In this document: positions 1-64,000 of the stretch, piece by piece
Layout: each line of letters begins with the position of its first letter
How positions within the stretch are numbered: position 1 is the stretch's first letter
Assembly (NCBI GenBank): GCA_018056375.1
Contig: JAGPFQ010000001.1
Span: forward strand, 360,340 to 424,339
Reading direction: 5' to 3'
Source: Candidatus Dojkabacteria bacterium
GTDB taxonomy: Bacteria > Patescibacteriota > Dojkabacteria > SC72
Length of the DNA stretch: 64,000 nucleotides
Position numbers and translations under genes: made by a program
Notes under the pieces: model-generated
Told to the model about the DNA's origin: nothing
Database searches by the model: none
Seen by the model: only the letters and a program-made list of their open reading frames with translations

Positions 1-462
1 TTCCGTACTTCTTAGAAGTAATCTTGGTCTAAGTTCCCATCTAACAACATTTGCCCATTGATTGATTAGTATTGGTAAATCTTTATAGGACTCAACCCAT
101 CTTGAATATGCATCATATATTATAGTTTCTGATGTTGGTCTAATTACAAAAGGCTCTTTTAACTCTTCTCCTCCTGCATGAGTTACAGCTACAACTTCTG
201 GCGAGAATCCTTCTACATGCTTTGCTTCTCTGTGTAAAAATTCGTTCGGTATGAAAAGAGGGAAAGAAGCATTCTCTACACCTGTTGCTTTTATCCTTTT
301 ATCAAACTCTTTCTTAATATTTTCCCAGATTGCATATCCATATGGTTTGATAATCATTGTACCTCTAACAGGACCGTGTTCAACAAAGTCAGAAACTTTA
401 ATTACATCCAAATACCATTGTGAGAAATCTTCTTCTCTGCTTGTGATCTTTTTCTCGTCCAT
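1..462 (-). CDS. proS: Prolyl-tRNA synthetase, archaeal/eukaryote-like type, N-terminal part only (gene runs off the left edge; start codon at 460-462)
   Basis: Reverse-complement translation from ATG(462): MDEKKITSREEDFSQWYLDVIKVSDFVEHGPVRGTMIIKPYGYAIWENI...FPLFIPNEFLHREAKHVEGFSPEVVAVTHAGG...VIRPTSETIIYDAYSRWVESYKDLPILINQWANVVRWE. This matches the ProRS class II N-terminal catalytic region. It is not in the supplied ORF track because it is partial. Confidence 0.85.
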   Translation of the reverse strand, partial: MDEKKITSREEDFSQWYLDVIKVSDFVEHGPVRGTMIIKPYGYAIWENIKKEFDKRIKATGVENASFPLFIPNEFLHREAKHVEGFSPEVVAVTHAGGEELKEPFVIRPTSETIIYDAYSRWVESYKDLPILINQWANVVRWELRPRLLLRSTE

Positions 463-548
463 ATTAGGGTTGAATAATTTAATAATTGATTCTAATTGAA
501 AGAAAGGGATAAAGCAATGATTGGAGGGAAGATAATCGTACTCAATAA

Positions 549-1058
549 CTAAATAGAACGCCTACCTAGCATCTTCTGCATAATAATATCAATTGATGGA
601 ATCTTAGAGTCGTTAAGTTCCATAGGTACTTCTGTTAACTGAAGCTTTTTAATAAAGTTTTCTCCTGGTAATGTAATAGAAGTAGATATACCAAACAAAT
701 ATTGCGGTTCAAAAACCTCTTTTATTGCAAGTATTAACTTTGTAGCTTCACCTTTCTTTACAAACTCAGAACTTGTGATAAATCCATAGACAATAGCCCA
801 ATTCTCACGACCTTTGTTTGTAATAATAACATCAGCAATACTCTTTTCTTGGTCAAAAAAGAATCTTGAGGTAAAAGCACCACCAAATTCTGTAAAATTG
901 GGAATACAATATAAACCATTAATATCCTTCTGTATCTTAGTACCAGGAATTTGTTCAGCTTTTTCCCAACCATCTACTCTTGCCAAATCTAAAGGCATAG
1001 GCATATGTTCTCCTAATGACCATTCACTATTCATTGGTCCTGATAATTCTTCTACCAT
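549..1058 (-). CDS. hypothetical protein (169 aa)
   Basis: Intact ORF with no recognisable motif; lies between proS and ogt. Confidence 0.45.
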   Translation of the reverse strand: MVEELSGPMNSEWSLGEHMPMPLDLARVDGWEKAEQIPGTKIQKDINGLYCIPNFTEFGGAFTSRFFFDQEKSIADVIITNKGRENWAIVYGFITSSEFVKKGEATKLILAIKEVFEPQYLFGISTSITLPGENFIKKLQLTEVPMELNDSKIPSIDIIMQKMLGRRSI

Positions 1059-1139
1059 AGAACATTTTTATTTTAGTTAAAGCTCTGGGATTATACTATA
1101 GGTTCCTGCTGTCTGTCTATATGCATTAAAATCCTCAAT

Positions 1140-1631
1140 ATGCTACAATATAGTATGGTAACAATATATTTCTATGATACTAAGGTTGGAAAGATAGGTA
1201 TAGGTGAAAAAGATGAGAAAGTAATAGCAGTAGTTTTTGATGGTGAAAGATATGACCCATCATGGACAGAGAAAGATACCCCTCTCAAAAAGAAAACTAT
1301 CAAACAGATTAATGAATATCTAGATGGAAAAAGAAAAACCTTTGATATTGATATATACTACACCTCAGCATCTTCATTCTTCTCAAGGATAATGAAAATA
1401 TTAAAAAAGATTCCATATGGAAAAACAATTACATACAAAGATATAGCTAGGAAAGTAAATAATCCAAAAGCATACAGAGCTGTAGGTATGGTATGTAACA
1501 GAAACCCATTACCAATACTCATACCATGTCATAGAGTAATAGCAACAACAGGAGCAATGATTGGTTACAAAGGAGGAGTTGAGATAAAGAAGAAGTTGAT
1601 TGATTTAGAAAAAGGAATCAAACTTGAATAA
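1140..1631 (+). CDS. ogt: Methylated-DNA-protein-cysteine methyltransferase (O6-alkylguanine-DNA alkyltransferase)
   Basis: C-terminal DNA-binding domain with active-site motif IPCHRVI and a helix-turn-helix (TYKDIARKVNNPKAYRAVGMVCNRNPLPILIPCHRVI). The start may be an internal Met (1155). Confidence 0.85.
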   Translation: MLQYSMVTIYFYDTKVGKIGIGEKDEKVIAVVFDGERYDPSWTEKDTPLKKKTIKQINEYLDGKRKTFDIDIYYTSASSFFSRIMKILKKIPYGKTITYKDIARKVNNPKAYRAVGMVCNRNPLPILIPCHRVIATTGAMIGYKGGVEIKKKLIDLEKGIKLE

Positions 1632-1691
1632 AGTTTGCACTTACAAACATCATCTCTTTCATACAATATATTTTACATATATAATGAATAT

Positions 1692-2207
1692 ATGATACTA
1701 ACTGCCAAAGAAATAGAAAAAGAAGTTAAAAAAGGAAATATTATAATAACTCCTTTTAGTAGAAAAAATATCAAACCTAATAGCTATATATATTCCCTAA
1801 GTCCAACACTCATTGAGATAAAAGACGTTGGTGATAAAAGAAAAAAACCTAAGATAAAGGAATACACTATACCAAAAAGTGGATTTGTTTTAGAACCAAA
1901 CAAACTCTATCTTGGTACAACTGTTGAAAAGATTGGAAGTAAGAAGTTTGTAACATCACTCATAGGAAGAAACAGTATTGCTAAATTAGGTATGTTTCTT
2001 CAAATTACAGCAGATCTAGGACAATTAGGTAAAGCTCATAAATGGACATTAGAGATAAAGGTAGTGCAAAGATTAAGAATATATCCTAATATGAAGGTAG
2101 GACAAGTTACATTCTGGATACCAAAAGGAGATATTGATATACAAAAAACAGAATTCTATGCTGAGCAGAATGAACCATATCTTAGCCAACTATATAACGA
2201 AAAATGA
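1692..2207 (+). CDS. dcd: dCTP deaminase (Dcd family); start taken at internal Met MILTAKEIEK, track ORF begins at 1635
   Basis: N-terminus MILTAKEIEKEVKKGNIIITPF...NSY is the canonical Dcd start (MILSD..I...G.I.I.PF......SYD); C-terminal GQVTFW. About 171 aa, canonical Dcd size. Confidence 0.7.
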   Translation: MILTAKEIEKEVKKGNIIITPFSRKNIKPNSYIYSLSPTLIEIKDVGDKRKKPKIKEYTIPKSGFVLEPNKLYLGTTVEKIGSKKFVTSLIGRNSIAKLGMFLQITADLGQLGKAHKWTLEIKVVQRLRIYPNMKVGQVTFWIPKGDIDIQKTEFYAEQNEPYLSQLYNEK

Positions 2208-2644
2208 TACTAACAGGTAAAGAGATACAAAAAGAGATTAAGAAAGGAAGGATTATCATAGATCCTTTTAATATTGAGGATGTTGAAACTAATTCATATG
2301 ATTTTCATATTGATAATACCCTCTATACATACAAGAAAAATATTTTAGATCCTACTGAAGAGAATCCTCTTGAGGAATTAAAGATACCTCCTAGTGGTTT
2401 AATACTAAGTCCTAAGAAGATATATATTGGTAAAACTAAAGAGAAAATTGGTAGTAACTACTTTGTTCCCATTATCAAAGGTAGGTCATCCACAGGTAGA
2501 CTGGGTATCTTTGTAAATATTACTGCTGATTTAATAGACCTTGGTTCTATACAGAGACCTACTCTAACAATTCATGTAGTACAACCAGTTAAGATATATC
2601 CTAATACCAAGATAGGACAGGTAACATTCTGGGTTGCTAAATAA
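2204..2644 (+). CDS. Dcd-family paralogue, probably a Dcd-like dUTPase (archaeal-type) or second dCTP deaminase
   Basis: MILTGKEIQKEIKKGRIIIDPFNIEDVETNSYDFHI...IGQVTFW. Clear paralogue of the preceding gene; 4-bp ATGA overlap; shorter (146 aa, lacks the C-terminal extension). Confidence 0.6.
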   Translation: MILTGKEIQKEIKKGRIIIDPFNIEDVETNSYDFHIDNTLYTYKKNILDPTEENPLEELKIPPSGLILSPKKIYIGKTKEKIGSNYFVPIIKGRSSTGRLGIFVNITADLIDLGSIQRPTLTIHVVQPVKIYPNTKIGQVTFWVAK

Positions 2645-2660
2645 AAACCATTATATAAGC

Positions 2661-3479
2661 CTATTCCTTCTTCTTTTTAAATTGAGGCAATTTATCCATA
2701 AGCCAAAATATTACAGGGTCTGTTAAGTTCTTTGTTACAAATATTACCAAACTATCCCAAAGACCAGGATATACTTCTTTTTTGAATTTAAATGCCTTTC
2801 TAATTGCAATCTCAGCTACCTGCTTTGGTTTAATTAACAATCCTAATTTCAATCCCAGATTTCTTAGTCTTTGTGGAAGTTTGAAAAACGGAGTATCTAC
2901 ACCACTAGGACATACTACTGTTACACCGACATTACTTCTTATAAATTCATAATAGATAGATCTTGAGAAATTACGAATATAGCTCTTAGTAGCATTGTAA
3001 AGATGAATACCAGGTAAAGTCATCATTGCAGAAGCAGAAGACATATTTATAATGAAACCTTTCTTTCTCTCTAACATACGAGTTCCAAAGAGATATGTTA
3101 AAAATGTTGTACAGTAGATATGAAGATTGAGAATTAAATATAGTTGTTTTTCACTTAGTGTTGAAAATTCATGAAAGATTAATGTCCCAACATTATTTAC
3201 TAACACATCTACTTCTATCTGTTTTTCTTGGCAATAATCATAAACTTTCTGTGCAGCACTTGGTACAGACAAATCCATATCTATAACTAATACCTTCACA
3301 CCAAATTCCTTCTTAATCCTATCTGCTATTTCTTTTAATTTATCTCCTTCATTACCTACTAACACACAATCTAAACCTAGTCTTGCGAACTCATCAACAA
3401 AAGCCTCACCTATACCACCACTTGCTCCCGTAATTAATACTGTTTTTATACCCCTTGGGATTCTAAATTTGTTACTCAT
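2661..3479 (-). CDS. Short-chain dehydrogenase/reductase (SDR) family oxidoreductase
   Basis: N-terminal Rossmann motif TVLITGASGGIGEAFV and SDR-like spacing. Confidence 0.8.
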   Translation of the reverse strand: MSNKFRIPRGIKTVLITGASGGIGEAFVDEFARLGLDCVLVGNEGDKLKEIADRIKKEFGVKVLVIDMDLSVPSAAQKVYDYCQEKQIEVDVLVNNVGTLIFHEFSTLSEKQLYLILNLHIYCTTFLTYLFGTRMLERKKGFIINMSSASAMMTLPGIHLYNATKSYIRNFSRSIYYEFIRSNVGVTVVCPSGVDTPFFKLPQRLRNLGLKLGLLIKPKQVAEIAIRKAFKFKKEVYPGLWDSLVIFVTKNLTDPVIFWLMDKLPQFKKKKE

Positions 3480-3497
3480 GTTGTAGTGTCTTAAGCC

Positions 3498-4508
3498 TTA
3501 TTTATGTGGACATGGCGGATATCCAGTAATAACTGCAATACCTATTCGCTCATTAGTATTCTGGTCTTTGACTATTATTCTTGTTCCTGGTTCATACAAA
3601 GCAGGACCTCCAAGCATTATAAACTTTCTTACCTCTATCTCAGCAACTTCTCCTGGCTTGATAGGTTTTGATATTACAGGAGTACCATTTCCTGTTATAA
3701 ATGGTTTCCCTGAAGGGTCTGCATCTTTAGGCATAAAAGTAAGAAGATAACCTTGACCATTCACAACAGATGTCTCTTTTGTATTTCCTTCTTCCTTTGT
3801 AAACACATACACCTTAAGTTTTACTTTAGTAGCCAATTGCATATCTGTACCAAAGGTTGCTCGTTTGTAGAAATAATCATTATCCATAGCAATACCAACT
3901 GACTCTGACACAGTTGCAGAATTTACCAACTTTCCTGCCTTAATCATTCTCCTTACTTTGGTTGAGACATCAGGTACTATCCCACAAATACCTGTTTGTT
4001 TAAGAGTATCTCCAACTTTAAGTGTTCCCCTTCTCACTGTTACTGTTAAATATTTTGTACCATTAATTGTAATAGTCTCTTTTGAATCTATAATTACACT
4101 CGTAGCATCAGGAGTCCATAAACTTTCAACTTGTTGTCGTGGAGGTACTATCTTTGGAGGTGGTAAGGCCTCAAATACAGGTGTCTTAGATTCTGATGAA
4201 GGAGTACTAGATGATGAGTCTTCGGAGGGTATGGATGGTGTTGTTGTTTTGCTTGATTCTGGTGTTGATTCTTCTATATCCTCTTCTACATTCTCTTCCC
4301 CCTCTAATAACCCATCTAAATCTTCTTCATCCTCCAACTCTGAAACAATCTTCTCTTCTCCTTGATCCTGCTTTATATCACTATTTCTATTCTTTCTTAC
4401 ATAGAGAAAGACAGAGAAGATAAGGATGAGAAATACTAAGAAAACAAGCAGAACTATCTGCTTTTTATCTAAAGAAAGTTTCTTTGTATTATTACTTTCT
4501 TCTTTCAT
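3498..4508 (-). CDS. Membrane-anchored protein: N-terminal TM helix, acidic/Ser-Thr-Pro-rich low-complexity linker, C-terminal beta-rich domain of unknown function
   Basis: Hydrophobic segment LVFLVFLILIFSVFLYV followed by EDEEDLDGLLEGEENVEEDIEESTPESSKTTTPSIPSEDSSSSTPSSES, then a non-repetitive globular C-terminus. Confidence 0.55.
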   Translation of the reverse strand: MKEESNNTKKLSLDKKQIVLLVFLVFLILIFSVFLYVRKNRNSDIKQDQGEEKIVSELEDEEDLDGLLEGEENVEEDIEESTPESSKTTTPSIPSEDSSSSTPSSESKTPVFEALPPPKIVPPRQQVESLWTPDATSVIIDSKETITINGTKYLTVTVRRGTLKVGDTLKQTGICGIVPDVSTKVRRMIKAGKLVNSATVSESVGIAMDNDYFYKRATFGTDMQLATKVKLKVYVFTKEEGNTKETSVVNGQGYLLTFMPKDADPSGKPFITGNGTPVISKPIKPGEVAEIEVRKFIMLGGPALYEPGTRIIVKDQNTNERIGIAVITGYPPCPHK

Positions 4509-4895
4509 ATTTATTTATGTAAAAAGTTATATATAACCTTCACTATTATTTAAGTATATCAATTTAGGGAAATACGAACAATATTAAAAGAAAGAAACCC
4601 TACTCAAACTAAACAACATACGAAATACCGTATACTGATTTTTATTGTTTTTTCGGGTTCTGTGTGTTGTGTTGTTTTACTTTTTTTGTGTTTTTTGTAT
4701 CAGTTTTTCAATGAGGAATGTTATAACATCCCTCAAAGGAAAACACAGTAACAATATCAATAGTGGCAACACTATTATAAGACACTCCATAATTCCTCCT
4801 TTCAAAAGATCATCAACACACATCTATATTATATCACAACAAACACTACAGGTCTCTTCAATAATTCTTCCCATATAAAATGATATAATCAAATA

Positions 4896-5519
4896 ATGAA
4901 AACTGATTTCAAAACTCTCAAAGATCTACATGAATACTATGCTGTAAACAATAACTGTGGATTAAAAGAAACAGCTACCCAACCAGTATATGAAATAACT
5001 CCCCCATCATCTGGAATACTCTTCATAGGTGAAGCTCCTGGTAAACATGAAGATTTACAAGGTAGACCATTTGTAGGTTCTGCTGGTAAATTCTTAGATG
5101 AACTATTACAAAGTATTGGATATACAAGAGAAGAGGTATATGTTAGTAATATTGTTAAATACAGACCTCCTTCTAACAGAGATCCACAAGATGATGAAAA
5201 GAATGCATGTAGGGTATGGCTGAATGCAGAACTAGTGTTTGTAAAACCTAAGGTAATTGTAACATTAGGAAGACATGCATTAGGTAGGTTTGTACCAGGT
5301 GCAAGTATTACAGCTTCTCATGGACAATCATTTGAACATCCAACAGGTATTCCAATATTTGCTATGTATCATCCTGCAGCTGCACTCTACAATCCTAATC
5401 TAAAAGAAGATATGAAGAAGGATTTTAAAGCATTGAAGAAATTTCTATCTACTCTTCCTAAAAAGAAAATAAATATATTAGAAAAGCAAGAGGTTATAGA
5501 TGAGATATTGAAGTTATAA
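4896..5519 (+). CDS. udg: Uracil-DNA glycosylase, family 4
   Basis: Motif A GILFIGEAPGKHEDLQGRPFVGSAGKFLDELL (GEAPG...PFVG.AG) and the C-terminal H-containing motif B region are typical of family 4 UDG. Confidence 0.85.
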   Translation: MKTDFKTLKDLHEYYAVNNNCGLKETATQPVYEITPPSSGILFIGEAPGKHEDLQGRPFVGSAGKFLDELLQSIGYTREEVYVSNIVKYRPPSNRDPQDDEKNACRVWLNAELVFVKPKVIVTLGRHALGRFVPGASITASHGQSFEHPTGIPIFAMYHPAAALYNPNLKEDMKKDFKALKKFLSTLPKKKINILEKQEVIDEILKL

Positions 5520-5527
5520 AACAGACC

Positions 5528-5580
5528 TTGTCAATTATATTGACAAATAACTTGACAATTATTTTACATATCCGTATAAT
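5528..5580 (+). promoter_or_regulatory. Perfect 19-bp palindrome TTGTCAATtatATTGACAA (5528-5546), then consensus sigma70-like TTGACA (5552-5557), 17-bp spacer and TATAAT (5575-5580) immediately upstream of the Fic ATG (5586)
   Basis: Read directly from sequence: cttgtcaattatattgacaaataacttgacaattattttacatatccgtataatggattATG. Confidence 0.5.
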
Positions 5581-5585
5581 GGATT

Positions 5586-6599
5586 ATGGAAAATACAAAA
5601 TATAAATACTATTTAAGTGATAAAATCTTAAAAAACATCTCTTCAATTGAAAGACTATATGGTCAATTAGAATCACAAGTTATCCCAAAAGAATTACTCC
5701 TTAATTTAGAAAAACAAAACCTTATCAAATCTTCCTTCTCTTCAAATAGCATAGAGGGTAACTCTCTTTCAAAAGGTGAAGTTACAAACTTAATCTTAGG
5801 TGACAGAGTACCTGCTAATAGAGATGAAAAAGAAGTAAGGAACTATTTTGATATCCTCCAAAAGATTGGGAAAGAATATGTAAATCTTAATACAGATACC
5901 ATACTTAAAATCCACAGAGAACTACTGAAAGGTGTTAACAATCAGATTGGTGGAGAGATTCGAAATAAAAGAGTTATTGTAGGAAACCCATTACAAGATG
6001 GAAATGTAATAATCAAACATGAACCACCAAAACATGATAAAAAAGGAATAACAGAAATGCTTGAACTATTAGTAGAATGGACTAAATCTTCTAACGAACT
6101 TCCAATAATAAAGGCAGGAATATATCATCATGAATTTGTATATATCCACCCTTTCATAGATGGAAATGGTAGAACTTCAAGACTAACAACTACACTACTT
6201 CTACACAAATTAGGATACAAGATTAATAAGTACTTCATACTTGATGATTACTACGATATAGACAGAATTATGTACTCTGATTCTTTACATTCTGCAGATA
6301 CTGGAGATAAAACAATATGGTTAGAATACTTTACAGATGGAGTTAAATATTCATTACAATCAGCATTAGCAAAAATCGAAGAGGGACTAAAGAACATTTC
6401 TTTTAATATGAGACCTACAAAAAGAGAAAATGATGTTTTAGAATTGGTAAAGAAATACAAAGAGATTACATCATCTGATGTTTCTAAAGAATTAAATATA
6501 TCTAGACAACAAGCTTTTAATCTTTTAGATAATTTAATCACAAAGGGATATTTAGAGAAACAAGGTAGCACTAAGAATAGTTTTTACATATTAAAATAA
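5586..6599 (+). CDS. fic: Fic-family protein (AMPylator/adenylyltransferase fold), class II with an N-terminal inhibitory SxxxEG motif and a C-terminal winged-helix DNA-binding domain
   Basis: Fic motif HPFIDGNGRTSRL; upstream inhibitory-helix-like SNSIEGN ([S/T]xxxE[G/N]); C-terminal VLELVKKYKEITSSDVSKELNISRQQAFNLLDNLITKGYLEK resembles a wHTH. Confidence 0.85.
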   Translation: MENTKYKYYLSDKILKNISSIERLYGQLESQVIPKELLLNLEKQNLIKSSFSSNSIEGNSLSKGEVTNLILGDRVPANRDEKEVRNYFDILQKIGKEYVNLNTDTILKIHRELLKGVNNQIGGEIRNKRVIVGNPLQDGNVIIKHEPPKHDKKGITEMLELLVEWTKSSNELPIIKAGIYHHEFVYIHPFIDGNGRTSRLTTTLLLHKLGYKINKYFILDDYYDIDRIMYSDSLHSADTGDKTIWLEYFTDGVKYSLQSALAKIEEGLKNISFNMRPTKRENDVLELVKKYKEITSSDVSKELNISRQQAFNLLDNLITKGYLEKQGSTKNSFYILK

Positions 6600-6611
6600 G
6601 TTTTTAATATT

Positions 6612-7136
6612 ATGACAGAAGCTATATACAAAAGAGATTGGGTTGATGGAGAAGAGATCTTAGAAGAACACAAAGAATATGATGTTAGACAAGTAACATG
6701 CTTTGTATTCTCAAGTGATAACAAACTACTTTTAGTTGCAAAAGAATCTGATGACTGGACTATTACAGCAGGACATTATGAAGAAAAAGATAAAACTTTC
6801 AAAGATGGTGTTATCAGAGAGGTATTAGAAGAATCAGGTTTAGATATTTCTAAATACAAAGAAGATATTGATATATTTGGATATGCTCTTGTAACAAAGA
6901 TTGATAAAGAAAGTGAAAAGGTTTTAGATAGATTTATCCAAATGAGAATGTTTCTTAAACTAGAAGATTTAAAAGCAAAGGATATTGAATTAAAACCTAT
7001 GGAAGAATTTGAGATTAAATATGCTCAGTTCTGTAGCATAGAAGAAGCCTTTGAAAAGGTAAAATGGTTAGAACAATCTGATGAGTGGAAAGCTATTAAG
7101 CCTACCTACTTCCCCTTACTCCACTCTGCATCATAG
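6612..7136 (+). CDS. Nudix hydrolase
   Basis: Nudix box GHYEEKDKTFKDGVIREVLEESGL (G-x5-E-x7-REVxEExGL pattern); 13 bp downstream of fic. Confidence 0.7.
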   Translation: MTEAIYKRDWVDGEEILEEHKEYDVRQVTCFVFSSDNKLLLVAKESDDWTITAGHYEEKDKTFKDGVIREVLEESGLDISKYKEDIDIFGYALVTKIDKESEKVLDRFIQMRMFLKLEDLKAKDIELKPMEEFEIKYAQFCSIEEAFEKVKWLEQSDEWKAIKPTYFPLLHSAS

Positions 7137-7717
7137 AAGATCTTCTCAACACCAGTCTCATAATCATTACATATCTCACTCTCCTTAAACCATATCTTTA
7201 ATTCTCTCTCTGCATTCTCTACTGAATCAGAAGCATGTAACATGGTCATAGTAGACCTATCTAAAAAGTCTGCAAGAGCATATGTATCCAGTGAGTAGTC
7301 ATCTCTAATAGTACCAATATCACCATCTGCTGGACTAGCACTACCTAAAATCTTTCTAACCTGAGATATTACTCCAAAACCTTCAAATACAATAGCTACA
7401 ATTGGACCACATGTAAGATAGTTAATATTCCTCTGTCTAATCTTCTTACCTTGTTCTAATGAATTCCAGTTACTAATATCCTCACCTCTTGCAATAGCTC
7501 CCTTCTTAGCCTTCTCACCTGTCTCAATTAAATACCCTTCTTCATTAATATAGTGTTCACCTACTTGCTCCTTAGTTGCATTAAGCATCTTAATAGCAGT
7601 CATCTTAATACCCTTCCTCTCAAATCTAGACAGTATCTCACCTACTAACTGCCTTTGTAAAACATCAGGTTTAAGTAACACCAATGTTCTCTCTTGTGCC
7701 ATTTTTGGTTTTTTCAT
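7106..7717 (-). CDS. ndk: Nucleoside diphosphate kinase with a ~50-aa internal insertion
   Basis: ERTLVLLKPDVLQRQLVGEILSRFERKGIKMTAIKM...GPIVAIVFEG...MLHASDSVENAERELKIWF, including the catalytic His region NxxHxSD. 203 aa versus ~140-150 usual. The start may be Met at 7702. Confidence 0.85.
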   Translation of the reverse strand: MKKPKMAQERTLVLLKPDVLQRQLVGEILSRFERKGIKMTAIKMLNATKEQVGEHYINEEGYLIETGEKAKKGAIARGEDISNWNSLEQGKKIRQRNINYLTCGPIVAIVFEGFGVISQVRKILGSASPADGDIGTIRDDYSLDTYALADFLDRSTMTMLHASDSVENAERELKIWFKESEICNDYETGVEKIFYDAEWSKGK

Positions 7718-7763
7718 CTGGAAAGAATGTTTAAAATATTAGATAATATAGGATAACAGAAAT

Positions 7764-9407
7764 ATGAAGAAAAATACAGATAGAACAAAAGAAATTTTCT
7801 TAGACATTGCTTCTCTGAAAAAGTGGGATGAGAACAAATCCTTAAACAAGATTCTTAGAAACTACAAAAAAGATAATGGGTCAATATGTCGCATTGATGA
7901 GCTTGTAAAGATGTTTGAGCAAGTAAAGAAAGATTTTTCAAAAACAGATATATCTCTAATTGAAAAGAGAATTAGATTAAGACCTACTAGAACTAATTCA
8001 GGTGTAGCTGTTGTTACAGTTATGACTATGCCCTATTACTGTCCTGGTAACTGTATATTCTGCCCTAATGATAGAAGTATGCCCAAGAGCTATATTGCTT
8101 CAGAACCCGGTGCACAAAGAGCATTAAAATTAAAGTTTGATCCGTATGCACAGGTGTATAACAGGTTGGTTGCATTAAAACATATTGGTCATAATATTGA
8201 GAAGGTTGAGTTAATTATCCTAGGTGGTACATTCTCTGCATATGATGGTAACTACAAGATATGGTTTGTAAAAGAGTGCTTTAGAGCATTAAACAGAGTT
8301 AAGAAGAGTACAAAGGAATATATCCAACCAAGAGAGTTTGCAATGGAAAAGACTGATTGGGAAGATTTAGAAAAGGAGCAGATTAAGAATGAAACATCTT
8401 ATTGTAGAAATGTGGGATTAGTTCTTGAAACAAGACCTGACTTTATCACAGTTGGAGAGTTAATGTATTTAAGAAGACTTGGTGCTACAAAGATACAGAT
8501 TGGTATTCAATCTCTTTCAGACAAGGTATTGAGAGAGAATCAAACTGGAAGAGACAATGAAGATACAAAGAAGGCTTGTGAATTGTTAAGAATGTTTGGC
8601 TTTAAGATACATGGTCATTGGATGCCTAACCTCTATCTCTCTACACCTAAGCTAGATATCTCTGGATACAAAGAATTGTTTACAGAAGCATATCACCCTG
8701 ATGAGATGAAGATTTACCCTACTTCAGTAATTGAAGGTACTGAGTTGTATGACCTTTACAAAGAAGGTAAACACAAACCATATGATGAGAAGACATTGAT
8801 AAGGGTTGTTGGTGAGTGTATTGCTTCTACTCCTAGATATTGTAGACTATCCAGAGTAATTAGGGATATTCCATCTAATGAGATTGCAGCAGGAAACAAA
8901 AAAACTAATCTTAGAGAGGTTGTTGAGGAGTATTTAAGAAAGAAAGGGATTGAATCAGAAGATATTAGAAGTAGAGAGATTAAGGGTGAAGAAATTTCTA
9001 AGAATGATATTAAGTTAGAGAAAATTACATACAAGAGTACTGTAGGTACAGATATATTCATTTCATACAAGACTAAGAAGAGTGATAAGATATGTGGATT
9101 TTTGAGATTGTTTTTACCTAAGAAGGTATTAAGTAAAAAGCATAGATTAGAAGAACTACAAAACACTTCGATCATTAGAGAGGTACATGTTTATGGTAAG
9201 GTTGTAGGGATAGATAGAGAGAGTAAACAAGGAGAATCTCAACACTTAGGATTAGGTAAGGAGTTGATAAAGATAGCGGAAGATATGTCCAAAAAGAAAG
9301 GTTGTGAGAAAATTTCTGTTATATCTGCTATTGGAACTAGAGAGTATTACAAGAAGTTAGGATACAAGAGAGGTGAGTTGTATATGTACAAAACCTACAA
9401 GAACTAA
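7764..9407 (+). CDS. elp3: Elp3-family radical SAM + GNAT protein (tRNA uridine-34 modification enzyme homologue)
   Basis: Radical-SAM cluster motif YYCPGNCIFCPN (CxxxCxxC variant spacing C-x4-C-x2-C); ~547 aa; C-terminal GNAT-like segment EVHVYGKVVGIDRESKQGESQHLGLGKELIKIAEDMSKKKGCEKISVISAIGTREYYKKLGY. Confidence 0.75.
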   Translation: MKKNTDRTKEIFLDIASLKKWDENKSLNKILRNYKKDNGSICRIDELVKMFEQVKKDFSKTDISLIEKRIRLRPTRTNSGVAVVTVMTMPYYCPGNCIFCPNDRSMPKSYIASEPGAQRALKLKFDPYAQVYNRLVALKHIGHNIEKVELIILGGTFSAYDGNYKIWFVKECFRALNRVKKSTKEYIQPREFAMEKTDWEDLEKEQIKNETSYCRNVGLVLETRPDFITVGELMYLRRLGATKIQIGIQSLSDKVLRENQTGRDNEDTKKACELLRMFGFKIHGHWMPNLYLSTPKLDISGYKELFTEAYHPDEMKIYPTSVIEGTELYDLYKEGKHKPYDEKTLIRVVGECIASTPRYCRLSRVIRDIPSNEIAAGNKKTNLREVVEEYLRKKGIESEDIRSREIKGEEISKNDIKLEKITYKSTVGTDIFISYKTKKSDKICGFLRLFLPKKVLSKKHRLEELQNTSIIREVHVYGKVVGIDRESKQGESQHLGLGKELIKIAEDMSKKKGCEKISVISAIGTREYYKKLGYKRGELYMYKTYKN

Positions 9408-9446
9408 TAGACCTCATTAGCAATTTTCTAATCTTACTATGAAAAA

Positions 9447-9519
9447 TGGGTGCACAGGGACTCGAACCCTGAACCAAACGATTAAGAGTCGTTTGCTCTA
9501 CCGATTGAGCTATGCACCC
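9447..9519 (-). tRNA. tRNA-Lys (anticodon CUU); no encoded CCA
   Basis: Manual fold: acceptor GGGTGCA/TGCACCC, D-stem GCTC/GAGC, anticodon stem AACGA/TCGTT with loop CTCTTAA (U33, anticodon CTT, A37), T-stem CAGGG/CCCTG with loop TTCGAGT, discriminator A. Confidence 0.85.
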
Positions 9520-9562
9520 ATAAACAGAGAGATTATAATAATAAATAGAGTTTTTTTCAACA

Positions 9563-12013
9563 CTATTTAGAATCACTCTTCCTCTTCACTACCAAATTAG
9601 GAGCAAGTACAGAACTCTTATCTAAAGTTACAGAAATATTCTTGTATTCCTCCTCATTAACTAATACATAATTTGGATTCGATACCGTGATAGTATAACT
9701 ACCTCTATCTACTAGGAATCTATATCTCCCAGACTTGTCGGTAACTCTAGTAGCAACAATATTTTCGAATTCACTATCTAAAAGCGAAAGAACTAAACCT
9801 GATATCAACTTACCTTCCTCATCTTTAACAACACCATACTTTTCTTTCTTAGTTCTAAAAGATAGTATCAGTAAAACTAAGGAAGGAATGTAAAGGAAAA
9901 GAACCAAGTATGTCCACCAAACAGGGTTAATTTTTACTGCATAAATACTAAATATTAACCCTACCAAGAAGAGAATTAAATGTAAAACTCTCCAGATCCA
10001 CTTAGTTCTAGAAAGAAACATTTGACTAAACCTCTCTTTCTTCGTTGCTTTCTCAGAATCTAGAGGTATAGAGAACTTAGGAATAAATCTATTTAAAACT
10101 GAGAATATACCACCCCTATATACATTCTCTAATGGATAATCAGATGTACCTGTAATTACAGAGGAAGGGAAAGAGTAACCATTGGCATTTATACTAATAT
10201 AATAGCTCCCATTCTCAACCTCCGGAGTCTTGTATCTACCATGTGCATCCGTAACATCTGTCCAAATTAACTTACCATCCTTTGTATAGACTCTAACAAT
10301 AACTTGTTTAAGAGGATCTTTTGTAATTGAGTCATAAACATAACCAGAGATTGTTCCAACAGACCTAAAACCAAAGAAACTTAAGATAGCCAAAGAACTT
10401 TGAATAATAAAGTATGGCACTGAACCCAAGAGATTTAAAACCATACTCATACCCAGTGTAACATTAGCTAAGGTTGCTCCAACTGCCACAGTTTCAACTT
10501 CCTCTTGCTCTAATTGACCAATAGTACTATCAATTATTTTTTCAACTGTTTCTGCTATTGGTTTTGTAATATTCTTAGTTGTCCATTCGATAACCTTCTT
10601 TATAGGAGGTTTCTCTGGCTCTTTATCTTCAATTGGTATCTCTGGTTCTGGCTCTTCTTCTTTCTCTTTAATCTCTGTCATACCTAATACCCATTCACTC
10701 TCCATTCCATTTTTATCTATACCTTTTACTCGAATATACCAATTACCTATGGCAAGAGGAGATGATGGTGTAAAGGAATTCTGATCTATTCTGACAGAAT
10801 TTTCTTCACAGTTAGAGAAATCTTCATTTTGACACCATTCCACAATATATTCTGTGACAACATTTCCATCCTTATCATACGAAGGGACCCATGTCCAAGT
10901 TGGTGTGTCTGTATACCCTTCAGATATCACTACTGGTTCTCCAGGCTTTGTTGGCGGAGTTTCAGGTTCTGGTGTTGGGAAGCTTACACTAGCGGAATTA
11001 TCCCAACTTTTGTTACCAACATTATCTTCTGCTTCAACATAGAAGCTATATGCTGAGAACAGGTCTTCATTTTCATCTTTTGGTAAATCACCTAATCTAA
11101 TTTTAATTGTCCATACATCACCATTAAGAACATCTGTATATGGAACAGTAACCTTCTGACCGTTTGGTAAAATTACTTCAATACTTCTTGAAACAACTGC
11201 AATATTATCAACAATTCTGTATGTTAAAGAAACAAGAGAATCTGGATTAAATATAGTAGTTGTTGCTCCAGGAGGTTTCGATGTATTGATTAATGTTATC
11301 TGTGGTGCACTTGCCTCCTGTACAGAATATACACTATTTGACCATACACTCTCCCCAGACCATTGATTTCTAGCTTTCACTCGATAGTAATATATCTGAC
11401 CACTAGAAAGACCACTAAAGGTTGTAGATATACCACTTATCCACCCACTACTATTGTGTATAGTGGAAAAGTTTGGTTCTGTGCTTACTTCAACATAGTA
11501 TTGATATGCATTTGTACCTGTAATTCCCCAAGAAACTGTATTCTCAGTACCTGCAGTATATTGAGGCTCTGCAGCCATAACAGGTACTGCAACCGGAGTC
11601 ACATAGAGCATCTCACATTTTTGAATTTGAACACTAATACCTCCAGTAATATCTCTTGCACAAACTCTGTAAGTGCCAGCTACAATAGCACTTACACTTC
11701 CTTCTGTAGCACCATTAATATCTGTATTAGGAGGTTGAACAATGGTCACATTCACAGCTGAGCCATCTATAAATATCTCTATTTCCCTGTTTGGTCTAGG
11801 TTGCATGTTAGAGTCATAAGACCTTATTAAAACAACAGATGGTTGAGAAATCTCAACATTTTGAGGACTCAAACTCAGTTGAGAATATACATCAACACCA
11901 ACTATCACTTCTGTTGGGATACTAATAGTACTGTAAGCAAAAGAAAAAGTATTTAAAAGTAAGAAAGAAAGAAGAAAAAAACAAATTGTCATTAGAGCAG
12001 TCTTAAATTTCAT
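9563..12013 (-). CDS. Large surface protein (816 aa): signal peptide, Ig/FN3-like beta-sandwich region, internal multi-TM segment, two carboxypeptidase-regulatory-like (CarbopepD_reg/Cna-B-like) beta-sandwich domains
   Basis: N-terminal MKFKTALMTICFFLLSFLLLNTFSFA signal; repeated beta-rich segments; two hydrophobic clusters (VAVGATLANVTLGMSMVLNLLGSVPYFIIQSSLAILSFFGF and WIWRVLHLILFLVGLIFSIYAV...LVLFLYIPSLVLLILSF) each followed by a GxYxxxV-type beta domain. Confidence 0.65.
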   Translation of the reverse strand: MKFKTALMTICFFLLSFLLLNTFSFAYSTISIPTEVIVGVDVYSQLSLSPQNVEISQPSVVLIRSYDSNMQPRPNREIEIFIDGSAVNVTIVQPPNTDINGATEGSVSAIVAGTYRVCARDITGGISVQIQKCEMLYVTPVAVPVMAAEPQYTAGTENTVSWGITGTNAYQYYVEVSTEPNFSTIHNSSGWISGISTTFSGLSSGQIYYYRVKARNQWSGESVWSNSVYSVQEASAPQITLINTSKPPGATTTIFNPDSLVSLTYRIVDNIAVVSRSIEVILPNGQKVTVPYTDVLNGDVWTIKIRLGDLPKDENEDLFSAYSFYVEAEDNVGNKSWDNSASVSFPTPEPETPPTKPGEPVVISEGYTDTPTWTWVPSYDKDGNVVTEYIVEWCQNEDFSNCEENSVRIDQNSFTPSSPLAIGNWYIRVKGIDKNGMESEWVLGMTEIKEKEEEPEPEIPIEDKEPEKPPIKKVIEWTTKNITKPIAETVEKIIDSTIGQLEQEEVETVAVGATLANVTLGMSMVLNLLGSVPYFIIQSSLAILSFFGFRSVGTISGYVYDSITKDPLKQVIVRVYTKDGKLIWTDVTDAHGRYKTPEVENGSYYISINANGYSFPSSVITGTSDYPLENVYRGGIFSVLNRFIPKFSIPLDSEKATKKERFSQMFLSRTKWIWRVLHLILFLVGLIFSIYAVKINPVWWTYLVLFLYIPSLVLLILSFRTKKEKYGVVKDEEGKLISGLVLSLLDSEFENIVATRVTDKSGRYRFLVDRGSYTITVSNPNYVLVNEEEYKNISVTLDKSSVLAPNLVVKRKSDSK

Positions 12014-12621
12014 TATATTTCTTCAACTATTTTCTTAATATACCTATCTAAGGCATCTGTAAAAATCTTAGAGTTGTAAGGACTCTCTCCTAAGTACTCT
12101 GCCTTGTATATACTGTAACAATTTTCACAAACAAGTGCAAAGTTTTTTCTATCCAAATACCCAATATTCTCACTAGAATTACAATATTTACAATGATTAA
12201 AATCCACTAAAAAACCCATCTCTCTTAAAAAGATTAATCTCAACCTATTAACAGATTCTAAATCAAGACCTTTTTTGATAGCACTTTGTAGAGCATCAAA
12301 CAATTTGGGATATGAATCATATTCTTGTAAGAAGTGATTAAGAAGAAACAAAACTCTACGAATATTTTCAACATGAATATTATCAAAATCAAGAATTTGT
12401 ACTAATTCCGATTCTGTAAGTAACGGCATTCCTTTACCTTCATAAAAAGATATCTTACTTGTACTCAAAGTCTGAACATTGCCTCTGTTCTTACTATTAA
12501 TTTTTCTAATACCTTTAGCAAAAAGGGTAAACTTACCTCTCTCTCTTCCAAAAACAGTAAGCACCTTATCCGCTTCCGAGTAATTCACCGATTTTATTAC
12601 CGTTACAATATCCCTACTCAT
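12013..12621 (-). CDS. recO: DNA repair protein RecO
   Basis: N-terminal OB-fold-like region (GIVLKSxxYxExD-type pattern: VIKSVNYSEADKVLTVFGRERGK) and a C-terminal zinc-finger CKYC...CENC, as in RecO. Confidence 0.65.
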   Translation of the reverse strand: MSRDIVTVIKSVNYSEADKVLTVFGRERGKFTLFAKGIRKINSKNRGNVQTLSTSKISFYEGKGMPLLTESELVQILDFDNIHVENIRRVLFLLNHFLQEYDSYPKLFDALQSAIKKGLDLESVNRLRLIFLREMGFLVDFNHCKYCNSSENIGYLDRKNFALVCENCYSIYKAEYLGESPYNSKIFTDALDRYIKKIVEEI

Positions 12622-13270
12622 ATGCTCCCTCCCTACTTAACACAATTTTAGGAGTTTTAAGAAGAATCTTTAAGTCTGTAAGAAAGTTTAAGTTTCTTGC
12701 ATATGTTGCTTCCATAGCTAATCTTTCATGAAGAGAGATATCATTCCTACCAGAAACTTGCCATATACCAGTTATACCAGGACTTACTCTAAAAATATAT
12801 TTAAGATGTTGTTTATCCTTTGGGTATTGTTTCAAATGTGCCTCTATCTCCGTTTTGTATGTAGGTCTAGGACCAACAAGAGACATTTGACCAATTAAAA
12901 CATTAAGCAGTTGAGGTAATTCATCCATATCCGTTTTCCTAAGAATCTTCCCTATCCATGTAATTCTAGAATCTTCATCAACTTTTAGTTTGTTACCATT
13001 CTTTTTCCACTTCTCCTTTAATCTCCCATACTTAGGATTTTCTAACAACTCTCTGTGAGCATTAGGAATCATTGTTCTAAACTTAAACATTCTAAATTCT
13101 TTACCACCATATCCGTGTCTAAGAGGTTCTTTTACAAAAATATTCTTACCATCAGTGCAAAAGATTAATATTGAAACAAAAAGAAGTAAAGGTAAAAAGA
13201 TGATTAGAAGAGAAAGGGATAGAATTACATCCAACACTCTTTTAACTACTTTGTATGGTATCCCTGACAT
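12614..13270 (-). CDS. Polyprenyl-phosphate sugar-1-phosphate transferase (bacterial sugar transferase, small PGT type)
   Basis: KRVLDVILSLSLLIIFLPLLLFVSILIF...KEFRMFKFRTM...DELPQLLNVLIGQMSLVGPRP is the hallmark of WbaP/PglC-type transferases. Start set at Met MSGIPYK (13270); the track ORF extends to 13402, overlapping the upstream gene. Confidence 0.85.
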   Translation of the reverse strand: MSGIPYKVVKRVLDVILSLSLLIIFLPLLLFVSILIFCTDGKNIFVKEPLRHGYGGKEFRMFKFRTMIPNAHRELLENPKYGRLKEKWKKNGNKLKVDEDSRITWIGKILRKTDMDELPQLLNVLIGQMSLVGPRPTYKTEIEAHLKQYPKDKQHLKYIFRVSPGITGIWQVSGRNDISLHERLAMEATYARNLNFLTDLKILLKTPKIVLSREGAYE

Positions 13271-14426
13271 AGTTTTGTAACTTGTATACAAATATTTCCG
13301 ATGCAAAGTTTTGCGCCTGTTTTCTACAATTATCTTGTGTGTATTTTTCTGGTTTGAAGTTTTTAAGAACTTTGACAAGGGAGTCAACTGTGTACTCTTC
13401 AAAGAATACTCCTGTTGCAGGATTTTCTTCTGATATTGTTTCCATTACACCCCCATCTTTGTACGCAATGACAGGTGTACCAAAAGCATTGGCTTCAACA
13501 GGTACCAAACCAAAATCCTCACCCCTAATTGGAAGAATCAATGCTCTGGCTTTACTCATAAGGTCATATTTCTCCTCCTCTGAAACAAAACCTAGGAACT
13601 TTACAATACCTTTCGCACCTAATTTATCAACAAGTTCTTTCATAGCTTCTAAGTCCTGTCCTGCTCCAGCAATTTTAAGTGGTAGATCTAACCTATCACA
13701 AGCTTTAATTGCAAGATGTACTCCTTTGTATCTCTCAACCCGACCAAGATAGAGATACCAATTCTCCTTTCTGTTAACTTTTGGATGTTTCAAAATTTTA
13801 TCAACTTCAACAGGTGGGTATATTACATCTGAGTCACATCCATAGAATTTCTTTATTCTCTTCTTAACCACTTTTGAGTTAGCAATTATCCTGGTACATT
13901 TCCTTGCTGCATTTCTATCCCACTTTTGCCATAGCCTTTCAAGAAATGTATCCATGAAAAACGAATATATCGAGAAGAACACCTTGTTTATCCCACTCAT
14001 CTGCTCTTTACTCTTAAGAGTCCTATCATCTTTCTGCCAAAAGAATTTTGGAGGAGTTAAACAATCATCTATATGTGGAACTCCATCTGTATGTGCAAAT
14101 TTAGCAAAGTGAGATGAGAGAGAAACAATTACATCAAAATCTTTAAAGTTAAAACTTTTATATGCCAAAGGATTAAGCAGGAGATAGAGATACCTCAATT
14201 TATCCTTCCAAGGAAGGTATTGCATAAATGAGTGGTGCACTTTTACATCTTTAAATTCTTTCTTAACAAGTTCTTCATCATAATATGCAGTAAAGAGTTC
14301 TGAATTAGGAAAAGCTTCAAGAATGTACTTCAAGTGTAGTTCTGCTCCACCCCATTTGTAGAGAGGTTCACAAACTACTGCTACTTTAATATCTTTAACC
14401 CTGTCTCCTTGTCCTTTCTTTTTCAT
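13242..14426 (-). CDS. Glycosyltransferase family 4 (GT-B, retaining)
   Basis: EDFGLVPVEANAFGTPVIAYKDGGVMETI (E-x7-E GT4 motif). Confidence 0.8.
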   Translation of the reverse strand: MKKKGQGDRVKDIKVAVVCEPLYKWGGAELHLKYILEAFPNSELFTAYYDEELVKKEFKDVKVHHSFMQYLPWKDKLRYLYLLLNPLAYKSFNFKDFDVIVSLSSHFAKFAHTDGVPHIDDCLTPPKFFWQKDDRTLKSKEQMSGINKVFFSIYSFFMDTFLERLWQKWDRNAARKCTRIIANSKVVKKRIKKFYGCDSDVIYPPVEVDKILKHPKVNRKENWYLYLGRVERYKGVHLAIKACDRLDLPLKIAGAGQDLEAMKELVDKLGAKGIVKFLGFVSEEEKYDLMSKARALILPIRGEDFGLVPVEANAFGTPVIAYKDGGVMETISEENPATGVFFEEYTVDSLVKVLKNFKPEKYTQDNCRKQAQNFASEIFVYKLQNYVRDTIQSS

Positions 14427-15576
14427 AGATTTCTGTAAGATAGTTAGTAAAATTAATTAAGAAACTCTCTTCATTAAAAGTCTGCGCATGCTCTATAATC
14501 TCTTTCTCATTATACCCCCTTTTATTATAATTCTTAAGTAACTGTACCAATTCTTCTTCGTTCATGAAAAACTCCCCAGTCACACCCTTCTTTACAGTCT
14601 CCAATACACCACCATATCCGTACGCAAATATTGGTGTCCCACTCGCCATCGCTTCAACTGGTACTAAACCAAAATCTTCAATCCCACAAAAGAGCAAAAC
14701 CTTAGCCATACTATACAATGCTTGAACTTCTTCATCCTTAATGAATCCTAAAAACTGTATATTTTTATACCCTCTTGCAACTTTTTCTAAATATCTTCTA
14801 TCAGGACCCTCCCCTACAATTACTAAATTATCTCCACTTTCAATACATGATCGTATTGCCCAATCCACTCTCTTGTAGTCATATAGCCTTGAAACAACTA
14901 AAACAAAATCTTCAGGAATGAAAAATTTCTCCTTGGTATCTTTAATAAATCTTTCACCTTCCTTCGTTTCTTTTAATTGTTTAAAATATTTCTCTTCTAC
15001 ACCTGGATATATTACTCGTGCATCTACTCCATATGTCTTCTTTATCTTCTGTGCAATGAATTTTGAATTTGCACTCCAATAGTCAACTCTTTTAGCAATA
15101 CTAACATCCCAAACTCTAAGGTATGTGTTAAGAATATGGGAGAGAGGCTTGTAAAGCCATTTTAGTGTAGATCCCCTTACATTCAATTCATTATCCCAAA
15201 GACTTCTAGGTGGTGTCATAACCATAGCTAGGTGTGGTTGGTCTACTCCTGTAATCACTGACTTGGCTGGACCTGCTGATATACTAATTACTAAATCATA
15301 TCCCCTTAAATCGAATCCTTCATATGCAAAAGGATTTAATACTTTAAGATGTCTATGGAATTTCTTCCCAAACACCTTAACCCACTTTTGTACAAATGAT
15401 GTATATACTTTGTTTTTCAGAGTTGGATATTTCTCTTTGTAGAAAAGAACTGTATATATATCTGCATCTGGGAATACTTTCAACATTGAATACATCTCCC
15501 TATCTGCACCACCAAAGGATGTCATCTGGTCTGCTACAACTGCTACCTTGGGAAATTTGTTGTGTAGATTATACAT
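14395..15576 (-). CDS. Glycosyltransferase family 4 (paralogue of the previous gene)
   Basis: EDFGLVPVEAMASGTPIFAYGYGGVLETV; similar overall layout to the neighbouring gene. Confidence 0.8.
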   Translation of the reverse strand: MYNLHNKFPKVAVVADQMTSFGGADREMYSMLKVFPDADIYTVLFYKEKYPTLKNKVYTSFVQKWVKVFGKKFHRHLKVLNPFAYEGFDLRGYDLVISISAGPAKSVITGVDQPHLAMVMTPPRSLWDNELNVRGSTLKWLYKPLSHILNTYLRVWDVSIAKRVDYWSANSKFIAQKIKKTYGVDARVIYPGVEEKYFKQLKETKEGERFIKDTKEKFFIPEDFVLVVSRLYDYKRVDWAIRSCIESGDNLVIVGEGPDRRYLEKVARGYKNIQFLGFIKDEEVQALYSMAKVLLFCGIEDFGLVPVEAMASGTPIFAYGYGGVLETVKKGVTGEFFMNEEELVQLLKNYNKRGYNEKEIIEHAQTFNEESFLINFTNYLTEIYEKERTRRQG

Positions 15577-15621
15577 GCGATATTATACCTTAGAAGAATG
15601 GTAAAGGCATCTGTTGTATAA

Positions 15622-15936
15622 TTGTGTGTTATGAGCAGGAAATTTAAATCTAGAAAAGAAGACTTCATATGTGCTAATTGCAATACTCCCGTTAAAGGAG
15701 ATGGGTATACCGATCATTGTCCAAAATGTCTTTACTCTAAACATGTTGATATTAATCCTGGTGATAGAGAGTGTAAATGTGAAGGATTGATGAAACCTAT
15801 TGCTGCCGAAGTTAAGAAAGACATCTTTAGAATATATTACAGATGCGAAAGTTGTGGCTACAAACACAGAGTAAGGAGTTCACCTAATGACAATTTTGAA
15901 GTAATACTAGAACTTCTTAAAAAGCCTATTGTTTAG
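15622..15936 (+). CDS. Small zinc-ribbon protein (four Cys pairs; RNHCP-like)
   Basis: CANC...HCPKC...CKC...CESC arrangement; 104 aa. Confidence 0.45.
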   Translation: MCVMSRKFKSRKEDFICANCNTPVKGDGYTDHCPKCLYSKHVDINPGDRECKCEGLMKPIAAEVKKDIFRIYYRCESCGYKHRVRSSPNDNFEVILELLKKPIV

Positions 15937-15940
15937 AAAC

Positions 15941-16492
15941 CTAGATAATGGAATCGATATATTCCTGAACTTGTTTCTTTAACTCTTCAAAAGTTCCATT
16001 GTTTAAAACAAAATGGTCTGCAATTGCGATAGGACCTGCTGTCTCGGTATTCTCAATCTGGGAATAATCCCTACTTGTAACTTCCTCATCTGTCAAAGGT
16101 CTGTGTGGTCTGTTTTTTAATCTCTCAGCTCTCAAGTCTCGATCTGTTACAACTGCTAGTAGTTTGAAACTATCTTTGTATATCTCCTTAAGGTATTTAT
16201 ACTCACTCCATGAGTAGAGGCTCTCAACTACAACATTCTTACCTTCCTCATATGCCTTCTTTATCTTAGGTTCACTCTTTTTAGCATATATCGCCATATC
16301 ATTTGTTGATCTCAATTCTTCTCTTATTACTCTCTCATTCTCTTCAGTAATCTCCATATTTCTCTTCTTCAGTTCATCAAAAGTAACATCTCCGAAGTAT
16401 ACCTTTTCAAATTTGTTCTCAACAAACATATTCGTAACTTCTGATTTACCAGCACCACAAAGACCTACTACTGCTACTATTATATTTTTCAT
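15941..16492 (-). CDS. P-loop nucleotide/nucleoside kinase-like protein (dephospho-CoA-kinase/UPF0200-like fold)
   Basis: Walker A VAVVGLCGAGKSEV at the N-terminus; ~183 aa, kinase-like size. Confidence 0.55.
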   Translation of the reverse strand: MKNIIVAVVGLCGAGKSEVTNMFVENKFEKVYFGDVTFDELKKRNMEITEENERVIREELRSTNDMAIYAKKSEPKIKKAYEEGKNVVVESLYSWSEYKYLKEIYKDSFKLLAVVTDRDLRAERLKNRPHRPLTDEEVTSRDYSQIENTETAGPIAIADHFVLNNGTFEELKKQVQEYIDSII

Positions 16493-16532
16493 ACTTATTA
16501 GAAATTAGTTTAGATATTAATTATTATAACAC

Positions 16533-16702
16533 GGTTCCCTTATCAATTTTAACTGTCTAGGAGAGGACTATATGTGTTTTTGAGACAATATTTAACTTAC
16601 TAGAAGACATGCAACTTTCCTTCTACAACTTATAGCATATTAACTAATCGTAACAAAACACATATAGTCTTTGGTATATAAAGGAAAATTGATAAGGGAA
16701 CC
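16533..16702. repeat. ~170-nt imperfect long inverted repeat / candidate structured RNA or MITE-like element: 18-bp perfect stem (16533-16550 / 16685-16702), 15x15-nt internal bubble, second 15-bp perfect stem (16566-16580 / 16655-16669), 74-nt apical region with its own small hairpin (TAGAAG 16601-16606 / CTTCTA 16620-16625)
   Basis: GGTTCCCTTATCAATTTT...GACTATATGTGTTTT...AAAACACATATAGTC...AAAATTGATAAGGGAACC read directly; the arms are exact reverse complements. Confidence 0.6.
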
Positions 16703-16728
16703 TGAACTGAAATAAATTAAAGTTCAGG
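16701..16728 (-). terminator. Hairpin CCTGAACT-N12-AGTTCAGG overlapping the stop codon of the 16717-17244 gene; possible intrinsic terminator
   Basis: 8-bp perfect stem. On the minus strand it is followed by a moderately U-rich tract (ttcccttatcaatttt); however that sequence is itself one arm of the large inverted repeat. Confidence 0.3.
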
Positions 16729-17244
16729 TATTTCACCATCTTCAAATCCAAAATCCTCAGCTGTTACATTCTCTTCTTCTGCATCCAACTGTTCCAAAGC
16801 TTTAGCTAAATCATCATCCAAAGAAGCATCTTCTACATGTTGAGTAGAATCTCCTCCTTCATCGGGGAAAATAACATCAAGGGATGCATCTTCTGTACTA
16901 TCAAAGGGATCTATACCATCATCAAGAGTATCATCATCAACACCAAGAAGAATGATGTTTGGCTCCTCCTTATCCATCTCAAGATCTTCATCTTCCTCTG
17001 TCATGGATACACTCTCACCATCCTCACCTTTTTTCTTTCTCTTTTCTAACCTCTCAAGAAATCTATCTGCTTCTTCACCAAATTTCTCAACTACATCAAT
17101 CACTCTCATTGGTTCATTACATTTAGGACAAAGCTTGATACTATCCATCTCATGACTACAGTGAGGACATGATAGATATACAACATGAACACTTCTTCGT
17201 ACAGGAATTAATTCATCTTTTTTTGTTTTCTTAGGTGTTGCCAT
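16717..17244 (-). CDS. Zinc-ribbon protein with an extremely acidic C-terminal tail (~110 aa D/E-rich)
   Basis: N-terminal CPHC...CPKC; then EDGESVSMTEEDEDLEMDKEE...DDDTLDDGIDPFDSTEDASLD...DDDLAKALEQLDAEEENVTAEDFGFEDGEIPEL. Confidence 0.6.
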   Translation of the reverse strand: MATPKKTKKDELIPVRRSVHVVYLSCPHCSHEMDSIKLCPKCNEPMRVIDVVEKFGEEADRFLERLEKRKKKGEDGESVSMTEEDEDLEMDKEEPNIILLGVDDDTLDDGIDPFDSTEDASLDVIFPDEGGDSTQHVEDASLDDDLAKALEQLDAEEENVTAEDFGFEDGEIPEL

Positions 17245-17466
17245 ATTGTATATTTAGAATAGTATAGGGTGTATAGTGTGTCAAGAAACTCATAGTGTAA
17301 GTTTTTACTATTATTTTAAAGAAAAAACACTCTCTACCTTTCCCTTACTATTACAAGGATTTTTAGTAAAATGGATAATTTAAGGTAAATGGTTGAAAAC
17401 TATAGTTTGGGATTATTTGGAAATTTTTGTTTTTTTATATTGTAACTTGTTTAAGAACAGGGTATA

Positions 17467-18549
17467 TCAAAAATCAAAATCTAAATAAACATAATTACTC
17501 ATATCATAAGACAAATTCTTTTGAATCATCTTATTCGCTATCTTACAAGCTTTAGATATTCTTACTCCATTAACTAAAGGATCTATATACCTTACCTTAG
17601 AACCCTGATGAACATAATATACATTGCTTGGTTTTTCTTTTGATGTTTTTACCTTTTTGGCATTCTTCCACTTCTTAAAAACATCTGCATACTTCGATTT
17701 TTCAATAATATCTATAACTTCCTTTTCTGTTAGATTGTACAAATCTGATTCTGTAATAACTTTTTCTTCATGTAATTTCTTAACTATATCTGCTAAGAAT
17801 TGCATTGAATATCTTGTCCTATCATCACGATATATTATAGATAGCTTACTTGTTACCTTAACTAACTCTCTGGCTATCTTTTTAGTTTTAAAACCCAATT
17901 CTGGCTTCCCATGTTCATTAATCTGTATTTCAATATCATCATATATCTCCTTAATCTCGTCCTTCCCCAACAACTTGTAGGTAAACAAAGCATGTGATAA
18001 AGAATATTCCAGTCTATCAGCTGCTAACATTGGTGTTGAATTATCTGCTATTGGATATATCGTGTAATCATCTATCTCTGATAATTCTATATTATCTCTC
18101 CTCAACAAAGACATTACTTCTTCAGAAGTAGATATTATATCAGATGTTAATTCTTCTGTAGCTTCTTGTGTCATATGGTCACCTTTTAGGAAGTCTATTG
18201 TATGTTTAAATACTGGGGTTGCTACATCGTGGAATAATCCTGCTAATGTAATCTTTTTGTCATGAGTAAAATGCCAACAGATAAGAGCTACACCGATAGA
18301 GTGATCCAAACTTGAAAGACTAAAATCACTTTCAAACAGATCTGAGTATATTGTGCCACATGTAGTACTAATATGTTGTTGTTTTAGTAAAATGTCTGTA
18401 TTTATATATTCATTTAACCATTCTGGATATTCTGGTTCTAATATATCAAAATATTCCTTTACTTCTCTGTCTACATAGTCTATGTAATTAATTTCAGGTA
18501 TTATTACATCACTATTATCTATGTTCTCTATTACATTCTGTTCATCCAT
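17467..18549 (-). CDS. HD-domain phosphohydrolase family protein (360 aa)
   Basis: H...HD...D metal-binding arrangement: HSIGVALICWHF...LAGLFHDVATPVF. Confidence 0.65.
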   Translation of the reverse strand: MDEQNVIENIDNSDVIIPEINYIDYVDREVKEYFDILEPEYPEWLNEYINTDILLKQQHISTTCGTIYSDLFESDFSLSSLDHSIGVALICWHFTHDKKITLAGLFHDVATPVFKHTIDFLKGDHMTQEATEELTSDIISTSEEVMSLLRRDNIELSEIDDYTIYPIADNSTPMLAADRLEYSLSHALFTYKLLGKDEIKEIYDDIEIQINEHGKPELGFKTKKIARELVKVTSKLSIIYRDDRTRYSMQFLADIVKKLHEEKVITESDLYNLTEKEVIDIIEKSKYADVFKKWKNAKKVKTSKEKPSNVYYVHQGSKVRYIDPLVNGVRISKACKIANKMIQKNLSYDMSNYVYLDFDF

Positions 18550-18702
18550 AGAACTATATTCTCTAAAGTAATTGTGTGATTATAACATATAAAACAATTG
18601 ATTAAGTTTTCCTACAGGATTCGTCCAACTCGACACAAAAACAAAAATTTTTATGTTACAATTATTATTAGTGGTGTAAATAATTTTGTATAAGAAAAGC
18701 AT

Positions 18703-19404
18703 ATGAAAAACTCCAATAAAACTATTTGGGGAATAGCTTTAATTGCTATTGGTGTAATATGGGGACTTAAAGCCTCAGGAATACTTAATGTCAACCTATT
18801 CTTTAAAGGTTGGTGGACACTATTTATCATCATTCCTTGCTTGATAGGTTTGATAAAAGATGAAGACAAAATTGGTAATTTAATAGGCATAATAATTGGA
18901 TGTTCAATATTACTCCTAGTACAAGGGATTATCTCCTTCGAGAAAATTGGACATTTAATCTTCCCTGCTATTTTAGTCGGTTGTGGTCTAATTGTATTGT
19001 TTAAGAATACAATTGATGCTCCAACAACTAAGAAGATTAAAGAGATTAGCAAAGATAAAAAAGGTGAAGAATATTTCTCAACATTTAGTGGTCAAAAGAT
19101 TGTATTAGATGAAGAGATAAAAAACTTAGAATTAAGTGCTATCTTTGGAGCTATTGAATGTGACTTAAGAAATGCAATTATCAAAGAAGATGTTGTTGTA
19201 GAAACAACAGCAATATTTGGTGGTATAGAGATATATGTTCCAGATGATGTAGAAGTTAAAGTAGTACATACATCAATATTTGGTGGTTTAGATAACAAGA
19301 CAGGTAAGAAGAAAGAAGAAAGTAAAGAAAAGAAAGATAGTAAGAGTAAAAAGACAATATATATAAATTCAACTAATATCTTTGGAGGCACAGAAGTAAA
19401 ATGA
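18703..19404 (+). CDS. LiaF-like membrane protein (N-terminal TM helices plus C-terminal repeated xIFGG beta-repeat domain, DUF2154-like)
   Basis: Four hydrophobic helices, then repeats AIFGAIE / AIFGGIEIYV / SIFGGLD / NIFGGTEV. Confidence 0.5.
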   Translation: MKNSNKTIWGIALIAIGVIWGLKASGILNVNLFFKGWWTLFIIIPCLIGLIKDEDKIGNLIGIIIGCSILLLVQGIISFEKIGHLIFPAILVGCGLIVLFKNTIDAPTTKKIKEISKDKKGEEYFSTFSGQKIVLDEEIKNLELSAIFGAIECDLRNAIIKEDVVVETTAIFGGIEIYVPDDVEVKVVHTSIFGGLDNKTGKKKEESKEKKDSKSKKTIYINSTNIFGGTEVK

Positions 19405-20219
19405 AAAACTTTCAAAAAATTATAAAATACAGTGCTCTTGCATTTGCAATTGTTTTAATTATTGGAATATTTAGAGTTGCAGTAGGTGGTTTACTGTTTG
19501 TTGGTGGTTTCTTTTTTGATACAAATCCAAAAGCAGAAGCTTTAGTTGCAAGAGATATTAACTTTGACTTTGAGGATTATGATAATTTAGATATACATAC
19601 TAAGATAAGTAGATTAACTGTAAAAACAGGAGATAAGTTCTCTGTGGTTACTAATAACAAAGATTTAACTATTGAAACACAAAGAAAATCAATAGTTATT
19701 ACTGATAATCATAGAGAAAGTCTTTTCTACAGAAATAGAGATTTAGAATTAATTGTTACTTTACCTACCTATACAACATTAGATTCAGTTACAATAGATG
19801 GAGGAGCAGGAAGAGTATACATAGACGAGTTAAATTGTAGAAAAGCAAACATTGATCTGGGAGCAGGTGAAGTAGAGATAAACAAGATAAATGTTACTAA
19901 TGAAATTAAGCTATCTGGTGGTATAGGAGAATTAACTATTCATGATGGAAAACTTAATAATTTAGATGCTGATTTAGGTGTTGGAAGCTTTAAAGCAACA
20001 TTATCTTTAACAGGGAGAAACAAGATTGATGCTGGAGTTGGAGAAGTAAGTCTAAATCTATTAGATAGTTATAAAAACTATACTTTCAATGTTGATAAAG
20101 GTTTAGGTGATATTAAACTTGATAGGAATAGTATACAGTCAGGAGTATATGGAAATGGTATACATACTGTTGATATATCAGGAGGTGTAGGAGAGATAAC
20201 GATAAGTACAGAGGACTAA
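19401..20219 (+). CDS. DUF4097-type beta-helix repeat protein (LiaG-like putative adhesin), N-terminal TM anchor
   Basis: Repeats DGGAGRVYID / DLGAGEVEIN / LSGGIGELTI / DLGVGSFKATL / DAGVGEVSLN / ISGGVGEITI; 4-bp overlap with the upstream gene. Confidence 0.55.
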   Translation: MKNFQKIIKYSALAFAIVLIIGIFRVAVGGLLFVGGFFFDTNPKAEALVARDINFDFEDYDNLDIHTKISRLTVKTGDKFSVVTNNKDLTIETQRKSIVITDNHRESLFYRNRDLELIVTLPTYTTLDSVTIDGGAGRVYIDELNCRKANIDLGAGEVEINKINVTNEIKLSGGIGELTIHDGKLNNLDADLGVGSFKATLSLTGRNKIDAGVGEVSLNLLDSYKNYTFNVDKGLGDIKLDRNSIQSGVYGNGIHTVDISGGVGEITISTED

Positions 20220-20229
20220 ATTTATCTTA

Positions 20230-23139
20230 TTATCTTCCACAACACTTCTTGTACTTCTTTCCACTTCCACATGGACAAGGATCATTTCTTCCTACTTTGT
20301 TTCCTTTATGTACAGTCTTCTGTTTAGCTACCTTACCAGGCCTATTATCCTCACCACTACTTGTCTTCTGTTGTACCTGTGCTTCATTTGTTACTAACCT
20401 AACCTTAAAGAATCTTGTAATTACAAACTCATCTACCTTCTTCAACATCTGATCAAACAGATCAAAACCCTCATTCTTATACTCTACTAAAGGATCTTTT
20501 TGAGCCAAGTTTCTTAAAGAAATACCCTCTCTCAAATCTGTCATAGTATCTAGATGTTCCATCCAAAATTTGTCATATGATTGGAGGACTAAATATCTAG
20601 ACAAATTATCAGCTGCTTCATAACCAATAGAGTAAAGATGTAATACAAAAGCTGTTAGCACCATCCTCTTTATCTGTGCGCTCCTTTGTACATCAGATAA
20701 CTCATACATATCTCTAAACATATCAATACTATCCTTGTATCCAAGTGTCATTGATGTAGCTTCTACAAACTCGTCTGTCAGAAGATTATTTATCTCAATG
20801 AAGATTTTCCTTTCTTCAATATTATCTATCTCCATATCATCAGCTAGAGATGATGCTGTTAAGAAGTCTACATACTCTAATGCTTTCTTAAGTATCCATT
20901 TCTCTAAAGGAGAAAATGGAAATTTAAACTTCTTTAGCTCTTCAATCTCCCAACTATTCTCTCTGTTTAGAGCAAAGCCATCTAAACCATCCTGAACTCT
21001 TTCAATCTCTACCTCCTTACACATCTTAAGATCTTTCTTCATATCCTCTTCACTCAACTTCACTCCAGTTTGAGCTTTAGCTTCGAGTGTTTTCCTTCTG
21101 ATGGTATAGATAATTTCTCTTTGTTGATTAAGAACATCATCATACTCTACTAACCTCTTCCTAATATCATAGTTTGAGGCCTCAACCTTCTTCTGCGCAT
21201 TCTCAATTGTTTTACCGATTAAACCAACAGAGATCTCTACATCATCCTCAAGCCCTACCTGTTCCATAATTAATTTCATCCTGTCTCCACCAAAAATTCT
21301 CATGAGGTCATCTTCAAAAGAGACAAAGAACTTAGACTCACCAGGGTCTCCCTGTCTACCAGATCTACCTCTTAACTGATTATCAATTCTTCTAGATTCA
21401 TGTCTCTCTGAACCAATTACATACAAACCACCTACTTCTTTTACACCTTCACCCAATGCAATATCTGTACCTCTACCAGCCATATTAGTTGCAATGGTAA
21501 CTGCACCTAGTTGTCCTGCTTCAGACACAATCTTAGCCTCTAATTCATGTTGCTTTGCATTAAGAACATTATGCTTAATTCCTTCTTTCTTTAGCATATC
21601 TGAAAGAACTTCAGATTTCTCAACAGATGTAGTACCAACAAGTATTGGTTGTCCTTTCTTGTGATGTTCAATTATCTCCCCAATTATTGCTCTAAACTTC
21701 CCCTCCTGAGTTCTGTAAACAACATCATTGTAATCTTGTCTAACAACAGGTTTGTTGGTAGGAACAACAATGGTATCAAGATTGTATATTTGAGAAAACT
21801 CCTCTGCTTCTGTAATAGCTGTACCTGTCATACCAGAAAGGAATTTGTATAGTCTAAAGAAGTTCTGTAAGGTAATTGTAGCCATGGTTTTAGACTCCTT
21901 CTTTACCTCTACACCTTCCTTAGCCTCAATTGCCTGATGAAGACCTTCACTGTATCTTCTTCCCTCCATAGCTCGACCTGTAAATTCATCAACTATGAGA
22001 ACTTCGCCATTCCTAATCATATATTCATCATCTAAATGGTAGAGTTCTTTTGCCTTAAGTGCATTATCCAAATGATATGCCAACTGTGCATCCTCATACA
22101 CATTATCAACCTTCAAAGCCTTCTCTACAGCATCCATACCTTCTTGGTTTAGTGAAACGGCATGTGCTTTTTCATCAACACTATAATGAACATCTTTTTG
22201 AAGAGCATTTACCAAAGATGCAAACTGTTTGTACAAATCATTTGCAGTATCAGCACTTGTAGAGATGATTAGAGGAGTTCGTGCTTCATCAATTAAAATG
22301 GAGTCAGCCTCATCAACAATTACAAAATATCTAGGACCTTGTACTCTCTCCTCAAGACTTCTTGCCATATTGTCTCGAAGATAGTCAAAACCAAACTCAC
22401 TGTTAGTACCGTAAACAATATCACAAGCATATGTTTCTGCTTTGGTACACTCAACAAGATTAACCCCACTCATATGGTCATACTTAAGTCTACCTACTTC
22501 TTTCTCTTTCTGTTTCCTCTCCTTAATCAATTCTTTTGCTTCATCTCCCTTTATCTTAATTGCTTCCTCATCATCAACAAATCTGTACTGTTTACCAGAG
22601 TTAATTGCACCAACAGTAATACCTAAAGAGTTCATAATATGGCCAGTCCACTCAGCATCTCTTCGTGCAAGATAGTCATTTACTGTAACTAAATGAGCTC
22701 CTCTACCAGTAAGAGCATAGAGATACAAAGGTAGGTTTGCTGCTAATGTTTTACCCTCACCTGTGAACAGCTCTGCTACCTTGTTATCAAACAAGACATA
22801 GCCAGCCATAACTTGAACATCAAAATGTTTGTGATTAGCAACCCTACTAGATGCTTCTCTAGCAACAGCAAACGCTTCAGGAAGAATTTCATACAACTTC
22901 TCCTTCTCATCGTCCAACCTTTTATTCAATTCTTCATCAGAGAGAGTTGTAAAATCTGTCCTACATGTCTCTAAATCAACACCCAATTTCTTTCTAAATT
23001 GATTAGTCTTCTCTTTTAACTTTTCATCTGAGAGTTTAGAGATATCGTCTCCCAAAGAATTTATTTCATCAACAATAGGTTGAATCTTTGCCAATTGTTT
23101 CTCATTGGAGTCAAAAAGTTTTGTTAGAAATTTAAACAT
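20230..23139 (-). CDS. secA: Preprotein translocase ATPase SecA (start taken at MFKFLTKLF; the track ORF begins 10 codons upstream at 23169)
   Basis: N-terminal MFKFLTKLFDSNEKQLAKIQPIVDEIN; DEAD motor motifs (LYKFLSGMTGTA, VIVDEADSILIDEARTPLIIS); C-terminal zinc motif CPCGSGKKYKKCCG. Long (969-979 aa). Confidence 0.95.
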   Translation of the reverse strand: MFKFLTKLFDSNEKQLAKIQPIVDEINSLGDDISKLSDEKLKEKTNQFRKKLGVDLETCRTDFTTLSDEELNKRLDDEKEKLYEILPEAFAVAREASSRVANHKHFDVQVMAGYVLFDNKVAELFTGEGKTLAANLPLYLYALTGRGAHLVTVNDYLARRDAEWTGHIMNSLGITVGAINSGKQYRFVDDEEAIKIKGDEAKELIKERKQKEKEVGRLKYDHMSGVNLVECTKAETYACDIVYGTNSEFGFDYLRDNMARSLEERVQGPRYFVIVDEADSILIDEARTPLIISTSADTANDLYKQFASLVNALQKDVHYSVDEKAHAVSLNQEGMDAVEKALKVDNVYEDAQLAYHLDNALKAKELYHLDDEYMIRNGEVLIVDEFTGRAMEGRRYSEGLHQAIEAKEGVEVKKESKTMATITLQNFFRLYKFLSGMTGTAITEAEEFSQIYNLDTIVVPTNKPVVRQDYNDVVYRTQEGKFRAIIGEIIEHHKKGQPILVGTTSVEKSEVLSDMLKKEGIKHNVLNAKQHELEAKIVSEAGQLGAVTIATNMAGRGTDIALGEGVKEVGGLYVIGSERHESRRIDNQLRGRSGRQGDPGESKFFVSFEDDLMRIFGGDRMKLIMEQVGLEDDVEISVGLIGKTIENAQKKVEASNYDIRKRLVEYDDVLNQQREIIYTIRRKTLEAKAQTGVKLSEEDMKKDLKMCKEVEIERVQDGLDGFALNRENSWEIEELKKFKFPFSPLEKWILKKALEYVDFLTASSLADDMEIDNIEERKIFIEINNLLTDEFVEATSMTLGYKDSIDMFRDMYELSDVQRSAQIKRMVLTAFVLHLYSIGYEAADNLSRYLVLQSYDKFWMEHLDTMTDLREGISLRNLAQKDPLVEYKNEGFDLFDQMLKKVDEFVITRFFKVRLVTNEAQVQQKTSSGEDNRPGKVAKQKTVHKGNKVGRNDPCPCGSGKKYKKCCGR

Positions 23140-23281
23140 ATACTTACCTTTCTTTAATTCTAATATCAAAATTCACCCTTCATTATACCACCCTAGAACA
23201 TATTTTACAGAAAACAAAAGAAGTTAAATTTTTAATTTTACATTTAATCTAGAATTAATCTTTGTAGTGTAAGGTTTAAGT

Positions 23282-24376
23282 ATGAGAAAAATACTTACAA
23301 CATTAACTACAATATTAGCAACTATCCTAATGCCTCTTTTTGCACAAGAAGAACCAATGACAAATGTCCCAGGAATTAGAGAAGACCTCATATCAAAGAA
23401 TCAAGATATTGAAATTCTTACACCTAAATATGGACAGAGATTTGAATTAGGAGAAAATATACTTCTAACATGGAAAAACAAAAATCTTAAGAGGAAATAT
23501 TACTATGCTCCATACTTCTACTATGTCATTGGTGACTTTCAAATGAGTATGTCATTTAAAACTACAGAGGACATGCAATATACCATCCTTCCTTCTCAAA
23601 AAAGTGTGATTGTTCTTCAACTCTACTACTATGATCGTGATAAATATTACACACCAGAGAGGGAGGAATACACCTATGCTAGTGATATTTTAGTTCTTGG
23701 TATTGGTATGGATATTCCAGAATATTGGTTAAAAAGATTTCAAAAAGGAAACAACGAAAATCCAACACCCAAACAACCAACTGTGAAAGAGAAGCCTGAT
23801 TCTAAACCAATAGTTAAAACAACACCTACAATTAAATCACAGCCTCCTCAAAAACAAAAAGAGAAAGTTCTAGGAAAAAGTGTAAAACCATTCATATTTC
23901 CATTCTCAAAACCAGTAGGTGTATCCCAATGGCATGGATATACTGACTACCAAAAACCACACACCGGTATTGATTTTAGTGTAGCGAAACAAGAGACCCG
24001 TGCTGTAGGAGATGGTGTAGTTATAGCAAAAGGATATGATACATATTACGGTAAGTGCCATTCAGGAGGTAATTTTCTAACAGTAAAACATGATAACGGT
24101 ATGCATACAGTATATTTCCACCTTGACCAATCATATGTAGATGTAGGAAAGAAGGTAAAGAAAGGAGAGGTAATTGCAAAGACTGGAAATAGTGGGAGTT
24201 GGAACTGCCAACCTCTTGCCTATCACCTCCATTTTGAGACAAGAAAGAAAAGAAGTCAGAGTACACATGTAGACCCTGTGAAATATATTGAGCAAGATTG
24301 GAATCTCATACCAACTGCTAATTACAAAAAATACCCAGGAAGGTTGAGTGGTGATAATCCACACCCTGGGAGATAA
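23282..24376 (+). CDS. M23-family metallopeptidase (LytM/lysostaphin-like) with signal peptide
   Basis: HTGIDF (HxxxD) and YHLHFE (HxH) motifs in the C-terminal domain; N-terminal hydrophobic signal. Confidence 0.8.
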   Translation: MRKILTTLTTILATILMPLFAQEEPMTNVPGIREDLISKNQDIEILTPKYGQRFELGENILLTWKNKNLKRKYYYAPYFYYVIGDFQMSMSFKTTEDMQYTILPSQKSVIVLQLYYYDRDKYYTPEREEYTYASDILVLGIGMDIPEYWLKRFQKGNNENPTPKQPTVKEKPDSKPIVKTTPTIKSQPPQKQKEKVLGKSVKPFIFPFSKPVGVSQWHGYTDYQKPHTGIDFSVAKQETRAVGDGVVIAKGYDTYYGKCHSGGNFLTVKHDNGMHTVYFHLDQSYVDVGKKVKKGEVIAKTGNSGSWNCQPLAYHLHFETRKKRSQSTHVDPVKYIEQDWNLIPTANYKKYPGRLSGDNPHPGR

Positions 24377-24393
24377 TTTTAGTTAAGAAAGAT

Positions 24394-25335
24394 ATGCTAA
24401 AAGCATTGTTAATAGCACTCATCCTTTATACTCTCTTCCCTTGTACTATTATCAAACAAGGAGATTTTGAACTGATAGAAGGTATCTCTTCTCCTCATCA
24501 AGTAAGTTGGATATCTAATGAGGAGGTTTTGATTGTACAAGAGAAAGACATCTTTAAATACAATATTCTCTCCAAAGATTTAGAGAAGTTAGGAGAGAGA
24601 GAACCTAATTCTTTTGTAAGTGTAAATAGCAAGGGTGAGTTAATGTTTTGTGAATTTGAACATTTCATAATCCACTCACCTGAGGAGTTTTCAACAATCT
24701 TTAGAATTAAGGATATGGATAGGAATTTGATTAAGGAGATAAAGATATTTGAAACAATTAGACCGATATATATGGATGAGGAAGAGATTATTGCTGTTAC
24801 TGCTATGGATTTTTTAGAAGAGCATTTTTTCAAGATCAATATTGAAAGTGAAAAGAAAGAGGAGATAGATTCTCCTTACAGAAAATATTCTTTTGATATT
24901 CCTAAATATATTGATGTAAGAAGAGTGTTTGTGAGAAATGAGAACCTTTACATTATTGAGGATATGAATGGGAATCTAATTCTTTATAATAACTTAACGA
25001 GTACAAAGATAATAATTCCAATATTTACAGCTATCTTTAACCCTGTTCCTATTAAAAACCCTAAGAATGACACAAAACCTAATTTAATACTCTTCTTTAA
25101 GTCTTGCTTAGCAAAGATATATTCAAAGAGTGCTGCTCCTAAGAATGCCCCTATGAATACTCCCAAGATATTACCTACAATACCTCCTACTATTGAACCA
25201 ACGACTGAACCTATTGTTCCATATTTAGATCCTCCTGCTTTTTTAGTACCCAGTACTGCTGCTAATTCATCTGCAAAGGTTGAAAGGATCGATATAATTA
25301 AGAGAATAACTAATGTGAGTGGTGTAATGACTTGA
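24394..25335 (+). CDS. Hypothetical lipoprotein-like protein; the 3' ~350 nt overlap a convergent membrane-protein ORF, so the true C-terminus is uncertain (possible frameshift, pseudogene or genuine overlap)
   Basis: N-terminus MLKALLIALILYTLFPC (lipobox-like). The first ~200 aa look globular; the remainder is a Pro/Thr/Asn-rich antisense-like translation. Confidence 0.4.
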   Translation: MLKALLIALILYTLFPCTIIKQGDFELIEGISSPHQVSWISNEEVLIVQEKDIFKYNILSKDLEKLGEREPNSFVSVNSKGELMFCEFEHFIIHSPEEFSTIFRIKDMDRNLIKEIKIFETIRPIYMDEEEIIAVTAMDFLEEHFFKINIESEKKEEIDSPYRKYSFDIPKYIDVRRVFVRNENLYIIEDMNGNLILYNNLTSTKIIIPIFTAIFNPVPIKNPKNDTKPNLILFFKSCLAKIYSKSAAPKNAPMNTPKILPTIPPTIEPTTEPIVPYLDPPAFLVPSTAANSSAKVERIDIIKRITNVSGVMT

Positions 25336-25472
25336 AAACCCCCTATTGCACCTATTATCACTGTAGCTATATATACCAACCAGACACCCGGTAGGGAGAA
25401 GATTGTAGTTATTACACCTGCAACAGCTAGAACACCTGCTAAGATGTAGAGTAAGATTGTTCCAATACTCAC
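24984..25472 (-). CDS. DUF456-like small integral membrane protein
   Basis: Four hydrophobic helices with Gly-rich internal repeats (GSVVGSIVGGIVGNILGVFIGAFLGAAL); 162 aa. Confidence 0.55.
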   Translation of the reverse strand: MSIGTILLYILAGVLAVAGVITTIFSLPGVWLVYIATVIIGAIGGFQVITPLTLVILLIISILSTFADELAAVLGTKKAGGSKYGTIGSVVGSIVGGIVGNILGVFIGAFLGAALFEYIFAKQDLKKSIKLGFVSFLGFLIGTGLKIAVNIGIIIFVLVKLL

Positions 25473-26662
25473 ATTAACTTCTCAAAAATTTTAAAGGTTT
25501 CTGCTGCACATTTATCCCATGTAAATGTCAAAGACAAATCATATCCTTTCTGTATCATTGTTTGGTATTTCTCTCTGTTTTTGTAGATATCATATATCGT
25601 ACCCCCGACCTCTTCTTCATTTAATCCATCAACTAGCATTGAAACATCTTTAAAGATTTCTTCATATACAGGGTTTTTATGTAGTATGACTGGAGTTTTT
25701 GCTCTTAGTGCTTCTGCTACAGATATACCAAAACCTTCATAGAGGGAGAGATGAAGGAAACCTAAAGAGTTATTCAGTAAGGAGTATGCATATTTATCTT
25801 CATAGAAACCTGTAAATACAATTTTCTTCTCGATATTATTTGCTTCTATGTAATCATATAACTCTTTAACCTCTGGTTTAGTTGTGTCCTGAAACTTACC
25901 ACCTGCAATTACTAGATAAGGAGCATCCTCTATGTTTATACCATCATCTCTTACCTTGTCTAAAAATACTTTATATCCCTTTATCACCCCTATTGAATTC
26001 TTACTTCTGTTAATACCACCTCCTAAATAGATGAAATATTTTTTCTCCTTATAGTCATGAGGTAGTAATTTATCTAACGATATCTGTTTCTCTTCTATAT
26101 TAATCCCTAGGTATGTAAAATCTGTTTGTTCTACTGGATAATCAGGATAGAATTTAAGAAAATCTTTCCTTGTAGTATCGGAATTGCAAAGTATATATTT
26201 ACAATCCTTAGACTTATTTAATGTTATCCAATACTGTATCTTTCTAATGAAGTTGTGTATTGGTGATTGTTGAGAATACATATTAAAGAGGGGAAGATTC
26301 ATGTCATGAACAAAAAGTACTGTTGGCATAATATCAGAGGGAAAGTTTCTCCAGAAGTATGGGCAGAAGTATATACTATCCTCTCTCCTTATCTTCTTTA
26401 TAACAGGTAATACCTTTGTGTAATACCATATATCATTTTTGTAATCATTCACCCTATATTTTCCAATATCTACTAGCTGGGCATTTTTGTATTTTGATAT
26501 ATCCTTATCTAATGTTGATATCTTCTCTCTAAATCTTAGTATGCTGAATTGTACATTTGCATTGTTTCTAAGGAGTGCAAGAATTATATTCTTGGTATAC
26601 TGCCCAACACCCGCATATGAGAATTGGTCTTGGGTTGTAGTTGTATCTATTATGATATGCAT
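25469..26662 (-). CDS. Glycosyltransferase family 4/group 1
   Basis: C-terminal LSLYEGFGISVAEALRAKTPVIL (E-x7-E). Confidence 0.75.
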   Translation of the reverse strand: MHIIIDTTTTQDQFSYAGVGQYTKNIILALLRNNANVQFSILRFREKISTLDKDISKYKNAQLVDIGKYRVNDYKNDIWYYTKVLPVIKKIRREDSIYFCPYFWRNFPSDIMPTVLFVHDMNLPLFNMYSQQSPIHNFIRKIQYWITLNKSKDCKYILCNSDTTRKDFLKFYPDYPVEQTDFTYLGINIEEKQISLDKLLPHDYKEKKYFIYLGGGINRSKNSIGVIKGYKVFLDKVRDDGINIEDAPYLVIAGGKFQDTTKPEVKELYDYIEANNIEKKIVFTGFYEDKYAYSLLNNSLGFLHLSLYEGFGISVAEALRAKTPVILHKNPVYEEIFKDVSMLVDGLNEEEVGGTIYDIYKNREKYQTMIQKGYDLSLTFTWDKCAAETFKIFEKLM

Positions 26663-26905
26663 ATGATATATTACCTGTTTTTTTCTAAATAGTCATCTTT
26701 TTAGAAAAATTGTTTTTTACTTTGGATTTAATTCGGTCGAATTCGACGGGTTTAAAATTTAATATGGTTAATAAATAAATGTTTGCGGTAAAGATAGAGA
26801 ACGACTATAATGATAATAGTCAGAAGGGAGAGTGTAATCCTCAGCTTACAGGATTACAGGATTCTTAATAATATCTCCCCCTATTTATACTAAACACCTT
26901 CAAGT

Positions 26906-27910
26906 ATGATTAAAAATAATATCCAAAACAAAATAATAATATATGAAGGAAAAGGTGGACAACCAAAACTTGATGTACAAATAGATGGAGAAACTGTGTG
27001 GCTGACAATAGAACAAATGTCTCAACTTTTTGACAGAGGAAAATCAACAATAAATGAACATATTATTAATATATACAAAGAGGGGGAATTAGAACAAGAT
27101 ATTTCTATGAAGAAAATCGGAAATTCCGATTTTTCTACAAAACCTACTAACTACTATAATTTAGATGTAATCATATCCGTAGGATATCGAGTAAAATCTG
27201 TAAATGGTACTCGTTTTCGACAATGGGCAACAAAAAGATTAAGAGAATATATAATCAAAGGATTTACAATAGATGATGATAGATTGAAGAATGCAGGAGG
27301 AGGACAATATTGGAAAGAGCTTTTAGACCGTATCAGAGATATCAGAAGTAGTGAAAAAGTGTTATACCGACAAGTATTAGACCTGTATGCAACAAGCATC
27401 GATTACAACCCAAGCAGTAAAGAAACACAACAGTTCTTTGCTATCGTACAAAACAAATTGCATTATGCTGCCAATGGTAAGACAGCAGCGGAAATAATAT
27501 CAGAGAGAGCAGATGCAAAAAAACCTTTCATGGGACTCATGACCTTCTCTGGTAGAGGAATTATAAAGTCAGATGTTGTCATAGCGAAAAACTATCTGAA
27601 GGCTGAAGAAATAAAGAAGTTAAATAATGTAGTATCTGCATATTTTGATATAGCAGAATTAAGAGCCTTAGATAGGATACCAACCAAAATGAAGGACCAT
27701 ATTGAACAGTTAGATAAGCTAATTCTTTCGATGGATCGCAAAGTTCTAAAGAATGCTGGGAAAATTAGTCATACAGAAGCAGAAGCAAAGGCTCTACGAG
27801 AATACAAAAAATATCGAGTTAAAAACCTATCCAATGTTGAACAAACATATCTATCTTCAATAAACACCTTAGAGAAGAAAGTTAAAAAGAGTACAAAGCA
27901 AGAAGTTTAA
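26906..27910 (+). CDS. RhuM-family protein (Virulence_RhuM domain)
   Basis: IYEGKGGQPKLDVQIDGETVWLTIEQMSQLF...YNLDVIISVGYRVKSVNGTRFRQWATKRLREYIIKGF closely follows the conserved RhuM-family N-terminal block. Confidence 0.8.
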   Translation: MIKNNIQNKIIIYEGKGGQPKLDVQIDGETVWLTIEQMSQLFDRGKSTINEHIINIYKEGELEQDISMKKIGNSDFSTKPTNYYNLDVIISVGYRVKSVNGTRFRQWATKRLREYIIKGFTIDDDRLKNAGGGQYWKELLDRIRDIRSSEKVLYRQVLDLYATSIDYNPSSKETQQFFAIVQNKLHYAANGKTAAEIISERADAKKPFMGLMTFSGRGIIKSDVVIAKNYLKAEEIKKLNNVVSAYFDIAELRALDRIPTKMKDHIEQLDKLILSMDRKVLKNAGKISHTEAEAKALREYKKYRVKNLSNVEQTYLSSINTLEKKVKKSTKQEV

Positions 27911-27943
27911 GACTGGAGATCTCCAAGAAGAAGAAACACGATA

Positions 27944-28867
27944 TTACCCGTTTTTTTCTGAATAGCCATCTTTCTCCTGTCTGATTTCTTCTACATATTC
28001 AATTAACATCTCATATGATGTTGGTTGTTCCTCAAACTTAGTATTAATGAGTTGATTTGAAGGTGAAATAACTGGCCTAGGTGGAAGGTCTTTCTTCTCT
28101 ACTGGAATCACTGGCTTCTTTATCCCTTGAGCTTTAAGTATCTCTAATGCAAACTCATATCTAGAAAGTACATCTGAACTACACACATGATACACACCTG
28201 GCTCTATCTTAGATTCAACAGCTTCTTCAATTCTTCTTGTTAGATATCCAACATATGTAGGACAACCCTTTTCATCAGTAACAATTGTTAGGGGTTTCTC
28301 TTCAGTTGCTTCTGTATCAGTTACAAATTTAATGAAGTTTTTTGCACCTGGCCCATACAACCATGAAGTTCTAAATATGTAATATGTACCACCAACATTC
28401 TCAATATTTTCTTCTCCTCTTCTCTTACTTTTTGCATATTCATTTAGAGGATTAAACTCTTTACTTTCTTCATCATATTCTCCATCTCCAAATACTTCAT
28501 TGGTAGAAATATGTATGAATGGAATATTTAAATCTTTAGCAACTTCTGCCGTATATTTAGGAGCATCAGCATTTACAGCATTGGCTACTTCGGGTTCTGA
28601 TTCTGCTTGATTAACATTGGTATATGCTGCACAATTGATGACATAGTCAGGGTTTTGTTCGTGAACAAAATCTTTTAATTCTTTTTCATTGGTTATATCT
28701 TTACCATAGATACCTTTCTCTGCATCATCAAACATATCACTCTTAATTACCACATATCCTTTCTTTTTAAAATAGTTTGATAGATATGAACCTAACATTC
28801 CATTTGCACCAAATACTAGTATTTTCTTACCCATTGCTATATTAATTAAACTTAAATATGTCTTCAT
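27944..28867 (-). CDS. rfbD: dTDP-4-dehydrorhamnose reductase
   Basis: GKKILVFGANGMLGSYL...VINCAAYTNV...FIHISTNEVFGDG...YAKSK...IFRTSWLYG. The start may be Met at 28834. Confidence 0.75.
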   Translation of the reverse strand: MKTYLSLINIAMGKKILVFGANGMLGSYLSNYFKKKGYVVIKSDMFDDAEKGIYGKDITNEKELKDFVHEQNPDYVINCAAYTNVNQAESEPEVANAVNADAPKYTAEVAKDLNIPFIHISTNEVFGDGEYDEESKEFNPLNEYAKSKRRGEENIENVGGTYYIFRTSWLYGPGAKNFIKFVTDTEATEEKPLTIVTDEKGCPTYVGYLTRRIEEAVESKIEPGVYHVCSSDVLSRYEFALEILKAQGIKKPVIPVEKKDLPPRPVISPSNQLINTKFEEQPTSYEMLIEYVEEIRQEKDGYSEKNG

Positions 28868-29402
28868 CGCTTAAGTCTTTAAGTAATGGAGCCTCAGCAT
28901 CCTTGTCAGAGAGAATTGGTGTATCTATACCCCATGGGATATTTACATCTGGGTCATCCCATCTGAATGATCTTTCACTCTCTTTATCATATTTACCACT
29001 TACTTTGTATTCAAAATCAACATTATCTGTTAATGCTAAAAATCCATGAGCAAAACCTTTAGGTATGAAGAATCCTGTATGATTATCTTCTGTTAATTCA
29101 ACCATATGGAATTGTCCAAATGTAGGAGATCCTTTTCGAATATCTACAGCAACATCAATTGCTTTACCTCTAATCACTCTTACAAACTTATCCTGTGCAT
29201 TTGGTCCTATCTGCCAATGCATACCTCTTAAAACACCTTTCTTAGAGTTTGAATGATTATCTTTTACCCAATTTGTAGGCAAGCCTGCCTCTCTAAACTT
29301 ATCTTCATCATATGTTTCTTCAAAGTATCCTCTATCATCATGAAAAGCTTTGAGAGTTACTACTACCAATTCCGGTAGATGTTCTACTTTTTCAAATTCC
29401 AT
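28842..29402 (-). CDS. rfbC: dTDP-4-dehydrorhamnose 3,5-epimerase
   Basis: Cupin fold with FHDDRGYFEETY and conserved RGMHWQ, VDIRKGSPTFGQ. Confidence 0.85.
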   Translation of the reverse strand: MEFEKVEHLPELVVVTLKAFHDDRGYFEETYDEDKFREAGLPTNWVKDNHSNSKKGVLRGMHWQIGPNAQDKFVRVIRGKAIDVAVDIRKGSPTFGQFHMVELTEDNHTGFFIPKGFAHGFLALTDNVDFEYKVSGKYDKESERSFRWDDPDVNIPWGIDTPILSDKDAEAPLLKDLSDEDIFKFN

Positions 29403-29420
29403 ATGTTTAATATTTAAATA

Positions 29421-30509
29421 TTATTTAGCCAGCACCACTTTAGAATCATCTCCGATAAGTAGAGTATCTGCCTTAGGAAGTGATTCCTTTGTAGTTACCT
29501 CTGCATTCCAACCAATCAAAGAACTGTCTAATCTCTCATGAAGGTTATGTACATTACAATTCCCCATCAATATACTATTCTCTATTTCAGCATCTTTAAC
29601 TACACTACCTTCTCCAATAGATGTGAATGGTCCAATATATGCATTCTCAACAGTAACATTGTCTGCAATAGATATTGGTCCTCTTAAGATTGAGTTTTTA
29701 ACAATAGAACCCTTCCCTATCTCAACATTCCCTTCTATCTTACTATCCTTTACTTTACCCTTACACTCATCTAAACACTCTCTTTCAAGGATTAATCTGT
29801 TTGCTAAGATAAGGTCCTCTGGTGCTCCTGTATCCTTCCACCATCCTGTTACTTCTGATGCTGTGAAGGTATATCCATTTTCAATCAACCAGTTGTTAAT
29901 TACTGGAGGATAGTATTCTGGTTTACCTGTTCCCTTTGGATCTATTGGTTTTGCATAATCAAAAGCTTTAAATACAGCAGGTGTAAAGAAGTAGATGGCT
30001 GAGAGGACTAAATCACTTACAAACTCCTGTGGTTTCTCTACTGTATTTACAATCTTATCCCCTTTCATTACTGCAACACCAAAGTTTTGATAGTCTGGTC
30101 TTCTTACAACTAACACATGAGCATCTGATTTCTTCTTTTTAAAATCATCATAATGTTTTTGAAGACCACCTGTTAAGATATTATCACCAGCAGAGAAGAG
30201 GAATTCATCATCCCCTATTAACTTCTCAGCTAGTTTAATTGGATACATCATTCCATTTGGCTCTGGTTGTTCTATGTAGTGGAGCTTTACTCCCTTACCA
30301 AATCTTTTACCATCACCAAGTAGTTCTGGCATCTCCTTGTCCCCTTTATTGATGTTAATAATAACATCCTTAATTCCTAAATCTACTGCATCATTAATTA
30401 TTCTCTCTATCATTGGTCTGTTACCAATTGGTAACATATGTTTGTTTTTAGTATGTGTAAGAGGTCTTAGTCTTGTACCTCTACCACCTGCTAATATGAG
30501 TGCTTTCAT
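29421..30509 (-). CDS. rfbA: Glucose-1-phosphate thymidylyltransferase, long form (~360 aa with C-terminal left-handed beta-helix)
   Basis: MKALILAGGRGTRLRPLTHTKNKHMLPIGNRPMI; C-terminal hexapeptide-repeat region. Confidence 0.8.
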   Translation of the reverse strand: MKALILAGGRGTRLRPLTHTKNKHMLPIGNRPMIERIINDAVDLGIKDVIININKGDKEMPELLGDGKRFGKGVKLHYIEQPEPNGMMYPIKLAEKLIGDDEFLFSAGDNILTGGLQKHYDDFKKKKSDAHVLVVRRPDYQNFGVAVMKGDKIVNTVEKPQEFVSDLVLSAIYFFTPAVFKAFDYAKPIDPKGTGKPEYYPPVINNWLIENGYTFTASEVTGWWKDTGAPEDLILANRLILERECLDECKGKVKDSKIEGNVEIGKGSIVKNSILRGPISIADNVTVENAYIGPFTSIGEGSVVKDAEIENSILMGNCNVHNLHERLDSSLIGWNAEVTTKESLPKADTLLIGDDSKVVLAK

Positions 30510-30527
30510 ATATATGTGAATACTAAA

Positions 30528-31544
30528 TTAATCTAATCTTTTTTCTAAATATCTTTCTGCTTGTTTATCTGCTACTGGTTTTAGTGGCTCCCACCAATCC
30601 TTGTTATCCACATACCACTGTACTGTATCCTTTAACCACTCTTCTACACTCTTCTCTGGTTTGTAACCTAATTCTTTCTCAGATTTGGAGTTATCAATTG
30701 CATACCTTACATCATGACCTTTTCTGTCTCCTACATGAACCATGAGGGATTCTGGTTTGTTTAGATATTCCAATACTGTTTTTACAATCCATATGTTCTC
30801 TCTTTCACCATCACCACCAAAGAGATATGTTTCTCCTAACTTTCCATCCTTTATTGACAACTCAATACCTCGTACATGGTCTAATACATGTACCCAGTCT
30901 CTAATCTGTTTACCATCTCCATATACTGGTATCTCTTGATCTAACATTGCTCTAGTTACAATCAATGGTATTAATTTCTCTGGGTATTGATTTGGTCCAT
31001 AGTTGTTTGAGGTATTAGAGATTGTGATTGGTAATTTAAAGGTATGGAAGTATGCTCTGACTAAGTGATCTGATGCTGCTTTAGATGCAGAGTATGGACT
31101 TCTAGGTGCATATGGCATATCTTCTGTAAATTTTAATTCTGGTTTATCTATTGGTAATTCTCCAAATACTTCATCTGTTGATACATGATGGAATCTAATA
31201 CCACGATTTTGGAATGCTGCTTCTAGAAGGTTCTGTGTACCCATTACATTTGTTTTAATGAATACTTCTGGTCCTTCTATACTTCTATCTACATGTGATT
31301 CTGCAGCGAAGTGTACAATGAGATCGATACCTTTGGTTAGATCCATTACTAAGTCTTTGTCACATATGTCTCCTTTTACGAATTCATAATTTGGATTATT
31401 CTCTACCTCCTTTAGATTTTCTAGATTACCTGCATATGTTAGTAAATCTAGGTTTACTATTTTATCTTCTGGATATTTGTTCATCCAGTATTTTATGAAG
31501 TTTGAGCCTATGAAGCCGGCTCCACCTGTTACTAGGATTTTCAT
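30528..31544 (-). CDS. rfbB: dTDP-glucose 4,6-dehydratase
   Basis: MKILVTGGAGFIGSNF...; YxxxK region YSASKAASDHLVRAY; 338 aa. Confidence 0.9.
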   Translation of the reverse strand: MKILVTGGAGFIGSNFIKYWMNKYPEDKIVNLDLLTYAGNLENLKEVENNPNYEFVKGDICDKDLVMDLTKGIDLIVHFAAESHVDRSIEGPEVFIKTNVMGTQNLLEAAFQNRGIRFHHVSTDEVFGELPIDKPELKFTEDMPYAPRSPYSASKAASDHLVRAYFHTFKLPITISNTSNNYGPNQYPEKLIPLIVTRAMLDQEIPVYGDGKQIRDWVHVLDHVRGIELSIKDGKLGETYLFGGDGERENIWIVKTVLEYLNKPESLMVHVGDRKGHDVRYAIDNSKSEKELGYKPEKSVEEWLKDTVQWYVDNKDWWEPLKPVADKQAERYLEKRLD

Positions 31545-31657
31545 ATTATTTAATAATTATTAAATTTAGATATCCTAACGATTATAGGGTACAAGATTTA
31601 AAGGGAGATGGAAAGGGGTGGGGAATACCCATTCAAAAAATTTTTCAATCTAAAATC

Positions 31658-34564
31658 TTATTTAAAGTTTAATATCCCCATATCACTATGACCATAGTCA
31701 TACATGGTTGCAACCTCTTCAATTCCATTACCATTATAATCACCAGAAGTCACAAATCTTGTATTGGGTACAGACCATAAATATCTACCACTCCTGAACC
31801 AACTAGAGAGATTAAAGATGTTAGAATTAGACTTAAATACCAACATACCCATATCGCTATTACCATAATCATATACAGCTCCTATCTCTGCTTTTCCATC
31901 TCCATCATAATCCCCAGAGGTTACAAACCTTGTATTGGGTACAGACCATAAGTATCTACCACTCCTAAACCAAGTGGAAAGATTAAAGGTATTTAGATTA
32001 GATTGAAAGACTAATATCCCCATATCACTATGGCCATAATCATAAACGGCTCCTATCTCTGCTTTTCCATCTCCATTATAATCTCCAGAAGTTACAAATC
32101 TTGTACTGGGTACAGACCATAAATACCTACCACTCCTGAACCAACTAGAAAGATTAAAGGTGTTTAAATTAGATTTAAACACTAATATTCCCATATCGCT
32201 GTTACCATAATCATAAACAGCTGCTATCTCCGCATTCCCATCTCCATCATAGTCTCCAGAAGTCACAAACCTAGTATTTGGTACGGACCATAAATTCTTA
32301 CCACTCCTAAACCAAGTGAAGAGATCAAAGGAATAGGCATCAGACATAGACTTAAACACTAATATTCCCATATCGCTATTACCATAATCATATATTGCAG
32401 CTATCTCTGCTTTTCCATCTCCATCATAATCTCCAGAGGTCACAAACCTTGTCCTAGGAACCGACCACATATTTCGACCACTGCGAAACCATATAGAAAG
32501 ATCAAAGCTAGTCCCATTAGGTTTGAATACTAATACCCCCATATCATTATTTCCATAATCATATATTGCAGCTATTTCTGTTTTTCCATCTCCATCATAA
32601 TCTCCAGAGGTCAGGAACTTAGTGTTGGGAACAGACCATAAATATCTACCACTACGATACATCGAAGAAACTTCAAAGTAGTTTAAAATCTCTACAGTGT
32701 ATAATTCCTGAGCACCTCCAGATTTAGTAAATGTATATGTTGTGTTTTCAAAGAAGTTGTTGGAATCACCAGATGCTGGAGATATGGAGCCACCTGTTAA
32801 AGTAATCGTTGGTGCTAAATTTGTCTTAGGAATATCAGCAGGCATAGAACACTTTATTGTCTTTGTTCTTTCGCTCACAATACATGGGAATTCTATCCCT
32901 TCATAAGTAATCTTAAAAGATTCTATTATATCTCCCTGTACAGAAACTAAAGCATTGTATGCATTAACTCTTCTACCCGTAACAGTTTTTCCTGATAAAC
33001 TTGGTGCTAAATCTCCTGTGGTTAATATGGCATTCTTAGCCTCAGCAATAGTAAGGGTTGGTCTGTAAGAAAGTAGTAATGCTACAACCCCAGAGACATG
33101 TGGAGCGGCCATTGATGTCCCTTCCATATGAGCATAAGTCTGTTCCTTCTTATACAACCTAAGATTTGTAACTCCACACCCCCAATAATCATTGTCATAT
33201 CCATCTGTTTGCCAAGATAGAGCAAATTTAAACCTGTCAGTCAACATTGTAGAAGACAAATCAAACACTGCATCAGGAAGATATACTGAATGTGAATATA
33301 TTGGTACTCTAAAAGAACGAGGATTCTCATCTAAAACCCGCTCATCCCACCAAGCACCACCATGCCAAGTAAAGCCATTATCCCCACTAAAAGTAATACT
33401 CATCCTATCTGGTCCTAAAGTTGAAATTGGTGTGTCACACAACCAATCCATTTTTATTCTACCAGCATTACTACCAGATAAATTATAAGTTGGAGAAATT
33501 AAGTGAGTAAAAGAATTTGCCCCATAAGGTTTTCGTACATCACCATAGAGGAAATACATATATGGATTGTTATCTTCATCTGTGATAAATCTACTCCCCC
33601 AATAATTGAAATCCCCCAATCTTGCCCATCCTACAGGAATCCCCATATTAGGCACTTCCGCGAAATCCTCCTCTATAAGAGTCTTGTATGTTACAGTACT
33701 TAAAATATTCTGTCCAGGAGCTCCAACATCAACAGATACAACACCATAGTCAGAAAAGTCAACTAAATTATCATGTTGATTAGTAGCAGCTACACATATT
33801 ATATTATCTAAAGTATAGTCACAAGGATAGCTATGGTTTGTTGTTCCATCATCGTGATTCTTTGCACTATTACCAGCTGCAGCAATAAATAAACCAGAAA
33901 AATCATTTATAGCCTGTTTAAGAAACATATCTTCTTCTGAACCACCCCAGCTAGCATTTATAATATGAGCACCATTTTCTTCAGCAAAGTAAATCGCTAT
34001 AACTGAAGCAAAAGTATTGTAGTTTGTCTTCAAGGCCATAATTTTTGCATCTGGTGCAACACCTACAAGCCCTTTACGATTGTTTTCAGTTGCTGCTATC
34101 GTACCAGCAATATGAGTACCATGTGTATCCTCATAATCATTAGGATAAGGATTTTTGTCATTGGATTCATAATCATATCCGTGCAAACAGTCACCTAAGA
34201 AATCACCATCATGATTAACACAATTCGAACCATCCCACATACTGTTAATCAAATCTGGATGATTATATGCAACACCATCATCAATAACAGCAACAATAAC
34301 ACCCTCCCCTCCACTTCTAAGCCAAGCTTCTGGAGCATCGATATCTTTGTCAACTGTACCATACACCCCATTAACTCGCTGCCCAGTATTGTGCAAGCCC
34401 CACAACTCATTTCGATAAGGGTCATTTGTAGATATTGTATTTGGATAATAAATGAAGTTAGGTTGTACATATTCAACAGTTGGATTCTTACTTAATTCTG
34501 CCATTTTTTCATTAACAGATTTTCCATCAGTAATACTCACTAAAGAAGCATTTGCTTTTAACAT
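31658..34564 (-). CDS. Subtilisin-like (S8) serine peptidase with six C-terminal FG-GAP/integrin-alpha-like calcium-binding repeats; N-terminal signal/propeptide is separated by a frameshift (see 34639-34980)
   Basis: Catalytic triad contexts VIDDGVAYNHPDL (D), HGTHIAGTIAA (H), GTSMAAPHVSGVVALL (S); 6x ~50-aa repeats FRSGRYLWSVPNTRFVTSGDYDGDGKAEIAAVYDYGNSDMGILVFKS. Confidence 0.85.
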   Translation of the reverse strand: MLKANASLVSITDGKSVNEKMAELSKNPTVEYVQPNFIYYPNTISTNDPYRNELWGLHNTGQRVNGVYGTVDKDIDAPEAWLRSGGEGVIVAVIDDGVAYNHPDLINSMWDGSNCVNHDGDFLGDCLHGYDYESNDKNPYPNDYEDTHGTHIAGTIAATENNRKGLVGVAPDAKIMALKTNYNTFASVIAIYFAEENGAHIINASWGGSEEDMFLKQAINDFSGLFIAAAGNSAKNHDDGTTNHSYPCDYTLDNIICVAATNQHDNLVDFSDYGVVSVDVGAPGQNILSTVTYKTLIEEDFAEVPNMGIPVGWARLGDFNYWGSRFITDEDNNPYMYFLYGDVRKPYGANSFTHLISPTYNLSGSNAGRIKMDWLCDTPISTLGPDRMSITFSGDNGFTWHGGAWWDERVLDENPRSFRVPIYSHSVYLPDAVFDLSSTMLTDRFKFALSWQTDGYDNDYWGCGVTNLRLYKKEQTYAHMEGTSMAAPHVSGVVALLLSYRPTLTIAEAKNAILTTGDLAPSLSGKTVTGRRVNAYNALVSVQGDIIESFKITYEGIEFPCIVSERTKTIKCSMPADIPKTNLAPTITLTGGSISPASGDSNNFFENTTYTFTKSGGAQELYTVEILNYFEVSSMYRSGRYLWSVPNTKFLTSGDYDGDGKTEIAAIYDYGNNDMGVLVFKPNGTSFDLSIWFRSGRNMWSVPRTRFVTSGDYDGDGKAEIAAIYDYGNSDMGILVFKSMSDAYSFDLFTWFRSGKNLWSVPNTRFVTSGDYDGDGNAEIAAVYDYGNSDMGILVFKSNLNTFNLSSWFRSGRYLWSVPSTRFVTSGDYNGDGKAEIGAVYDYGHSDMGILVFQSNLNTFNLSTWFRSGRYLWSVPNTRFVTSGDYDGDGKAEIGAVYDYGNSDMGMLVFKSNSNIFNLSSWFRSGRYLWSVPNTRFVTSGDYNGNGIEEVATMYDYGHSDMGILNFK
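31661..32580. repeat. Six tandem ~150-bp coding repeats (period ~144-150 nt) at the 3' end of the S8 peptidase gene
   Basis: Repeated DNA blocks (...ccatatcgctattaccataatcatatac...ggtacagaccataaatatctaccactcctgaaccaa...) visible directly in the sequence. Confidence 0.8.
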
Positions 34565-34638
34565 ACTATTCTTTTTTTGTAAACCTTTCCCTTTTAAAAA
34601 TATTTCCTCCTTCTTCCCTAAAGTTTTGGAATTTAGTT

Positions 34639-34980
34639 CTATATGTAAGAAGACTTATATTTTATTATTAACTCTCCCTCCACAAACAAAGGCTTTGTAT
34701 AGATTTCATTAAAATGCTCAGAATCTTTAATCTTCGTAGAAGAAACATAACCAAAGATGTCCTTGCTCAATAACAATTTGTTATCGATGTCTGGATTCTG
34801 CTGAGAAACTTTTAGTTCTTTAAGTACACTACTAGTATTCACATCAACTGGAAACTCTTGATTAATAGGTGTTGATATTGCACAGACATTAACAGGCAAA
34901 GATAATTTGAAGAGGAAAAGGGATAGGAACAAAATTAAAAAGAGCACAAACAAAAGTTTAGAACAAAATAAATTTTTCAT
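34639..34980 (-). pseudogene. Signal peptide + N-terminal part of a peptidase-inhibitor-I9-like propeptide, frame-shifted relative to the S8 peptidase ORF (disrupted 5' part of the same gene)
   Basis: MKNLFCSKLLFVLFLILFLSLFLF signal; ...GELIIKYKSSYI stop. The -1-shifted frame continues as ...HIELNSKTLGKKEEIFLKGKGLQKKNSMLKANASLVSITDG... into the peptidase ORF. A single-nucleotide indel between 34642 and 34654 would fuse the two. Confidence 0.6.
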
Positions 34981-35154
34981 CCTAATGCTTCTTAAATAAT
35001 TAAACTTAATAAAAGAGCTACCCTACACTATTTTGATATATTAACATTGACTATTTCATTTTTCAACTTTATGTTTTTCTCCAAATCTAAGAAGTAGAAG
35101 GTTGTTTTTTAGGTTTTTCAAAAGAGGAGGCTTTGAAGAGAAAAGAGCCATGTC

Positions 35155-35883
35155 CTACCCAATCCAATTACGTATTTCTTTTAACTTCTCATACTCAGGC
35201 ATCTTGTTCTTCCACTTTTTAGGATTCTTAGATGCAACTGAGATTATATATGTAATCTCATATGGTTCTCTTCTATAGTTTTCATAAATAATACTCATAC
35301 CATTCTCTTCAGCGAGTCTTTCTAAAGCAGATGGTGTATATCTCCAATAATCTCTAAAACCCTCCATTTCATGCTGTTGCTGGATAAATGGAACAACAGT
35401 TATCACAATATCTCTACTCATCTTTGCAAGATTTTTGTAAGCCTTTCTAGCATCAAAAATATGTTCTAAAACTGTATGATTAAAAACAACATCAAACCTA
35501 TTAACCAACTCCTTTTTTAAATCTTCTTCCAAATCTAACTCTATTTCGTTCTTTCTATCAGGTAAATGTTGACTGTAATTAGTTATCGTATAAGATGTTG
35601 CTTTAGGAAAATAATCTTTATAATAACCACCATCCTTATCTTTATCCTCCCACCCAGAGACATTAACAACATCACCTTCAAACAAACCTGAAAACTTTTT
35701 TAGTTCTACATTAGACCATGTACGAACTGGATCCGCATTTGGTTCGTATTCATAAGAATGGTTTTCTTCTACATTGTTTTTCTTTAGTATTTTTGACTTC
35801 ATACTTCGTAAAAAGTCCGAAACTTTAATTGCTAACTTAACTGATCTACGATTTAATAACTCCATTGCTTTAGAATATTTCAT
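35155..35883 (-). CDS. Putative class I SAM-dependent methyltransferase
   Basis: FDVVFNHTVLEHIFD resembles the Methyltransf_11 post-II/III region; no clean GxGxG seen. Confidence 0.45.
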   Translation of the reverse strand: MKYSKAMELLNRRSVKLAIKVSDFLRSMKSKILKKNNVEENHSYEYEPNADPVRTWSNVELKKFSGLFEGDVVNVSGWEDKDKDGGYYKDYFPKATSYTITNYSQHLPDRKNEIELDLEEDLKKELVNRFDVVFNHTVLEHIFDARKAYKNLAKMSRDIVITVVPFIQQQHEMEGFRDYWRYTPSALERLAEENGMSIIYENYRREPYEITYIISVASKNPKKWKNKMPEYEKLKEIRNWIG

Positions 35884-36506
35884 TTTGTGTTATGAGGGTG
35901 AAATAAAAAATAAGGATTAATTACTCCATCCATATTATAGATGTTAATATCTATTGTCTTAAAGTCTAATTCTGGGAATTTGGATAGTGCAAAGGGAAAT
36001 GTTAATTGATCTCTGTAGCTATATGTGCATATTAGTTCCCACCATAATCTTCCGAACTCTTTAGCTTTTGTATTTCTGTATATGATGCCACATGCATATA
36101 CTGGAGTTGTATCTACACTCAAACCTCCTGATTTATATAACTGTTCAATATTCTTTATCTGTTTATCATTTACATATCCAGCATCCTTACAAGCATTTAT
36201 CTCATCTCTAATTGTTTTGTTAAAAGGATGTTTAAACACACATAAATCCCCACTAAAAAGTTTTTCAAAACCTTCTCTATCAAGAATCTCTAAATTAGAA
36301 TCTATCCATATATCATAGTTTAGAGGATTGAGTACCTTATATAACTTTGCCATGAGTCTAGGAGATAGATGTTCTGCACAACCATCAAAGATATTATTCT
36401 TTTCATTAAAAATTTTATCTGCATCTTTTTGTTGATTATCATAATCTCCAAAGTTTGCAGTATATAGAAGTTTTTTGCTTTTTAACAGGTCTTTAAGTAT
36501 ACTCAT
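35880..36506 (-). CDS. Hypothetical protein, possibly a DUF616/TOD1-like glycosyltransferase
   Basis: N-terminal LLYTANFGDYDN pattern reminiscent of the IFGxYD block of the DUF616 family; weak. Confidence 0.35.
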   Translation of the reverse strand: MSILKDLLKSKKLLYTANFGDYDNQQKDADKIFNEKNNIFDGCAEHLSPRLMAKLYKVLNPLNYDIWIDSNLEILDREGFEKLFSGDLCVFKHPFNKTIRDEINACKDAGYVNDKQIKNIEQLYKSGGLSVDTTPVYACGIIYRNTKAKEFGRLWWELICTYSYRDQLTFPFALSKFPELDFKTIDINIYNMDGVINPYFLFHPHNTK

Positions 36507-37425
36507 GTATCAAATAGTATACACTAATAAAATGAGAAATAAAGAATGGAAATATAATACTCCCGTATTTGAATATCTAAGAGATCTTTCAGTTGTAGAA
36601 GCCCCATGGGGAGGACATAATTTTTTCGCATATGATTTAGTGGTAAACTTTCGCCCTGCTACAGTTGTAGAATTAGGGACATTCAAAGGATATTCGCTGT
36701 TTTCTTTTTCACAAGCAGTTAAGGATTGTAAATTAAAAACCAAAATACATGCCGTGGATACATGGGAAGGAGATAAACATGCAGGTTTTTTTGGAGATGA
36801 GTTATACAAAGAGTTCAAAAAAGTTTTAGATAAACACTATCAAGATTTGGATATTATCTTACATAGAAAAACTTTTGATGATGCAGTTGAAGAGTTTCAA
36901 AATAATAGTATAGATATATTGCATATTGATGGTTTACATACATACAAGGCTGTTAAGCATGATTTTGAAACATGGCTACCTAAAGTAAAAAAAGATTCTG
37001 GTGTTATTTTGCTCCATGATATTTATGTAAAAAGAGATGATTTTGGTGTCCACAAACTTTGGGCAGAGTTAAAGAAGAAGTATAAAAACACTATAAGTTT
37101 TAAACATTCCAACGGATTGGGAGTTATTCTTTTAGGCACACAGAACATAACAGATAACCCAAAAGATTTCGCAGTCTACTATCAGTATCTAGCAGAGTCA
37201 CAATATAATAAGAAATATGTTGAAGTGTTAGAAGGACAGATAAAACAGAAAGAATCAGAAATACAAGAGTATGATAAGAATTTAAGAATCTGCATCAAAC
37301 AAAGAGAAAGTCTCAAAGAGGACACTTTACTTTTAATGGAAAAAGTAAAAGAATTTGAAGATTTCAAAAAGACAAAGATATGGAAATCTCTAACAGCATG
37401 GAGAAGAATTAAGAGCAAGCTCTAA
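36475..37425 (+). CDS. Class I SAM-dependent methyltransferase (Methyltransf_24/CmcI-like) with C-terminal coiled-coil
   Basis: ATVVELGTFKGYSLFSFSQA...ILHIDGLHTYKAVKHDFETWLPKV...GVILLHDI; C-terminal heptad-like KQKESEIQEYDKNLRICIKQRESLKEDTLLLMEKVKEFEDFKK. The start may be the internal Met at 36505 or 36532, because the track ORF overlaps the divergent upstream gene. Confidence 0.6.
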   Translation: MLFNRSLSILMYQIVYTNKMRNKEWKYNTPVFEYLRDLSVVEAPWGGHNFFAYDLVVNFRPATVVELGTFKGYSLFSFSQAVKDCKLKTKIHAVDTWEGDKHAGFFGDELYKEFKKVLDKHYQDLDIILHRKTFDDAVEEFQNNSIDILHIDGLHTYKAVKHDFETWLPKVKKDSGVILLHDIYVKRDDFGVHKLWAELKKKYKNTISFKHSNGLGVILLGTQNITDNPKDFAVYYQYLAESQYNKKYVEVLEGQIKQKESEIQEYDKNLRICIKQRESLKEDTLLLMEKVKEFEDFKKTKIWKSLTAWRRIKSKL

Positions 37426-38990
37426 GACTCACGAACTTCTTTATGGATTTTCTTCCAAGGAAACAAAGAAAATATTAGAAGAATATAACCTAAAAATACC
37501 GTTATATGAACAGGAGAAACATACCTATCCACTATCGCACCTGTAAATGCATGCAGTAACACATGTAGAAAACTGTATACTAATAGTATAATAACTAAAG
37601 GCAAGATTCTTCTGGAATAAACTCTCTTCCTCTTTATTGATACAAAATAAAGAATCAAAGCTATAACCAACATAAAAGGAAGTAATAAGATAGAATAATT
37701 TGTAACCACAATACTTAGATTTTTATTTAAACCAAGTATGAAACTCGTAATAATAGGAGGATTAACTTTCTGCTCATAGTCAACAACCCTTGTATATAAT
37801 TCAGGAGTCATATGAAAAATATTAGATTTCTCTTTTAGAAGATTTGTTGCAATAATACAGTTTTGATAACAATGCTTGGGTAAAAAATTCTCTTCAATAA
37901 CCAGTAAAGAATCCTGCTTGGATTCGGAATCTGCTTCTGGCTCAACTTCAATCATTTCAAACTTATAGATATTTGATAATACCAAATAGTTATTTAAGTA
38001 CGATTTGAGAACAATACTAGGATGTCTAACAATCACATTTAGTACAAACTTAAGACCAGAAGAACTCGTGATTAAACCCTCCTCATTGAGTTCTATCTTT
38101 AAGCTATCTATAACTTTACCCTCATCATTATAAACTTCAATTTCTTCAGGAATCTCAGAACTGTTAAAATGCCAAGGTGTATCTAACTCTGTTAATGCAG
38201 CAACTAACTGGAAACCTGCAACATTCTTTGGTGTCCTATTTGTATTTCTATCAATACCTTTGTATTCTAATATCTTATTCCAAGCAAACAAAGAAATAAA
38301 TAAACTTAAAAGAGAAAAACAAAAGACAAAGAATATTTGTAACCTCTTCTTCCAAGGCTTAAGTTCCCAAAGAGATAGAAAGACAGCTGCCAGCAACGGA
38401 AAGAACACTATACTCAAATATGGTTGTTTTAAAAACCAAGCAAAGGGAAACATTAACACAAAGTAGATACACAAGAATAGATAGCCTTTTTTATTACCTT
38501 TCCCAACAACATCCAATAATTTCCAAGCTAGAAAACAAGAGATTACTGATACTGTCATAGCAACAAACTCAGTTAATAGGGAATGATAATAACCATATAT
38601 AATTGGGTTTAGAATAACTAAAACTGTAAAAAGTACATAAATCACTGTCTTCAACTTTGGTTTATCCTTTATAACAAGATCTAAAATCTTCTTGGAAAAG
38701 ACTAGCATGAAAAGATAGAAGAAAAAAGAAAACAGTAAAAGACCCATTGTACTTTTCCCAAACAAGACATTGCTTAAATGAATTAATAGTGGGAAAATGG
38801 GTCCTCTAACTATGTCCCAAGTAGAGAAAGGGAGTTTTCTCTCAAATATTGCCACATATTCCATATAGTGAGCACTATCCCACAGTATCAAAACTGGAAA
38901 AGAGAAAAAAAATACAACCAAAACTATAAGTAACAAGAGCTTATAATTACTTTTTATCCAATCTAAAACTTTCTTTAATGATTCTCTCAT
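37422..38990 (-). CDS. Polytopic membrane protein (>=10 TM), candidate GT-C-fold glycosyltransferase (PMT/ArnT/YfhO-like)
   Basis: Multiple hydrophobic helices in the N-terminal two-thirds, hydrophilic loop region in the C-terminal third; sits in a glycosylation cluster next to a GtrB-like gene. Function inferred. Confidence 0.45.
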   Translation of the reverse strand: MRESLKKVLDWIKSNYKLLLLIVLVVFFFSFPVLILWDSAHYMEYVAIFERKLPFSTWDIVRGPIFPLLIHLSNVLFGKSTMGLLLFSFFFYLFMLVFSKKILDLVIKDKPKLKTVIYVLFTVLVILNPIIYGYYHSLLTEFVAMTVSVISCFLAWKLLDVVGKGNKKGYLFLCIYFVLMFPFAWFLKQPYLSIVFFPLLAAVFLSLWELKPWKKRLQIFFVFCFSLLSLFISLFAWNKILEYKGIDRNTNRTPKNVAGFQLVAALTELDTPWHFNSSEIPEEIEVYNDEGKVIDSLKIELNEEGLITSSSGLKFVLNVIVRHPSIVLKSYLNNYLVLSNIYKFEMIEVEPEADSESKQDSLLVIEENFLPKHCYQNCIIATNLLKEKSNIFHMTPELYTRVVDYEQKVNPPIITSFILGLNKNLSIVVTNYSILLLPFMLVIALILYFVSIKRKRVYSRRILPLVIILLVYSFLHVLLHAFTGAIVDRYVSPVHITVFLGYILLIFSLFPWKKIHKEVRES

Positions 38991-38997
38991 ATCTCAT

Positions 38998-41007
38998 TTA
39001 ATTATGATCATATAAGTGGTAAAGCCAGTTACCAAACTTCTTTAAAAGCTTCTTAACAAAATTAGGAACAAACTTGTTTAGAACCTTTATGATAGACAGC
39101 CCTTTTGATACATAAGGAGGATGTGAACCTTGCTGATTATTCTTCATAATCTTCTTTTCTTCCTCTGTAATTGTCTTTTTCTTATCAGAGATTGGTTTTT
39201 CATTCTTAAAAATAGTAAGAAACTTATCTACTGCCTCATCATAATCAAAGTCTTTAATTTTATTTTGGTTATAAGCCTTCATTTTATTCCATACTTCAGG
39301 ATTATGAATAAGATATACAATCTTATTAAAATACTCTGTACTATTATTTATTCGATCAATGATATATCCTGTCTTTCCATCCTCCATATAGTCAAGAACT
39401 CCAAAGGAGTTAGACATTATTGGAACGCATCCTGAAGCCATAGCCTCTAGTCCTATCAATCCAAAACCCTCATTAACGGAAGTATCTACATAAACATCAC
39501 TCTCTTGTAGTATTTTTATTAACTCTAAATTTGGAACAACACCATAGGTTACATTCATCTTGTTATTCTCAATAGAAGGAAGTTCTATATCTTCATTAAT
39601 ACATAAGACATTAAAAACTAACCCTGCCTCTTTGTTATCTAACTCCTTCATGATATCCATCAAAATATAATCTGCCTTCATAACATTATCACGCAATATA
39701 AAAGCTATGTTCTTAACTTTTTCCCTCCGGTTTTCTTTTTGAATTAAGTCATAATTAATACCATTTCTGACTAGATACAAATCTTTTCCAAAAATATCTT
39801 TAATCTTATTTTGCAAGTATGTAGAAATTGTAATTTCATAATCTGCCAATTTATGTGTCAATTCAACACTTCGATAATGCAAACCATTCTCAAAATAGTT
39901 TTCATATCCTTGGACAAAATTCACTAAAGGAACTTTTTTCTCTTTTGCTAATTCATATGCTTTAAAAACAGATGCCCATATCGTAGAGACTATGCGTTTT
40001 ATGTCAAAATCTATATCTCTTGTTTGTTTAATAGGTACAAAAAGCATCTGCTCCTTGTAGTCATCCATTACTTCATAAAGTATGTTAGACTCATGTCCAT
40101 TTATCACAAACTTATTAACTAAATCAACAACTACATGTGTCCCCCCTGCTGACTGAAGTATTCCCGGCAAGTAAAAAAGTGTGTCCAAAGAAATCTTCTT
40201 ATCTTCCTCTGTTATCTGAGATTTAACATATTCCATTGGGTCATTCTTTGAATATTTCTGCATTGTTGCTTCATACTCATCACCCCACCTAGAAAAAAAC
40301 AATCCTCTATTCTTATCAATTCTTTTCTGTTTTTCAGGAGAATTACCAAAGGAGGCCTCCGCCTTATGATATACATACGTATCTATTGCTACTTTTGCAG
40401 TAAAACCTTTAGACATGGCTAGGAATTGATAATCTGTTTCTTCTCCATATCCTAAACCATAAGATTCGTCTAGCTTACCAACTTTTTCAACACATTCTTT
40501 AGTAATCATTAGACAGTTCCCTACTACAGTACAAGCATCAAAAATCTTTCCCTGGAACTTGCTTTCAAGAAGGGCATCCATTTTCATATAACTAAACCCT
40601 TCAAAAATCTCTAAGGAAAGGTTTGCTGCATTGTTAGAGAGGGGAGAAATTAAACCAATCTTCTTATCTTTCTCCATATGGTTCATTAATTTTCCAATCG
40701 TGTTTTTTGCAACAATACAATCTGAGTTTAGGAGAAGAATATAGTCAGAAGAACAAAGTCCCAAACCCTTATTTACATTTTTAACAAAGCCCAAATTCTC
40801 ATTATTAGTAACAACCTTTATTTTTGAGCCATATTTTTTCTTTAAATTCCTCAAAAGACTTTTTGTTGTCTGATTAGAAGCATCATCCATCAGAAATACA
40901 TTTCCCAAAAGTTCTGGAGGGGTATTGATAAAGAGGGAATATACACACAACTTAACCCAATCGGGAGCATTGTAAACAGGAATAATAACATCACATTTCT
41001 TTTTCAT
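38998..41007 (-). CDS. Bifunctional glycosyltransferase: N-terminal GT2 domain + C-terminal GT4 domain
   Basis: GT2: DVIIPVYNAPDWVKLCVYSL...LMDDASNQTT...LLLNSDCIV; GT4: EGFGLIGLEAMASGCVPIMSNSFGVLDYMEDGKTGYII. Confidence 0.8.
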   Translation of the reverse strand: MKKKCDVIIPVYNAPDWVKLCVYSLFINTPPELLGNVFLMDDASNQTTKSLLRNLKKKYGSKIKVVTNNENLGFVKNVNKGLGLCSSDYILLLNSDCIVAKNTIGKLMNHMEKDKKIGLISPLSNNAANLSLEIFEGFSYMKMDALLESKFQGKIFDACTVVGNCLMITKECVEKVGKLDESYGLGYGEETDYQFLAMSKGFTAKVAIDTYVYHKAEASFGNSPEKQKRIDKNRGLFFSRWGDEYEATMQKYSKNDPMEYVKSQITEEDKKISLDTLFYLPGILQSAGGTHVVVDLVNKFVINGHESNILYEVMDDYKEQMLFVPIKQTRDIDFDIKRIVSTIWASVFKAYELAKEKKVPLVNFVQGYENYFENGLHYRSVELTHKLADYEITISTYLQNKIKDIFGKDLYLVRNGINYDLIQKENRREKVKNIAFILRDNVMKADYILMDIMKELDNKEAGLVFNVLCINEDIELPSIENNKMNVTYGVVPNLELIKILQESDVYVDTSVNEGFGLIGLEAMASGCVPIMSNSFGVLDYMEDGKTGYIIDRINNSTEYFNKIVYLIHNPEVWNKMKAYNQNKIKDFDYDEAVDKFLTIFKNEKPISDKKKTITEEEKKIMKNNQQGSHPPYVSKGLSIIKVLNKFVPNFVKKLLKKFGNWLYHLYDHN

Positions 41008-41962
41008 CAGCTTTACCTCTTAATAATTTATTTATCTCTCGCCCCACCCACAACACCACAAACAACACAACTAATACAATAACAATAACCCCCCTATCTA
41101 ATAATGCTAATTGCATAATCTGTTCATTACTAATACCTAGTATATCAGAAGTAATAGAGAAAATCCCCTCTCTAATACCCAATGACCCAGGTGTAATACT
41201 AACTAACAATGATACTCCTGATAAACAGTTGTACAAGATAACATTCATAATACTAACATCTATACCCAAACCTCTAAATTCAAAATAATACAAAAAACCT
41301 GTTGAAATAAAAAAGACAACAGATATACCTATTAAACTCAACAACAATCCTTTATCTTCCACAATCATATTCCAACCCTCAGACACCTTCCTAATTATCT
41401 CCAATACCTTATCTAAAAATTTAAACTTACTCTTGTTGTTCTTCTTTGCAGGTATCTTAAGAAAAGTTAAAATTAACATACCTACAAACAACAACCCAAA
41501 GAAAAGATACAATGGTAATGAACTAACTCCATACTTCAATGTAATTACTAATAAAGATATTAACCCCATAAAAGAGTTAACCAAAAACAGGACAATGTAA
41601 TAACCATATAGAGTAGATACAAAATGGGTATATGGAAAATCAAACCTCTTCTTCAAATACACAGACCTAATAACAGTACCTCCATGTAAAGGAAGAAAAT
41701 AATTACCAAGAGAAGACATTACAGAAACATAGAAAGATTCTAAAACAGAAATAACTTTCTTAAATGATTTAAGTGTAACTTTAATAAAGATACCATTAAT
41801 AAAAAAAGAAACAGATGCTAATAGAAAAATTAGAATTAGATATTTCAAAGGTGTTTGAAACACTGTCTGTAAATCAGACTTATGATTAAAAAAGTAGTAA
41901 ACAAAATACCCTAACACCCCTAAAGTTATAATAACCTTTAAATATTTCCAAATCTTTTTCAT
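40991..41962 (-). CDS. Flippase-like polytopic membrane protein (LPG-synthase-TM/UPF0104-like)
   Basis: ~8 TM helices, 323 aa, in a glycan cluster; family assignment tentative. Confidence 0.45.
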   Translation of the reverse strand: MKKIWKYLKVIITLGVLGYFVYYFFNHKSDLQTVFQTPLKYLILIFLLASVSFFINGIFIKVTLKSFKKVISVLESFYVSVMSSLGNYFLPLHGGTVIRSVYLKKRFDFPYTHFVSTLYGYYIVLFLVNSFMGLISLLVITLKYGVSSLPLYLFFGLLFVGMLILTFLKIPAKKNNKSKFKFLDKVLEIIRKVSEGWNMIVEDKGLLLSLIGISVVFFISTGFLYYFEFRGLGIDVSIMNVILYNCLSGVSLLVSITPGSLGIREGIFSITSDILGISNEQIMQLALLDRGVIVIVLVVLFVVLWVGREINKLLRGKADEKEM

Positions 41963-41963
41963 C

Positions 41964-42710
41964 TTAATGAGTTATAAAAATATACCCTTCACTCAAATCA
42001 GTTTTCACAAACAATCTACTAATCAACCAAAAGGGATAAATTACATATTTATTACTTAAAAACTTCAATGGATTCATCTTCTTTATACTCTTACCACTAA
42101 ACACACTTCTCTCAACCTGACTTTTGTCCTTTACCTTTTTATAGACAAGCGGTGTAGTTATCATTCTCAAATACCTAGTGATATTTATCCATGGATAACC
42201 ATATGCTAAAAGCTCGTAATCCTTGACACCTAAAAAGCCAGCAACTCTCTCAAAATCATTTTTTTCATATCTTCTCAAATGACCAACTGCTTCATCATGT
42301 TTAGACCACATTGACATATGAGCAGGTACAGAGATTATTATTACCCCCTTATCTTTCAATAATTTTTTTACTTTCTCTAAGAAGAGCTTCTCTTCCTCTA
42401 CATGTTCTAAAACCTCCATAGCAATAATTACATCAAATTTTTCATTTTTGAAATCATGTTTAAGAAAATCAGCCTCAATACAAGTTATACTATCTCTTAA
42501 TGTAACAGGAAGTTCTTTATGTGATTGCTTTAACTCCTCAGACATATCAAGAGCTGTTACAGATGCTCCTTTGCTTGCTAGACATTCAGACAAATGTAAA
42601 GTTCCAGCACCTATCTCAAGAATCTTTTTCCCTTTTAAATCATATCTCTTAAGAAGATTAAGTATCTCTAAATATCTAAACCAATATCGCGGACCTTTGT
42701 AGCTACTCAT
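41964..42710 (-). CDS. Class I SAM-dependent methyltransferase
   Basis: Motif I KILEIGAGTLHLSECLASKGASVTALDMSEE; motif FDVIIAMEVLEHVEE. Confidence 0.8.
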   Translation of the reverse strand: MSSYKGPRYWFRYLEILNLLKRYDLKGKKILEIGAGTLHLSECLASKGASVTALDMSEELKQSHKELPVTLRDSITCIEADFLKHDFKNEKFDVIIAMEVLEHVEEEKLFLEKVKKLLKDKGVIIISVPAHMSMWSKHDEAVGHLRRYEKNDFERVAGFLGVKDYELLAYGYPWINITRYLRMITTPLVYKKVKDKSQVERSVFSGKSIKKMNPLKFLSNKYVIYPFWLISRLFVKTDLSEGYIFITH

Positions 42711-43783
42711 TGTTTAAGAAAATTAAATTTATCTTTTAGTCTATCATATGTAAACTTCGTGTTAAAAAGCTCTCTTCCTTGCTTACCAATATCATCTAAC
42801 TTCTCCCTGTTTTCATATGCCCAAAGTATACTATCTGCCAAATCCTGAGCATCACCTTGTTCTACAAGTAAACAATTCTTTTTATCCATAAATCCTACAT
42901 CTTCATCAATCTTACCAATAACAGTGGGTCTACCCATCTGTAGAAATTGATATGCCTTACCTGTAACCACCCTTCTTGCCTGTGGTGTGCCTCCAAAAGC
43001 GCCTCCTAAACAAAGATCTGCAGACTTAATATATTGAGGTAACTTATCAAATTCTATCCATTCAAAATGTTTAATATTCTTTAAAGATTGTTTTTTAATC
43101 TCTTCCCTAAATTCCTCTAATGCTTTTTCATTCCCCCTACCACCAGCTATGATGAATTTAATAGGATACTTTTCTAAAAGTTTAGCTGCTTTCAAAATCA
43201 CATCTATACCATGTAGTGGAAGAAATGTACCATAGAAGAAGAGTGTAAATTCCTCTCCTAAATCAATCTTCTTAGTCTTCTCAATATCAAACATACCCTC
43301 ATCTGTACCAACTGGAATAACCTTAATCTTCTTTTTATCTATACCAAAAGTTTTAGCAAAGAACGAAGCATGAAGATTAGTATCTGTAAGAACATACTCT
43401 GCATCTCTTAATATACTTCTTTCAAGAAAATATATTATCTTTGCTAACAAGGAATTCTTTTGTAATGTTTTCTTTTCATTTACTAAAGAATCATATGGAG
43501 ACATCATTGCATCAAAAACAAACTTCTTTCTCAGTCCAAAAATTCTATACAACCAATATATCTCATGTCCTCTAAATCCAATTATGTAAATATCTGGATT
43601 TACTTTAAATCGTATTTTTAGAAAATTGAAGAAGGTCTCAAAATATCTTATTAACCCTTTTGATTTGTTTCTTGCTTGAAAAAGTTCTATATTCTTTAGA
43701 CGAGATAATGCATTAATTAAGGATGTTGTTCTAACATAGTTGGGGGCTCTGTAGGAGAGAATATAGCATACCTTACTCTTCAT
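42707..43783 (-). CDS. Glycosyltransferase (GT-B, GT4-like)
   Basis: Size and C-terminal nucleotide-sugar-binding-like region; less canonical E-x7-E. Confidence 0.6.
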   Translation of the reverse strand: MKSKVCYILSYRAPNYVRTTSLINALSRLKNIELFQARNKSKGLIRYFETFFNFLKIRFKVNPDIYIIGFRGHEIYWLYRIFGLRKKFVFDAMMSPYDSLVNEKKTLQKNSLLAKIIYFLERSILRDAEYVLTDTNLHASFFAKTFGIDKKKIKVIPVGTDEGMFDIEKTKKIDLGEEFTLFFYGTFLPLHGIDVILKAAKLLEKYPIKFIIAGGRGNEKALEEFREEIKKQSLKNIKHFEWIEFDKLPQYIKSADLCLGGAFGGTPQARRVVTGKAYQFLQMGRPTVIGKIDEDVGFMDKKNCLLVEQGDAQDLADSILWAYENREKLDDIGKQGRELFNTKFTYDRLKDKFNFLKQ

Positions 43784-44720
43784 ACTTCCCTTTCTTTAAT
43801 TCATAAAGTATTTTTTCTTGATTAATCCTAACCCTATTAAACATATCTGCTAATAATCCTACTATTACCAACAACAAACCAAAAACTAAGAATCCCAATC
43901 CTATGAATCCAACAGCCTTGTATGGTGAAAAACGACCTGCTGTGAAATAGTGATAGAAGAGGAATGCTTCAAACCCCATACCAATAAGTAAGAGAATTGT
44001 TCCCATACCTCCAAAGAAAATCATAGGTTTGTAATCTCTAACTGTACGAATGATTATCTTTAAGGTTCTAAACATATAGTTCAAAATACTACTAGCTACT
44101 CTAGACTTTCTCTCCTTGAAATACACAATATCTATTGGAAACTCTACAACTCTCATACCCTTGAAAACCATATCCATGATAGTTTCTTGAGTATATGTAA
44201 ACTGACCAAAGAGATTTAATTTGAGTAATGCTTCTCTACCATATGCTCTAAAACCACATGACACATCTCTAAACTTCTTACCACTAAGTAAGGATATTAA
44301 TCTAGACATCTGTTTGTTTCCCCAATACTTTGTCTTAGACATATTCTCTGGAATACCACTATGGAATCTATCACCTGTAACCATATCAGCTTCATTTTTT
44401 AGTATCGGTTGTATTATCTCTGGTATCTGTTTACTGTTAAATTGTCTGTCTGCATCTATACTTACTAATATATCCACACGATTATCCAATGCATACTCTA
44501 CTGCACTATGGAATGCACTACCTACTCCCTTGTTTGTACCATGACTAATTACATCTGCACCATTTTCTCTTGCAATTTCAACTGTCCTATCCGTACTCCC
44601 ATCATCTACAACCAATGTCTTTATCTCATCAATACCTTCTATCTTCTTAGGTAGGTCTTTGATTACTCCACCTAATCCTTTCTCTTCATTAAGGGCAGGC
44701 ATGTATATTAGTAATTTCAT
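43773..44720 (-). CDS. Polyprenyl-phosphate glycosyltransferase (GT2, GtrB/CsbB/ArnC-like) with two C-terminal TM helices
   Basis: LIYMPALNEEKGLGGVI...VVDDGSTDRTVEIA...ISIDADRQ...; C-terminal MIFFGGMGTILLLIGMGF / FIGLGFLVFGLLLVIVGLL. Confidence 0.8.
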   Translation of the reverse strand: MKLLIYMPALNEEKGLGGVIKDLPKKIEGIDEIKTLVVDDGSTDRTVEIARENGADVISHGTNKGVGSAFHSAVEYALDNRVDILVSIDADRQFNSKQIPEIIQPILKNEADMVTGDRFHSGIPENMSKTKYWGNKQMSRLISLLSGKKFRDVSCGFRAYGREALLKLNLFGQFTYTQETIMDMVFKGMRVVEFPIDIVYFKERKSRVASSILNYMFRTLKIIIRTVRDYKPMIFFGGMGTILLLIGMGFEAFLFYHYFTAGRFSPYKAVGFIGLGFLVFGLLLVIVGLLADMFNRVRINQEKILYELKKGKYEE

Positions 44721-44740
44721 AGTATTAAGTTCTTTTTAGA

Positions 44741-46015
44741 TTATCTCCCAATACCTCTGTATATCACTTTACCTTTTACCAACCTCTCCTTATCCAACTT
44801 ATTCACCCCATCTACTACCACCTTGATATTCTTCCTCTTTAGTATTTCTTCCGTTAAATCACCAAAGGCATCATGATATGTACCTAGTATAACGGCATCT
44901 ACTTTCTCCAGTACACCATCTAATTCTTTTACATCAGAGATATCTAATGTATGAGGGTCATACGATATTACCTCTGCACCCATCTTCTTTAATATATCCA
45001 ATATCTCTAAACTAGGACTCTCTCTAAGGTCTGCTACATTAGATTTGTAACTTAAACCTAGTAATCCAACCTTAGTACCCTTTACTGACTTCTCTATCTC
45101 ATTAAGTCCTTCTTGCAATCTAGATACTGTATACTCTGGCATACTGTTGTTAATATCCCTAGCTATCTTCAAAAACCTATGATCAAAACCTGCTTCCTGT
45201 GCCCTTTTGATTAAGTAATATGGATCAACTGCAATACAATGTCCCCCAACTCCCCTACTTGGCCAATGTACCATGAAAGAGAAAGGTTTGGTAGAAGCAC
45301 CCTTCAATGTCTCAACCAAATCAATATCCATTGCATCAAAAGATTTAGCAAGCTCGTTAACATATGCAATATTAATATCTCTAAATGCATTCTCAACTAT
45401 CTTAGTAGATTCAGCTACCTTAACCGTCGACACCTCATTAATCTCCGCATCTAAAAAGCTTCTGTAGAAATCAGCAATCTCTTTTGTTTTTTCTTTCATT
45501 AGACTACCGATATTTCTAGGAATATTGTACACATTCCACTTAGGGTCACCAGGATTAATTCTCTCAGGACACATAGCTACATTAAAATCTTTACCTGCAA
45601 CTAACTTACTACCTTCCTCCAAAACAGGAACTAAAATTTCTTCACATGTACCTGGATTAACTGTTGATTCTAAAACAACAGTAGCACCTTTCTTTAAGTA
45701 CTTAGATATTGTTTTACCTGCACTAATTACAGGTGTGTAGTCTGGAGTATAGTCATCAAGAACAGGTGTAGGTACACATATGATGAAGATATCCGTATCC
45801 TTTAACTCATCACTATCTGTTGTTGCATGAAGGTCTAATTCATTAAGATCTCTCTCTGCTAGCTCATCGGTTATTGGACACTCCTTTGAGAGTATTCTCT
45901 TAACTTGATCTTTACTAATATCAAAGCCCACCACTTCATATTTCTTACTCCTCTCTATTGCAAGAGCTAGTGGTAATCCAACATAACCAAGTCCTACTAT
46001 TGATACTTTTTTCAT
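44741..46015 (-). CDS. Nucleotide-sugar dehydrogenase (UDP-glucose/UDP-ManNAc 6-dehydrogenase family); start taken at MKKVSIVGLGYVG
   Basis: N-terminal NAD-binding VSIVGLGYVGLPLALAI; catalytic Cys context GGHCIAVDPYYL. Confidence 0.85.
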   Translation of the reverse strand: MKKVSIVGLGYVGLPLALAIERSKKYEVVGFDISKDQVKRILSKECPITDELAERDLNELDLHATTDSDELKDTDIFIICVPTPVLDDYTPDYTPVISAGKTISKYLKKGATVVLESTVNPGTCEEILVPVLEEGSKLVAGKDFNVAMCPERINPGDPKWNVYNIPRNIGSLMKEKTKEIADFYRSFLDAEINEVSTVKVAESTKIVENAFRDINIAYVNELAKSFDAMDIDLVETLKGASTKPFSFMVHWPSRGVGGHCIAVDPYYLIKRAQEAGFDHRFLKIARDINNSMPEYTVSRLQEGLNEIEKSVKGTKVGLLGLSYKSNVADLRESPSLEILDILKKMGAEVISYDPHTLDISDVKELDGVLEKVDAVILGTYHDAFGDLTEEILKRKNIKVVVDGVNKLDKERLVKGKVIYRGIGR

Positions 46016-46063
46016 ATGTGTTTTTTGTAAAATAACTAAGCTATTATATTCCAAAGATACATA

Positions 46064-47410
46064 TTAAACAAACCAATCTGGTGTAACACTCAAGAGGAAG
46101 AATGGAATACAAGAGAGAAGAAACATAGCTATGAGTATTACAAAGAACAATATTCTCACATATTTATTCTTAATACTTCCAATATATTTCACTAGAAGAG
46201 TATAGTAGATGAATATAGCAGGAAAGATATATCTTCCTTGTAAGGCAAATATTACACCATCTCTGTTTAGATATGTTGGATAGTTTTGTACAAATGCTAG
46301 GACGAAGGTATAGAAGAGGAGAACTATTAGTAGATAGATATCTAACTTCTCCTTTTTCTTTAAATCTTTGAGAAAAAGAAATACAAATGATATTGGATAT
46401 ATTGCAAAGGCAAGATGAAGATTGTATGGCATAAACATATCTTTGTGAGCCATAATGCCATAGATTCTATGATTCATCTCCCATGACCATTTTAAGAAGT
46501 ATTTAACAGGATTCCACCTTCTCGAGAAGACCATTCCTATCCCCTCTTTACTTAACAACTTTATCCCTGCTGACTGTCCATAGTCCCTTCTAAAAACACC
46601 ACTGTTCATACATTGCTCAACTGTCATAACTTCTTCACAACGAGGAAAAATATGTTTGTATGTAACAACATTCTTCCCATATAAGAGAACTACTGGTAGA
46701 AGAAAGATTAAAACAAGAAGTACATACAACCAAAACTTCTTCTCCTTGATATTAAACTTTACTTTTTCTTTGATGAGGATACTGATAATTAAGATGAATT
46801 CTACTAGAGCAAGTGGAAAAATTGTATATTTTGTAAGAACACCTAAACAAGTAACGACTGCCCATAACGCGTAGTTCTTTATCTCTTTTGGTTCTTTAAA
46901 TATCTTCACAAAGTAGATTATTGAAAGTACTGCAAAAAAGTTGGTGAGATTGTCATAGTTAATCATACCTGAGAGGAATTGGAACATAAGGGTGTTTGCT
47001 AGAAGGATGACAGGGATAGTGCGATACTTCTCTTCTTTAATTACATATCCTGTTAGTTTGTAAAACAGAAATAGTGTACCTACAGAAGTTAACAAGTTAA
47101 ATATTTTAAGAAGATGTATCTCATCAACCTTCAGGAAATTCATATTCAACAATCTCCCATTTATCCAATGTGCTAGAAAGTTTGCAGATGTAATATCTCC
47201 CCACTGGTATGTCTCAGGTGTATTTTCAGGTACTCCCCAAACTTTAGAATATGCTTGTGCTACATAGAGATGATAATGTTCATCTGGTCCAATGCCAAAT
47301 TTAATATTTAGTGATATATAGAGACCAAAGAGAAAAAATACAACCAACTGTACAATTAGTATTATCTTGTTTGCTTTCTTCCACTCTATTTTTCTTTTCT
47401 TGTTTTTCAT
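46064..47410 (-). CDS. Polytopic membrane protein (~12 TM), second candidate GT-C-fold glycosyltransferase
   Basis: Hydrophobic helices throughout; short periplasmic loop with DE motif-like residues near the N-terminus (GIGPDEHYH). Confidence 0.45.
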   Translation of the reverse strand: MKNKKRKIEWKKANKIILIVQLVVFFLFGLYISLNIKFGIGPDEHYHLYVAQAYSKVWGVPENTPETYQWGDITSANFLAHWINGRLLNMNFLKVDEIHLLKIFNLLTSVGTLFLFYKLTGYVIKEEKYRTIPVILLANTLMFQFLSGMINYDNLTNFFAVLSIIYFVKIFKEPKEIKNYALWAVVTCLGVLTKYTIFPLALVEFILIISILIKEKVKFNIKEKKFWLYVLLVLIFLLPVVLLYGKNVVTYKHIFPRCEEVMTVEQCMNSGVFRRDYGQSAGIKLLSKEGIGMVFSRRWNPVKYFLKWSWEMNHRIYGIMAHKDMFMPYNLHLAFAIYPISFVFLFLKDLKKKEKLDIYLLIVLLFYTFVLAFVQNYPTYLNRDGVIFALQGRYIFPAIFIYYTLLVKYIGSIKNKYVRILFFVILIAMFLLSCIPFFLLSVTPDWFV

Positions 47411-47412
47411 AG

Positions 47413-49290
47413 CTATTCTCTTCTTAATCTAAAATCTTCATGTTTGTAAGATAAATTAACATTATAAAAAGGATCATGTCCTCCTTTTTCAAATATATAT
47501 TGTGGCCATTTCTTTCTTAATTTCTCTGCATTAACTGTATCCTTCTCTAATTTTTCTTTGTTCTTACTATCAAATCTAGTCACAGATTCATAATGTATGA
47601 GTTCTGTATAAGGGGTATATACATTGAACAAACCTTTCTCATCATACAACCTAATTCCAAAATCTACATCCTGATATGCAGGATCAAACTGTTCATCAAA
47701 ACCTCCCATATCTAAAAACAACTTTCTTCTTACCATCATACAAGCTCCTGTGACCGCTAAATAGTTTCTAACATTAACAACACAACCCTCATAACCAAAC
47801 ACATCTCCATCTAACAACCTATGAGAGTGTGCAGCTGCTCCACCAGCACCTACAATAACTCCTGCATGTTGTATTTTGCCATCAGGATAGTAAAGTTTAG
47901 CTCCTACACTACCAACCTCTGGCAACTGAGCCCACTCCAACATACTCTCCAACCAACCATCATTAAGAACCTTAACATCGTTATTAAGTACCAACATATA
48001 TTCTCCATCAACTTGAGTAGCTGCCCAGTTATACAACTTACCAAAATGAAATGGTTTATCATATTTCAAAACCTTAACACCTTTCTCTTTAATCTCTTCA
48101 AAATACTCCTTTGTTTCTTCCTCTTCACTCCTGTTATCCACTATAACTATTTCATAATTATCATACTTTGTATGTTCCCAAATACTATCAATTGCCCTCT
48201 CTAAGTAATCCTTCTTGTCCTTAGTTGGTATTACAATACTAACCTTAGGATTACCGATAATATCAAACTTAATTCTCCAAGCTCCTTCAAAAGAACCTTC
48301 TAGCACCTCTCCCTTTAATTTTCTTCTCTCAAGATATCTCTCTAGTACTGCTCTCTGATTCTCGTATGCCCAACTCTTAGCACCACTACCTGCTAAAGCA
48401 GTAGAACCTGGATATACCCTCCAATGGTAGAGTATCTTAGGAATATGTAAAACCTTCCAATTCCCTCTTGTAAGATATCTCATTACTAAATCCCAATCCT
48501 GTGCACCCTCAGTACCCTTAATAAGTCCTCCTAACTCTTCTACTACATCTCTGGCATAACAAGTAACATGAGTTGTATACATCTGTGCTGTAAGTGTATG
48601 TGGAGACCAATCAGGCCAAAAAGAAGGGTCAAACCTTTTACCATTTTCATCAATCTTATCAAAATCACTGTACATGAATTCTACTTCAGGATGTTTTTCA
48701 ATACCCTTAGCTAACTCCAACAAACAATTCTTAGATATCTCATCATCACAATCCATAAAGACAACATACTCTCCAGTTGCCAAACTCAATGCATTATTAC
48801 TATTCTCAATGATATTAATCCCTTCAATATCAATCGTAGAAAACTTAACCTTCTTACCATACTTCTTAGCAAAGTTCTTAAGAAACTCTCTAGTTTCTTT
48901 AACATTCTTACTAGAACCATCGGATATACATATCTCCCAATTCTCATATACCTGTGAAGTAATTGAATCCAAAGCAGCTTGTAACATCTCTTCAGACTTA
49001 TTCCACACAGGAAATACTATTGAAAACTTAGGATTAACCTTAAGTTTCTTTAAATCACTCTTCATTGATTCTTCGTTGAGATACTCACTCTCTACATTCT
49101 CCATCCATTCCCCATACGATATTCTCATTAGCTTAGAACCATCTCCACCAGTTATTACAAATCTCCAAATCTTTTTTAATATTCTCTTGAAGGTATTTAA
49201 AATACCATGCTTTTTAAAAGAGGTAATTAGTTGTTTGAAATATATTGGTATTCTACTAACTATTCTTTGAAACAGTTCTATTATCTTCAT
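47413..49290 (-). CDS. Tandem-domain GT2 glycosyltransferase (two GT-A domains)
   Basis: Domain 1 FSIVFPVWNKSEEMLQAALDSITSQVYENWEICISDGSS...DCDD; domain 2 VSIVIPTKDKKDYLERAIDSIWEHTKYDNYEIVIVDNRS. Confidence 0.8.
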   Translation of the reverse strand: MKIIELFQRIVSRIPIYFKQLITSFKKHGILNTFKRILKKIWRFVITGGDGSKLMRISYGEWMENVESEYLNEESMKSDLKKLKVNPKFSIVFPVWNKSEEMLQAALDSITSQVYENWEICISDGSSKNVKETREFLKNFAKKYGKKVKFSTIDIEGINIIENSNNALSLATGEYVVFMDCDDEISKNCLLELAKGIEKHPEVEFMYSDFDKIDENGKRFDPSFWPDWSPHTLTAQMYTTHVTCYARDVVEELGGLIKGTEGAQDWDLVMRYLTRGNWKVLHIPKILYHWRVYPGSTALAGSGAKSWAYENQRAVLERYLERRKLKGEVLEGSFEGAWRIKFDIIGNPKVSIVIPTKDKKDYLERAIDSIWEHTKYDNYEIVIVDNRSEEEETKEYFEEIKEKGVKVLKYDKPFHFGKLYNWAATQVDGEYMLVLNNDVKVLNDGWLESMLEWAQLPEVGSVGAKLYYPDGKIQHAGVIVGAGGAAAHSHRLLDGDVFGYEGCVVNVRNYLAVTGACMMVRRKLFLDMGGFDEQFDPAYQDVDFGIRLYDEKGLFNVYTPYTELIHYESVTRFDSKNKEKLEKDTVNAEKLRKKWPQYIFEKGGHDPFYNVNLSYKHEDFRLRRE

Positions 49291-49305
49291 ATATTTACTA
49301 GTAAG

Positions 49306-50526
49306 CTATTCTTCTAAAAGAAAGTCTATAATATTCTTGAACTTAATACCATTCTCTGACATTACAAAATTCACATCCATTGAAAGAACAACTTTCTCAT
49401 AATGGTCTTTAATACTCTGTAATGCAGACATCTCTCTCTCTTTTACACTTTTATCCAACAGTGATTCTGTAACTTGGAAATATATTTTCTCATCAGGTTT
49501 AGTTGCAACAAAATCGACTTCTTTACTACCAACTTTACCTATGGAAACTTTGTATCCTCTTCTAAGAAGTTCTAGATATACTACATTTTCTAATATATGC
49601 CCTCTATCTACATCTCTATATCCCAACAACATATTCCTTATACCAGTATCTACTATGTAATATTTTTGTAATGTTTTTAAGTATTCTTTTCCTTTAATAT
49701 CATAACGAGAGACAGGGTAGAAAATGAAAGCCTTTTCCAATGCTGATATGTAACTAAGAACAGTAGAGTGTCCAGTCCCCTTCTTTTCATCTTCAACATA
49801 TTCTTTGTTACTGGAAAGATAGTTGGATATATTCCTAGCTGAAATGAAACTACCTATGTTATCAGAAAGGTACAATACTATATTTCTAAGAAGTTTCTCA
49901 TTTCCAAAGTTATTCCTCTCTATTACATCCTTTAACATGGCAGTTGAATATATACCCTCCAACATTGTATATGTTCCAACTTCATTAAACTCATACTCAC
50001 TAACTGCAGGCATACCACCATACTTTAGAAAAAGATCAAAATTCTCTCTACTACTTTCTAAGTTATTAAAATCTAAGAACTCTTTGTATGACAATGGTAA
50101 CATTTTTATCTCAACATACCTTCCAGAAAGAAATGTAGAAAGCTCTGATGAGAGTAGATATGCATTAGAACCAGTTATGTATATATCTACATCTGAATCT
50201 ATATTCAAAGAGTTTACAGCTTTTTCCCAATTTTTCACTACCTGTATTTCATCGAGAAGAAGATAGACTGTTCCTTTTGTTTTCTTTATTCTTTCTTTAA
50301 TGTAATCATACAAATCAGTACTATCAACAATATTTCTAAACTCTTCTAATTCAAAATTTATTTGAACTATATTCTTTGCATCTGCATTACATTCTTTTAG
50401 TAAATATTCTTTAAAAAGTTCTAATAATGCTGATTTACCACACCTTCTAACACCAGTTATTACCTTAATCTGGCTTTTATCTTTAAATACTATTAGTTTT
50501 TTAAGATATTCATCTCTATTTTTCAT
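49306..50526 (-). CDS. AAA+ ATPase of the AAA_14/DUF4143 family
   Basis: Walker A ITGVRRCGKSALL; Walker B YLLLDEIQ; ~400 aa with C-terminal DUF4143-like region (restriction-endonuclease-like fold in homologues). Confidence 0.75.
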   Translation of the reverse strand: MKNRDEYLKKLIVFKDKSQIKVITGVRRCGKSALLELFKEYLLKECNADAKNIVQINFELEEFRNIVDSTDLYDYIKERIKKTKGTVYLLLDEIQVVKNWEKAVNSLNIDSDVDIYITGSNAYLLSSELSTFLSGRYVEIKMLPLSYKEFLDFNNLESSRENFDLFLKYGGMPAVSEYEFNEVGTYTMLEGIYSTAMLKDVIERNNFGNEKLLRNIVLYLSDNIGSFISARNISNYLSSNKEYVEDEKKGTGHSTVLSYISALEKAFIFYPVSRYDIKGKEYLKTLQKYYIVDTGIRNMLLGYRDVDRGHILENVVYLELLRRGYKVSIGKVGSKEVDFVATKPDEKIYFQVTESLLDKSVKEREMSALQSIKDHYEKVVLSMDVNFVMSENGIKFKNIIDFLLEE

Positions 50527-50561
50527 ACTGTATTATACAAAAAAATGAAAAATACGTCAAC

Positions 50562-50627
50562 AGTTTGGCGTACACACAAGCCAAACTCTTCATTTTTATA
50601 CACTTTGGCTTACACGCAAGCCAAACT
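50562..50627. promoter_or_regulatory. Two tandem, near-identical hairpins AGTTTGGC-N10-GCCAAACT (50562-50587) and ACTTTGGC-N10-GCCAAACT (50602-50627), between the ABC-ATPase stop and the AAA+ ATPase start
   Basis: Read directly; the second is followed by TTTTAAAA on the plus strand. Confidence 0.5.
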
Positions 50628-50628
50628 T

Positions 50629-51363
50629 TTAAAATGTAGCACTATATCTATCAACAATATCATTAGGCTCCCCTATCTCATATGTCTTGTCTTCCTTCAA
50701 CCAAAGTACTCTATCGGAATATCTTCTTACACTCTCTAACCCATGAGATACAAAGAGTATTGTCTTCTTACCAACAATATCATCAAAATATGCAAAACAC
50801 TTCTTTTGAAACTCTCCATCACCTACTGCTAGTACTTCATCAAGAACTAAAATATCTGATTTAACTCTAATTGCAATTGAGAAAGCTAATCTAACTTGCA
50901 TACCAGATGAGAATTTCTTAATGGAAAGGTCTTCAAACTCCTTGAGTTCTGCAAAATCAAATATATCATCTACACTCTCATTAATTTCCTTCTCAGTAAG
51001 ACCAAGAATTGTACCATTAAGATATACATTCTCCTTTGCACTAAGGTCAGGATTAAAACCAACTCCTAATTCCAAGAAAGGAACAAGCTTGCCATTAACA
51101 TCTATCGTACCCCCATCAGGAATGTAGATACCTGATATTAACTTTAACAGTGTAGACTTACCAGCACCATTAGGACCAATTACACTAAAGAACTCTCCTT
51201 TCTTAACATCAAAAGAGAGATCTTTAAGAGCAACAAAGTCAATCATCTTCTTCTTTGCAAAAGGATTTACAAATCTCTCTTGCAAAGTAGTAGGAGAACC
51301 ATGTTCTGGTATTCTAAATCTCTTTGTTAAATTTGTTACTTTTATTGCTAAATTATCTTCCAT
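50629..51363 (-). CDS. ABC transporter ATP-binding protein (ABC-2 polysaccharide/teichoic-acid exporter type, Wzt/TagH-like)
   Basis: Walker A GPNGAGKST; signature FSSGMQVRLAFSIA; Walker B ILVLDE. Confidence 0.9.
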   Translation of the reverse strand: MEDNLAIKVTNLTKRFRIPEHGSPTTLQERFVNPFAKKKMIDFVALKDLSFDVKKGEFFSVIGPNGAGKSTLLKLISGIYIPDGGTIDVNGKLVPFLELGVGFNPDLSAKENVYLNGTILGLTEKEINESVDDIFDFAELKEFEDLSIKKFSSGMQVRLAFSIAIRVKSDILVLDEVLAVGDGEFQKKCFAYFDDIVGKKTILFVSHGLESVRRYSDRVLWLKEDKTYEIGEPNDIVDRYSATF

Positions 51364-51367
51364 ATTT

Positions 51368-52141
51368 TTAAAAATGTTCAGCTACTTTTTTAATATGTTT
51401 GTTAAAATATATTTTTCCAAGAATTACTAAAACAATGGAAATAGCTAGAGCTAGGAGTACAAATTTTAAATCTGTAACTTCTCCAAATATTAATGCTTCT
51501 CTTACAGCTTTTACAAATCTTGCCATTGGATTGTAGTAGACAATGAATCTGTACTTCTCTGGAATCATCTCAACTGGAAAAAATACTGCACTAGCATAGA
51601 AGAGAAGTTGTAAAACAAGCTCCATAATATGTTGCAAGTCTCTTACATGAACAAGCCATATACTGGTAAAGAAGGAGACACCGTAAAGAGATAGAAACAT
51701 GGTAAGACCTATGAGAAAAACATATGCAAGGCCAATTAGACTGATATTGATTTTCAGTATTAATGCCACTACAAGTACAATTAGAAGATTAATCGAAAAG
51801 TTGATGAGTGCCATACTTAGAGAGCTAGCAACTACTACATCTCTTTTGAAGTTGATTTTAACAATCAACTGAGCTCTTTCCATTATTGAGCCCATACCCC
51901 AAATCATACCTTCATTAAAGAATGTGTATACTATTAATCCTGAAAGAAGATAGACTGCATACTGTTGCTGTGTAAGACCTCCAACTGCTGATGCTGTATG
52001 TGAGAAGATTAGAAAGAGAATGAGGAACATGAAGAAAGGTTTAAGAAGAACCCAGAAGAAACCTAAGATAGAGCCTTTGTATCTCATCTTGAAAGTTGTT
52101 TTTACAAATTGTTTGTAAAGGTCTAAATCATTCTTGTCCAT
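51368..52141 (-). CDS. ABC-2 type transporter permease (Wzm/TagG-like)
   Basis: 6 TM helices, 257 aa, immediately upstream of the ATPase. Confidence 0.8.
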   Translation of the reverse strand: MDKNDLDLYKQFVKTTFKMRYKGSILGFFWVLLKPFFMFLILFLIFSHTASAVGGLTQQQYAVYLLSGLIVYTFFNEGMIWGMGSIMERAQLIVKINFKRDVVVASSLSMALINFSINLLIVLVVALILKINISLIGLAYVFLIGLTMFLSLYGVSFFTSIWLVHVRDLQHIMELVLQLLFYASAVFFPVEMIPEKYRFIVYYNPMARFVKAVREALIFGEVTDLKFVLLALAISIVLVILGKIYFNKHIKKVAEHF

Positions 52142-53010
52142 TATTTCTCCTTTAAAAATTCTTTTAAAGTAATTCTCCTAGAGTATATCATTTTCCATAC
52201 TAACCAGTTAAAAAGATACCAGATTGTCTCCCATATTGCCACCCATAATCCTTTTCTACTCTGGATACTCCTAAATCTATTCTGCATATTCATGATGTTC
52301 CTCTTTCTAGTACCTAAACTTTTAGAAGATGCCATATGGTCATGATATACCTCTGATGTCCCTACGTAGTAAAGTTTATACCCTAAATCCCTAATCCTAA
52401 GTGAAAGATCGATGTCCTCATAGTACAGAAACATACTAGGATTGAAGCCTCCTACTTTTTCAAATACTTCTCTTTTAACTAAAAATGCTCCTCCCATTAA
52501 TGCATCAACCTCCTCTACGACATTGTATTTAGGTTTATCTTCTTCCTTGTCATATCTATCATACGCCATGTAATGTTCATCAACCTCTATTCCTGCAGAA
52601 TTAATAATTCTCATCTCACTTCCTATTCTTTCTTTAGAATACAAAACCTTCGGACCAACTGCTCCTACATTTTCTTTTTGTAGTTCTTTGACTAGATTGT
52701 CTAAAAATCCTTTGGGTACAGAGATATCATTGTTTAGGAAAAGATATGCATCATAGTTGGGATACTCCTTAACACCCAAATTATTTCCTCTACCAAAACC
52801 TAAGTTCTCTCTACTCTCAACTATCTTTACAGAAGGGAATTCTTTTTTAAGATATTCAATACTACCATCTACAGATGCATTATCAACTACAACAACATCA
52901 AAATCTTCATATCCATTCTTCACAACAGAGAGAAGATTCTTCTCTAGAAGGTGCTTTCCATTGTAGTTTACTATGACTATTAGTATTTTCATTGACCCAT
53001 TATACCCCAA
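52141..53010 (-). CDS. GT2 glycosyltransferase
   Basis: MKILIVIVNYNGKHLLEKNL...DVVVVDNASVDGS...; DxD-like YLFLNNDI. Confidence 0.85.
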   Translation of the reverse strand: MGYNGSMKILIVIVNYNGKHLLEKNLLSVVKNGYEDFDVVVVDNASVDGSIEYLKKEFPSVKIVESRENLGFGRGNNLGVKEYPNYDAYLFLNNDISVPKGFLDNLVKELQKENVGAVGPKVLYSKERIGSEMRIINSAGIEVDEHYMAYDRYDKEEDKPKYNVVEEVDALMGGAFLVKREVFEKVGGFNPSMFLYYEDIDLSLRIRDLGYKLYYVGTSEVYHDHMASSKSLGTRKRNIMNMQNRFRSIQSRKGLWVAIWETIWYLFNWLVWKMIYSRRITLKEFLKEK

Positions 53011-53076
53011 ATACTTATCAAAACAATTAAAACTTGTTAAAATTAAGATGTATTTAATTTTTTATTTAAAGTATTA

Positions 53077-54243
53077 ATGAAGAAAAGATTTTCTTTGTTA
53101 GTCCCAATACTGACAATGTTCTTGATCTTCGGAGTGTTTGCACCTAAGAGAGCAGATGCTGCAGAGTTTTCCTTCGAGAAAGAATTTGTTCTAGAACAGG
53201 AAGAGAGTGTTGAGGACAATCTTTACATCTTCTCAGACAGTGCAGATATTGCAGGAAAAGTAAATGGAGACCTTTTTGTCTTCTCTAAGAAGATAAAGGT
53301 GAATGGACATGTAACAGGTAACCTTTATACCTTTTCTAATACTGTGGAATTAGGTAAAGAGTCTAGAGTTCTCGGTGACCTATATGTTTTTGCATATGAT
53401 GTAAAGATGGATGGTGAGGTCTCAGGTAAGGCAACGGTCTTTAGCTACATCCAGAAACATACTGGATCTACTTTTAAAGATTTAAATGCCTTTACTGCTC
53501 AGAGTTTAATCTCTGGGAACGTAGGAGAGGATTTAAGGGTCCTATCAAGCAAAGTAGATGTTAGTGCCCAAATTGCTGGCGAGGCATTAGTACTTGCTGA
53601 GAATTATAATATCGATGAAGAGAAGGTAGGAAAAAAAATCTATGATGCTACAAAAATTGACGAGATTGCAAAAGACCAAGGTTTCGATGTAAGGAAAAGC
53701 GCCAAACAACCTTCTCAAAAAGAGAAGTGTTTAAAGAAATTTAAAAATACAGTGATTTGTTCTACTGCATTACTCCTGGCAGGTCTTTTCCTAGTCTTCT
53801 TAACACCTGTTAAGACAGGAGCTATTGTAAAGAAAGTTACTGGGTCTACTACTGAGTTTCTAAAGAGTTTCGGTCTAGGAATTGCTGTATTCCTCTGTAC
53901 AGGTATTCCTATTATCGTATTATTAGTTACTGCTATCGGAATACCAGTAGCAATATTACTAATAGCTTTTATTGTATTTGTATGGATTTTCGGTAGAATC
54001 TGGGTTGAGTTAGCCATAGGTTCTGAAATATTGGGTTTGTTTAATGTTAAAGAGTACAGACCTTATAAATCATTACTAGTAGGTAGAGGTTTATCTACAT
54101 TGATTTCATTCATCCCTGTTGTATCTTCTATATACAAAACAGTTTTAGTATGCACTGCTATGGGAGCATTTGTAAGAATGAAAGCAGATGCATTAAAAGT
54201 ACAGAAAGAGATTAGCAAGAAATTAAAGGTAGCAAAGAAGTAA
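53077..54243 (+). CDS. Secreted/membrane protein with bactofilin-like (DUF583-type) beta-helix repeats and four C-terminal TM helices
   Basis: Signal MKKRFSLLVPILTMFLIFGVFAPKRADA; repeats GKVNGDLFVFS / VNGHVTGNLYTFS / VLGDLYVFAY / DGEVSGKATVFS / ISGNVGEDLRVLS / VSAQIAGEALVLA; C-terminal hydrophobic helices. Confidence 0.5.
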   Translation: MKKRFSLLVPILTMFLIFGVFAPKRADAAEFSFEKEFVLEQEESVEDNLYIFSDSADIAGKVNGDLFVFSKKIKVNGHVTGNLYTFSNTVELGKESRVLGDLYVFAYDVKMDGEVSGKATVFSYIQKHTGSTFKDLNAFTAQSLISGNVGEDLRVLSSKVDVSAQIAGEALVLAENYNIDEEKVGKKIYDATKIDEIAKDQGFDVRKSAKQPSQKEKCLKKFKNTVICSTALLLAGLFLVFLTPVKTGAIVKKVTGSTTEFLKSFGLGIAVFLCTGIPIIVLLVTAIGIPVAILLIAFIVFVWIFGRIWVELAIGSEILGLFNVKEYRPYKSLLVGRGLSTLISFIPVVSSIYKTVLVCTAMGAFVRMKADALKVQKEISKKLKVAKK

Positions 54244-54312
54244 GGTTAGGGAAATAGAAAAAAAGGGAGGTAGAAATACCTCCCTTTTTCTTTGTCATGG
54301 TTTTTTAATTAA

Positions 54313-55059
54313 CTATTCCAAGTACATTGCAATTGCTCTTTCGAAGTCTGCAAGAGGATATGCACCTCTAATGAGAACACCATCTACCTTACCATCATCA
54401 CCAATCTTACCAACAACAAACCCTGGTGTACCCTGAACTCCTGCATTTGAACCGTCCTCTTTGTTTGCTGCAAGTATATCTTTTGTCTCTTGACTTGCAA
54501 TACAACTATCATACTCACTTGCTTTCAATCCTGCTTTTTCTGCTTCACTTCTAATCTCTGCATCGCTTGTAATATCAAACATCTTTTCAAAGAATGCTCC
54601 AAACTCATCTCCTTTAACTGATTTAGCAACACACTCAGCTGCAAGAGCAGCATTGTAACTTAAACCGCTATCACTTAATGGAAATGACTTGAAGACATAG
54701 ATAATTTCTCCTTTATCAACATATTTTGTTTTTAATTCAGGATATACTTGCTCTGCATGTCGTTTACAATATCCACACTGGAAATCACTGAATTCAACAA
54801 CTGCAACTTTTGCCTTACTTTTATCTCCTATATATGGAGACTCTCTTAGAACAGTAGAAGCTTTCTCAAATTCTTCAGAAGTTCCTGTATCGCTTGTAAC
54901 TGTTTCTTTACTTGGAGAAGTAGTATCTACTTGATTTGTATCCTTTTTAGTAAAAGTTACTAAGACAGCGATGATTACTCCTACTACTATAATTGCAATT
55001 GGAATTGCAAAAGAGTCCAGATTAATTACTGTCTCTTCATCTTGCTTGGGCTTTGCCAT
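54313..55059 (-). CDS. DsbA-like thiol:disulfide oxidoreductase, membrane-anchored
   Basis: N-terminal TM; thioredoxin CxxC motif FSDFQCGYCKRH. Confidence 0.8.
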   Translation of the reverse strand: MAKPKQDEETVINLDSFAIPIAIIVVGVIIAVLVTFTKKDTNQVDTTSPSKETVTSDTGTSEEFEKASTVLRESPYIGDKSKAKVAVVEFSDFQCGYCKRHAEQVYPELKTKYVDKGEIIYVFKSFPLSDSGLSYNAALAAECVAKSVKGDEFGAFFEKMFDITSDAEIRSEAEKAGLKASEYDSCIASQETKDILAANKEDGSNAGVQGTPGFVVGKIGDDGKVDGVLIRGAYPLADFERAIAMYLE

Positions 55060-55113
55060 AGTTTGTTTTATAATATATTAGATATTTTTGAACAGTCTGA
55101 TATTATATAGTAG

Positions 55114-55977
55114 ATGAGAATTAATTGGAATACAAAAAATATACCTGAGAGGAAACAAGATAGAAGAAACTCTTATTGGGTAAAATTAATCGGTATAGCT
55201 ATTGTTGCTTCTCTTCTGTTTGTATTAGGAAATTCATTGTTAGAGAAAAGGAGAGAACAGAAAGAGAGTAAGGAGAAAGTTGATATTGTAGAAGAACAAA
55301 CAGAGAAGGAAGAAGAAGTTATTGTTAGAGAATACAAAAGGCTGGAGTCTTTCAAAGTTATTGATGGACAGATGGCATACATTGCTACTGAAGAGGGACT
55401 AAGTGAGAAGGATTATCCTAGACCCATTGTTATCTATAATCACGGTTCTACTTTTGTAGTGAATGACAAGGAGGATAATCCCCTACTTGGTGACCTTAGA
55501 TTGTATGCTGACACTTTCGCTAAAAATGGTTTTATCTTTGCAGCTTCTAATGCTCATGGTGATAACTGGGGAAATGCTCAATCTATTGAAGATAACAGGA
55601 AGTTAGTTGAACACATTAAAACAAATTTCCATGGTTCTAAAGATCTCTATCTTTTAGGTTTTAGTATGGGTGGTCTACCTACTATGAATTTTGCTCATGA
55701 GTATCCTGAGAATATTAAGAAGATTGCTCTGTTAGCTCCGACTTCATATGCTTCTAATTGGAACAAGAAGAGGGTTGAGAGAATTATGGATTTAGATATT
55801 AAGATTTGGCATGGTGATAAGGATGTGAATGTACCCTACTCTATGTCTAGAGATTTTGTAGCAAGATTAAAGAAAGAAGGAAAAGAAGTCCCTATTATTA
55901 CATTAGAAGGCAAAGGACATTTTGATATTGATACAGAGTATATTGATAATGTGTTAGAGTTCTTCCAAGAGAAGTAA
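55114..55977 (+). CDS. Alpha/beta-hydrolase fold esterase/peptidase (S9/dienelactone-hydrolase-like), membrane-anchored
   Basis: Nucleophile elbow GFSMGG; downstream D and H candidates (HGDKD...GHFD); N-terminal TM. Confidence 0.7.
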   Translation: MRINWNTKNIPERKQDRRNSYWVKLIGIAIVASLLFVLGNSLLEKRREQKESKEKVDIVEEQTEKEEEVIVREYKRLESFKVIDGQMAYIATEEGLSEKDYPRPIVIYNHGSTFVVNDKEDNPLLGDLRLYADTFAKNGFIFAASNAHGDNWGNAQSIEDNRKLVEHIKTNFHGSKDLYLLGFSMGGLPTMNFAHEYPENIKKIALLAPTSYASNWNKKRVERIMDLDIKIWHGDKDVNVPYSMSRDFVARLKKEGKEVPIITLEGKGHFDIDTEYIDNVLEFFQEK

Positions 55978-56370
55978 TGAGTGAATTTCTTGTAGTTCTT
56001 CTTGTGTAAGTTCTTGTCTAAGATGTTTTTCTGCAGGTATATCTGTATCTTTGTATACTGGTTTTAGGTGTATATGAATATGATGTACTGATTGTCCTGC
56101 TTTTTCTCCACTGTTTTGCTGTAGTATCATACCTTCTGGATTTAATTTTTCTTTAAGAACTTCAGCTATCTTTTTACTCTTTGTTATTAATTTACTAAAT
56201 AGTTCTGTTGGAATATCATAGATATTTTCAAAATGTTCTTTAGGAAGTACTAAGAGATGTCCTTTACTGAAAGGATTGATATCTAACATGGCAAGGATAT
56301 CATCATCTTCATAGACTCTATATGAAGGAATTTCTCCTTTAACTATTTTACAAAAAATACAATTATCCAT
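55954..56370 (-). CDS. HIT-family (histidine triad) nucleotide hydrolase; start taken at MDNCIFCKI (the track ORF extends to 56403)
   Basis: CIFCKIVKGEIPS N-terminus and HIT motif VHHIHIHL. Confidence 0.85.
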   Translation of the reverse strand: MDNCIFCKIVKGEIPSYRVYEDDDILAMLDINPFSKGHLLVLPKEHFENIYDIPTELFSKLITKSKKIAEVLKEKLNPEGMILQQNSGEKAGQSVHHIHIHLKPVYKDTDIPAEKHLRQELTQEELQEIHSLLLLEEL

Positions 56371-56576
56371 TATTCTCTTACCTCTATAGCTGTTGTTGGG
56401 CATGCATTTGCAGCCTGTTTAACCTTTTCCTTAATTGCTTCATCCTCTATTGGTTTACCCTGATATTCTGCTTTAACATCAACAGTACCATCATCTTTCA
56501 TTTCAAAAACTTCTGGACAGAGAGCTACACATGATCCACACATTACACATGCATCTTTTTTAATTGTTACTTCCAT
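56370..56576 (-). CDS. 4Fe-4S single-cluster ferredoxin
   Basis: CVMCGSCVALCP ... ACPTTAI; 68 aa. Confidence 0.8.
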   Translation of the reverse strand: MEVTIKKDACVMCGSCVALCPEVFEMKDDGTVDVKAEYQGKPIEDEAIKEKVKQAANACPTTAIEVRE

Positions 56577-56620
56577 TTTTATATTTATTTATATTAAATA
56601 CTTTTAAAGAATACACTGTT

Positions 56621-58939
56621 TTACTTTTCTTTTCTACTTCCTTTAAGACCAAATTTTCTAAACATGTCTTTTTCTTTGGTATACACTATATCATCTCTTT
56701 GACCTTTGTATACTGGTAGTGTGAAGAAGAAGGTTGTACCCTTACCGACTTGACTCTCTACCCATATTTTACCATCCATCATTTCTATTAAAGCAAAAAC
56801 TACATAGAGACCTAGACCTGTTCCTCCTGGACTTACTATTGGATTCTCTTTATCCTCATTAATATATTTTTCCACCCTATGGAATTTAGTACCTAGTTTT
56901 GGTATCTCTTCTTTGGGGATACCTTTACCTGTATCAATGACACTTACCTTTACATATTCACCATCATTCTCTGTTTTTACAATGATAGAGCCTTCATCTG
57001 TATATTTGACAGCATTACTGACTAGATTATCTATAATCTCTACTACTCTCACTCTATCTGCAAATACATCTTTTGTATCATCGTCTATATCAGATATTAG
57101 TTTAAGCTCTTTTGCTTCTGCTTGATATTCATATGCATGTATGACTGATTCTATCTGTTCTGGTATTGAGACTCTCTCCTTGTTTAAATCCATCTTTTCA
57201 CCTTCTAACTTAGCACTAGAGAGTAATGTTTCTATCAATCGTATTTCATTCTCAATACTATTCTTTATCCTATCCAAGTATTTTTTGAAGTTTTTAGGAT
57301 TACTATCTATATATTTTTCTAGTAGAGATGCATTTAGTTTTACTACAGTAGCAGGTGTTCTTAATTCATGACCCATGATATCTAACATATCTCTTTCTTT
57401 TCTTCTAGCTTCTTCTAATTCTAATACTGTTTGTTGAAGTTCTTGTGTTTGTTCATTTACTTTTTGTTCTAAAGTGCCACTAAATTCTTGAATTTCATCA
57501 TATAATATTGCCCTTCCTATTGAAATACTTGTATTATCAACCATTCTCTCTAGTATCTCTATCTCATCCAAAGCTAAAGGATATTCATCCTCCCTATAAC
57601 CCAAAATTAGCAAACCATTAAATCTAGTCCTCGTATTAAACGGATATAGTACAGCGATCTTATGTTTATCCATAAAATCTAACACCTGAATTATATTCTC
57701 AGGTATTTCGCTTCCTTGTAAAATATTCCCTTTTCTAACCTCATCAGCCACAATCATATTCCCAAGCCTTGCTTTGCTCCAAAATTGAACAATATTCAAA
57801 AGATCTTTCATTGCGAAATCGCCTGATTGAGGGTATGAAAAATATTTCTCTGTAAAACTAACTTTGTCAAACAACAAAATGCCAGATTTAGGGATATTGA
57901 ATAAAGCTTTTACACTCCTTTGAAGATTAACTAAAATTCTATCCATTGTTAACTCTACACCACTAACTTGCAAGAAATTCCTTTCTACAACCTCTCTTTT
58001 TTTTCTTGCTTTGTCAATAAAATCAAGTAGCAGATCCATCATTTTTTTGAAGATATAGAAATAGAAAGCAGTGAGTAATAGTGCAAATACAAAAATAGCA
58101 AGAAATCTGTCCGAGTTTAAATAGTAGCCAGACTTTAAGAAAACGGTAAAGAAAAGCAGAGAAAAGTATATAAAGACTAACTTTAATATAGACACAACAA
58201 CGTTACCAAGAATGACAGGAATCCTAACAAATCTACTTTGGAGAATAGGATATGCAGCTCCAATTGTAAAAGGAATAGCAAATAGTGGTCCTAAAACAAA
58301 ATACTTCGTGTTTCCTGTCATTATAGGAATAAAATAGTCTACAATCACTAAAGGAACCATCATAAGCAGAGCACCAATGATATAAAATCTTACTTGGGCT
58401 TTTTCATATCCAGTAAATGCTTTACTTTTAAATAAGAAGTATGGCGCTATTAAAAGAATTCCTAAAACATTCGGCAATGTATATATCCAGTAATCAGGTC
58501 CCATTTTAGCTACCGAAATAAAACTGTCTGGATAGTGTACTACACTATCTATAACAGAGTTCTTAACTAATAGAACATATATACTTGGAATTAATGTTAA
58601 AACAATAGGTATAACATAATACATAAGTTTTCCTTCAATTTTCCTTGGGAAATAATAAGCAAAAAGTAATTGGGTAAATAACATACCGTAAGAAGACACG
58701 TATACCATCTTCAACCATATCTTTGGAGAATATACAATCGGATTATTATAAAAATAGGTTAAGATAATCCATATCGCAATAGAAAAGACGTTCAATGCAT
58801 AGACAATATTGTTTGATTTTCGCGGATTTCGTAACAGAACAAAAACACCCAAAACAATGTTAACCACTGCAAAAAACAAGGTTATTATGCCTATGATATT
58901 TATATTCATATCAAAAATCTTTAATTTTTTATTTAACAA
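56621..58939 (-). CDS. Sensor histidine kinase: N-terminal multi-TM sensor, GAF-like region, HisKA + HATPase_c
   Basis: H-box MGHELRTPATVV; N/G boxes (NLVSNAVKYT, DTGKGIPKEE, GGTGLGLYVV); ~7 N-terminal TM helices. Confidence 0.85.
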   Translation of the reverse strand: MLNKKLKIFDMNINIIGIITLFFAVVNIVLGVFVLLRNPRKSNNIVYALNVFSIAIWIILTYFYNNPIVYSPKIWLKMVYVSSYGMLFTQLLFAYYFPRKIEGKLMYYVIPIVLTLIPSIYVLLVKNSVIDSVVHYPDSFISVAKMGPDYWIYTLPNVLGILLIAPYFLFKSKAFTGYEKAQVRFYIIGALLMMVPLVIVDYFIPIMTGNTKYFVLGPLFAIPFTIGAAYPILQSRFVRIPVILGNVVVSILKLVFIYFSLLFFTVFLKSGYYLNSDRFLAIFVFALLLTAFYFYIFKKMMDLLLDFIDKARKKREVVERNFLQVSGVELTMDRILVNLQRSVKALFNIPKSGILLFDKVSFTEKYFSYPQSGDFAMKDLLNIVQFWSKARLGNMIVADEVRKGNILQGSEIPENIIQVLDFMDKHKIAVLYPFNTRTRFNGLLILGYREDEYPLALDEIEILERMVDNTSISIGRAILYDEIQEFSGTLEQKVNEQTQELQQTVLELEEARRKERDMLDIMGHELRTPATVVKLNASLLEKYIDSNPKNFKKYLDRIKNSIENEIRLIETLLSSAKLEGEKMDLNKERVSIPEQIESVIHAYEYQAEAKELKLISDIDDDTKDVFADRVRVVEIIDNLVSNAVKYTDEGSIIVKTENDGEYVKVSVIDTGKGIPKEEIPKLGTKFHRVEKYINEDKENPIVSPGGTGLGLYVVFALIEMMDGKIWVESQVGKGTTFFFTLPVYKGQRDDIVYTKEKDMFRKFGLKGSRKEK

Positions 58940-60329
58940 GAACTCTACTTCTTCTTAATACCAAAGGATCTTGATGCTTGCACATTCTCAACATTGTACC
59001 TCCATCAACTTCCCCTTCTGGACCAGAATAAATATCTTTACTTACTTTTGTAAAGCCAAAGTCTTCGTAGTTCAAAGGTGACTCTAACACTTCAGCAACC
59101 ATATTATTTTTGTCTACAGCATCTAACATAGCTTGGTGATAATCAAATGGAGTCGTTTCAACCTCCATATTTATCTTAGACAAATCTGTTGCTGATTTTA
59201 TTGCTTTTAACACCTCACTAAACATCTTCCTGTCAGTCTTAAGCAAGTGAGCTAACCAAGTATACATCCTTGCAGAACCATCAGAAGAAACTTTGTCAAT
59301 AAGAATTTGATTATTCTCATCTACACTGAATCTATATCTATGCAGATAGTTATAAGGAATATGAGGGAAATATCTTTTAGAATACTCTTCAGATAAATCC
59401 TTACCTACAGAAGCCTTTAAAATTTCTTTAAGATGTGTTACAGGAGAAATATTAACCCTTATTCCAGAATCCAAACCAAGAGTACCTATATATAAACCTC
59501 TTTCACCTTTATTTTGTAGAACATTAGATACTATTTCTTCTGTCGCTGATTTATCTATATATTGAAAACCATTATCTACAATCAATGCGTCAAATTTAGT
59601 TGAATTCAACGAGTCTTTCTTGGATGCAGTTATAGCATCACCAATTTGCAATATTATTGTTTTATCCTTCTCTAGAAGCTCCTCTGGAGCATCTCCATTA
59701 ACTATATGGATCTCATACCTATCTTGTTCTGGTAACATTTGATTCCACACTTCAAAGTTCAAAGCTCCTACTGCAATAGAATCTGCAGATAGATCCGTTG
59801 CTAACAAGTTTGCAGATACACCCATTTGATATAAACGAGCAATTAGACTTTTATCAGCAACAGATGCACCACTGAAGAAAGACCTAATGTGAAGTAATTT
59901 ATCAGGAGATTCTGCTTTTAAGTCTGCTAAATGAACCGCCATTTCATCAGTATACCCAATAATGGGTTCAATCGTATCCGTTACCATTACACGTCGTAAA
60001 ACACCCATAACATAAGGCTCACTTTCAGAAAACTTCATCCAGCTTTCCAAATGAAACCCAGCTTCCATCATTTTTTCTTTTAATTCCGTCGATACTGAAG
60101 CAATTAAACGTGTTGTTTGTGGAGACATAGTATATGGATAATCATGTGCTACAAACTTCTTGTACTCTTCGTCCCATGCTCTATCATGCGTATAACACTC
60201 TTGTACAAACTCTGGATTTATTTCAATCCTATAACTAGACAGCCCATCCTTATACTTTTCCACTACTAAATTGACCATGCTATCTTTCTCTTCCCATTCA
60301 GAATTACTGATATAAGTTTCTTGCTCCAT
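58929..60329 (-). CDS. Hypothetical protein (466 aa), translationally coupled (11-nt overlap) to the downstream sensor kinase
   Basis: Intact ORF with no recognisable motif; operon position only. Confidence 0.5.
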   Translation of the reverse strand: MEQETYISNSEWEEKDSMVNLVVEKYKDGLSSYRIEINPEFVQECYTHDRAWDEEYKKFVAHDYPYTMSPQTTRLIASVSTELKEKMMEAGFHLESWMKFSESEPYVMGVLRRVMVTDTIEPIIGYTDEMAVHLADLKAESPDKLLHIRSFFSGASVADKSLIARLYQMGVSANLLATDLSADSIAVGALNFEVWNQMLPEQDRYEIHIVNGDAPEELLEKDKTIILQIGDAITASKKDSLNSTKFDALIVDNGFQYIDKSATEEIVSNVLQNKGERGLYIGTLGLDSGIRVNISPVTHLKEILKASVGKDLSEEYSKRYFPHIPYNYLHRYRFSVDENNQILIDKVSSDGSARMYTWLAHLLKTDRKMFSEVLKAIKSATDLSKINMEVETTPFDYHQAMLDAVDKNNMVAEVLESPLNYEDFGFTKVSKDIYSGPEGEVDGGTMLRMCKHQDPLVLRRSRVLVK

Positions 60330-60627
60330 TAATAAACAACAATTAATTTATATAAGAATGAACTTTTAGTAGTCTAGTATATCTCCATCAAAAGCGGTTA
60401 ATAGCTCAAGATATATACAAACTAACATGTATACAATATCTCATAGATTAGAGAAAAACACAAACAAATAATGGAAATCTTTTAACCCTTGATAAAGAGT
60501 ACTAATAGAGGAATTAAGAATAACAAGGAGTAAGCTAATATATACTTATTACTTTTCTTTTCTGTTTTATTCATATTCTAAACCATCTAGGTAAAGCGAT
60601 ACCATTCTACACATTTTTTTCAGCTTG

Positions 60628-62133
60628 TCAAATACGGATAACATACTGACCATCCTCTTTATCCAAAACCTCATACCCCATCTTTAGTATTTCTTCCCTT
60701 AAGACATCTGACCTCTCCCAATCCTTATCTTTTCTAGCTTTTTCCCTATCTTCAAGAACTATTTTTAAATCTGCAATCTTCACTTCAGACCAATGTACCT
60801 CACTTTTCTCTTTACTCCCTTCTAATACTGTTTTCTTCAAATCCAACCCTAAAACCTTATCAAACTCAAAAGCAGTAGCAACTATGTCTTCTGACTTCAA
60901 ATCAGATTTAATAAGTTGATTTAAAAGAGCTAGCATCTTAGGTGTATTAAAATTATCTGATATGGCTTCTTTAAAGTTATTCACATATTCTTCATTTATA
61001 TTCCCCTCCATGCCTCCATACAGTTCTGTAAGTGTTTTTACTGTACGAAGATATACTTTCTCAGCTGACTTCAAAGACTCTATACTAAACTTCATAGGCG
61101 ATTTATAACTAGATGTCAGGTAGTACCATCTCAAACCCATCAAATCAATACCAAGCTTCTCTATCTCTTCTAAGCTTAATGCGTTACCCTTACTCTTAGA
61201 GAGTTTCTCTTCACTTGAAGAATACACAAACTCATTATGAAGCCAATACTTAACCACATCGTGTCCAAATGCTCCAACATTCTGAGCTATCTCATTTGAA
61301 TGGTGTACTGATACTAAATCTGTCCCTCCTGTATGAATGTCAATTTTCTCACCAAGCAGTGTCCAACTCATAGCCGAACACTCGATATGCCAACCAGGAA
61401 AACCATCACCCCAAGGGGAATCCCAATGCATCATGTGATTCTCGTACTTTCCATACCTTTTCATCCATAGAACAAAATCTGCAGGATTTTTCTTGTAAGG
61501 GTCTTCTTTGACTTCTTCTCTCACAGCAATCTGTTTCTCTTCTAATTTCTGACCTGAAAATTCAAAATATTCCGGAAAGGTTGAAATATCAAAATACAGA
61601 GCTTGTTCAGTTTCATAGGTATGACCATTTTTCTCTATTAAAGATATTAAAGTTATCATTTCATCTATATAGTCAGTAGCTCTAGCCCAACCTAACTTAG
61701 CCCATTCTTCTTTAGACATATTCTCAACATCAACATTTTCTTCTATGGAAGAGCCATCTGGATTTAAAATATTTACTTTCCTAAAACTTTCAAGAACACG
61801 AGAAATATATTTATTAGCAATTTCCATAGCTGCTACATTTTCTTTTTTAGCCTGTCTTTCAATCTTGTCTTCCCCAAAATCAGCATCACTAGACATATGA
61901 CCTACATCGGTGAAATTTACAACTCTTTTTAAGTTGTACCCCATATACCTAAGAGCTCTTCCTACAACATCAAAATTTAGAAGAGACCTTAGATTTCCTA
62001 TATGTACAGTATTGTAAACTGTAGGACCACAACTATACATACATACTTCCTCATCTTTATAGGGATCAAAAGCAACTTTCTGCTTACTCGGTGTATTATA
62101 TATTTTAATTGAAATTGGCTTTTCCTTCTTCAT
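60628..62133 (-). CDS. cysS: Cysteinyl-tRNA synthetase
   Basis: [18 protein letters not shown] (HIGH), KLSKSKGN (KMSKS), Zn-binding Cys/His context WHIECSAM; 501 aa. Confidence 0.9.
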
Positions 62134-62187
62134 ATATTTATTTTATTGAATTATAAAGCAATTTAAGATTTTTCTAAAGGTTTACAA

Positions 62188-62769
62188 TTACAAACCAATT
62201 TCATCACTAATCTCATTAAGAGAGTCAATAGCTATCTCTATAAACTCTTCTAACGATATACCTACCTTCTCAATATCATATATTAAGTCTCTTCTAACAG
62301 CCTTCGCAAAATCTTTTTTCTTTAACTTCTTCAAAACACTCTCAGTAGTAACCTCTGATATCTTCTTGTTAGGCTGTACCAATGCACATGCTACTAAGAA
62401 ACCAGATAGGTTCTCAGATGCAGAAAGTGCATAATCCAACCTACTCTCTCTCTTCTGTTCAACCTTAGGATTATCTTCATAGTGTGCTTTAATAGCATGA
62501 TACATATCTTCCGGAATATCCTCACCTCTAACTAATCCTTCCATCTCTAATATTTTGTCAAACTCAACAACATGTCTCTCTGGATCTTTGTCAACATAAT
62601 CATAATCAATATCATGAAGAAGACCCGTTAATCCCCACAATTCTTCATCTTCTTTAAAATGCTTAGCTAAAGCCCTCATAATCTGTTCACTCTCCCTCAT
62701 ATGCATCTTAAGCCAAGGTGTTGAAATATACTTATCCATTAACTCAACTACTCTATCTCTGTTTATCAT
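62188..62769 (-). CDS. HD-domain phosphohydrolase
   Basis: H..HD motif context LTGLLHDIDYD with upstream His (MHMRESEQIM) candidates. Confidence 0.6.
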   Translation of the reverse strand: MINRDRVVELMDKYISTPWLKMHMRESEQIMRALAKHFKEDEELWGLTGLLHDIDYDYVDKDPERHVVEFDKILEMEGLVRGEDIPEDMYHAIKAHYEDNPKVEQKRESRLDYALSASENLSGFLVACALVQPNKKISEVTTESVLKKLKKKDFAKAVRRDLIYDIEKVGISLEEFIEIAIDSLNEISDEIGL

Positions 62770-62830
62770 TATTTTTGTAAAGAAAAATTATTTAAAAATT
62801 ATACACTAAAATACATACACATATGGAAAA

Positions 62831-62907
62831 TGGTCGGGGTGACTCGACTTGAACGAGCGACCTCTTGTACCCCATACAAGCGTTCTAGCCATCTGAACTA
62901 CACCCCG
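62831..62907 (-). tRNA. tRNA-Pro (anticodon GGG), CCA 3' end genomically encoded
   Basis: Manual fold: acceptor CGGGGTG/CACCCCG, D-stem GTTC/GAAC, anticodon stem CTTGT/ACAAG with loop ATGGGGT (U33, GGG, G37), T-stem GCTCG/CGAGT with loop TTCAAGT, discriminator A + CCA. Confidence 0.85.
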
Positions 62908-62988
62908 GTTCCATATTATACACCAAAAGCTCCTCTAAACCACTTCTTAGTGGTATATGCTTACATGAGAATATTACTCTTAATACCC

Positions 62989-63999
62989 TTACTTAATCTC
63001 AAGAATCACCTGATTTGGACTAAGACCAGCACTCAATCTATACTCATACTTCTCAGTCAAACCAGTAAAGAGATAGCTACCAGCACTATCACTACTAGCT
63101 GTGATTTTAAATGGTAAAGCAAATGTTTTACCTTTTCCACCTACCTTATCCATTTTAACATCCTCAAAGAGAACAACTAAATCGCCATCATCATTCAAAG
63201 AAGCCTTAACACTTGGAATAGGTGTACCTGAAGCTGAAACTCCCCATACAAACTTCATAACTCCACCACCTGCACTGTATGAGTAACTCAAAAGAGATCC
63301 CTCACTACCTCCTTTAATCTCCTGATCCTCCCTGGAGAACGCTTCACTACCTAAATCAACATCAACATCTCTCTCTCCAGGATACTTAACATTAAGTACG
63401 ACTTCCCACTTACCATCAGTACTACCCTCTTTAGCTGTCAACTTAAACACTGTCTCATCCTCTACGCCAACCTCATATATACTCCTCTTCTCAATCCCAG
63501 AAACTGCTCTGTAAAGTTTAGTAATACCATTAACATTAATATCTCTCTTACCTTGATATGGTATACCACTACTATCCTTCTCAATATTGTAAAAATCAAC
63601 TCTAACAACTCCTGAAGTAGCATTGTATGTAGCTACTGCATGTGGTTCTTTCTCCCCACTTAATGTAAAGAGGAAGCTGTGATAACCATCCTCTTTAGAG
63701 TCTGTAATACTTTCTAAAACAAATAGGTCTTCCTCATCTCCTAATTCACCAACCTCTTGCTTGCTTGAAGAATAGCTGGAAAAATCCGTATCACTCTCAA
63801 TTTTAGATACAACTTTCTTCTTCCCACTATCCTTCTTGTCATCCTCAAAAACTTCTTTTACCAATTTTCTTTCCTCTTCCTGTTCCTGGGTTGTATCCAC
63901 AGGTTTCTCATCTACATTCTTGTTCTTAGTCACAATGTAGGCAACTAACCCACCTACAACAACCAGAATGATTAAAATATATATGTAAGATTTTTTCAT
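62989..63999 (-). CDS. Membrane-anchored protein: N-terminal TM helix, acidic/Ser-rich low-complexity linker, C-terminal beta-rich domain (same architecture as 3498-4508)
   Basis: MKKSYIYILIILVVVGGLVAYIV; EEERKLVKEVFEDDKKDSGKKK...DTDFSSYSSSKQEVGELGDEEDL; globular C-terminus. Confidence 0.55.
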   Translation of the reverse strand: MKKSYIYILIILVVVGGLVAYIVTKNKNVDEKPVDTTQEQEEERKLVKEVFEDDKKDSGKKKVVSKIESDTDFSSYSSSKQEVGELGDEEDLFVLESITDSKEDGYHSFLFTLSGEKEPHAVATYNATSGVVRVDFYNIEKDSSGIPYQGKRDINVNGITKLYRAVSGIEKRSIYEVGVEDETVFKLTAKEGSTDGKWEVVLNVKYPGERDVDVDLGSEAFSREDQEIKGGSEGSLLSYSYSAGGGVMKFVWGVSASGTPIPSVKASLNDDGDLVVLFEDVKMDKVGGKGKTFALPFKITASSDSAGSYLFTGLTEKYEYRLSAGLSPNQVILEIK

Positions 64000-64000
64000 A

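Follow-up and report, generated by a model that had tools for sequence, protein, structure and literature searches.

The fic Gene and Its Promoter

The DNA analyzed here, called the window in the following, is a stretch of 64,000 nucleotides from a Candidatus Dojkabacteria bacterium. Starting at position 5586 it carries a fic gene, which is separated from the preceding gene for a uracil-DNA glycosylase (UDG; stop codon at 5519) by 66 bp of DNA that contain the promoter. The 58 bp directly 5' of the ATG (5528-5585) are one compact regulatory unit, in which the following features are distinguished.

5528-5539, plus strand: predicted operator unit 1, TTGTCAATTATA, with the core TTGTCAA at 5528-5534; a 12-bp-phased unit is kept at this place in the orthologues
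5540-5551, plus strand: predicted operator unit 2, TTGACAAATAAC, with the core TTGACAA at 5540-5546; together with unit 1 it makes up an 8+3+8 palindrome specific to the window
5552-5563, plus strand: predicted operator unit 3, TTGACAATTATT, the first six bases of which (5552-5557) are the -35 hexamer
5552-5557, plus strand: -35 hexamer TTGACA, from direct reading of the sequence and a promoter scan
5558-5574, plus strand: promoter spacer of 17 bp, holding a degenerate fourth unit, TTTACAT, at 5563-5569
5575-5580, plus strand: -10 hexamer TATAAT, followed by GGATT and then by the ATG at 5586
5586-5588, plus strand: start codon ATG and predicted transcription start; the -10 hexamer ends 5 nt upstream

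The promoter at 5552-5580, TTGACA-17 bp-TATAAT, matches the consensus in 12/12 positions. It has the layout of a sigma-70-type promoter (-35 TTGACA, spacer of 16-18 bp, -10 TATAAT), is unique within the 64-kb window (0.10 expected by chance), and is the best-scoring promoter of the window in the promoter scan. In orthologues of about 80% identity its spacer is near-invariant, with isolated single-base differences, while in more distant ones it is variable. Another match, TTGAAA-17-TATAAT, is found just 5' of the tRNA-Lys gene in the window, which suggests that sigma-70-type promoters are in use in the host organism.

No Shine-Dalgarno sequence is present before the ATG of fic, and there would be no room for a ribosome-binding site because the -10 hexamer ends 5 nt before the start codon. 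With initiation 6-7 nt past the -10 hexamer, the predicted transcription start falls on the A of the ATG, and transcription of fic would most likely start at or next to this base to give a leaderless mRNA. Among the 34 distinct orthologous promoters the distance between the -10 hexamer and the start codon is 5-6 nt in 29. The start codon is GTG at the loci L140, L147, and L159 (read by eye) and ATG elsewhere, so that every first base is a purine, which is in accord with its being the +1 nucleotide. Within the window only about 7/55 ORFs have a Shine-Dalgarno-like sequence, and TATAAT is also located 5-6 nt before the ATG of the genes starting at 4896 (plus strand), 15576 (minus strand), and 50526 (minus strand), the last of which has TTGACG-17-TATAAT. 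From the arrangement of these sequences, leaderless expression seems to be a general trait of this genome rather than special to fic. The sequence-only reading, an earlier annotation made from the letters of the window, had described a consensus TTGACA-17bp-TATAAT promoter, a -10 hexamer ending only 5 nt before the ATG, and a leaderless or very short leader. The promoter is confirmed and is retained base for base in relatives; the distance is read directly from the sequence, and its retention in the orthologous promoters points to a leaderless transcript.

The Fic Protein

The gene product and its functional parts were assigned as listed.

5586-6599, plus strand: gene for a 337-amino acid, SoFic-like class II Fic enzyme with a C-terminal winged helix (Pfam, PADLOC, AlphaFold2, Foldseek)
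5742-5759, plus strand: auto-inhibitory motif S53-N-S-I-E57-G58 (SNSIEG), which fits (S/T)xxxE(G/N) and is located N-terminal of the catalytic motif
6147-6182, plus strand: catalytic Fic motif H188-PFIDGNGRTS-R199, HPFIDGNGRTSR, residues 188-199, in agreement with HPFx(D/E)GN(G/K)R
6420-6593, plus strand: winged helix-turn-helix domain, residues 279-336, from the AlphaFold2 secondary structure
6504-6542, plus strand: predicted recognition helix, residues 307-319, RQQAFNLL..., from the AlphaFold2 model

Pfam assigns a Fic domain (E 2e-19) and MarR_2/TrmB winged-helix matches at residues 283-333. In the AlphaFold2 model (pLDDT 85) the Fic core is followed by a canonical winged helix composed of helices 279-291, 296-303, and 307-319 and strands 323-326 and 333-336. 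A winged-helix domain of its own at the C-terminus, as the sequence-only reading had ascribed to the Fic protein, is thus found both by the MarR_2/TrmB matches and in the modelled domain at 279-336. A further helix, predicted at residues 12-30 of this single-chain model, has conserved hydrophobic positions and may correspond to the N-terminal helix by which SoFic-like enzymes dimerize.

Class II Fic proteins are described as being defined by an inhibitory motif (S/T)xxxE(G/N) located N-terminal of the catalytic motif. In 33 orthologues the residues S53, N54, E57, G58, and N59 of the inhibitory region are invariant, as are H188, F190, D192, G193, N194, G195, R196, and R199 of the catalytic motif. 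By these motifs the window protein is a class II Fic protein with predicted AMP-transferase activity. Residues R307, Q308, Q309, and N312 of the predicted recognition helix and the wing lysine K330 are likewise invariant across the 33 orthologues, which have the same TTGWCAA repeat core.

The PADLOC SoFic profile PDLC03963 is matched with E 1.1e-49 by residues 12-335, corresponding to profile positions 23-350 of 361. With the NCBIfam SoFic equivalog NF046030 the protein scores 49.2 bits as compared with a cut-off of 550, and it is therefore regarded as a distant relative of SoFic and not as an orthologue. Full-length structural matches of the model in Foldseek were 4rgl, CbFic2 (8cil), a mycobacterial Fic protein (7cb8), SoFic (3eqx), and CccR (7xux). 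A literature search for PDB 8UQU found no paper.

Direct Repeats in the Promoter Region

The promoter of fic is embedded among three 12-bp direct repeats, TTGWCAATTAnn, starting at 5528, 5540, and 5552, and the core heptamer TTGWCAA of each repeat is itself palindromic. Three such cores in exact 12-bp phase are expected about 1e-6 times per window and were seen in 0/300 shuffles. The phased cores at 5528, 5540, and 5552 are three of the twelve TTGACAA of the window, and a two-unit phased pattern with up to one mismatch is found within the window at the fic site only (0.16 expected).

Across the first two units runs an inverted repeat, TTGTCAAT (5528-5535) and ATTGACAA (5539-5546), with perfect 8-bp arms around the 3-nt center tat. 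The sequence-only reading had taken it for a 19-bp perfect palindrome; the sequence is as described, but in strict terms it is an interrupted inverted repeat. Perfect 8+3+8 inverted repeats occur five times in the window as compared with 2.26 +/- 1.5 in shuffles, and the palindrome at 5528-5546, taken alone, is not exceptional. In close Dojkabacteria-type relatives, units 1 and 2 both have the core TTGTCAA, as in TTGTCAATTAnnTTGTCAATTAnnTTGACAATT, and are a direct repeat; in more distant relatives all three units read TTGACAATTAAC, that is, (TTGACAATTAAC)x3. From these arrangements it follows that the units are head-to-tail repeats with an asymmetric 3' flank, TTA. The palindrome of the window results from the chance linker TTATA together with a different central base in each of the two units, T in unit 1 and A in unit 2. 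The proposal of a palindromic operator that would be contacted by a symmetric dimer 5' of the promoter is not sustained, since the palindrome is restricted to this genome and the relatives carry direct repeats.

The central base of the core is A in 34/34 units that act as the -35 box, while in the other units it is either A (41) or T (28). This pattern would fit a binder that does not read the central position and a sigma subunit that does. A candidate second operator around the -10 hexamer, an inverted repeat of 5560-5570 with 5585-5595, was rejected, as its downstream arm belongs to the coding sequence and differs between close relatives.

Conservation of the Array in Orthologous Loci

Orthologous loci were recovered by means of the protein only, using genome contigs and exact-protein look-ups, which yielded 17 distinct promoter regions with proteins of 53-98% identity. 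The orthologues belong to the Patescibacteria, the homologues being named Candidatus Dojkabacteria, Woesebacteria, or Patescibacteria. All 17 protein-derived regions contain the array, with two to four TTKWCAA-centered units at a 12-bp period, and in all 17 a TTGACA unit is placed 17 bp from a TATAAT-like -10 element, with the start codon 5-6 nt beyond.

For the pooled sample of 35 distinct promoters, part of the loci were collected via the repeat pattern itself. For this reason they are not independent evidence for the presence of the repeats, for which the 17 protein-derived regions suffice. Exactly three phased units are found in 33/35 distinct promoters, the copy number ranging from 2 to 5, and the unit consensus across the 35 promoters is T-T-G-W-C-A-A-T-T-A-w-c. 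A repeat unit is the -35 box in 34/35. The 35th promoter, L147, is an artefact of start-codon detection and by eye has the same TTGACA-17-TATAAT layout. Among the 34 distinct orthologous promoters the spacer is 17 bp long in 32 and the -10 hexamer is TATAAT in 24.

The array is not a separate element merely upstream of the promoter, as had been supposed in the sequence-only reading: the last unit is the -35 hexamer itself, and in 7/34 distinct promoters the array is displaced by one repeat, the middle unit serving as the -35 box and the last unit being located within the spacer. A unit inside the spacer would be hard to reconcile with anything except interference with RNA polymerase.

When the window is compared with its close orthologues of about 80% protein identity, the 58 upstream bases are 0.84-0.95 identical, while the fourfold-degenerate sites of the same genes are 0.48-0.57 identical; the element is thus more constrained than silent sites. 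An exception is L002, where the upstream identity amounts to 0.31 and a 3-nt indel shifts the ungapped frame. Further upstream, in the region from -158 to -59, the mean identity over all close-orthologue pairs is about 0.29, which is random. To judge from these alignments, homology among the loci begins essentially at the first repeat.

Gene Neighborhoods and Scans for the Array

The genes next to fic in the window (UDG, NUDIX, NDK, and Elp3-like) are found beside fic in no other locus compared, and the unit of operator, promoter, and gene is the sole element common to the fic loci. The array accompanies fic across assemblies labelled as Dojkabacteria, Woesebacteria, and Saccharibacteria. The variable neighborhoods are only suggestive of a mobile defense gene.

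A blind scan of metagenome contigs for the triple repeat TTGWCAATTANNTTGWCAATTANNTTGACAATT returned 33 loci. At 23 of these, the start of a fic orthologue on the same strand follows at a distance of 26-63 bp. At L144 a fic-like start is followed by the end of the contig, and with this locus included 24/33 are linked to fic. L143 is an apparent decayed cassette; the remainder comprises four satellite-like arrays and four other contexts (L149, L138, and the pair L139/L156). Triple TTGACAATTA arrays without fic are present in a few loci, for instance in the phage-like contigs L138 and L139/L156.

In viral contigs, a pattern of three TTGACAA cores, periodic at 12 bp and joined by free linkers, gave 93 loci, all of which were unrelated coding or satellite repeats and none of which had fic; the free-linker pattern is too loose to inform. 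The specific two-unit pattern gave 10 loci in viral contigs, none with fic, corresponding to the background rate only, and a protein-profile search of viral contigs found no relatives of the Fic protein. Distant homologues of 27-29% identity are encoded on plasmids. The one Klebsiella upstream region read among them, too distant to inform, has no obvious repeats.

A NUDIX gene is located 12 bp 3' of fic in the window and is not conserved beside fic elsewhere. It was considered as an antitoxin-like partner and dismissed for the lack of this adjacency in the other loci. At L115 and L116, NUDIX genes within about 1 kb of fic are encoded on the other strand and have no detectable similarity to the NUDIX gene of the window. 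Next to fic no conserved small ORF was found that could encode a small antitoxin, and an arrangement of the type II toxin-antitoxin kind (Phd/Doc-like or VbhA/VbhT-like) is not present. A small gene, AS1, has been reported as such an antitoxin-like partner 3' of an E. coli Sofic.

A Paralogous Family with a Different Repeat

At L158 a second Fic-winged-helix gene is divergent to the fic orthologue; it encodes a protein of 344 amino acids with 32% identity to the window protein. Members of its family are common among Microgenomates-type Patescibacteria. In the promoters of the family, which read TTGCAA-17-TATAAT, three direct repeats of 11-bp period are located in the spacer and around the -10 element, and their units are clearly non-palindromic.

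Two forms of the paralogue repeat can be distinguished, each in company with its own form of the protein. The helix ...RAKATRTQDFKKL... (ATRTQDF) goes with AATCGACTA repeats at L158, L165, and L166, and the helix ...RA(K/R)ATRALDF(Q/K)KL... goes with AATCGTCTA repeats at L162/163, L164, and L167. The change of the repeat between TCGACT and TCGTCT hence tracks a TQ/AL change in the recognition helix of the paralogue, and the variable residues fall in the segment aligned to the predicted recognition helix of the window protein. A matching change in helix and repeat is the pattern that would be expected if each protein reads the repeats of its own promoter; the number of independent changes behind it is small, amounting essentially to one evolutionary split.

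Comparison with Known Systems

Winged-helix domains at the C-terminus are found in a widespread group of Fic enzymes, to which the SoFic anti-phage defense family belongs. To our knowledge, a defined operator among these enzymes is available for CccR only, and none for SoFic itself. Outside this family, the repressor gene cI of phage lambda, when transcribed from PRM, is leaderless and autoregulated, and its operators are palindromic and overlap its own promoter. Common to cI and the fic locus are the overlap of operator sites with the promoter of the regulator gene and an mRNA starting at the AUG, both being predictions for fic. The proteins belong to unrelated families, however, and the cI operators are palindromic; the putative regulator of fic is at the same time part of an enzyme.

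The Fic enzyme CccR of Yersinia pseudotuberculosis (PDB 7XUX) has its HTH DNA-binding domain at the C-terminus and represses its own promoter via repeated sites near -35 and -10, as demonstrated by DNase I footprinting, gel shift, and a lacZ fusion (PMC9755527). Its operator consists of the inverted 10-mers AGATAATCAT-N26-ATGATAATCT, which are matched to a back-to-back dimer; CccR is, in addition, a type VI secretion effector (PMC9755527). Both systems have repeated recognition sites in their own core promoter, which in the present case would be the three phased and conserved repeats over the -35 box and the spacer, and the model of the window protein aligns to 7XUX over about 350 columns, albeit at a sequence identity of only about 20%. 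The operators are built differently: CccR has two inverted 10-mers 26 bp apart, whereas in the fic array the 12-bp repeats are direct and three in number, one of them provides the -35 hexamer, and inverted 10-mers of the CccR kind are absent. The paralogous family, with its 11-bp period and non-palindromic units, departs from CccR as well. Further differences are the predicted leaderless message and the Patescibacteria lineage, and nothing at the present locus points to a role as a type VI effector.

Dimeric SoFic of Shewanella oneidensis (PDB 3EQX) binds to the 100 bp 5' of its own gene in a dimer-dependent manner (bioRxiv 10.64898/2026.07.09.737422); no binding motif for SoFic is published in the literature examined. 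The window protein resembles SoFic in its N-terminal helix, its class II Fic core with inhibitory glutamate, and its C-terminal winged helix, and it matches the profile of the SoFic anti-phage defense family (PADLOC PDLC03963) nearly end to end. A role of the present clade in defense is putative.

CbFic2 of Coxiella burnetii (PDB 8CIL) contacts DNA largely through its HTH domain; random DNA is bound with high affinity and no apparent sequence specificity, and DNA stimulates catalysis (PMC10628234). CbFic2 is likewise a Fic enzyme with a winged helix and is the second-best full-length structural match to the window model. In contrast to the random DNA bound by CbFic2, a specific, conserved repeat in the promoter of the gene itself is found at the fic locus.

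Proposed Regulation of fic

It is probable that the winged helix of Fic itself binds the three repeats and that the SoFic-like gene, transcribed into a leaderless message, is under negative autoregulation. In this scheme RNA polymerase would use the near-ideal promoter to produce the leaderless fic message, and the Fic-winged-helix protein would bind to the three repeats upstream of and at the -35 box. A protein bound at the -35 hexamer, or in some orthologues within the spacer, would be in competition with RNA polymerase, and negative feedback would result. A strong promoter restrained by its own product could keep a potentially toxic enzyme at a low, buffered level; in the Fic family, deregulated members are toxic.

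We infer from the layout and from the relatives that the binder is the Fic protein and that the effect is repression. The promoter has the consensus sequence by itself, and the overlap of the repeats with its -35 box, or with its spacer in some orthologues, fits repression rather than activation; the cis element follows the gene through unrelated neighborhoods, which makes autoregulation by the protein's own winged helix the most economical reading. Of the autorepression by a Fic-wHTH dimer on the palindrome, as put forward in the sequence-only reading, the part naming the protein's own winged helix as regulator is retained on the grounds that the element travels with the gene, that repeat and helix change together in the paralogues, and that CccR and SoFic provide precedents; the dimer on the palindrome is abandoned. 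Some observations speak against self-binding: Fic-winged-helix proteins of solved structure form two-fold symmetric dimers, for which three direct repeats are an awkward number of sites; CccR binds to an inverted repeat; the relative CbFic2 has no apparent sequence specificity; and a few triple arrays occur without fic.

The repeats could also be the operator for a different regulator, encoded by the host or by a phage. With such a regulator the phage-like contigs that have the triple TTGACAATTA array without fic (L138, L139/L156) would be in line, as would a 155-amino acid Xre-type HTH protein encoded directly 5' of fic in one orthologue context (L014-L017). This is nonetheless unlikely, given that no second gene is conserved beside fic across the loci, that the array follows fic in assemblies labelled as Dojkabacteria, Woesebacteria, and Saccharibacteria, and that in the paralogues the repeat changes with the recognition helix of the Fic protein itself. 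Without any protein operator, the units might be slippage-duplicated hexamers of the -35 kind that recruit polymerase or are carried along as passengers of a mobile promoter cassette. The core is indeed the -35 consensus plus one A, the copy number varies from 2 to 5, the array is able to slide by one unit relative to the -10 hexamer, and viral contigs often have unrelated tandem repeats of 12 bp with TTGACAA in them. Yet the distal units often read TTGTCAA, which is the poorer -35 sequence, and still keep TTG, CAA, and the flanking TTA; three units are kept in 33/35 distinct promoters although fourfold sites are near saturation; and the TCGACT/TCGTCT repeats of the paralogues, in the spacer and around -10, are unlike a -35 box. 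Duplication of this kind is distinctly unlikely as an explanation.

Sites overlapping the -35 box can serve class II activators, and Fic might accordingly bind the repeats and activate. An activator would be unneeded at a promoter that has 12/12 consensus positions and the optimal 17-bp spacer, and a unit inside the spacer, as in some orthologues, argues against activation, as does repression by CccR, the characterized relative. DNA might, instead, be mainly an allosteric platform that switches the AMP-transferase activity, and DNA binding does stimulate (de)AMPylation by the relative CbFic2 (PMC10628234). Activation or a chiefly allosteric function of the repeats is, in sum, very improbable. 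An allosteric role is compatible with repression. Finally, the palindrome at 5528-5546 begins 9 nt past the UDG stop codon (5519) and could form an 8-bp stem, so that it might be read as the terminator hairpin of the UDG gene. The RNA folds only weakly (-6.5 kcal/mol, z -1.8; 11/200 shuffles fold as well), a U-tract 3' of the palindrome is missing, the terminator scan did not report it, and in the relatives both the palindrome and the UDG gene are missing while the repeats persist. An intrinsic terminator at this place is extremely improbable and was rejected on these grounds.

The regulatory principle is already known from CccR and presumably from SoFic, so that the gain is incremental and the novelty is the operator geometry. 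Together with its relatives, the locus supplies a precise predicted operator motif, TTGWCAATTAnn in three copies at 12-bp phase, to which the paralogous family adds a second motif and a candidate specificity residue pair in the recognition helix. Judging by the direct-repeat layout, Fic-winged-helix enzymes may not all bind DNA in the way CccR does. A more far-reaching scenario, which is rather doubtful as a whole, would have the Patescibacteria Fic-winged-helix enzymes bind head-to-tail to three direct repeats, unlike the CccR dimer, with a simple code (TQ-TCGACT, AL-TCGTCT); occupancy of the DNA would set the enzyme level and gate the AMP-transferase activity, and the 58-bp operator-promoter plus gene might be a minimal, self-contained, horizontally mobile defense cassette. 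The locus is, moreover, a clear case of a consensus promoter whose message is apparently leaderless, in a Patescibacteria genome where Shine-Dalgarno sequences are rarely used.

Fic Paralogues and Triple Repeats in Other Loci

Two Fic-winged-helix paralogues are found side by side in L158 (metagenome contig Ga0182027_10001748, positions 3380-4936), where they are arranged divergently with about 500 bp between them and are 60% and 32% identical to the protein encoded in the window. Each of the two has a separate promoter with a triple direct repeat, one consisting of three copies of TTGACAATTAAC and the other of three copies of AWTCGACTA.

Triple repeats are also present where an intact fic gene is lacking. 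In L143 (contig Ga0116171_10058009, approximately positions 740-800, minus strand), the triple repeat is intact; the -10 box that comes after it is degraded, and the fic-like start is now interrupted by a stop codon (TTGTTAAATACATAAAG...). This locus has the appearance of a decayed cassette whose predicted operator would have survived longer than the gene. Triple arrays of TTGACAATTAnn are located at positions 3994-4026 of L138 and 2595-2627 of L139 (identical to L156), with an ATG overlapping the end of the third unit in L139; fic is absent from these contigs, and the ORFs found there are small and phage-like. The arrays could be operators that are unrelated but have a comparable core; alternatively, they could be Fic winged-helix targets or mimics. 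Many copies of 12-mers, for example CTTGACAATTAA/CTTGATAATTAT and TTGACAATTACA, make up long, satellite-like arrays in L141 (contig Ga0247611_10032556, positions 1600-2010) as well as in L133, L146, and L160, and fic was not found near any of them.

In one of the orthologue contexts, that of L014-L017 (contig DAHWPJ010000002.1 and others), fic is flanked by genes for an Xre-type HTH protein, a serine recombinase, and TraG/DUF87-like proteins, a context which suggests that the gene is borne there on an integrative or conjugative element.

Candidate Promoters and Possible Leaderless Starts in the Window

An inverted repeat of 11 nt, with 10 of 11 bases complementary, flanks the -10 box of fic. 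Its arms, TATTTTACATA and TATGGAAAATA (positions 5560-5570 and 5585-5595), include the fic start codon. Since the downstream arm is not constant among close relatives, the repeat is probably incidental. A TATAAT box 5-6 nt ahead of the ATG is found at three window genes besides fic, and Shine-Dalgarno-like sequences are rare (about 7 of the 55 window ORFs); leaderless expression may be widespread in this Patescibacteria genome. A second good candidate for a sigma-70-type promoter in the window is a TTGAAA-17-TATAAT match ending 12 nt upstream of a tRNA gene.

Candidate promoter features of the window
4870-4898, uracil-DNA glycosylase gene (start 4896), TATAAT 5-6 nt ahead of ATG
15576-15600, minus strand, gene starting at 15576, TATAAT 5-6 nt ahead of ATG
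50526-50560, minus strand, gene starting at 50526, TATAAT 5-6 nt ahead of ATG, TTGACG-17-TATAAT
9532-9560, minus strand, TTGAAA-17-TATAAT, candidate promoter
9446-9520, minus strand, tRNA-Lys

Region Downstream of fic and Other Window Genes

In orthologues of about 80% identity (L003, L004, L006-L009), an imperfect hairpin, GTTTCCAAAGGATACG...CGTATGTTATAGAAAC, is conserved within the first ~45 bp past the fic stop codon and may serve as a terminator. This hairpin is missing downstream of fic in the window; the NUDIX gene (6612-7136, plus strand) begins there 12 bp past the fic stop codon, and the two genes may be cotranscribed. The NUDIX gene converges with the nucleoside diphosphate kinase gene (7106-7717, minus strand), with an overlap of 31 bp at 7106-7136.

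The product of the ORF at 3498-4508 (minus strand, 336 amino acids), for which a Pfam search gave no match, has a hydrophobic segment at its N-terminus and a low-complexity region that is acidic and rich in serine. The gene at 7764-9407 (plus strand) specifies an Elp3-like protein of 547 amino acids that contains domains of the radical SAM, Radical_SAM_C, and GNAT types.

Follow-up and report, generated by a model that had tools for sequence, protein, structure and literature searches.

A palindromic, non-coding element of 170 nt separates a zinc-ribbon gene from a nucleotide-kinase-like gene in the window, i.e., the whole 64-kb stretch of DNA that was analysed. The hairpin structure of this element is real and far from chance. 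Comparison with related lineages has shown that approx. 200 bp were inserted into the short spacer between the two genes and that a diverged homologue of the element occupies a different slot in a related lineage. The explanation that we favour, albeit tentatively, is a palindromic intergenic element of low copy number that is mobile or used to be; it probably provides a 3'-end hairpin that sits between transcription units, and it directly adjoins the promoter of the kinase gene.

Architecture and genomic setting of the element

The element lies in a gap of 224 bp (16493-16716) between two minus-strand ORFs, as the initial annotation had stated, and its parts are listed in Table 1. The fold described in that annotation was also recovered: the outer arms are 18 nt long and 100% complementary, the inner stem consists of 15 perfectly paired positions, the two strands of the symmetric internal loop remain unpaired over 15 nt each, and the apical region of 74 nt makes an imperfect hairpin. 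The inner arms are the ends of a 41-nt repeat that is 71% complementary overall, and they are fully paired in the folds of both strands. The whole can thus be described as an 18-bp stem, a 15x15 bubble, and an apical hairpin of approx. 45 bp.

Table 1. Features of the palindromic element and its flanks in the window (the minus strand is the sense strand of the flanking genes)
Feature	Position	Strand	Remark
Upstream gene, 175-aa zinc-ribbon protein with acidic tail	16717-17244	-	element in its 3' flank
Downstream gene, 183-aa AAA_18 nucleotide-kinase-like protein	15941-16492	-	
Complete palindromic element, 170 nt	16533-16702	-	orientation of the flanking genes; better-folding strand
Outer stem, 5' arm GGTTCCCTTATCAATTTT	16685-16702	-	18 bp, perfect with 16533-16550
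15x15 loop, 5' strand CCTTTATATACCAAA	16670-16684	-	unpaired in folds; also 15 nt in L041 and L129
Inner 15-bp stem, 5' half GACTATATGTGTTTT	16655-16669	-	perfect in the window
Apical imperfect hairpin, 74 nt	16581-16654	-	contains the two core blocks
Core block GTTACGATTAGTTAAT	16639-16654	-	nearly invariant
Core block TCTAGTAAGTTAAA	16591-16604	-	nearly invariant
Inner stem, 3' half AAAACACATATAGTC	16566-16580	-	pairs with 16655-16669
15x15 loop, 3' strand CTCTCCTAGACAGTT	16551-16565	-	unpaired; also 15 nt in L041 and L129
Outer stem, 3' arm AAAATTGATAAGGGAACC	16533-16550	-	0 variable sites among the window, L012 and L106
Promoter-like site of the kinase gene	16523-16552	-	TTAAAA, 18-nt spacer, TGT-TATAAT
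Small hairpin ACCTGAACT / AGTTCAGGT	16700-16729	-	covers the zinc-ribbon stop codon and the first 3 nt of the element

Folding of both strands, which had been proposed as a check, gives a minimum free energy of -51.1 kcal/mol for the plus strand (z = -7.84) and -56.8 kcal/mol for the minus strand (z = -8.47); the gene-sense strand therefore folds better. None of 200 dinucleotide shuffles matches the native fold on either strand, which bears out the earlier view that the structure exceeds chance. Moreover, the 64-kb window contains no other local inverted repeat comparable to the element. The covariance model R1, which was used in the search for homologues described below, assigns the window element 201 bits on the minus strand and 82 bits on the plus strand.

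The window derives from a bacterium of Candidatus Dojkabacteria, within the candidate phyla radiation; a 99%-identical homologue of its kinase is likewise assigned to Candidatus Dojkabacteria by NCBI. The kinase gene is followed by an RNHCP gene, two group-1 glycosyltransferase genes, a bacterial sugar-transferase gene, and recO, while the zinc-ribbon gene is preceded by an HD-domain gene, LiaF-like and DUF4097 genes, and secA. The stretch from 7.7 to 27 kb of the window contains no gene for a transposase, recombinase, or reverse transcriptase. Gene content and gene order of this region differ in every lineage examined, and the region is a rearrangement hot spot. The adjacent gap of 222 nt (17245-17466) is without structure (z = +1.3).

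Insertion, second site and sequence constraint

Homologues were sought by blastn of the element against all fetched loci and then with R1. The loci of relatives were all retrieved via homologues of the kinase protein, and the closeness of the element to the kinase gene is thus partly a sampling effect. The kinase is 86% identical to that of the window in loci L039/L040 and 84% identical in L041/L042/L129, and the zinc-ribbon orthologues are 69% (L039) and 66% (L041) identical over their full length. In these two related lineages, only 17-22 nt separate the zinc-ribbon stop codon from the kinase start codon, compared with 224 nt in the window, which indicates that approx. 200 bp were inserted in the latter. 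Both edges of the spacer are still recognizable: the C-terminal codons of the zinc-ribbon gene (..GEIPEL and the stop codon) align between the window and its relatives, and so do the 25 nt ahead of the kinase ATG between the window and L041.

At the site in the window, eight contigs from different samples, all encoding the identical kinase, carry the element without a single difference (100% identity). Diverged variants at the same site are found in L012, which derives from a GTDB representative genome (93.5% identity), and in L106/L107/L108 (94.7% identity). The homologue at the second site is 157 nt long in L041 (3059-3215), where it directly follows the kinase stop codon; it is also present in L129 (863-1018), starting 15 nt past the kinase stop codon, and in L042, where it is cut by the contig end. 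This homologue scores approx. 160 bits with R1. The element is thus located upstream of the kinase gene in the window lineage and downstream of it in the L041 lineage, in the same orientation relative to the genes. In all 16 element-bearing contigs, R1 favours the gene-sense strand (160 versus 66 bits in L041).

The distribution among kinase-bearing lineages is patchy. In seven of them (L038, L101/L102, L105, L146, L099/L100, L103/L104, and L043), R1 (E<=10 or less) detects no element within 2.5-10 kb of the kinase gene. A possible remnant, the 77-nt spacer of L101, was rejected, as its score does not rise above that of shuffled sequence.

At both sites, the element fills the slot from a stop codon to the TGTTATAAT -10 of the next gene. 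In L041, where the next gene encodes a glycosyltransferase, the homologue ends 16 nt upstream of this motif. In the window, TTAAAA lies at the junction of bubble and arm, the 3' arm constitutes the 18-nt spacer, and the extended -10 starts 1 nt outside the element. This promoter-like site of the kinase gene matches 10/12 positions and carries the TG motif, which places it among the best in the 20 kb scanned; promoter-like matches in general are no commoner there than in shuffled sequence, given the AT-rich genome. In the element-less locus L146, a collinear TGTGATATAAT..ATCTAAAC is found upstream of the kinase gene; therefore, this -10 probably belonged to the kinase gene from the outset, and the -35 region was probably replaced by the element. 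A -10-like TATAAA in the plus-strand bubble was rejected as a candidate because it is not conserved in L041. At neither site is the hairpin followed by a U-tract (3' flank: GUGUUAUAAU in the window, CCCCUCUCUUUC in L041), so the element is not a canonical intrinsic terminator. In the 20 kb scanned, canonical terminators occur no more often than they do in shuffled sequence. In L038 and L101, a GC-rich hairpin with a T-rich tail lies downstream of the kinase gene, i.e., in the slot that holds the element in L041.

The pairing scheme has been retained despite sequence divergence. In L041 and L129, the outer stem stays perfect over 18 bp owing to three compensatory double changes (C-G to A-U, A-U to G-C, and U-A to C-G). 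RNAalifold, applied to five sequences, finds 7 of 53 pairs retained after two-sided changes, three of them in the outer stem. In a four-sequence alignment, six pairs show two-sided changes, compared with 0-1 in controls in which the partners were slid, and 94% of the cells are paired, compared with 36-50% in such controls; the observed covariation is reached by 4 of 500 shuffles. These statistics are weak, since the sequences represent two independent clades only. The inner stem contains a 2x2 mismatch in L012 and L106, and L041 and L129 carry a deletion of 15-16 nt at the tip of the apical hairpin. The gene-sense strand has three invariant G.U pairs and no invariant A.C, and it folds 3-8 kcal/mol better in all four variants (the window, L012, L106, and L041).

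The bubble measures exactly 15x15 in both lineages. Its strands are pyrimidine-rich and share 9/15 (5' strand) and 10/15 (3' strand) bases with L041. The core blocks GTTACGATTAGTTAAT.TGCTAT and TCTAGTAAGTTAAA are nearly unchanged between the lineages, with 26 of 27 bases (96%) the same in L041. The conserved size of the bubble and the invariant core suggest that a factor binds the element, putatively a protein responsible for its movement or processing.

Among the window, L012, and L106, variable sites number 1/36 in the arms, 0/40 in the right flank, and 14/170 in the whole element, and the 68 nt that extend from the 3' bubble strand to the kinase ATG are invariant in the three diverged same-site variants. 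By comparison, 22/176 and 42/184 third-codon sites of the flanking genes vary among the same three sequences. The element is thus under constraint, which is strongest on the arms and the right flank. Purifying selection and compensatory changes in a single-copy element fit a host-functional RNA equally well. The longest small ORF inside the element has 17 codons and is not conserved in L041. Another small ORF, MCF* on the plus strand behind AGGAGAGG, was rejected because it is conserved in neither L106 nor L041.

Relation to known mobile elements and RNA families

A MITE had been put forward as one possible identity of the element, and this proposal stands in part. The inverted repeats (18 bp, perfect in the window and also in L041 and L129), the small size, the lack of coding capacity, the insertion polymorphism, and the second site agree with it; a target-site duplication is missing, and the element is present as a single copy in the window. 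In particular, with three mismatches allowed, the 18-bp arm has no extra copies elsewhere in the 64-kb window, and direct repeats of any length flank neither insertion site (boundaries TTCAGTTCA|...|GTGTTATAA in the window and ACAACTAA|...|CCCTCTCT in L041). The similarity between TAATTTAT and TAATTAAT in the flanks was considered as a target-site duplication and rejected, as it is estimated to be at chance level in AT-rich DNA. Scans of the window with the arm, the inner stem, and the core at 2-3 mismatches return the element only, or matches at chance level, and no second copy was detected in approx. 170 kb of related Dojkabacteria loci.

In broader collections, the exact 18-mer arm occurs at 29 loci when one genome is taken for each of 185,579 species and at 55 loci in the JGI metagenome collection; in neither set are any of these loci paired. 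The source genome of L012, the GTDB representative, has one such locus. Similarity beyond the arm among the genome and metagenome loci is confined to L012, i.e., the same locus in a sister genome, and the rest are chance-like. L012 is also the only Dojkabacteria locus among the genome matches. In another Patescibacteria contig, L025, the arm match lies within an ORF of 831 aa. Viral contigs searched with the core 16-mer and a degenerate arm yield chance matches only, and the covariance model finds nothing at the viral loci that carry the core 16-mer. No match was obtained by blastn against phage and plasmid collections. A cognate insertion sequence with matching ends was not found in the window at three mismatches, and the arm scans return only single chance matches. 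If the genome of L012 held five extra copies diverged by approx. 6%, the chance that none of them kept an exact arm is estimated at approx. 2%, a figure that depends on the completeness of the assembly. The copy number of bacterial MITEs may be as low as one per genome (PMC10969869). An integron attC site, a Xer/dif site, an IS110 bridge RNA, a retron RNA, and a plasmid single-strand origin were also considered and rejected, given that their sequence features or partner genes are missing.

The element shares traits with several groups of palindromic repeats. Correia elements consist of inverted repeats around a conserved core, create promoters at their ends, and serve as RNase III substrates (PMC2649163); RNase III either cleaves or protects the hairpins that arise when these repeats (CREE) are transcribed (PMC2649163, PMC2229807). 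Similarly to CREE of Neisseria, which are approx. 100-160 bp long and non-coding with terminal inverted repeats around a conserved core, the element is intergenic and varies in presence between strains, and its 3' arm in the window is located directly upstream of an extended -10. CREE are numerous in each genome, and their insertion duplicates a TA target. In contrast, the element was found as a single copy, without duplication and without sequence similarity to CREE, and it is hairpin-like throughout, with a conserved symmetric 15x15 bubble; CREE are not known to have such a bubble.

ERIC sequences and Rickettsia palindromic elements resemble the element in being full-length imperfect palindromes with an orientation-dependent position in transcription units and a patchy distribution, and the Rickettsia elements are likewise found in reduced genomes. 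They reach tens to hundreds of copies, however, and no such repetition is seen for the element, which belongs to another phylum, has no sequence relationship to them, and possesses unusual perfect helices of 18 and 15 bp. The copy number of ERIC varies widely (PMC10969869). Perfect terminal inverted repeats, a small size, the absence of an ORF, and insertion polymorphism are also characteristic of DDE-derived MITEs, from which the element differs in that neither a target-site duplication nor a cognate insertion sequence was found and that conservation extends past the terminal repeats into its inner stem, bubble, and core. The arm, GGTTC..TT..CAA.TT, resembles the ends of the IS6 family, e.g., that of IS257. 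REPINs, in which selection maintains the hairpin (PMC3116915), are also symmetric, hairpin-forming, and extragenic and lack a target-site duplication; however, they are shorter (approx. 70-110 nt), numerous, and associated with a RAYT gene, and the element has none of these traits. The element is tentatively placed as a lineage-restricted, non-coding unit in the style of MITEs, Correia repeats, ERIC, and Rickettsia palindromic elements, which these small Dojkabacteria genomes would now maintain at low copy number.

The initial annotation had also likened the element to 6S RNA, and this assignment is not supported. The 6S RNA model RF00013 is absent even at E<=10 from searches with the element alone, in both the window and L041, and the Rfam covariance check yields neither 6S RNA nor any other bacterial small RNA at the element. 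At gathering thresholds, the whole window contains one Rfam match, a tRNA elsewhere, and nothing at the element; ARAGORN reports two tRNAs, also elsewhere in the window. At E<=10, the surrounding region gives sub-threshold noise only, and the element alone (window and L041) gives just generic long-hairpin models, namely plant miRNA precursors. The likeness to 6S RNA is one of geometry: a length of approx. 170-180 nt and a large central bubble set between a closing stem and an apical stem. The closing stems of characterised 6S RNAs are long and interrupted, whereas that of the element is short and perfect. Moreover, the element differs from 6S RNA in that it has no covariance-model match and is not syntenically conserved; conservation of the housekeeping type was not observed, as the element is missing at the syntenic site in L039/L040 and L041. 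Of the 6S RNA traits compared, the element thus shares the stem-bubble-stem architecture, but neither the covariance match nor the conservation among related genomes. A literature search on 6S RNA of the candidate phyla radiation and on MITEs of Patescibacteria returned nothing relevant.

Proposed role and alternative explanations

Under the favoured explanation, the element would be transcribed in the sense direction as the 3' untranslated end of the upstream zinc-ribbon mRNA and would fold there into a hairpin of approx. -56 kcal/mol. Such a hairpin may define or protect the 3' end of the message or may provide an RNase III site, and in either case it would separate two transcription units. 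At the other end of the element, the 3' arm would have taken over the -35 region of the extended -10 promoter of the kinase gene (TTAAAA - 18 nt - TGTTATAAT).

A free-standing gene for a structured small RNA of a new family, e.g., a 6S-like decoy or an RNA with a partner-binding internal loop, is an unlikely alternative. In the decoy version, the 18-bp stem would mimic downstream DNA, the bubble an open complex, and the apical stem upstream DNA. The stem-bubble-stem geometry, the 15x15 bubble kept in both lineages, the compensatory changes in the outer stem, the three invariant G.U pairs together with the better sense-strand fold, the constraint relative to third-codon sites, and the apparent single copy all accord with such a gene. 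So do the promoter-like sequences ahead of the element, namely TTAAAA-17-TATAAT in L041, which ends 19 nt before it, and TTGAAG-18-TTTAAT just upstream of it in the window; however, promoter-like matches occur no more often than in shuffled sequence, and no terminator is present. Further points against a small RNA gene are the lack of an Rfam match to 6S or any bacterial small RNA (E<=10, 190 nt), the long and perfect helices in the window, which are unlike the interrupted stems of 6S RNA, and the distribution: the insertion is precise, is missing at the syntenic site in two lineages, and is not found near the kinase gene (2.5-10 kb searched) in seven more. That a cis-acting terminator, attenuator, or RNase III hairpin evolved within the operon and was never mobile is improbable in our view. 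Such a hairpin would account for the slot between stop codon and next promoter at both sites, for an orientation that matches the genes, and for the better fold of the sense strand, and relatives do carry an ordinary terminator-like hairpin in the equivalent slot. However, homologous sequence is found at two intergenic sites, downstream of different genes; the insertion is abrupt when set against spacers of 17-22 nt; a U-tract is missing; and no common gene would be regulated, as the element precedes the kinase gene in one lineage and follows it in the other. A combination of an RNA function with mobility is comparably improbable, i.e., an undescribed trans-acting structured RNA of the candidate phyla radiation that resides on a small mobile palindromic unit, with the 15x15 loop as its putative functional site. 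The loop could then mimic an open promoter and sequester RNA polymerase in the manner of 6S RNA, or it could be a two-stranded guide loop that pairs with nucleic acids.

Two further readings treat the element as a site of DNA rearrangement. An invertible switch (inverton), in which the 18-bp repeats flank a segment of 134 bp upstream of the glycosyltransferase/sugar-transferase cluster, is very improbable. Perfect inverted repeats do flank a segment; both sites lie upstream of the two glycosyltransferase genes and the sugar-transferase gene, directly so in L041; and the internal hexamers TTAACT/TTAAAT-17-TATAGT point outward on both strands. However, all 16 assembled contigs (16/16) carry the element on the gene-sense strand, so that no flipped copy is seen, and no invertase or recombinase is encoded nearby; moreover, an interior that is nearly a palindrome in its own right would be little changed by flipping. 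A recombination or attachment site that shuffles small genes in a cassette-like manner between secA and the glycosyltransferase cluster can scarcely be expected either. The core sites of integron attC follow the consensus RYYYAAC / GTTRRRY, which the ends of the element do not fit, and no integrase is encoded nearby. Although gene content and order vary in every lineage examined and the two lineages with the element differ in the side of the kinase gene on which it lies, most of the shuffled lineages are without it, and it occurs once per region instead of once per gene.

A low-copy palindromic insertion element in the style of Correia, ERIC, or Rickettsia repeats is thus the description to which we incline, with reserve; it would come from a phylum for which the literature searched describes no such case, and its unusual trait would be the loop of conserved size. 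Genomes of the candidate phyla radiation are tiny and repeat-poor, and the literature searched yielded nothing about non-coding elements in them. A mobile hairpin would mean that elements of this kind can rewire operon boundaries in genomes of approx. 0.75 Mb: a co-transcribed gene pair would have become two units, with the element set against a promoter. A functional RNA would constitute a new RNA family in the candidate phyla radiation. The alignment and the covariance model make the question testable on complete genomes and metatranscriptomes.

At the junction of the element with the zinc-ribbon gene, the small hairpin listed in Table 1 is particular to the strain group of the window; in L012 and L106, it is weakened by a 5-nt deletion and a substitution.

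The slot downstream of the kinase gene

Two relatives that lack the 170-nt palindromic element near the kinase gene, L038 and L101, carry instead a conserved GC-rich hairpin 3' of this gene, followed by TCCTTCAAAATTTT, which together look like a terminator. The hairpin occupies the same slot that is taken by the element in L041, one of the contigs with a homologue after the kinase stop codon. In L129, another contig of this second-site group, the element is separated from the kinase stop codon by a 15-nt insertion, missing from L041, in which the AACTAAG motif of the junction is repeated. Three independent metagenome contigs (L042, L107, and L108) break off within the element, possibly because strains vary here or because the palindrome is hard to assemble.

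Positions of the features described (window coordinates unless a contig is named)
Feature	Position	Strand	Sequence
Near-palindrome	4703-4744		GTTTTTCAATGAGGAATGTTATAACATCCCTCAAAGGAAAAC
Divergent ORFs flanking its gap	3498-4508	-	
	4896-5519	+	
Group-1 glycosyltransferase genes	13242-14426		
	14395-15576		
Hairpin at zinc-ribbon stop codon	16700-16729		ACCTGAACT / AGTTCAGGT
Gap upstream of zinc-ribbon gene	17245-17466		
171-nt tandem repeats (family D1)	31660-32649		
968-aa ORF	31658-34564	-	
GC-rich hairpin	L038:3112-3145; L101:10612-10645		CCTCACCCTTGGC..GCCCGGTGAGG, then TCCTTCAAAATTTT
15-nt insertion	L129:848-862		GAACTTAAGAACTAA
Contig ends within element	L042:3059-3117; L107:1-147; L108:1-68		

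Gene content around the kinase gene

The region from secA to the glycosyltransferase cluster, compared in L001, L038, L039, L099, L101, L105, L041, and L146, is a rearrangement hot spot: each Dojkabacteria lineage examined has its own gene order and content near the kinase gene. The genes that vary code for ClpP, NYN, RNHCP, DUF3955, and small unknown proteins. The two group-1 glycosyltransferase genes of the window overlap, and PF20706 (family 4 glycosyltransferase in conflict systems) is a further match for both; the first scores 48.8 bits, above the curated cut-off of 26.

Surroundings of the zinc-ribbon gene

A 9-bp hairpin extends across the zinc-ribbon stop codon and into the element, of which it takes in the first 3 nt. 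As a 5-nt deletion and a substitution weaken it in the sister variants L012 and L106, this hairpin is strain-specific. On the other side of the gene, the adjoining 222-nt intergenic gap was tested for structure and none was found (z = +1.3); the gap contains a good promoter-like site for the zinc-ribbon gene, TTGACA-17-TATTCT.

Other repeats in the window

A 968-aa ORF contains a 171-nt (57-codon) unit in five tandem copies that are 60-85% identical; the product of this ORF looks like a repeat-domain protein. Elsewhere, a near-palindrome of approx. 42 nt (83-85% complementary), a putative operator, is located in a 387-nt gap flanked by divergent ORFs.

Follow-up and report, generated by a model that had tools for sequence, protein, structure and literature searches.

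A probable recent frameshift pseudogene of a secreted S8A subtilase in Candidatus Dojkabacteria

In the 64-kb stretch of DNA analysed here (the window), the gene for a secreted S8A subtilase of Candidatus Dojkabacteria (Patescibacteria/CPR), normally intact, has very probably been inactivated by a recent mutation. The lesion is an indel whose length is not a multiple of three; it represents a derived state found in one lineage, while 11 conspecific alleles and the orthologues are intact. Because the gene is uninterrupted in at least 11 other assemblies of the same species, the window copy is best described as an ordinary strain-specific pseudogene and not as a case of programmed frameshifting. 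The initial annotation had offered three explanations for the split gene; a real inactivating mutation is the one supported, since near-identical strains are intact and a programmed frameshift is rejected.

Layout of the split gene and the AT duplication

The features of the locus, in window coordinates, are the following.
31658..34980, minus strand: whole S8 subtilase pseudogene; deletion of one AT gives a 3,321-nt ORF without internal stop
34639..34980, minus strand: ORF-A, the 5' fragment of 113 aa, with signal peptide, linker and prodomain strand beta1
31658..34564, minus strand: ORF-B, the 3' fragment of 968 aa, an S8 peptidase starting at Met139 of the intact protein
34641..34644, minus strand: ATAT, the duplicated dinucleotide, from base-by-base comparison with contig L002 and repeat counts at 16 loci
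34565..34654, minus strand: stranded prodomain coding sequence, in the ORF-B frame and 5' of its first start codon
35038..35066, minus strand: promoter-like site TTGAAA-17-TAATAT with TG before the second hexamer, a consensus match only
31670..32653, minus strand: 5.7 tandem copies of a 171-bp unit, ~80% identical, coding for the C-terminal FG-GAP-like modules of 57 aa

ORF-A, annotated in GenBank as the hypothetical protein MBP8979232.1 (KBG23_02030), ends in ...GELIIKYKSSYI-TAG, with the TAG at 34641-34639. The frame of ORF-B, annotated as the S8 family serine peptidase MBP8979231.1, is shifted by -1 (equivalently +2) relative to ORF-A. It opens at 34654, right after a TAA at 34657-34655, reads VFLHIELNSKTLGKKEEIFLKGKGLQKKNS-M and reaches its first start codon, an ATG, at 34564, the ORF ending at 31658; N-terminal to Met139 this frame encodes ELNSKTLGKKEEIFLK.... 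Positions 34565-34639 code for residues 114-138 of the intact protein (ELNSK...QKKNS), a segment that takes in helix alpha1 and the greater part of strand beta2. The two frames overlap at 34654-34642 only (13 nt, GTCTTCTTACATA), and 34640-34654 holds nothing but this overlap of the ORF-B frame with the tail of ORF-A. The ORF coordinates thus agree with the earlier statement that both frames remain open across 34642-34654 in a segment free of homopolymers. That one protease gene is spread over two ORFs in adjacent frames was likewise borne out, as the fused sequence matches a single Pfam prodomain model across the junction. The promoter-like site lies ~60 nt 5' of the ORF-A ATG, where the promoter of the full-length gene is expected; such sites show no enrichment in the surrounding region.

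Comparison with the intact contig L002 revealed a sole indel, of 2 bp at 34644-34643, together with 13 SNPs over 6,374 aligned bases; which 2 bp of the ATAT at 34644-34641 are counted as extra is an arbitrary placement. The intact TAC-ATA-GAA (Y112 I113 E114) becomes TAC-ATA-TAG in the window, so that the insertion of AT produces an immediate stop and moves the downstream sequence to another frame. The initial annotation was therefore right in proposing a frameshift but not in sizing it as a +1/-1 shift, the lesion being a 2-bp tandem duplication of AT from which the TAG itself results. Deletion of one AT restores 1,106 codons, and the resulting product differs from P0001, an intact 1,106-aa protein from another metagenome, at a single residue (T580/A580). 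A conceptual ORF-A/ORF-B fusion is 100% identical to P0001 over 680 residues. Reassignment of the stop codon was considered and discarded, because readthrough of the TAG would meet a TAA two codons on in the ORF-A frame.

Architecture of the intact protein and fate of its halves

The intact product, probably a cell-surface protein, consists in order of a signal peptide, a linker of ~70 aa, a Fervidolysin-type N-prodomain, the S8 catalytic domain, beta-sandwich domains and six FG-GAP-like modules. The signal peptide covers residues ~1-34, with a hydrophobic core at 9-24 (mean KD 3.27) and a cleavage-type site between VCA and IS, and the linker, modelled with low confidence, is probably disordered. 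The catalytic domain gives a PF00082 match with an E-value of 1.8e-49 (cut-off 21.8 bits). An alignment of 44 homologues shows no variation at D233, H286, N370 or S622, so that the S8A profile is found together with the Asp, His and Ser triad and the oxyanion Asn, and the PDB matches are subtilases. A beta-rich insert of ~180 aa (residues ~430-614) separates the region of the oxyanion Asn from the catalytic Ser. Further downstream, FG-GAP Pfam matches coincide with repeated beta-strand modules at residues 786-1105 of the model.

The closest solved relatives by sequence are S8A subtilases of the thermitase/deseasin type (3VV3 MCP-01, 1THM/1TEC and the AK.1 protease 1DBI). Deseasin MCP-01 (3VV3) is matched by phmmer with an E-value of 3.9e-52 in two stretches on either side of the insert. 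Unlike these enzymes, the protein described here contains the ~180-aa insert, C-terminal beta-sandwich domains and six FG-GAP-like modules, and its gene is broken in the window. Fervidolysin (1R6V, matched at 8e-20) has the same beta-alpha-beta-beta-alpha-beta prodomain immediately before its catalytic domain, whereas its C-terminal domains are unlike those found here and the window prodomain is cut after beta1.

On the fused sequence PF22148 matches over profile positions 14-81 (E 2.2e-9, 38 bits vs a cut-off of 21), while ORF-B alone matches positions 49-81 of 81 only and ORF-A alone gives no match. A complete PF22148 prodomain in one polypeptide is consequently absent from the window. In the AlphaFold model the prodomain (residues 99-176; pLDDT 76-95 by 10-residue block) comprises strands at 99-108, 133-139, 144-149 and 168-176 and helices at 121-130 and 155-163. 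This places the break between beta1 (99-108) and alpha1 (121-130), so that neither ORF encodes the whole domain and ORF-B retains beta3-alpha2-beta4, followed by the catalytic and C-terminal domains. The break had been located 5' of the catalytic body, which holds; the model refines its position to the boundary between first strand and first helix, inside the prodomain. The first 80 residues of ORF-B reach a maximum KD of only 1.16, confirming that the annotated protease lacks a signal peptide. A single continuous ORF for the pre-pro-enzyme exists in 11 conspecific records and not in the window, where it is split at 34641-34644; the window copy is thus a pseudogene of an S8A subtilase.

Judging from what is known of Sec signal peptides, the cell would export the 113-aa N-terminal fragment, which would have no function. 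Any translation of the 968-aa ORF would have to start at an ATG without ribosome-binding site, and its product would remain cytoplasmic. Subtilase propeptides are intramolecular chaperones, and a 968-aa product with only half a prodomain would not be expected to mature to an active protease. Since ORF-B has no signal peptide and only half a prodomain, we infer that no functional product is made; with one fragment functionless and the other cytoplasmic and immature, the strain would have lost the protease.

Alleles in conspecific assemblies and orthologues

Conspecific alleles were collected through exact-protein look-ups of the neighbouring genes, one of which, encoding 208 aa, is present in at least 58 collection blocks; AT repeats were counted at 16 loci representing 13 distinct contigs. 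Both the species and the orthologues typically carry the intact allele: a single AT is present in at least 11 distinct public records of the same species (ERZ28614776, ERZ15185560, ERZ21942150, ERZ2647912, SRR26883127 (+12 similar places), SRR24902094, ERR12982444, SRR20999784, SRR24902070, SRR20818706 and SRR24902082). Seven of these 11 lie within 0-5 SNPs of the window over ~5 kb; the other four are 12-54 SNPs away. One intact haplotype, L085, shows 0 SNPs over 4,754 bp, the AT indel aside. Among the records surveyed, the ATAT allele is confined to the window (an NCBI MAG), the Logan assembly SRR11088405, which is 100% identical to the window over 7.8 kb, and ERZ25038371, an ENA contig of 591 bp that is also 100% identical and has a k-mer coverage of 0.6. 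None of the 13 distinct contigs carries (AT)3 or a longer allele. Within the gene the alleles differ by 1-3 SNPs, all nonsynonymous and too few for dN/dS. Neither allele turned up in exact-pattern scans of JGI metagenome_contigs and GTDB genome_contigs, in which the species is unrepresented at this locus.

Since the rest of the gene is undecayed (one amino-acid difference) and an intact haplotype lies 0 SNPs away over 4.75 kb, the event appears very young. Taken alone, an undecayed remainder is compatible with a very recent event and also with an artefact. Ordinary frameshift pseudogenes of bacterial genomes and MAGs arise from the same kind of small indel and leave halves annotated as a hypothetical protein and a truncated enzyme; the present case does not differ from them in substance, and recency alone sets it apart.

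Aligning the fused protein to intact orthologues, a check proposed in the initial annotation, showed single continuous ORFs in the orthologues as in the near-identical strains. Orthologues P0002 (57% identity) and P0003 (52%) read through the junction without a break, as do 40 further homologues. A profile scan of genome_contigs located relatives at 80 genome loci, mostly in Patescibacteria, which also supplied the best matches; identity does not exceed 48%, and many matches begin where the prodomain does, at query residue ~99. A literature search on Dojkabacteria and subtilisin yielded nothing useful.

Alternative readings and significance

A programmed -1 (or +2) frameshift, or another form of recoding, could in principle yield a full-length protease, as suggested by the 13-nt overlap of the two frames and by an AAGGAGG ~30 nt 3' of the stop. 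The AAGGAGG, however, merely codes for K-K-E-E and is also present in intact alleles, and the stop codon itself is a product of the insertion. A search for slippery heptamers, also proposed at the outset, found neither X XXY YYZ nor another slippery motif in the 13 nt open in both frames; ORF-A has a single in-phase heptamer, at 34975, which lies 320 nt upstream in a part where the target frame is not open. No downstream stimulatory RNA structure is apparent either, the MFE being -12.8 kcal/mol vs a shuffle mean of -14.97 (z = +0.77), with 152 of 200 shuffles folding at least as well. The programmed -1 sites of dnaX and of IS element transposases resemble the present locus in that overlapping frames encode parts of one protein, but here slippery heptamer, stimulatory structure and conservation of the frameshift are all lacking, the 11 conspecific records and all orthologues being in one frame. 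Recoding is thus scarcely credible. Slightly less remote, though still very improbable, is a functional split in which ORF-B would be an intracellular protease starting at Met139 and ORF-A a separate small secreted protein. The two-gene annotation in GenBank and the whole catalytic triad kept by ORF-B would fit this reading. Yet no ribosome-binding site lies near the ORF-B ATG, the only Shine-Dalgarno-like sequence being the AAGGAGG 41 nt upstream; no ATG, GTG or TTG occurs in the ORF-B frame before 34564; and translation from the final residue of strand beta2 would leave the chaperone domain broken. The arrangement stems from a 2-bp change in a single lineage, and no orthologue that starts at the downstream Met and is accompanied by a separate upstream gene was found among the relatives examined. 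The main value of the inactivating-mutation reading lies in annotation: MBP8979232.1 and MBP8979231.1 are halves of one pseudogene, so the former is not to be listed as a novel small protein, nor the latter as a working protease.

It is also unlikely, if less so, that the organism truly carries a single AT and an intact gene, the ATAT being an error of sequencing, assembly or consensus. Only three records have the allele, and they may go back to common reads or a common sampling site; SRR11088405, or a sister run, may have been the source of the NCBI MAG. The ENA contig has a k-mer coverage of just 0.6. Outside the duplication the gene is undecayed, and L085 carries the intact allele on an otherwise identical haplotype. 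Against such an error, the same 2-bp insertion appears with 100% identical flanks in three assemblies (NCBI MAG, Logan and a SPAdes-style ENA assembly). ERZ25038371 most likely represents a different sample, because reads giving a 645-kb MAG contig and a 16-kb Logan contig would not give 591 bp at 0.6x. The insertion site is not homopolymeric, the 64-kb window contains no other broken gene and no further indel was found in it relative to L083, L085 or L099-L106. A suspicious ORF overlap elsewhere in the window (12614-13402 / 13242-14426) proved to be a start-codon artefact, as the Bac_transf domain starts at residue 54.

Two further readings concern the biology of the locus. Reversible phase variation, with slipped-strand gain and loss of AT toggling a surface protease, is most unlikely. 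Both allele states do exist on backgrounds 0 SNPs apart over 4.75 kb, and the surface or secreted product is encoded in a strain-variable surface-glycosylation neighbourhood. Known contingency loci, however, have long tracts, typically of at least 5 units for dinucleotides, for useful switching rates; here the 13 distinct contigs display only 1 vs 2 units, and the off state is limited to one lineage or sample set. More broadly, there is a small chance that ATAT is no accident but a selected loss of function or a reversible off-state of a surface protease in an episymbiotic CPR bacterium; a selected loss would point to diversifying selection on interactions with host or phage. Under the inactivating-mutation reading the locus leaves current understanding unchallenged. 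Within one Dojkabacteria species, most strains keep an intact gene in this surface-protease slot, one lineage has it knocked out, and in another a different protease cassette has taken its place. This hints, modestly, that reduced genomes of this kind can vary in their secreted proteases or do without them. The neighbours of the protease gene are glycosyltransferase, methyltransferase and rhamnose genes, and in another strain the same slot holds an unrelated S8 protease together with a SocA/Panacea toxin-antitoxin pair.

One subtilase gene in two reading frames

ORF listing and three-frame translation resolve the S8 protease gene into two ORFs:

34980..34639, minus strand: ORF-A, the 5' fragment, 113 aa; GenBank MBP8979232.1, 'hypothetical protein KBG23_02030'
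34564..31658, minus strand: ORF-B, the 3' fragment, 968 aa; GenBank MBP8979231.1, 'S8 family serine peptidase'

ORF-A begins with MKNLFCSKLLFVLFLILFLSLFLF and ends in ...GELIIKYKSSYI, followed by TAG. The ORF-B frame, shifted by -1 (equivalently +2) relative to ORF-A, is open from 34654, immediately past a TAA at 34657-34655, and translates upstream of its first start codon as VFLHIELNSKTLGKKEEIFLKGKGLQKKNS. The open frames overlap by only 13 nt, GTCTTCTTACATA (34654-34642), and the junction contains no homopolymer. The initial annotation described the split, the adjacent frames and the shared open stretch correctly in all details. Since ORF-A and ORF-B have separate GenBank entries, the split is annotated as two genes, leaving the annotated protease without a signal peptide, as had been anticipated; the practical consequence of our finding is a correction of this annotation.

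ORF-A alone has no Pfam match. ORF-B matches Peptidase_S8 (E 1.8e-49) and FG-GAP repeats, but of the 81-position Fervidolysin N-terminal prodomain profile (PF22148) it alone covers only the C-terminal part, 49-81. When the two ORFs are conceptually fused (...KYKSSYI+ELNSK...), the PF22148 match spans the junction and takes in positions 14-81 (E 2.2e-9). In a database search, P0001, an intact 1,106-aa protein from another metagenome, matched the 680-residue fusion query along its whole length at 100% identity, its sequence ...GELIIKYKSSYIELNSKTLGKKEEIFLKGKGLQKKNSMLKANASL... being exactly the predicted fusion. The next matches, P0002 (57%) and P0003 (52%), likewise combine prodomain, S8 and FG-GAP. 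Aligning the fused protein to intact orthologues was the check proposed initially, and P0002, P0003 and 40 further homologues are, like P0001, unbroken through the junction. These alignments indicate that ORF-A and ORF-B are one gene. Its best relatives in the genome collection all belong to Patescibacteria (at most 48% identity); among solved structures, deseasin MCP-01, thermitase and fervidolysin come closest.

A two-base duplication and its alleles

The contig encoding P0001 (L002, ENA ERZ28614776) differs from window 31567-37940 by 13 SNPs and a single indel, two extra bases in the window at 34644-34643. The intact allele reads TAC ATA GAA (Y112 I113 E114) and the window TAC ATA TAG. Judged from this alignment, the lesion duplicates an AT in tandem (ATAT at 34644-34641), and the TAG stop codon is made by the lesion itself; the frameshift first suspected of dividing the gene is thereby accounted for. 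Deleting one AT in silico restores a 3,321-nt ORF of 1,106 codons, whose sole remaining difference from intact alleles is T580 versus A580.

Conspecific contigs were collected by exact look-ups of neighbouring genes, and the junction was genotyped:

Single AT (intact), 11 distinct records: ERZ28614776, ERZ15185560, ERZ21942150, ERZ2647912, SRR26883127 (standing for at least 12 further similar places), SRR24902094, ERR12982444, SRR20999784, SRR24902070, SRR20818706, SRR24902082
ATAT (broken), 3 records: the window (NCBI MAG), Logan SRR11088405 (100% identical to the window over 7.8 kb), ERZ25038371 (591-bp contig, 100% identical)

Of the 11 intact records, seven carry 0-5 SNPs relative to the window over about 5 kb, and the other four 12-54; ERZ21942150 has none over 4,754 bp, the 2-bp indel excepted. 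The allele counts and these near-identical intact records indicate that the ATAT allele is derived, rare and very recent. With 11 distinct conspecific records intact and a full ORF recovered on removing one AT, the inactivating mutation offered initially as one option is upheld: a 2-bp duplication, real, recent and private to this lineage, turned a widely conserved gene for a secreted CPR subtilase into a pseudogene. Such an event is ordinary biology of an already known kind.

A sequencing or assembly error could also produce ATAT. Three assemblies from different software nevertheless agree on it, and ERZ25038371 is probably a different, low-abundance sample, because reads giving a 645-kb MAG contig and a 16-kb Logan contig would not give a 591-bp contig at 0.6x coverage. 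The extra AT lies outside any homopolymer, the near-identical contigs compared differ from the window by no further indel, and no other broken gene was found within the 64 kb. Because the allele was judged from assemblies, we leave error a slim chance. One suspicious ORF overlap, considered as a second broken gene, was rejected as a start-codon artefact.

A programmed frameshift, for which a search for slippery heptamers had been advised, was rejected for want of motif, structure or conservation: the 13-nt permissive window holds no X XXY YYZ heptamer, a 131-nt stretch taking in the site and the sequence downstream of it folds more weakly than shuffled sequence (z = +0.77), and no conspecific intact allele and no orthologue carries the frameshift. 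The ORF-B frame contains no ATG, GTG or TTG upstream of 34564, and no Shine-Dalgarno sequence was found for the ATG at 34564; the sole AAGGAGG, 41 nt upstream of it, merely codes for K-K-E-E. A contingency-locus switch was also rejected, the (AT)1 to (AT)2 tract being too short and longer tracts being absent among the genotyped contigs.

In ERZ2647912 (L086, a 169.7-kb contig, 2001-5288) the intact allele is called from a GTG lying 11 codons past the ATG chosen in other records, giving 1,095 aa; aligned to the window over 7.3 kb, this locus has 6 gap openings.

Predicted consequence for the protein

As modelled by AlphaFold2 (mean pLDDT 77.8), the intact protein comprises:

Residues 5-23: signal-peptide helix
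Residues 24-94: linker, probably disordered (pLDDT < 50, low confidence)
Residues 99-176: prodomain (pLDDT 76-95 by 10-residue block)

The modelled prodomain runs beta1 (99-108), alpha1 (121-130), beta2 (133-139), beta3 (144-149), alpha2 (155-163), beta4 (168-176). The new stop, after residue 113, falls between beta1 and alpha1, so ORF-A retains the signal peptide and linker plus a single orphan strand. The hydrophobic core of ORF-A spans residues 9-24 (mean KD 3.27), and a VCA|IS cleavage-type site is present. ORF-B starts at Met139, the final residue of beta2; its product would have no signal peptide and would be missing half the prodomain. Since Sec export requires a signal peptide and subtilase prodomains act as intramolecular chaperones, we expect no active secreted protease from the ATAT allele.

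Neighbourhood and strain variation

The DNA around the gene is chromosomal, with a GC content of about 33%, and includes:

20230-23169: SecA, farther away
27944-31544, minus strand (that of the protease gene): rmlB/A/C/D-type dTDP-rhamnose cluster, downstream
35155-49290: long run of glycosyltransferases and methyltransferases, upstream
60628-62133: CysRS, farther away

A related strain (L097 1-4500, ENA ERZ22666005, 238.6-kb contig) was compared with window 31545-35155. Its rml genes are 95-99% identical to window 26028-31621, and the tail of its upstream methyltransferase-like gene is 78% identical. The interval from that gene to rmlB holds another S8 peptidase, of 864 aa and 23% identity and equipped with its own signal peptide, together with a SocA_Panacea antitoxin-like gene and one encoding 155 aa. 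What occupies the protease slot therefore varies among strains.

Window 31670-32653 contains 5.7 tandem copies, about 80% identical, of a 171-bp unit encoding 57-aa FG-GAP-like modules at the protease C-terminus. This tract is a potential site of copy-number change or assembly collapse, yet all full-length alleles examined are equal in length. Ten of the 13 SNPs relative to L002 fall within 245 bp (37008-37252) of a Methyltransf_24 gene (36475-37425), which looks like a short recombination tract, not evenly spread divergence.

A 313-aa ORF without Pfam match (24394-25335, plus strand) overlaps a 162-aa DUF456 ORF (24984-25472, minus strand) by about 350 bp; either one of the two or the 3' portion of the longer ORF is probably spurious. 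An AAA_14/DUF4143 ATPase gene (49306-50526, minus strand) lies inside the glycosyltransferase cluster. On the strand opposite to its neighbours, a RhuM-family 'virulence protein' gene (26906-27910, plus strand, E 2e-103) separates the rhamnose genes from a glycosyltransferase, and is present at the matching place in L097.

Follow-up and report, generated by a model that had tools for sequence, protein, structure and literature searches.

Three described systems share the logic of the locus reported here. The rhamnose cell wall polysaccharide (Rha-CWPS) loci of streptococci, lactococci and enterococci (gac, rgp/scc, cwps, epa; GacIJKL, CsdAB/CflA) lie beside rml genes and combine several GT2 and GT4 enzymes with Wzm/Wzt-type export of a lipid-linked chain and with multicomponent transmembrane glycosylation, in which a GT-A enzyme makes a polyprenyl-phosphate-linked sugar that a polytopic GT-C enzyme adds outside the membrane (PMC9574508, PMC8035078, bioRxiv 10.1101/180810). 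In the ABC-dependent S-layer glycan cluster (slg) of Geobacillus stearothermophilus NRS 2004/3a (wzm-wzt-wsaE..., rmlACBD, WsaP), wzm-wzt is followed by the multidomain glycosyltransferase WsaE, with rml downstream (PMC2943079). The archaeal AglD-type triad, which serves dolichol-linked protein N-glycosylation, links by gene neighbourhood an AglD/AglJ-like GT2, a UPF0104/PF03706 protein whose flippase-like domain is often GT2 fused, and a PMT/STT3-like GT-C (Makarova et al. 2015; PMC5898192).

We searched a 64-kb window of an uncultured, ultra-small CPR/Patescibacteria bacterium, Candidatus Dojkabacteria, against Pfam, NCBIfam and PDB (Table 1) and directly observed folds, domain content, gene order and cross-genome linkage. 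The ORFs and coordinates of its glycan island (35155-53010) were as the initial annotation had given them. On the best reading, the cluster builds, exports and decorates a cell-surface sugar polymer; it is genuine but rather ordinary and most resembles Gram-positive Rha-CWPS and S-layer glycan loci. Two of its parts are less usual: an unannotated family of membrane glycosyltransferases and an MprF-type candidate flippase. With moderate confidence, we place the island within a locus for a cell-surface glycopolymer, as its variable core. The polymer would be ABC transporter dependent, probably O-methylated and probably composed in part of rhamnose and a HexNAc-uronate, and GT-C enzymes would decorate it on the outer side of the membrane.

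Table 1. Features of the locus (window positions)
Feature	Position	Strand	Evidence
GT2 glycosyltransferase, 289 aa, first operon gene	52141..53010	-	Pfam Glycos_transf_2, 1.5e-19
Wzm, ABC-2 permease	51368..52141	-	Pfam ABC2_membrane, 5.7e-17
Wzt, ABC ATPase, 244 aa, nucleotide-binding domain only	50629..51363	-	Pfam ABC_tran
AAA_14/DUF4143 ATPase	49306..50526	-	Pfam AAA_14, 6e-35; DUF4143
Tandem GT2, 625 aa	47413..49290	-	Two GT2 domains
GT-C glycosyltransferase, PMT_2/GT39-like, 448 aa	46064..47410	-	Pfam PMT_2; GT-C fold
NDP-sugar 6-dehydrogenase	44741..46015	-	Three UDPG_MGDP_dh domains (Pfam)
Polyprenyl-phosphate glycosyltransferase, GtrB/ArnC/DPMS/AglJ type, 315 aa	43773..44720	-	Pfam GT2 domain
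GT4 glycosyltransferase, 358 aa, overlapping both neighbours	42707..43783	-	Pfam Glycos_transf_1, Glyco_trans_1_4
Class I SAM methyltransferase, 248 aa	41964..42710	-	Pfam Methyltransf_11, 2.4e-16, and related models
MprF-flippase-like membrane protein, PF03706/UPF0104, 323 aa	40991..41962	-	Pfam LPG_synthase_TM, 118 bits
Fused GT2-GT4, 669 aa	38998..41007	-	Pfam GT2 (residues 7-117), GT4 (449-582)
GT-C fold glycosyltransferase, unannotated family, 522 aa	37422..38990	-	Fold match
Methyltransf_24 O-methyltransferase, 297 aa, coiled-coil-like tail and basic C terminus	36532..37425	+	Pfam Methyltransf_24, 4.8e-26
Putative TOD1/MUCI70-like glycosyltransferase, 208 aa	35880..36506	-	Pfam PF04765, 26.4 bits (cut-off 21.4)
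Probable class I methyltransferase, weakly supported, 242 aa	35155..35883	-	Pfam Methyltransf_12 and _31, under gathering cut-off (E 7e-4)
rmlB-rmlA-rmlC-rmlD, dTDP-L-rhamnose synthesis	27944..31544	-	Pfam
GT4 downstream of rml, in conserved Dojkabacteria locus	25469..26662	-	Pfam
WbaP-type phosphoglycosyltransferase and two GT4	12614..15576	-	Pfam Bac_transf, 2.7e-57; GT4

In the pathway that we consider reasonably probable, dTDP-L-rhamnose (RmlBACD) and UDP-HexNAc-uronate (dehydrogenase) would be made in the cytoplasm, and the 289-aa GT2, the K4CP-like tandem GT2 and the GT2-GT4 enzyme would build the chain on a polyprenyl carrier. The Methyltransf_24 protein, possibly together with the other methyltransferases, would O-methylate the chain before the lipid-linked polymer leaves through Wzm/Wzt. 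Alongside this, the GtrB/ArnC-type GT2 would load a sugar onto polyprenyl phosphate, which the overlapping GT4 and methyltransferase may extend or modify; the PF03706 protein would carry the lipid-linked sugar across the membrane, where the two GT-C enzymes would pass it on to their acceptors. We infer which sugars and acceptors are involved, what the flippase would carry and what methylation does. An ABC-dependent, methylated surface glycopolymer of the rhamnose/uronic acid type with an extracytoplasmic GtrB/GT-C step had been proposed initially, and it is the best-supported reading because the checks of fold, GtrB, flippase-like protein, Wzm/Wzt and rml synteny were all favourable.

Organization and conservation of the locus

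Thirteen minus-strand genes run from 53010 to 37422, overlapping or at most 20 nt apart, the only exception being a 102-nt gap before the AAA_14 gene. The initial description of contiguous minus-strand genes fits this run but not the Methyltransf_24 gene, which lies on the plus strand, its 3' end facing that of the 522-aa gene and its 5' end that of the TOD1-like gene. By synteny with the loci L087 and L088, the conserved locus reaches rmlBACD and the GT4 beyond, orthologs of which follow rmlD in both (50 to 59% identical). The suggested tie between rml and the island was borne out in related Dojkabacteria, since rmlBACD is syntenic with island genes in L012, L087 and L088.

The island is a mosaic, because its modules are separate in related genomes. 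The GT2, Wzm/Wzt, the tandem GT2, the NDP-sugar dehydrogenase, the O-methyltransferase and rmlBACD form a Dojkabacteria backbone. The GT2-GT4 enzyme and the 522-aa GT-C form a cassette that recurs across the monoderm phyla, in most cases accompanied by GacI/GacJ-like genes. The third part is the flippase-like/PMT_2 GT-C pair, adjacent in other Dojkabacteria and often outside glycan loci. In L088, from a second Dojkabacterium, GtrB, the flippase-like protein, the PMT_2 GT-C, Wzm/Wzt, the tandem GT2, the dehydrogenase, Methyltransf_24 and rmlBACD form a single locus, with 47 to 86% identity to their window counterparts. The modules lie apart in L086, L089 and L090, where the flippase-like/PMT_2 pair stands alone, and in L012 and many Firmicutes, where the GT2-GT4/522-aa cassette occurs without that pair. 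This separation tells in part against the initial reading.

Proposed sugar supply, chain synthesis and export

The enzyme first described as a UDP-sugar 6-dehydrogenase is indeed a dehydrogenase. Its best NCBIfam scores were for UDP-ManNAc dehydrogenase (286 bits) and TviB, a UDP-GlcNAc dehydrogenase (242 bits), with lower scores for UDP-glucose dehydrogenase models (173, 139 and 54 bits). By these scores it is probably UDP-HexNAc specific, and the uronic acid is probably a HexNAc-uronate. In L088, a 77% identical ortholog is followed by a WecB-type 2-epimerase, which was not found among the scanned window ORFs.

Pfam domains were found for all of the annotated GT2, GT4, fused GT2-GT4 and tandem-GT2 enzymes and for the Wzm/Wzt exporter. 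The 289-aa GT2 is weakly rhamnosyltransferase-like (NCBIfam TIGR01556, 66 bits, under the cut-off) and in L088 an ortholog with 61% identity precedes wzm. Wzm matched the galactan-export Wzm and KpsM models of NCBIfam, and Wzt matched the TagH and galactan Wzt models (163 to 181 bits), all under the cut-offs. The tandem GT2, a candidate bifunctional chain polymerase, matched the chondroitin synthase K4CP in the PDB sequence search (1.4e-15), and orthologs 74 to 77% identical lie beside wzt in L012 and L088.

Both the slg cluster and this locus are ABC dependent, with wzm-wzt followed by a multidomain glycosyltransferase and rml downstream; the window also has a WbaP-type phosphoglycosyltransferase (NCBIfam EPS_sugtrans and WbaP matches) as an available initiator. 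Its module is a possible initiating module for the island. The proposed tie is weakly supported: homologues of the module lie 8 to 9 kb from the GT-C in one Saccharibacteria locus, L054. Among the scanned ORFs of the window, a subset of all its ORFs, we found no RgpF/GacG-type rhamnosyltransferase, LCP ligase, GacH or GacO, unlike in Rha-CWPS loci, and no WsaB/Wzy_C-type oligosaccharyl:protein transferase, unlike in slg. WaaL/Wzy_C-type ligases, a WecA-type initiator, GtrA, Wzx and DUF2304 were likewise not found in this set. These negative results count against the preferred pathway where initiation and final attachment are concerned.

Methylation

Of the three SAM methyltransferases initially annotated, two are solid and the third, the 242-aa protein, fell under the Pfam cut-off. 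The latter had PDB methyltransferase matches at an E value of about 0.01 and no homologue in related loci. The 248-aa enzyme received no specific NCBIfam assignment. The Methyltransf_24 protein matched a rhamnosyl O-methyltransferase (NCBIfam, N-terminal) and the methyltransferase 6g7d (PDB), both weakly; its heptad-like, charge-rich C-terminal tail matched a coiled-coil model, and its C-terminal motif is common to the L088 ortholog. In L087, Methyltransf_24 is fused to two GT2 domains, an slg-like combination of O-methyltransferase with two glycosyltransferase domains that is split in the window.

Export in E. coli O8/O9a is also ABC dependent, with the coiled-coil methyltransferase WbdD and a Wzt whose carbohydrate-binding module reads methyl caps. 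The window likewise has a methyltransferase with a coiled-coil-like tail and basic C terminus, but that protein lacks the kinase domain of WbdD, its coiled-coil-like segment, of about 60 aa, is far shorter, and Wzt, at 244 aa, is too short for a C-terminal carbohydrate-binding module, which is also a point against the preferred pathway. A terminating role of the Methyltransf_24 protein is therefore only a possibility. The neighbouring TOD1-like protein has orthologs in L087 and L088 (44 to 69% identical) in the same divergent arrangement beside rmlB.

Lipid-linked sugar and GT-C enzymes

The predicted polyprenyl-phosphate glycosyltransferase has the C-terminal transmembrane helices attributed to it (residues 232 to 250 and 272 to 290). 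It gave near-full-length PDB matches to Pyrococcus DPMS and ArnC (residues 2 to 305, E 9e-10; best ArnC entry, residues 2 to 297, E 4e-12) and NCBIfam matches to AglJ (best, 7.6e-42), PpgS and PgfS, all under the equivalog cut-offs. It thus carries its own helices, whereas Rha-CWPS loci use GacI plus GacJ. The candidate lipid-linked-sugar flippase is a PF03706 protein (MprF-like), compared with GtrA or Wzx in Rha-CWPS; NCBIfam TIGR00374 (flippase-like) was over the cut-off, in line with the initial call, and an identical protein is in NCBI from Candidatus Dojkabacteria. Both polytopic proteins confidently have the GT-C fold, as had been proposed, with a conserved Asp after TM1, and are not transporters or O-antigen ligases. 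Two GT-C enzymes, three methyltransferases (one weakly supported) and a CPR host further set the locus apart from Rha-CWPS, and the GT-C enzymes and polyprenyl-phosphate GT2 have no part in the slg model. The same three families make up the archaeal triad; here they are separate bacterial proteins inside an ABC exporter polysaccharide operon. Against the preferred pathway, two GT-C enzymes face a single polyprenyl-phosphate GT2.

Could the flippase-like protein and PMT_2 GT-C, fed by the GtrB-like GT2, serve a general glycosylation of proteins or lipids, in the manner of actinobacterial Pmt/Ppm1 or of the archaeal AglD type, and be embedded here by chance rather than decorate the polymer? We consider this unlikely, although it is the strongest of the alternatives. 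In four of five other Dojkabacteria-like loci (L086, L088, L089 and L090), a PMT/PMT_2 GT-C gene follows the flippase-like gene directly. In L086, L089 and L090 the pair stands alone, often overlapping, in housekeeping contexts (beta-lactamase-like, LiaF or ribosome hibernation genes), with no polysaccharide genes within 6 to 10 kb; being often away from such genes, it may serve another acceptor. The 448-aa enzyme resembles PMT/GT39 and carries a 'DE' motif behind TM1, and in the window four other genes separate the two. However, in both the window and L088, from different Dojkabacteria, the pair is within the wzm/wzt-rml operon alongside the GtrB-like GT2, and the PMT_2-type GT-Cs GacL, CsdD and GtsC of Firmicutes decorate cell wall polymers (PMC8035078, Table 2).

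Experimentally supported PF03706 substrates are phospholipids (PMC5898192; bioRxiv 10.1101/2022.03.11.483950). These experiments point to phospholipid or glycolipid translocation, not to polyprenyl-phosphate sugars, which counts against our explanation. They fit an improbable second alternative, in which the 358-aa GT4, the 248-aa methyltransferase and the PF03706 protein are a synthase-modifier-flippase unit for a modified membrane glycolipid, as in gpgSDF of P. aeruginosa or hexSDF of C. difficile, the product being an anchor or GT-C acceptor rather than a polyprenyl-phosphate donor. The three genes overlap or abut, and gpgSDF shares the order GT4, modifying enzyme, UPF0104 flippase (PMC12713373). 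Nevertheless, the GT4 and methyltransferase never accompany the flippase-like gene in the other loci examined, whereas a GT-C does; the GT4 gave a single partial tblastn match (<60% query coverage) among 60 related loci and none in L086 to L088. Moreover, the GT4 gene directly follows that of the GtrB-type GT2, and GT-C enzymes take polyprenyl-linked donors.

The 522-aa protein had no Pfam or NCBIfam match, in contrast to GacL, a PMT_2 protein. Its family co-occurs with Wzt in 46 of 60 loci, with Wzm homologues within 10 kb in 32/60 and with polyprenyl-phosphate-type GT2 in 36/60; homologues of the GT2-GT4 enzyme, 45 to 55% identical and mostly adjoining a GT-C of this family, occur in 40/60. 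That Wzt and GT2-GT4 linkage exceeds linkage to the polyprenyl-phosphate GT2 would suit a role other than side-chain transfer, in which the enzyme, like Lactococcus WpsJ, fills the place of the ligase by attaching the exported polymer to a terminal acceptor (protein, lipid or cell wall) or joins two polymers. The absence of LCP and WaaL-type ligases from the scanned ORFs and the extracytoplasmic domain of about 170 residues would suit it too; GT-Cs of the WpsJ type move entire oligo- or polysaccharides (PMC9574508). We give this reading a low probability, since the fold comes closest to ArnT and PMT, not to oligosaccharyltransferases, and the family in other phyla adjoins GacI/GacJ-like genes, a likeness to Rha-CWPS loci. 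These mostly follow it directly (a GacJ-like DUF2304 gene lies at most 3 kb downstream in 42 of 64 loci), and several members are fused to a GtrB-like GT2, the signature of a GacL-like user of monosaccharide-phosphate-polyprenol.

An AAA_14/DUF4143 insertion

The AAA_14/DUF4143 ATPase gene was missing from the initial inventory. It is a sporadic insertion outside the pathway; in L088, no such gene separates wzt from the tandem GT2. In L087, an AAA_14-like gene lies between rmlB and rmlA. The best sigma-70-like site of the region (50560-50532) is directly upstream of the AAA_14 gene.

Gene content and layout of the island

The initial annotation had described positions 35155 to 53010 of the window as contiguous minus-strand genes for glycan synthesis, modification and export. 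Pfam, NCBIfam and PDB sequence searches with the ORFs confirmed this, with some corrections (Table). Indeed, 15 of the 16 ORFs are on the minus strand; the single plus-strand gene, encoding a Methyltransf_24 protein, is convergent with the gene of the 522-aa polytopic protein (the tails overlap by 4 nt) and divergent from the TOD1/MUCI70-like gene. One member, the AAA_14/DUF4143 ATPase, is unrelated to glycans, and one of the three SAM methyltransferases is doubtful. For the UDP-sugar dehydrogenase, UDP-ManNAc and UDP-GlcNAc dehydrogenase models scored higher than UDP-glucose dehydrogenase models.

Between 53010 and 37422, the 13 genes of the minus strand overlap or are separated by at most 20 nt, with the sole exception of 102 nt before the AAA_14 gene, and this gap holds the best sigma-70-like site of the region. 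Since promoter and terminator counts were at or below shuffled expectation, the scan was uninformative save for this one strong site. GC content was even over the island and its flanks, with no compositional anomaly pointing to horizontal acquisition. Several metagenome assemblies contain the locus at 98.5 to 100% identity, SRR11088405 being one source of the exact locus. An NCBI protein from Candidatus Dojkabacteria, encoded on a 645-kb contig, matches the flippase-like protein at 100% identity, and both polytopic proteins have homologues named from Dojkabacteria.

Table. Features of the island, its surroundings and related loci (window positions unless a related locus is named)
Feature	Position	Strand	Operon order	Remark
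GT2, 289 aa		minus	1 (5' end)	
Wzm		minus	2	
Wzt, 244 aa		minus	3	nucleotide-binding domain only
AAA_14/DUF4143 ATPase	49306-50560	minus	4	position includes near-consensus promoter-like site
Tandem GT2, 625 aa		minus	5	PDB match: chondroitin synthase K4CP, E 1.4e-15
PMT_2 polytopic protein, 448 aa	46064-47410	minus	6	
NDP-sugar dehydrogenase		minus	7	
GT2 with two C-terminal TM helices, 315 aa	43773-44720	minus	8	
GT4, 358 aa		minus	9	
Methyltransf_11, 248 aa		minus	10	
PF03706/TIGR00374 flippase-like protein, 323 aa	40991-41962	minus	11	
Fused GT2+GT4, 669 aa	38998-41007	minus	12	
Polytopic protein without family match, 522 aa	37422-38990	minus	13	
Methyltransf_24 methyltransferase	36532-37425	plus		beyond 522-aa gene
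TOD1/MUCI70-like putative GT, 208 aa		minus		beyond Methyltransf_24 gene
Weakly supported methyltransferase, 242 aa		minus		last ORF of island
S8 peptidase/FG-GAP surface protein	31658-34980	minus		split gene
RhuM-family gene	26906-27910	plus		between rmlD and downstream GT4
388-aa protein	53077-54243	plus		divergent from operon
WbaP-type phosphoglycosyltransferase	12614-13402			
816-aa protein	9563-12013			
Fic/DOC protein	5586-6599			C-terminal MarR/TrmB-type HTH
Two tandem dCTP-deaminase-like genes	1635-2644			
AAA_14/DUF4143-type gene	L087 2377-3513			between rmlB and rmlA
Heliorhodopsin gene	L090 10131-10892			
1449-aa protein	L010/L013 11635-15984			Caldisericia MAG

A lipid-linked sugar synthase and a candidate flippase

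The 315-aa GT2 aligned to ArnC over residues 2-305 of 315 (E 9e-10; best ArnC entry, residues 2-297, E 4e-12) and nearly end to end to the Pyrococcus DPMS (E 3e-10). The protein thus has a GT2 catalytic domain, C-terminal TM helices (residues 232-250 and 272-290) and full-length similarity to a characterised member. The best-scoring NCBIfam models, AglJ (143.7 bits; cut-off, 325), PpgS (85.6; 370) and PgfS, all stayed below cut-off, as did ArnC (42.3; 529), and no equivalog naming a sugar was reached. Taken together, the alignments, model scores and TM helices mark the protein as a predicted GtrB/ArnC-type polyprenyl-phosphate glycosyltransferase.

The 323-aa flippase-like protein scored well above cut-off with PF03706 (118.4 bits; cut-off, 33.4) and above it with TIGR00374 (50.1; 43.2). 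It has the membrane domain only and no aminoacyl-PG synthase domain (bifunc_MprF, 20.6 bits; cut-off, 600). It is a stand-alone membrane domain of the MprF-flippase type and the candidate flippase of the locus.

Two polytopic proteins with GT-C folds

Both polytopic proteins had been proposed to be GT-C enzymes, and this was borne out: no transporter or O-antigen ligase came near the top for either. The 448-aa protein passed the gathering cut-offs of PMT_2 (31.9 bits; cut-off, 26.1) and PMT (25.7; 22.7), and it has the GT-C fold; its loop 1 carries an acidic "DE" motif, with D43 of "PDE" invariant. The 522-aa protein matched nothing in Pfam-A or NCBIfam, and its family profile gave nothing meaningful against PDB sequences. 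It does show structural similarity to solved GT-C enzymes, about 11 to 13 hydrophobic or helical segments (8 to 13 TM helices are expected for GT-C) and a conserved acidic residue in the first extracytoplasmic loop, D38 of "WDS", which lies just past TM1 and is shared by at least 90% of 43 sequences. In both proteins, a basic N-terminus is followed by the first TM helix and then the conserved Asp; D38 pairs with D43 in the sole segment that hhalign matched between the two families, whose kinship is remote at best (hhalign probability 28%).

The 522-aa family in other genomes

The family comprises 432 clusters at 50% identity among 1.84 billion representatives. A scan of GTDB species representatives with the family alignment found 74 loci in Dojkabacteria, Saccharibacteria, Caldisericia, Chloroflexi, Clostridia, Erysipelotrichaceae, "Mollicutes" and many uncultured Bacilli, and no match in Streptococcus, Enterococcus or Lactococcus. 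All window proteins were then searched by tblastn against the 60 loci that reach 12 kb or more, with at least 60% query coverage defining a homologue. Homologues of the fused GT2-GT4 were present in 40 loci, at 45 to 55% identity and mostly adjoining the GT-C gene; the polyprenyl-phosphate-type GT2 was present in 36, mostly as the next gene. Wzt was found in 46 of the 60 loci, Wzm in 32 and RmlB in 20. The flippase-like protein, the PMT_2 GT-C, the dehydrogenase, the 358-aa GT4, the TOD1-like protein, the 248-aa methyltransferase and the other methyltransferases each had homologues in at most one locus.

Gene maps of the relatives gave GT2-GT4, GT-C, short GT2 and DUF2304 as the usual order, and an iterated HMM found a DUF2304-like ORF within 3 kb downstream of the GT-C gene in 42 of 64 loci. 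GacJ is a DUF2304 protein (bioRxiv 10.1101/180810). Furthermore, several family members carry a GT2 fused at one end or the other; the C-terminal GT2 of one of them, P0084, aligned to the 315-aa GT2 of the window (E 7e-26). Gene order, DUF2304 linkage and GT2 fusions thus point to the 522-aa family as the predicted GT-C partner of GacI/GacJ-type synthases, and its putative polyprenyl-phosphate-linked donor rests on the same genomic linkage, that is, the GacI/GacJ-like neighbors and the GT2 fusions. Compared by description only, GacL differs in being reported as PMT_2, whereas the 522-aa protein has no Pfam match. An HMM trained on 59 DUF2304-like ORFs from related loci found no DUF2304 in the six-frame translation of the window. 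The window is therefore atypical for the family, with a GtrB-type synthase in place of DUF2304.

A Caldisericia MAG has, next after the GT-C/GT2-GT4 cassette, the gene for a 1449-aa protein with Glyco_transf_99-like and RgpF domains, a candidate giant rhamnan polymerase.

A mosaic locus in Dojkabacteria

Comparative genomics shows that the island is a mosaic. A long gene run is common to the window and the Dojkabacteria locus L088 at 47 to 86% identity. In L088, the order is GtrB-like GT2, 289-aa GT2, Wzm, Wzt, tandem GT2, dehydrogenase, flippase-like gene and PMT_2 GT-C, followed by the Methyltransf_24 gene divergent from the TOD1-like gene, rmlBACD and GT4; a WecB epimerase gene follows the dehydrogenase gene. 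L088 lacks the GT2-GT4/522-aa cassette, the 358-aa GT4, the 248-aa and 242-aa methyltransferases and the AAA_14 gene. In another dojkabacterium, L012, the cassette is present and the flippase/PMT_2 pair is absent within range.

From the common run, the conserved Dojkabacteria locus spans 53010 to about 25469; the window has three genes inserted into it, namely the AAA_14, S8 peptidase and RhuM genes. The AAA_14/DUF4143 gene lies between wzt and the tandem GT2 gene, and a related gene is found in the rml operon of L087, also from Dojkabacteria; it looks like a sporadic insert, possibly selfish or defence-related, that targets glycan loci. rmlD and the GT4 gene adjoin directly in L087 and are separated by two small genes (DUF456, DUF3800) in L088, so the RhuM gene is probably another insertion. 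The S8 peptidase gene is split into ORFs of 113 aa (signal peptide and N-terminal part) and 968 aa by a 2-bp AT insertion relative to L001, a 98.5% identical contig with a single 1095-aa gene; the split is also present in the 100% identical contig L002.

Five loci with a flippase-like gene were inspected individually. In L086, L088, L089 and L090, this gene is directly upstream of a PMT/PMT_2 GT-C gene, often overlapping it; in L091, an unannotated 464-aa gene stands beside it instead. No polysaccharide genes were found nearby in three of the four loci with the pair, where it stands in housekeeping contexts. The pair may therefore be a general protein or lipid glycosylation system, the most serious of three alternatives to the best-supported model. 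A second alternative is a glycolipid unit like gpgSDF (PMC12713373), possibly made up of the GT4, methyltransferase and PF03706 genes. The 210-kb Dojkabacteria-like contig L090 also carries a heliorhodopsin gene, two genes downstream of the pair.

Relation to known pathways

Fold, domain content and linkage are what the analysis itself showed. As in ABC-transporter-dependent pathways, Wzm and the Wzt nucleotide-binding protein adjoin multi-domain glycosyltransferases. The backbone resembles the slg cluster of G. stearothermophilus, in which wzm-wzt is followed by a multi-domain glycosyltransferase gene and, downstream, rml, with a WbaP-type initiator; the WsaE protein of this cluster combines a methyltransferase with two GT domains (PMC2943079). 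A 929-aa protein of L087 (Methyltransf_24+GT2+GT2) has the WsaE architecture, whereas the window encodes the methyltransferase apart from the tandem GT2. No initiating phosphoglycosyltransferase was found in 25-53 kb; the WbaP-type enzyme is 22 kb off. As in Rha-CWPS (rgp/gac) loci, the rml genes are linked, but neither an RgpF/GacG-type rhamnan GT (PF05045) nor an LCP ligase was found among the window ORFs scanned; the Caldisericia relative L010 does encode RgpF.

GtrABC, CsbB-GtcA-YfhO and GacIJKL systems encode a polyprenyl-phosphate-sugar GT-A synthase together with a GT-C, and so does the window. Their flippase is GtrA or Wzx, whereas the window has the PF03706 protein; the four-component GacIJKL type also has a GacJ-like DUF2304 activator, which the window lacks. 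Indeed, DUF2304, GtrA, Polysacc_synt, Wzx, WecA and WecB had no match among the window ORFs scanned. Among them there was also neither a WecA-type enzyme for initiation nor an LCP or WaaL-type ligase for final attachment. The third alternative is that the 522-aa GT-C may be a polymer transferase or ligase. A neighborhood predicted in archaea (PMC5898192) has its counterpart here in the AglJ-like GT2, the PF03706 protein and the PMT-like GT-C.

The best-supported model is an ABC-transporter-dependent glycopolymer pathway with GT-C decoration outside the membrane, of the kind reviewed in PMC9574508 and PMC8035078. The interpretation first proposed, a methylated surface glycopolymer with GT-C folds, a GtrB-type synthase and a Wzm/Wzt exporter, is supported, and the system is a variation on a familiar type. 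For this decorated polymer, we infer sugar identities, acceptors, the flippase substrate and the role of methylation. A chain-terminating methyl cap is possible, given the coiled-coil-like tail of a methyltransferase, but the window Wzt lacks the C-terminal carbohydrate-binding module of cap-dependent export of the E. coli O8/O9a type.

Since the logic is well established in Firmicutes, Gram-negatives, mycobacteria and archaea, the locus extends known biology rather than overturning it. It is distinctive in its CPR host, in an unannotated GT-C family with a very consistent neighborhood and in a PF03706 candidate flippase replacing GtrA/Wzx. Tentatively, and with the balance leaning slightly toward doubt, stand-alone PF03706 proteins of Dojkabacteria, perhaps of CPR widely, could be dedicated polyprenyl-phosphate-sugar translocases for PMT-type GT-Cs, a third class of bacterial transmembrane-glycosylation flippase beside GtrA and Wzx that is shared with archaeal AglD systems, and the 522-aa protein could be the founding member of a new GT-C family that serves GacI/GacJ-type synthases as their cognate transferase in uncultured Firmicutes, Chloroflexi, Caldisericia and CPR.

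CPR bacteria live attached to other microbes, and their surface polymers are therefore probably important in host recognition and phage attack. The literature searched yielded no paper on the cell-surface glycans of CPR. The locus offers a concrete parts list open to testing, with two leads: the unannotated GT-C family (about 430 clusters at 50% identity), which is closely linked to GacI/GacJ-like synthases and Wzm/Wzt exporters in many uncultured monoderms, and the recurrent pair of PF03706 protein and PMT-type GT-C, which could reveal the flippase missing from many glycosylation systems.

Neighboring genes

The dCTP-deaminase-like genes and the Fic/DOC protein are unrelated to the glycan locus. 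The 388-aa protein has a signal or TM segment, bactofilin-like repeats and several C-terminal TM helices, and no homologue was found in the related loci examined. The 816-aa protein, whose gene adjoins recO and the PGT/GT4 module, carries CarboxypepD_reg, SdrD_B and Big_1 Ig-like repeats and is likely a surface adhesin.
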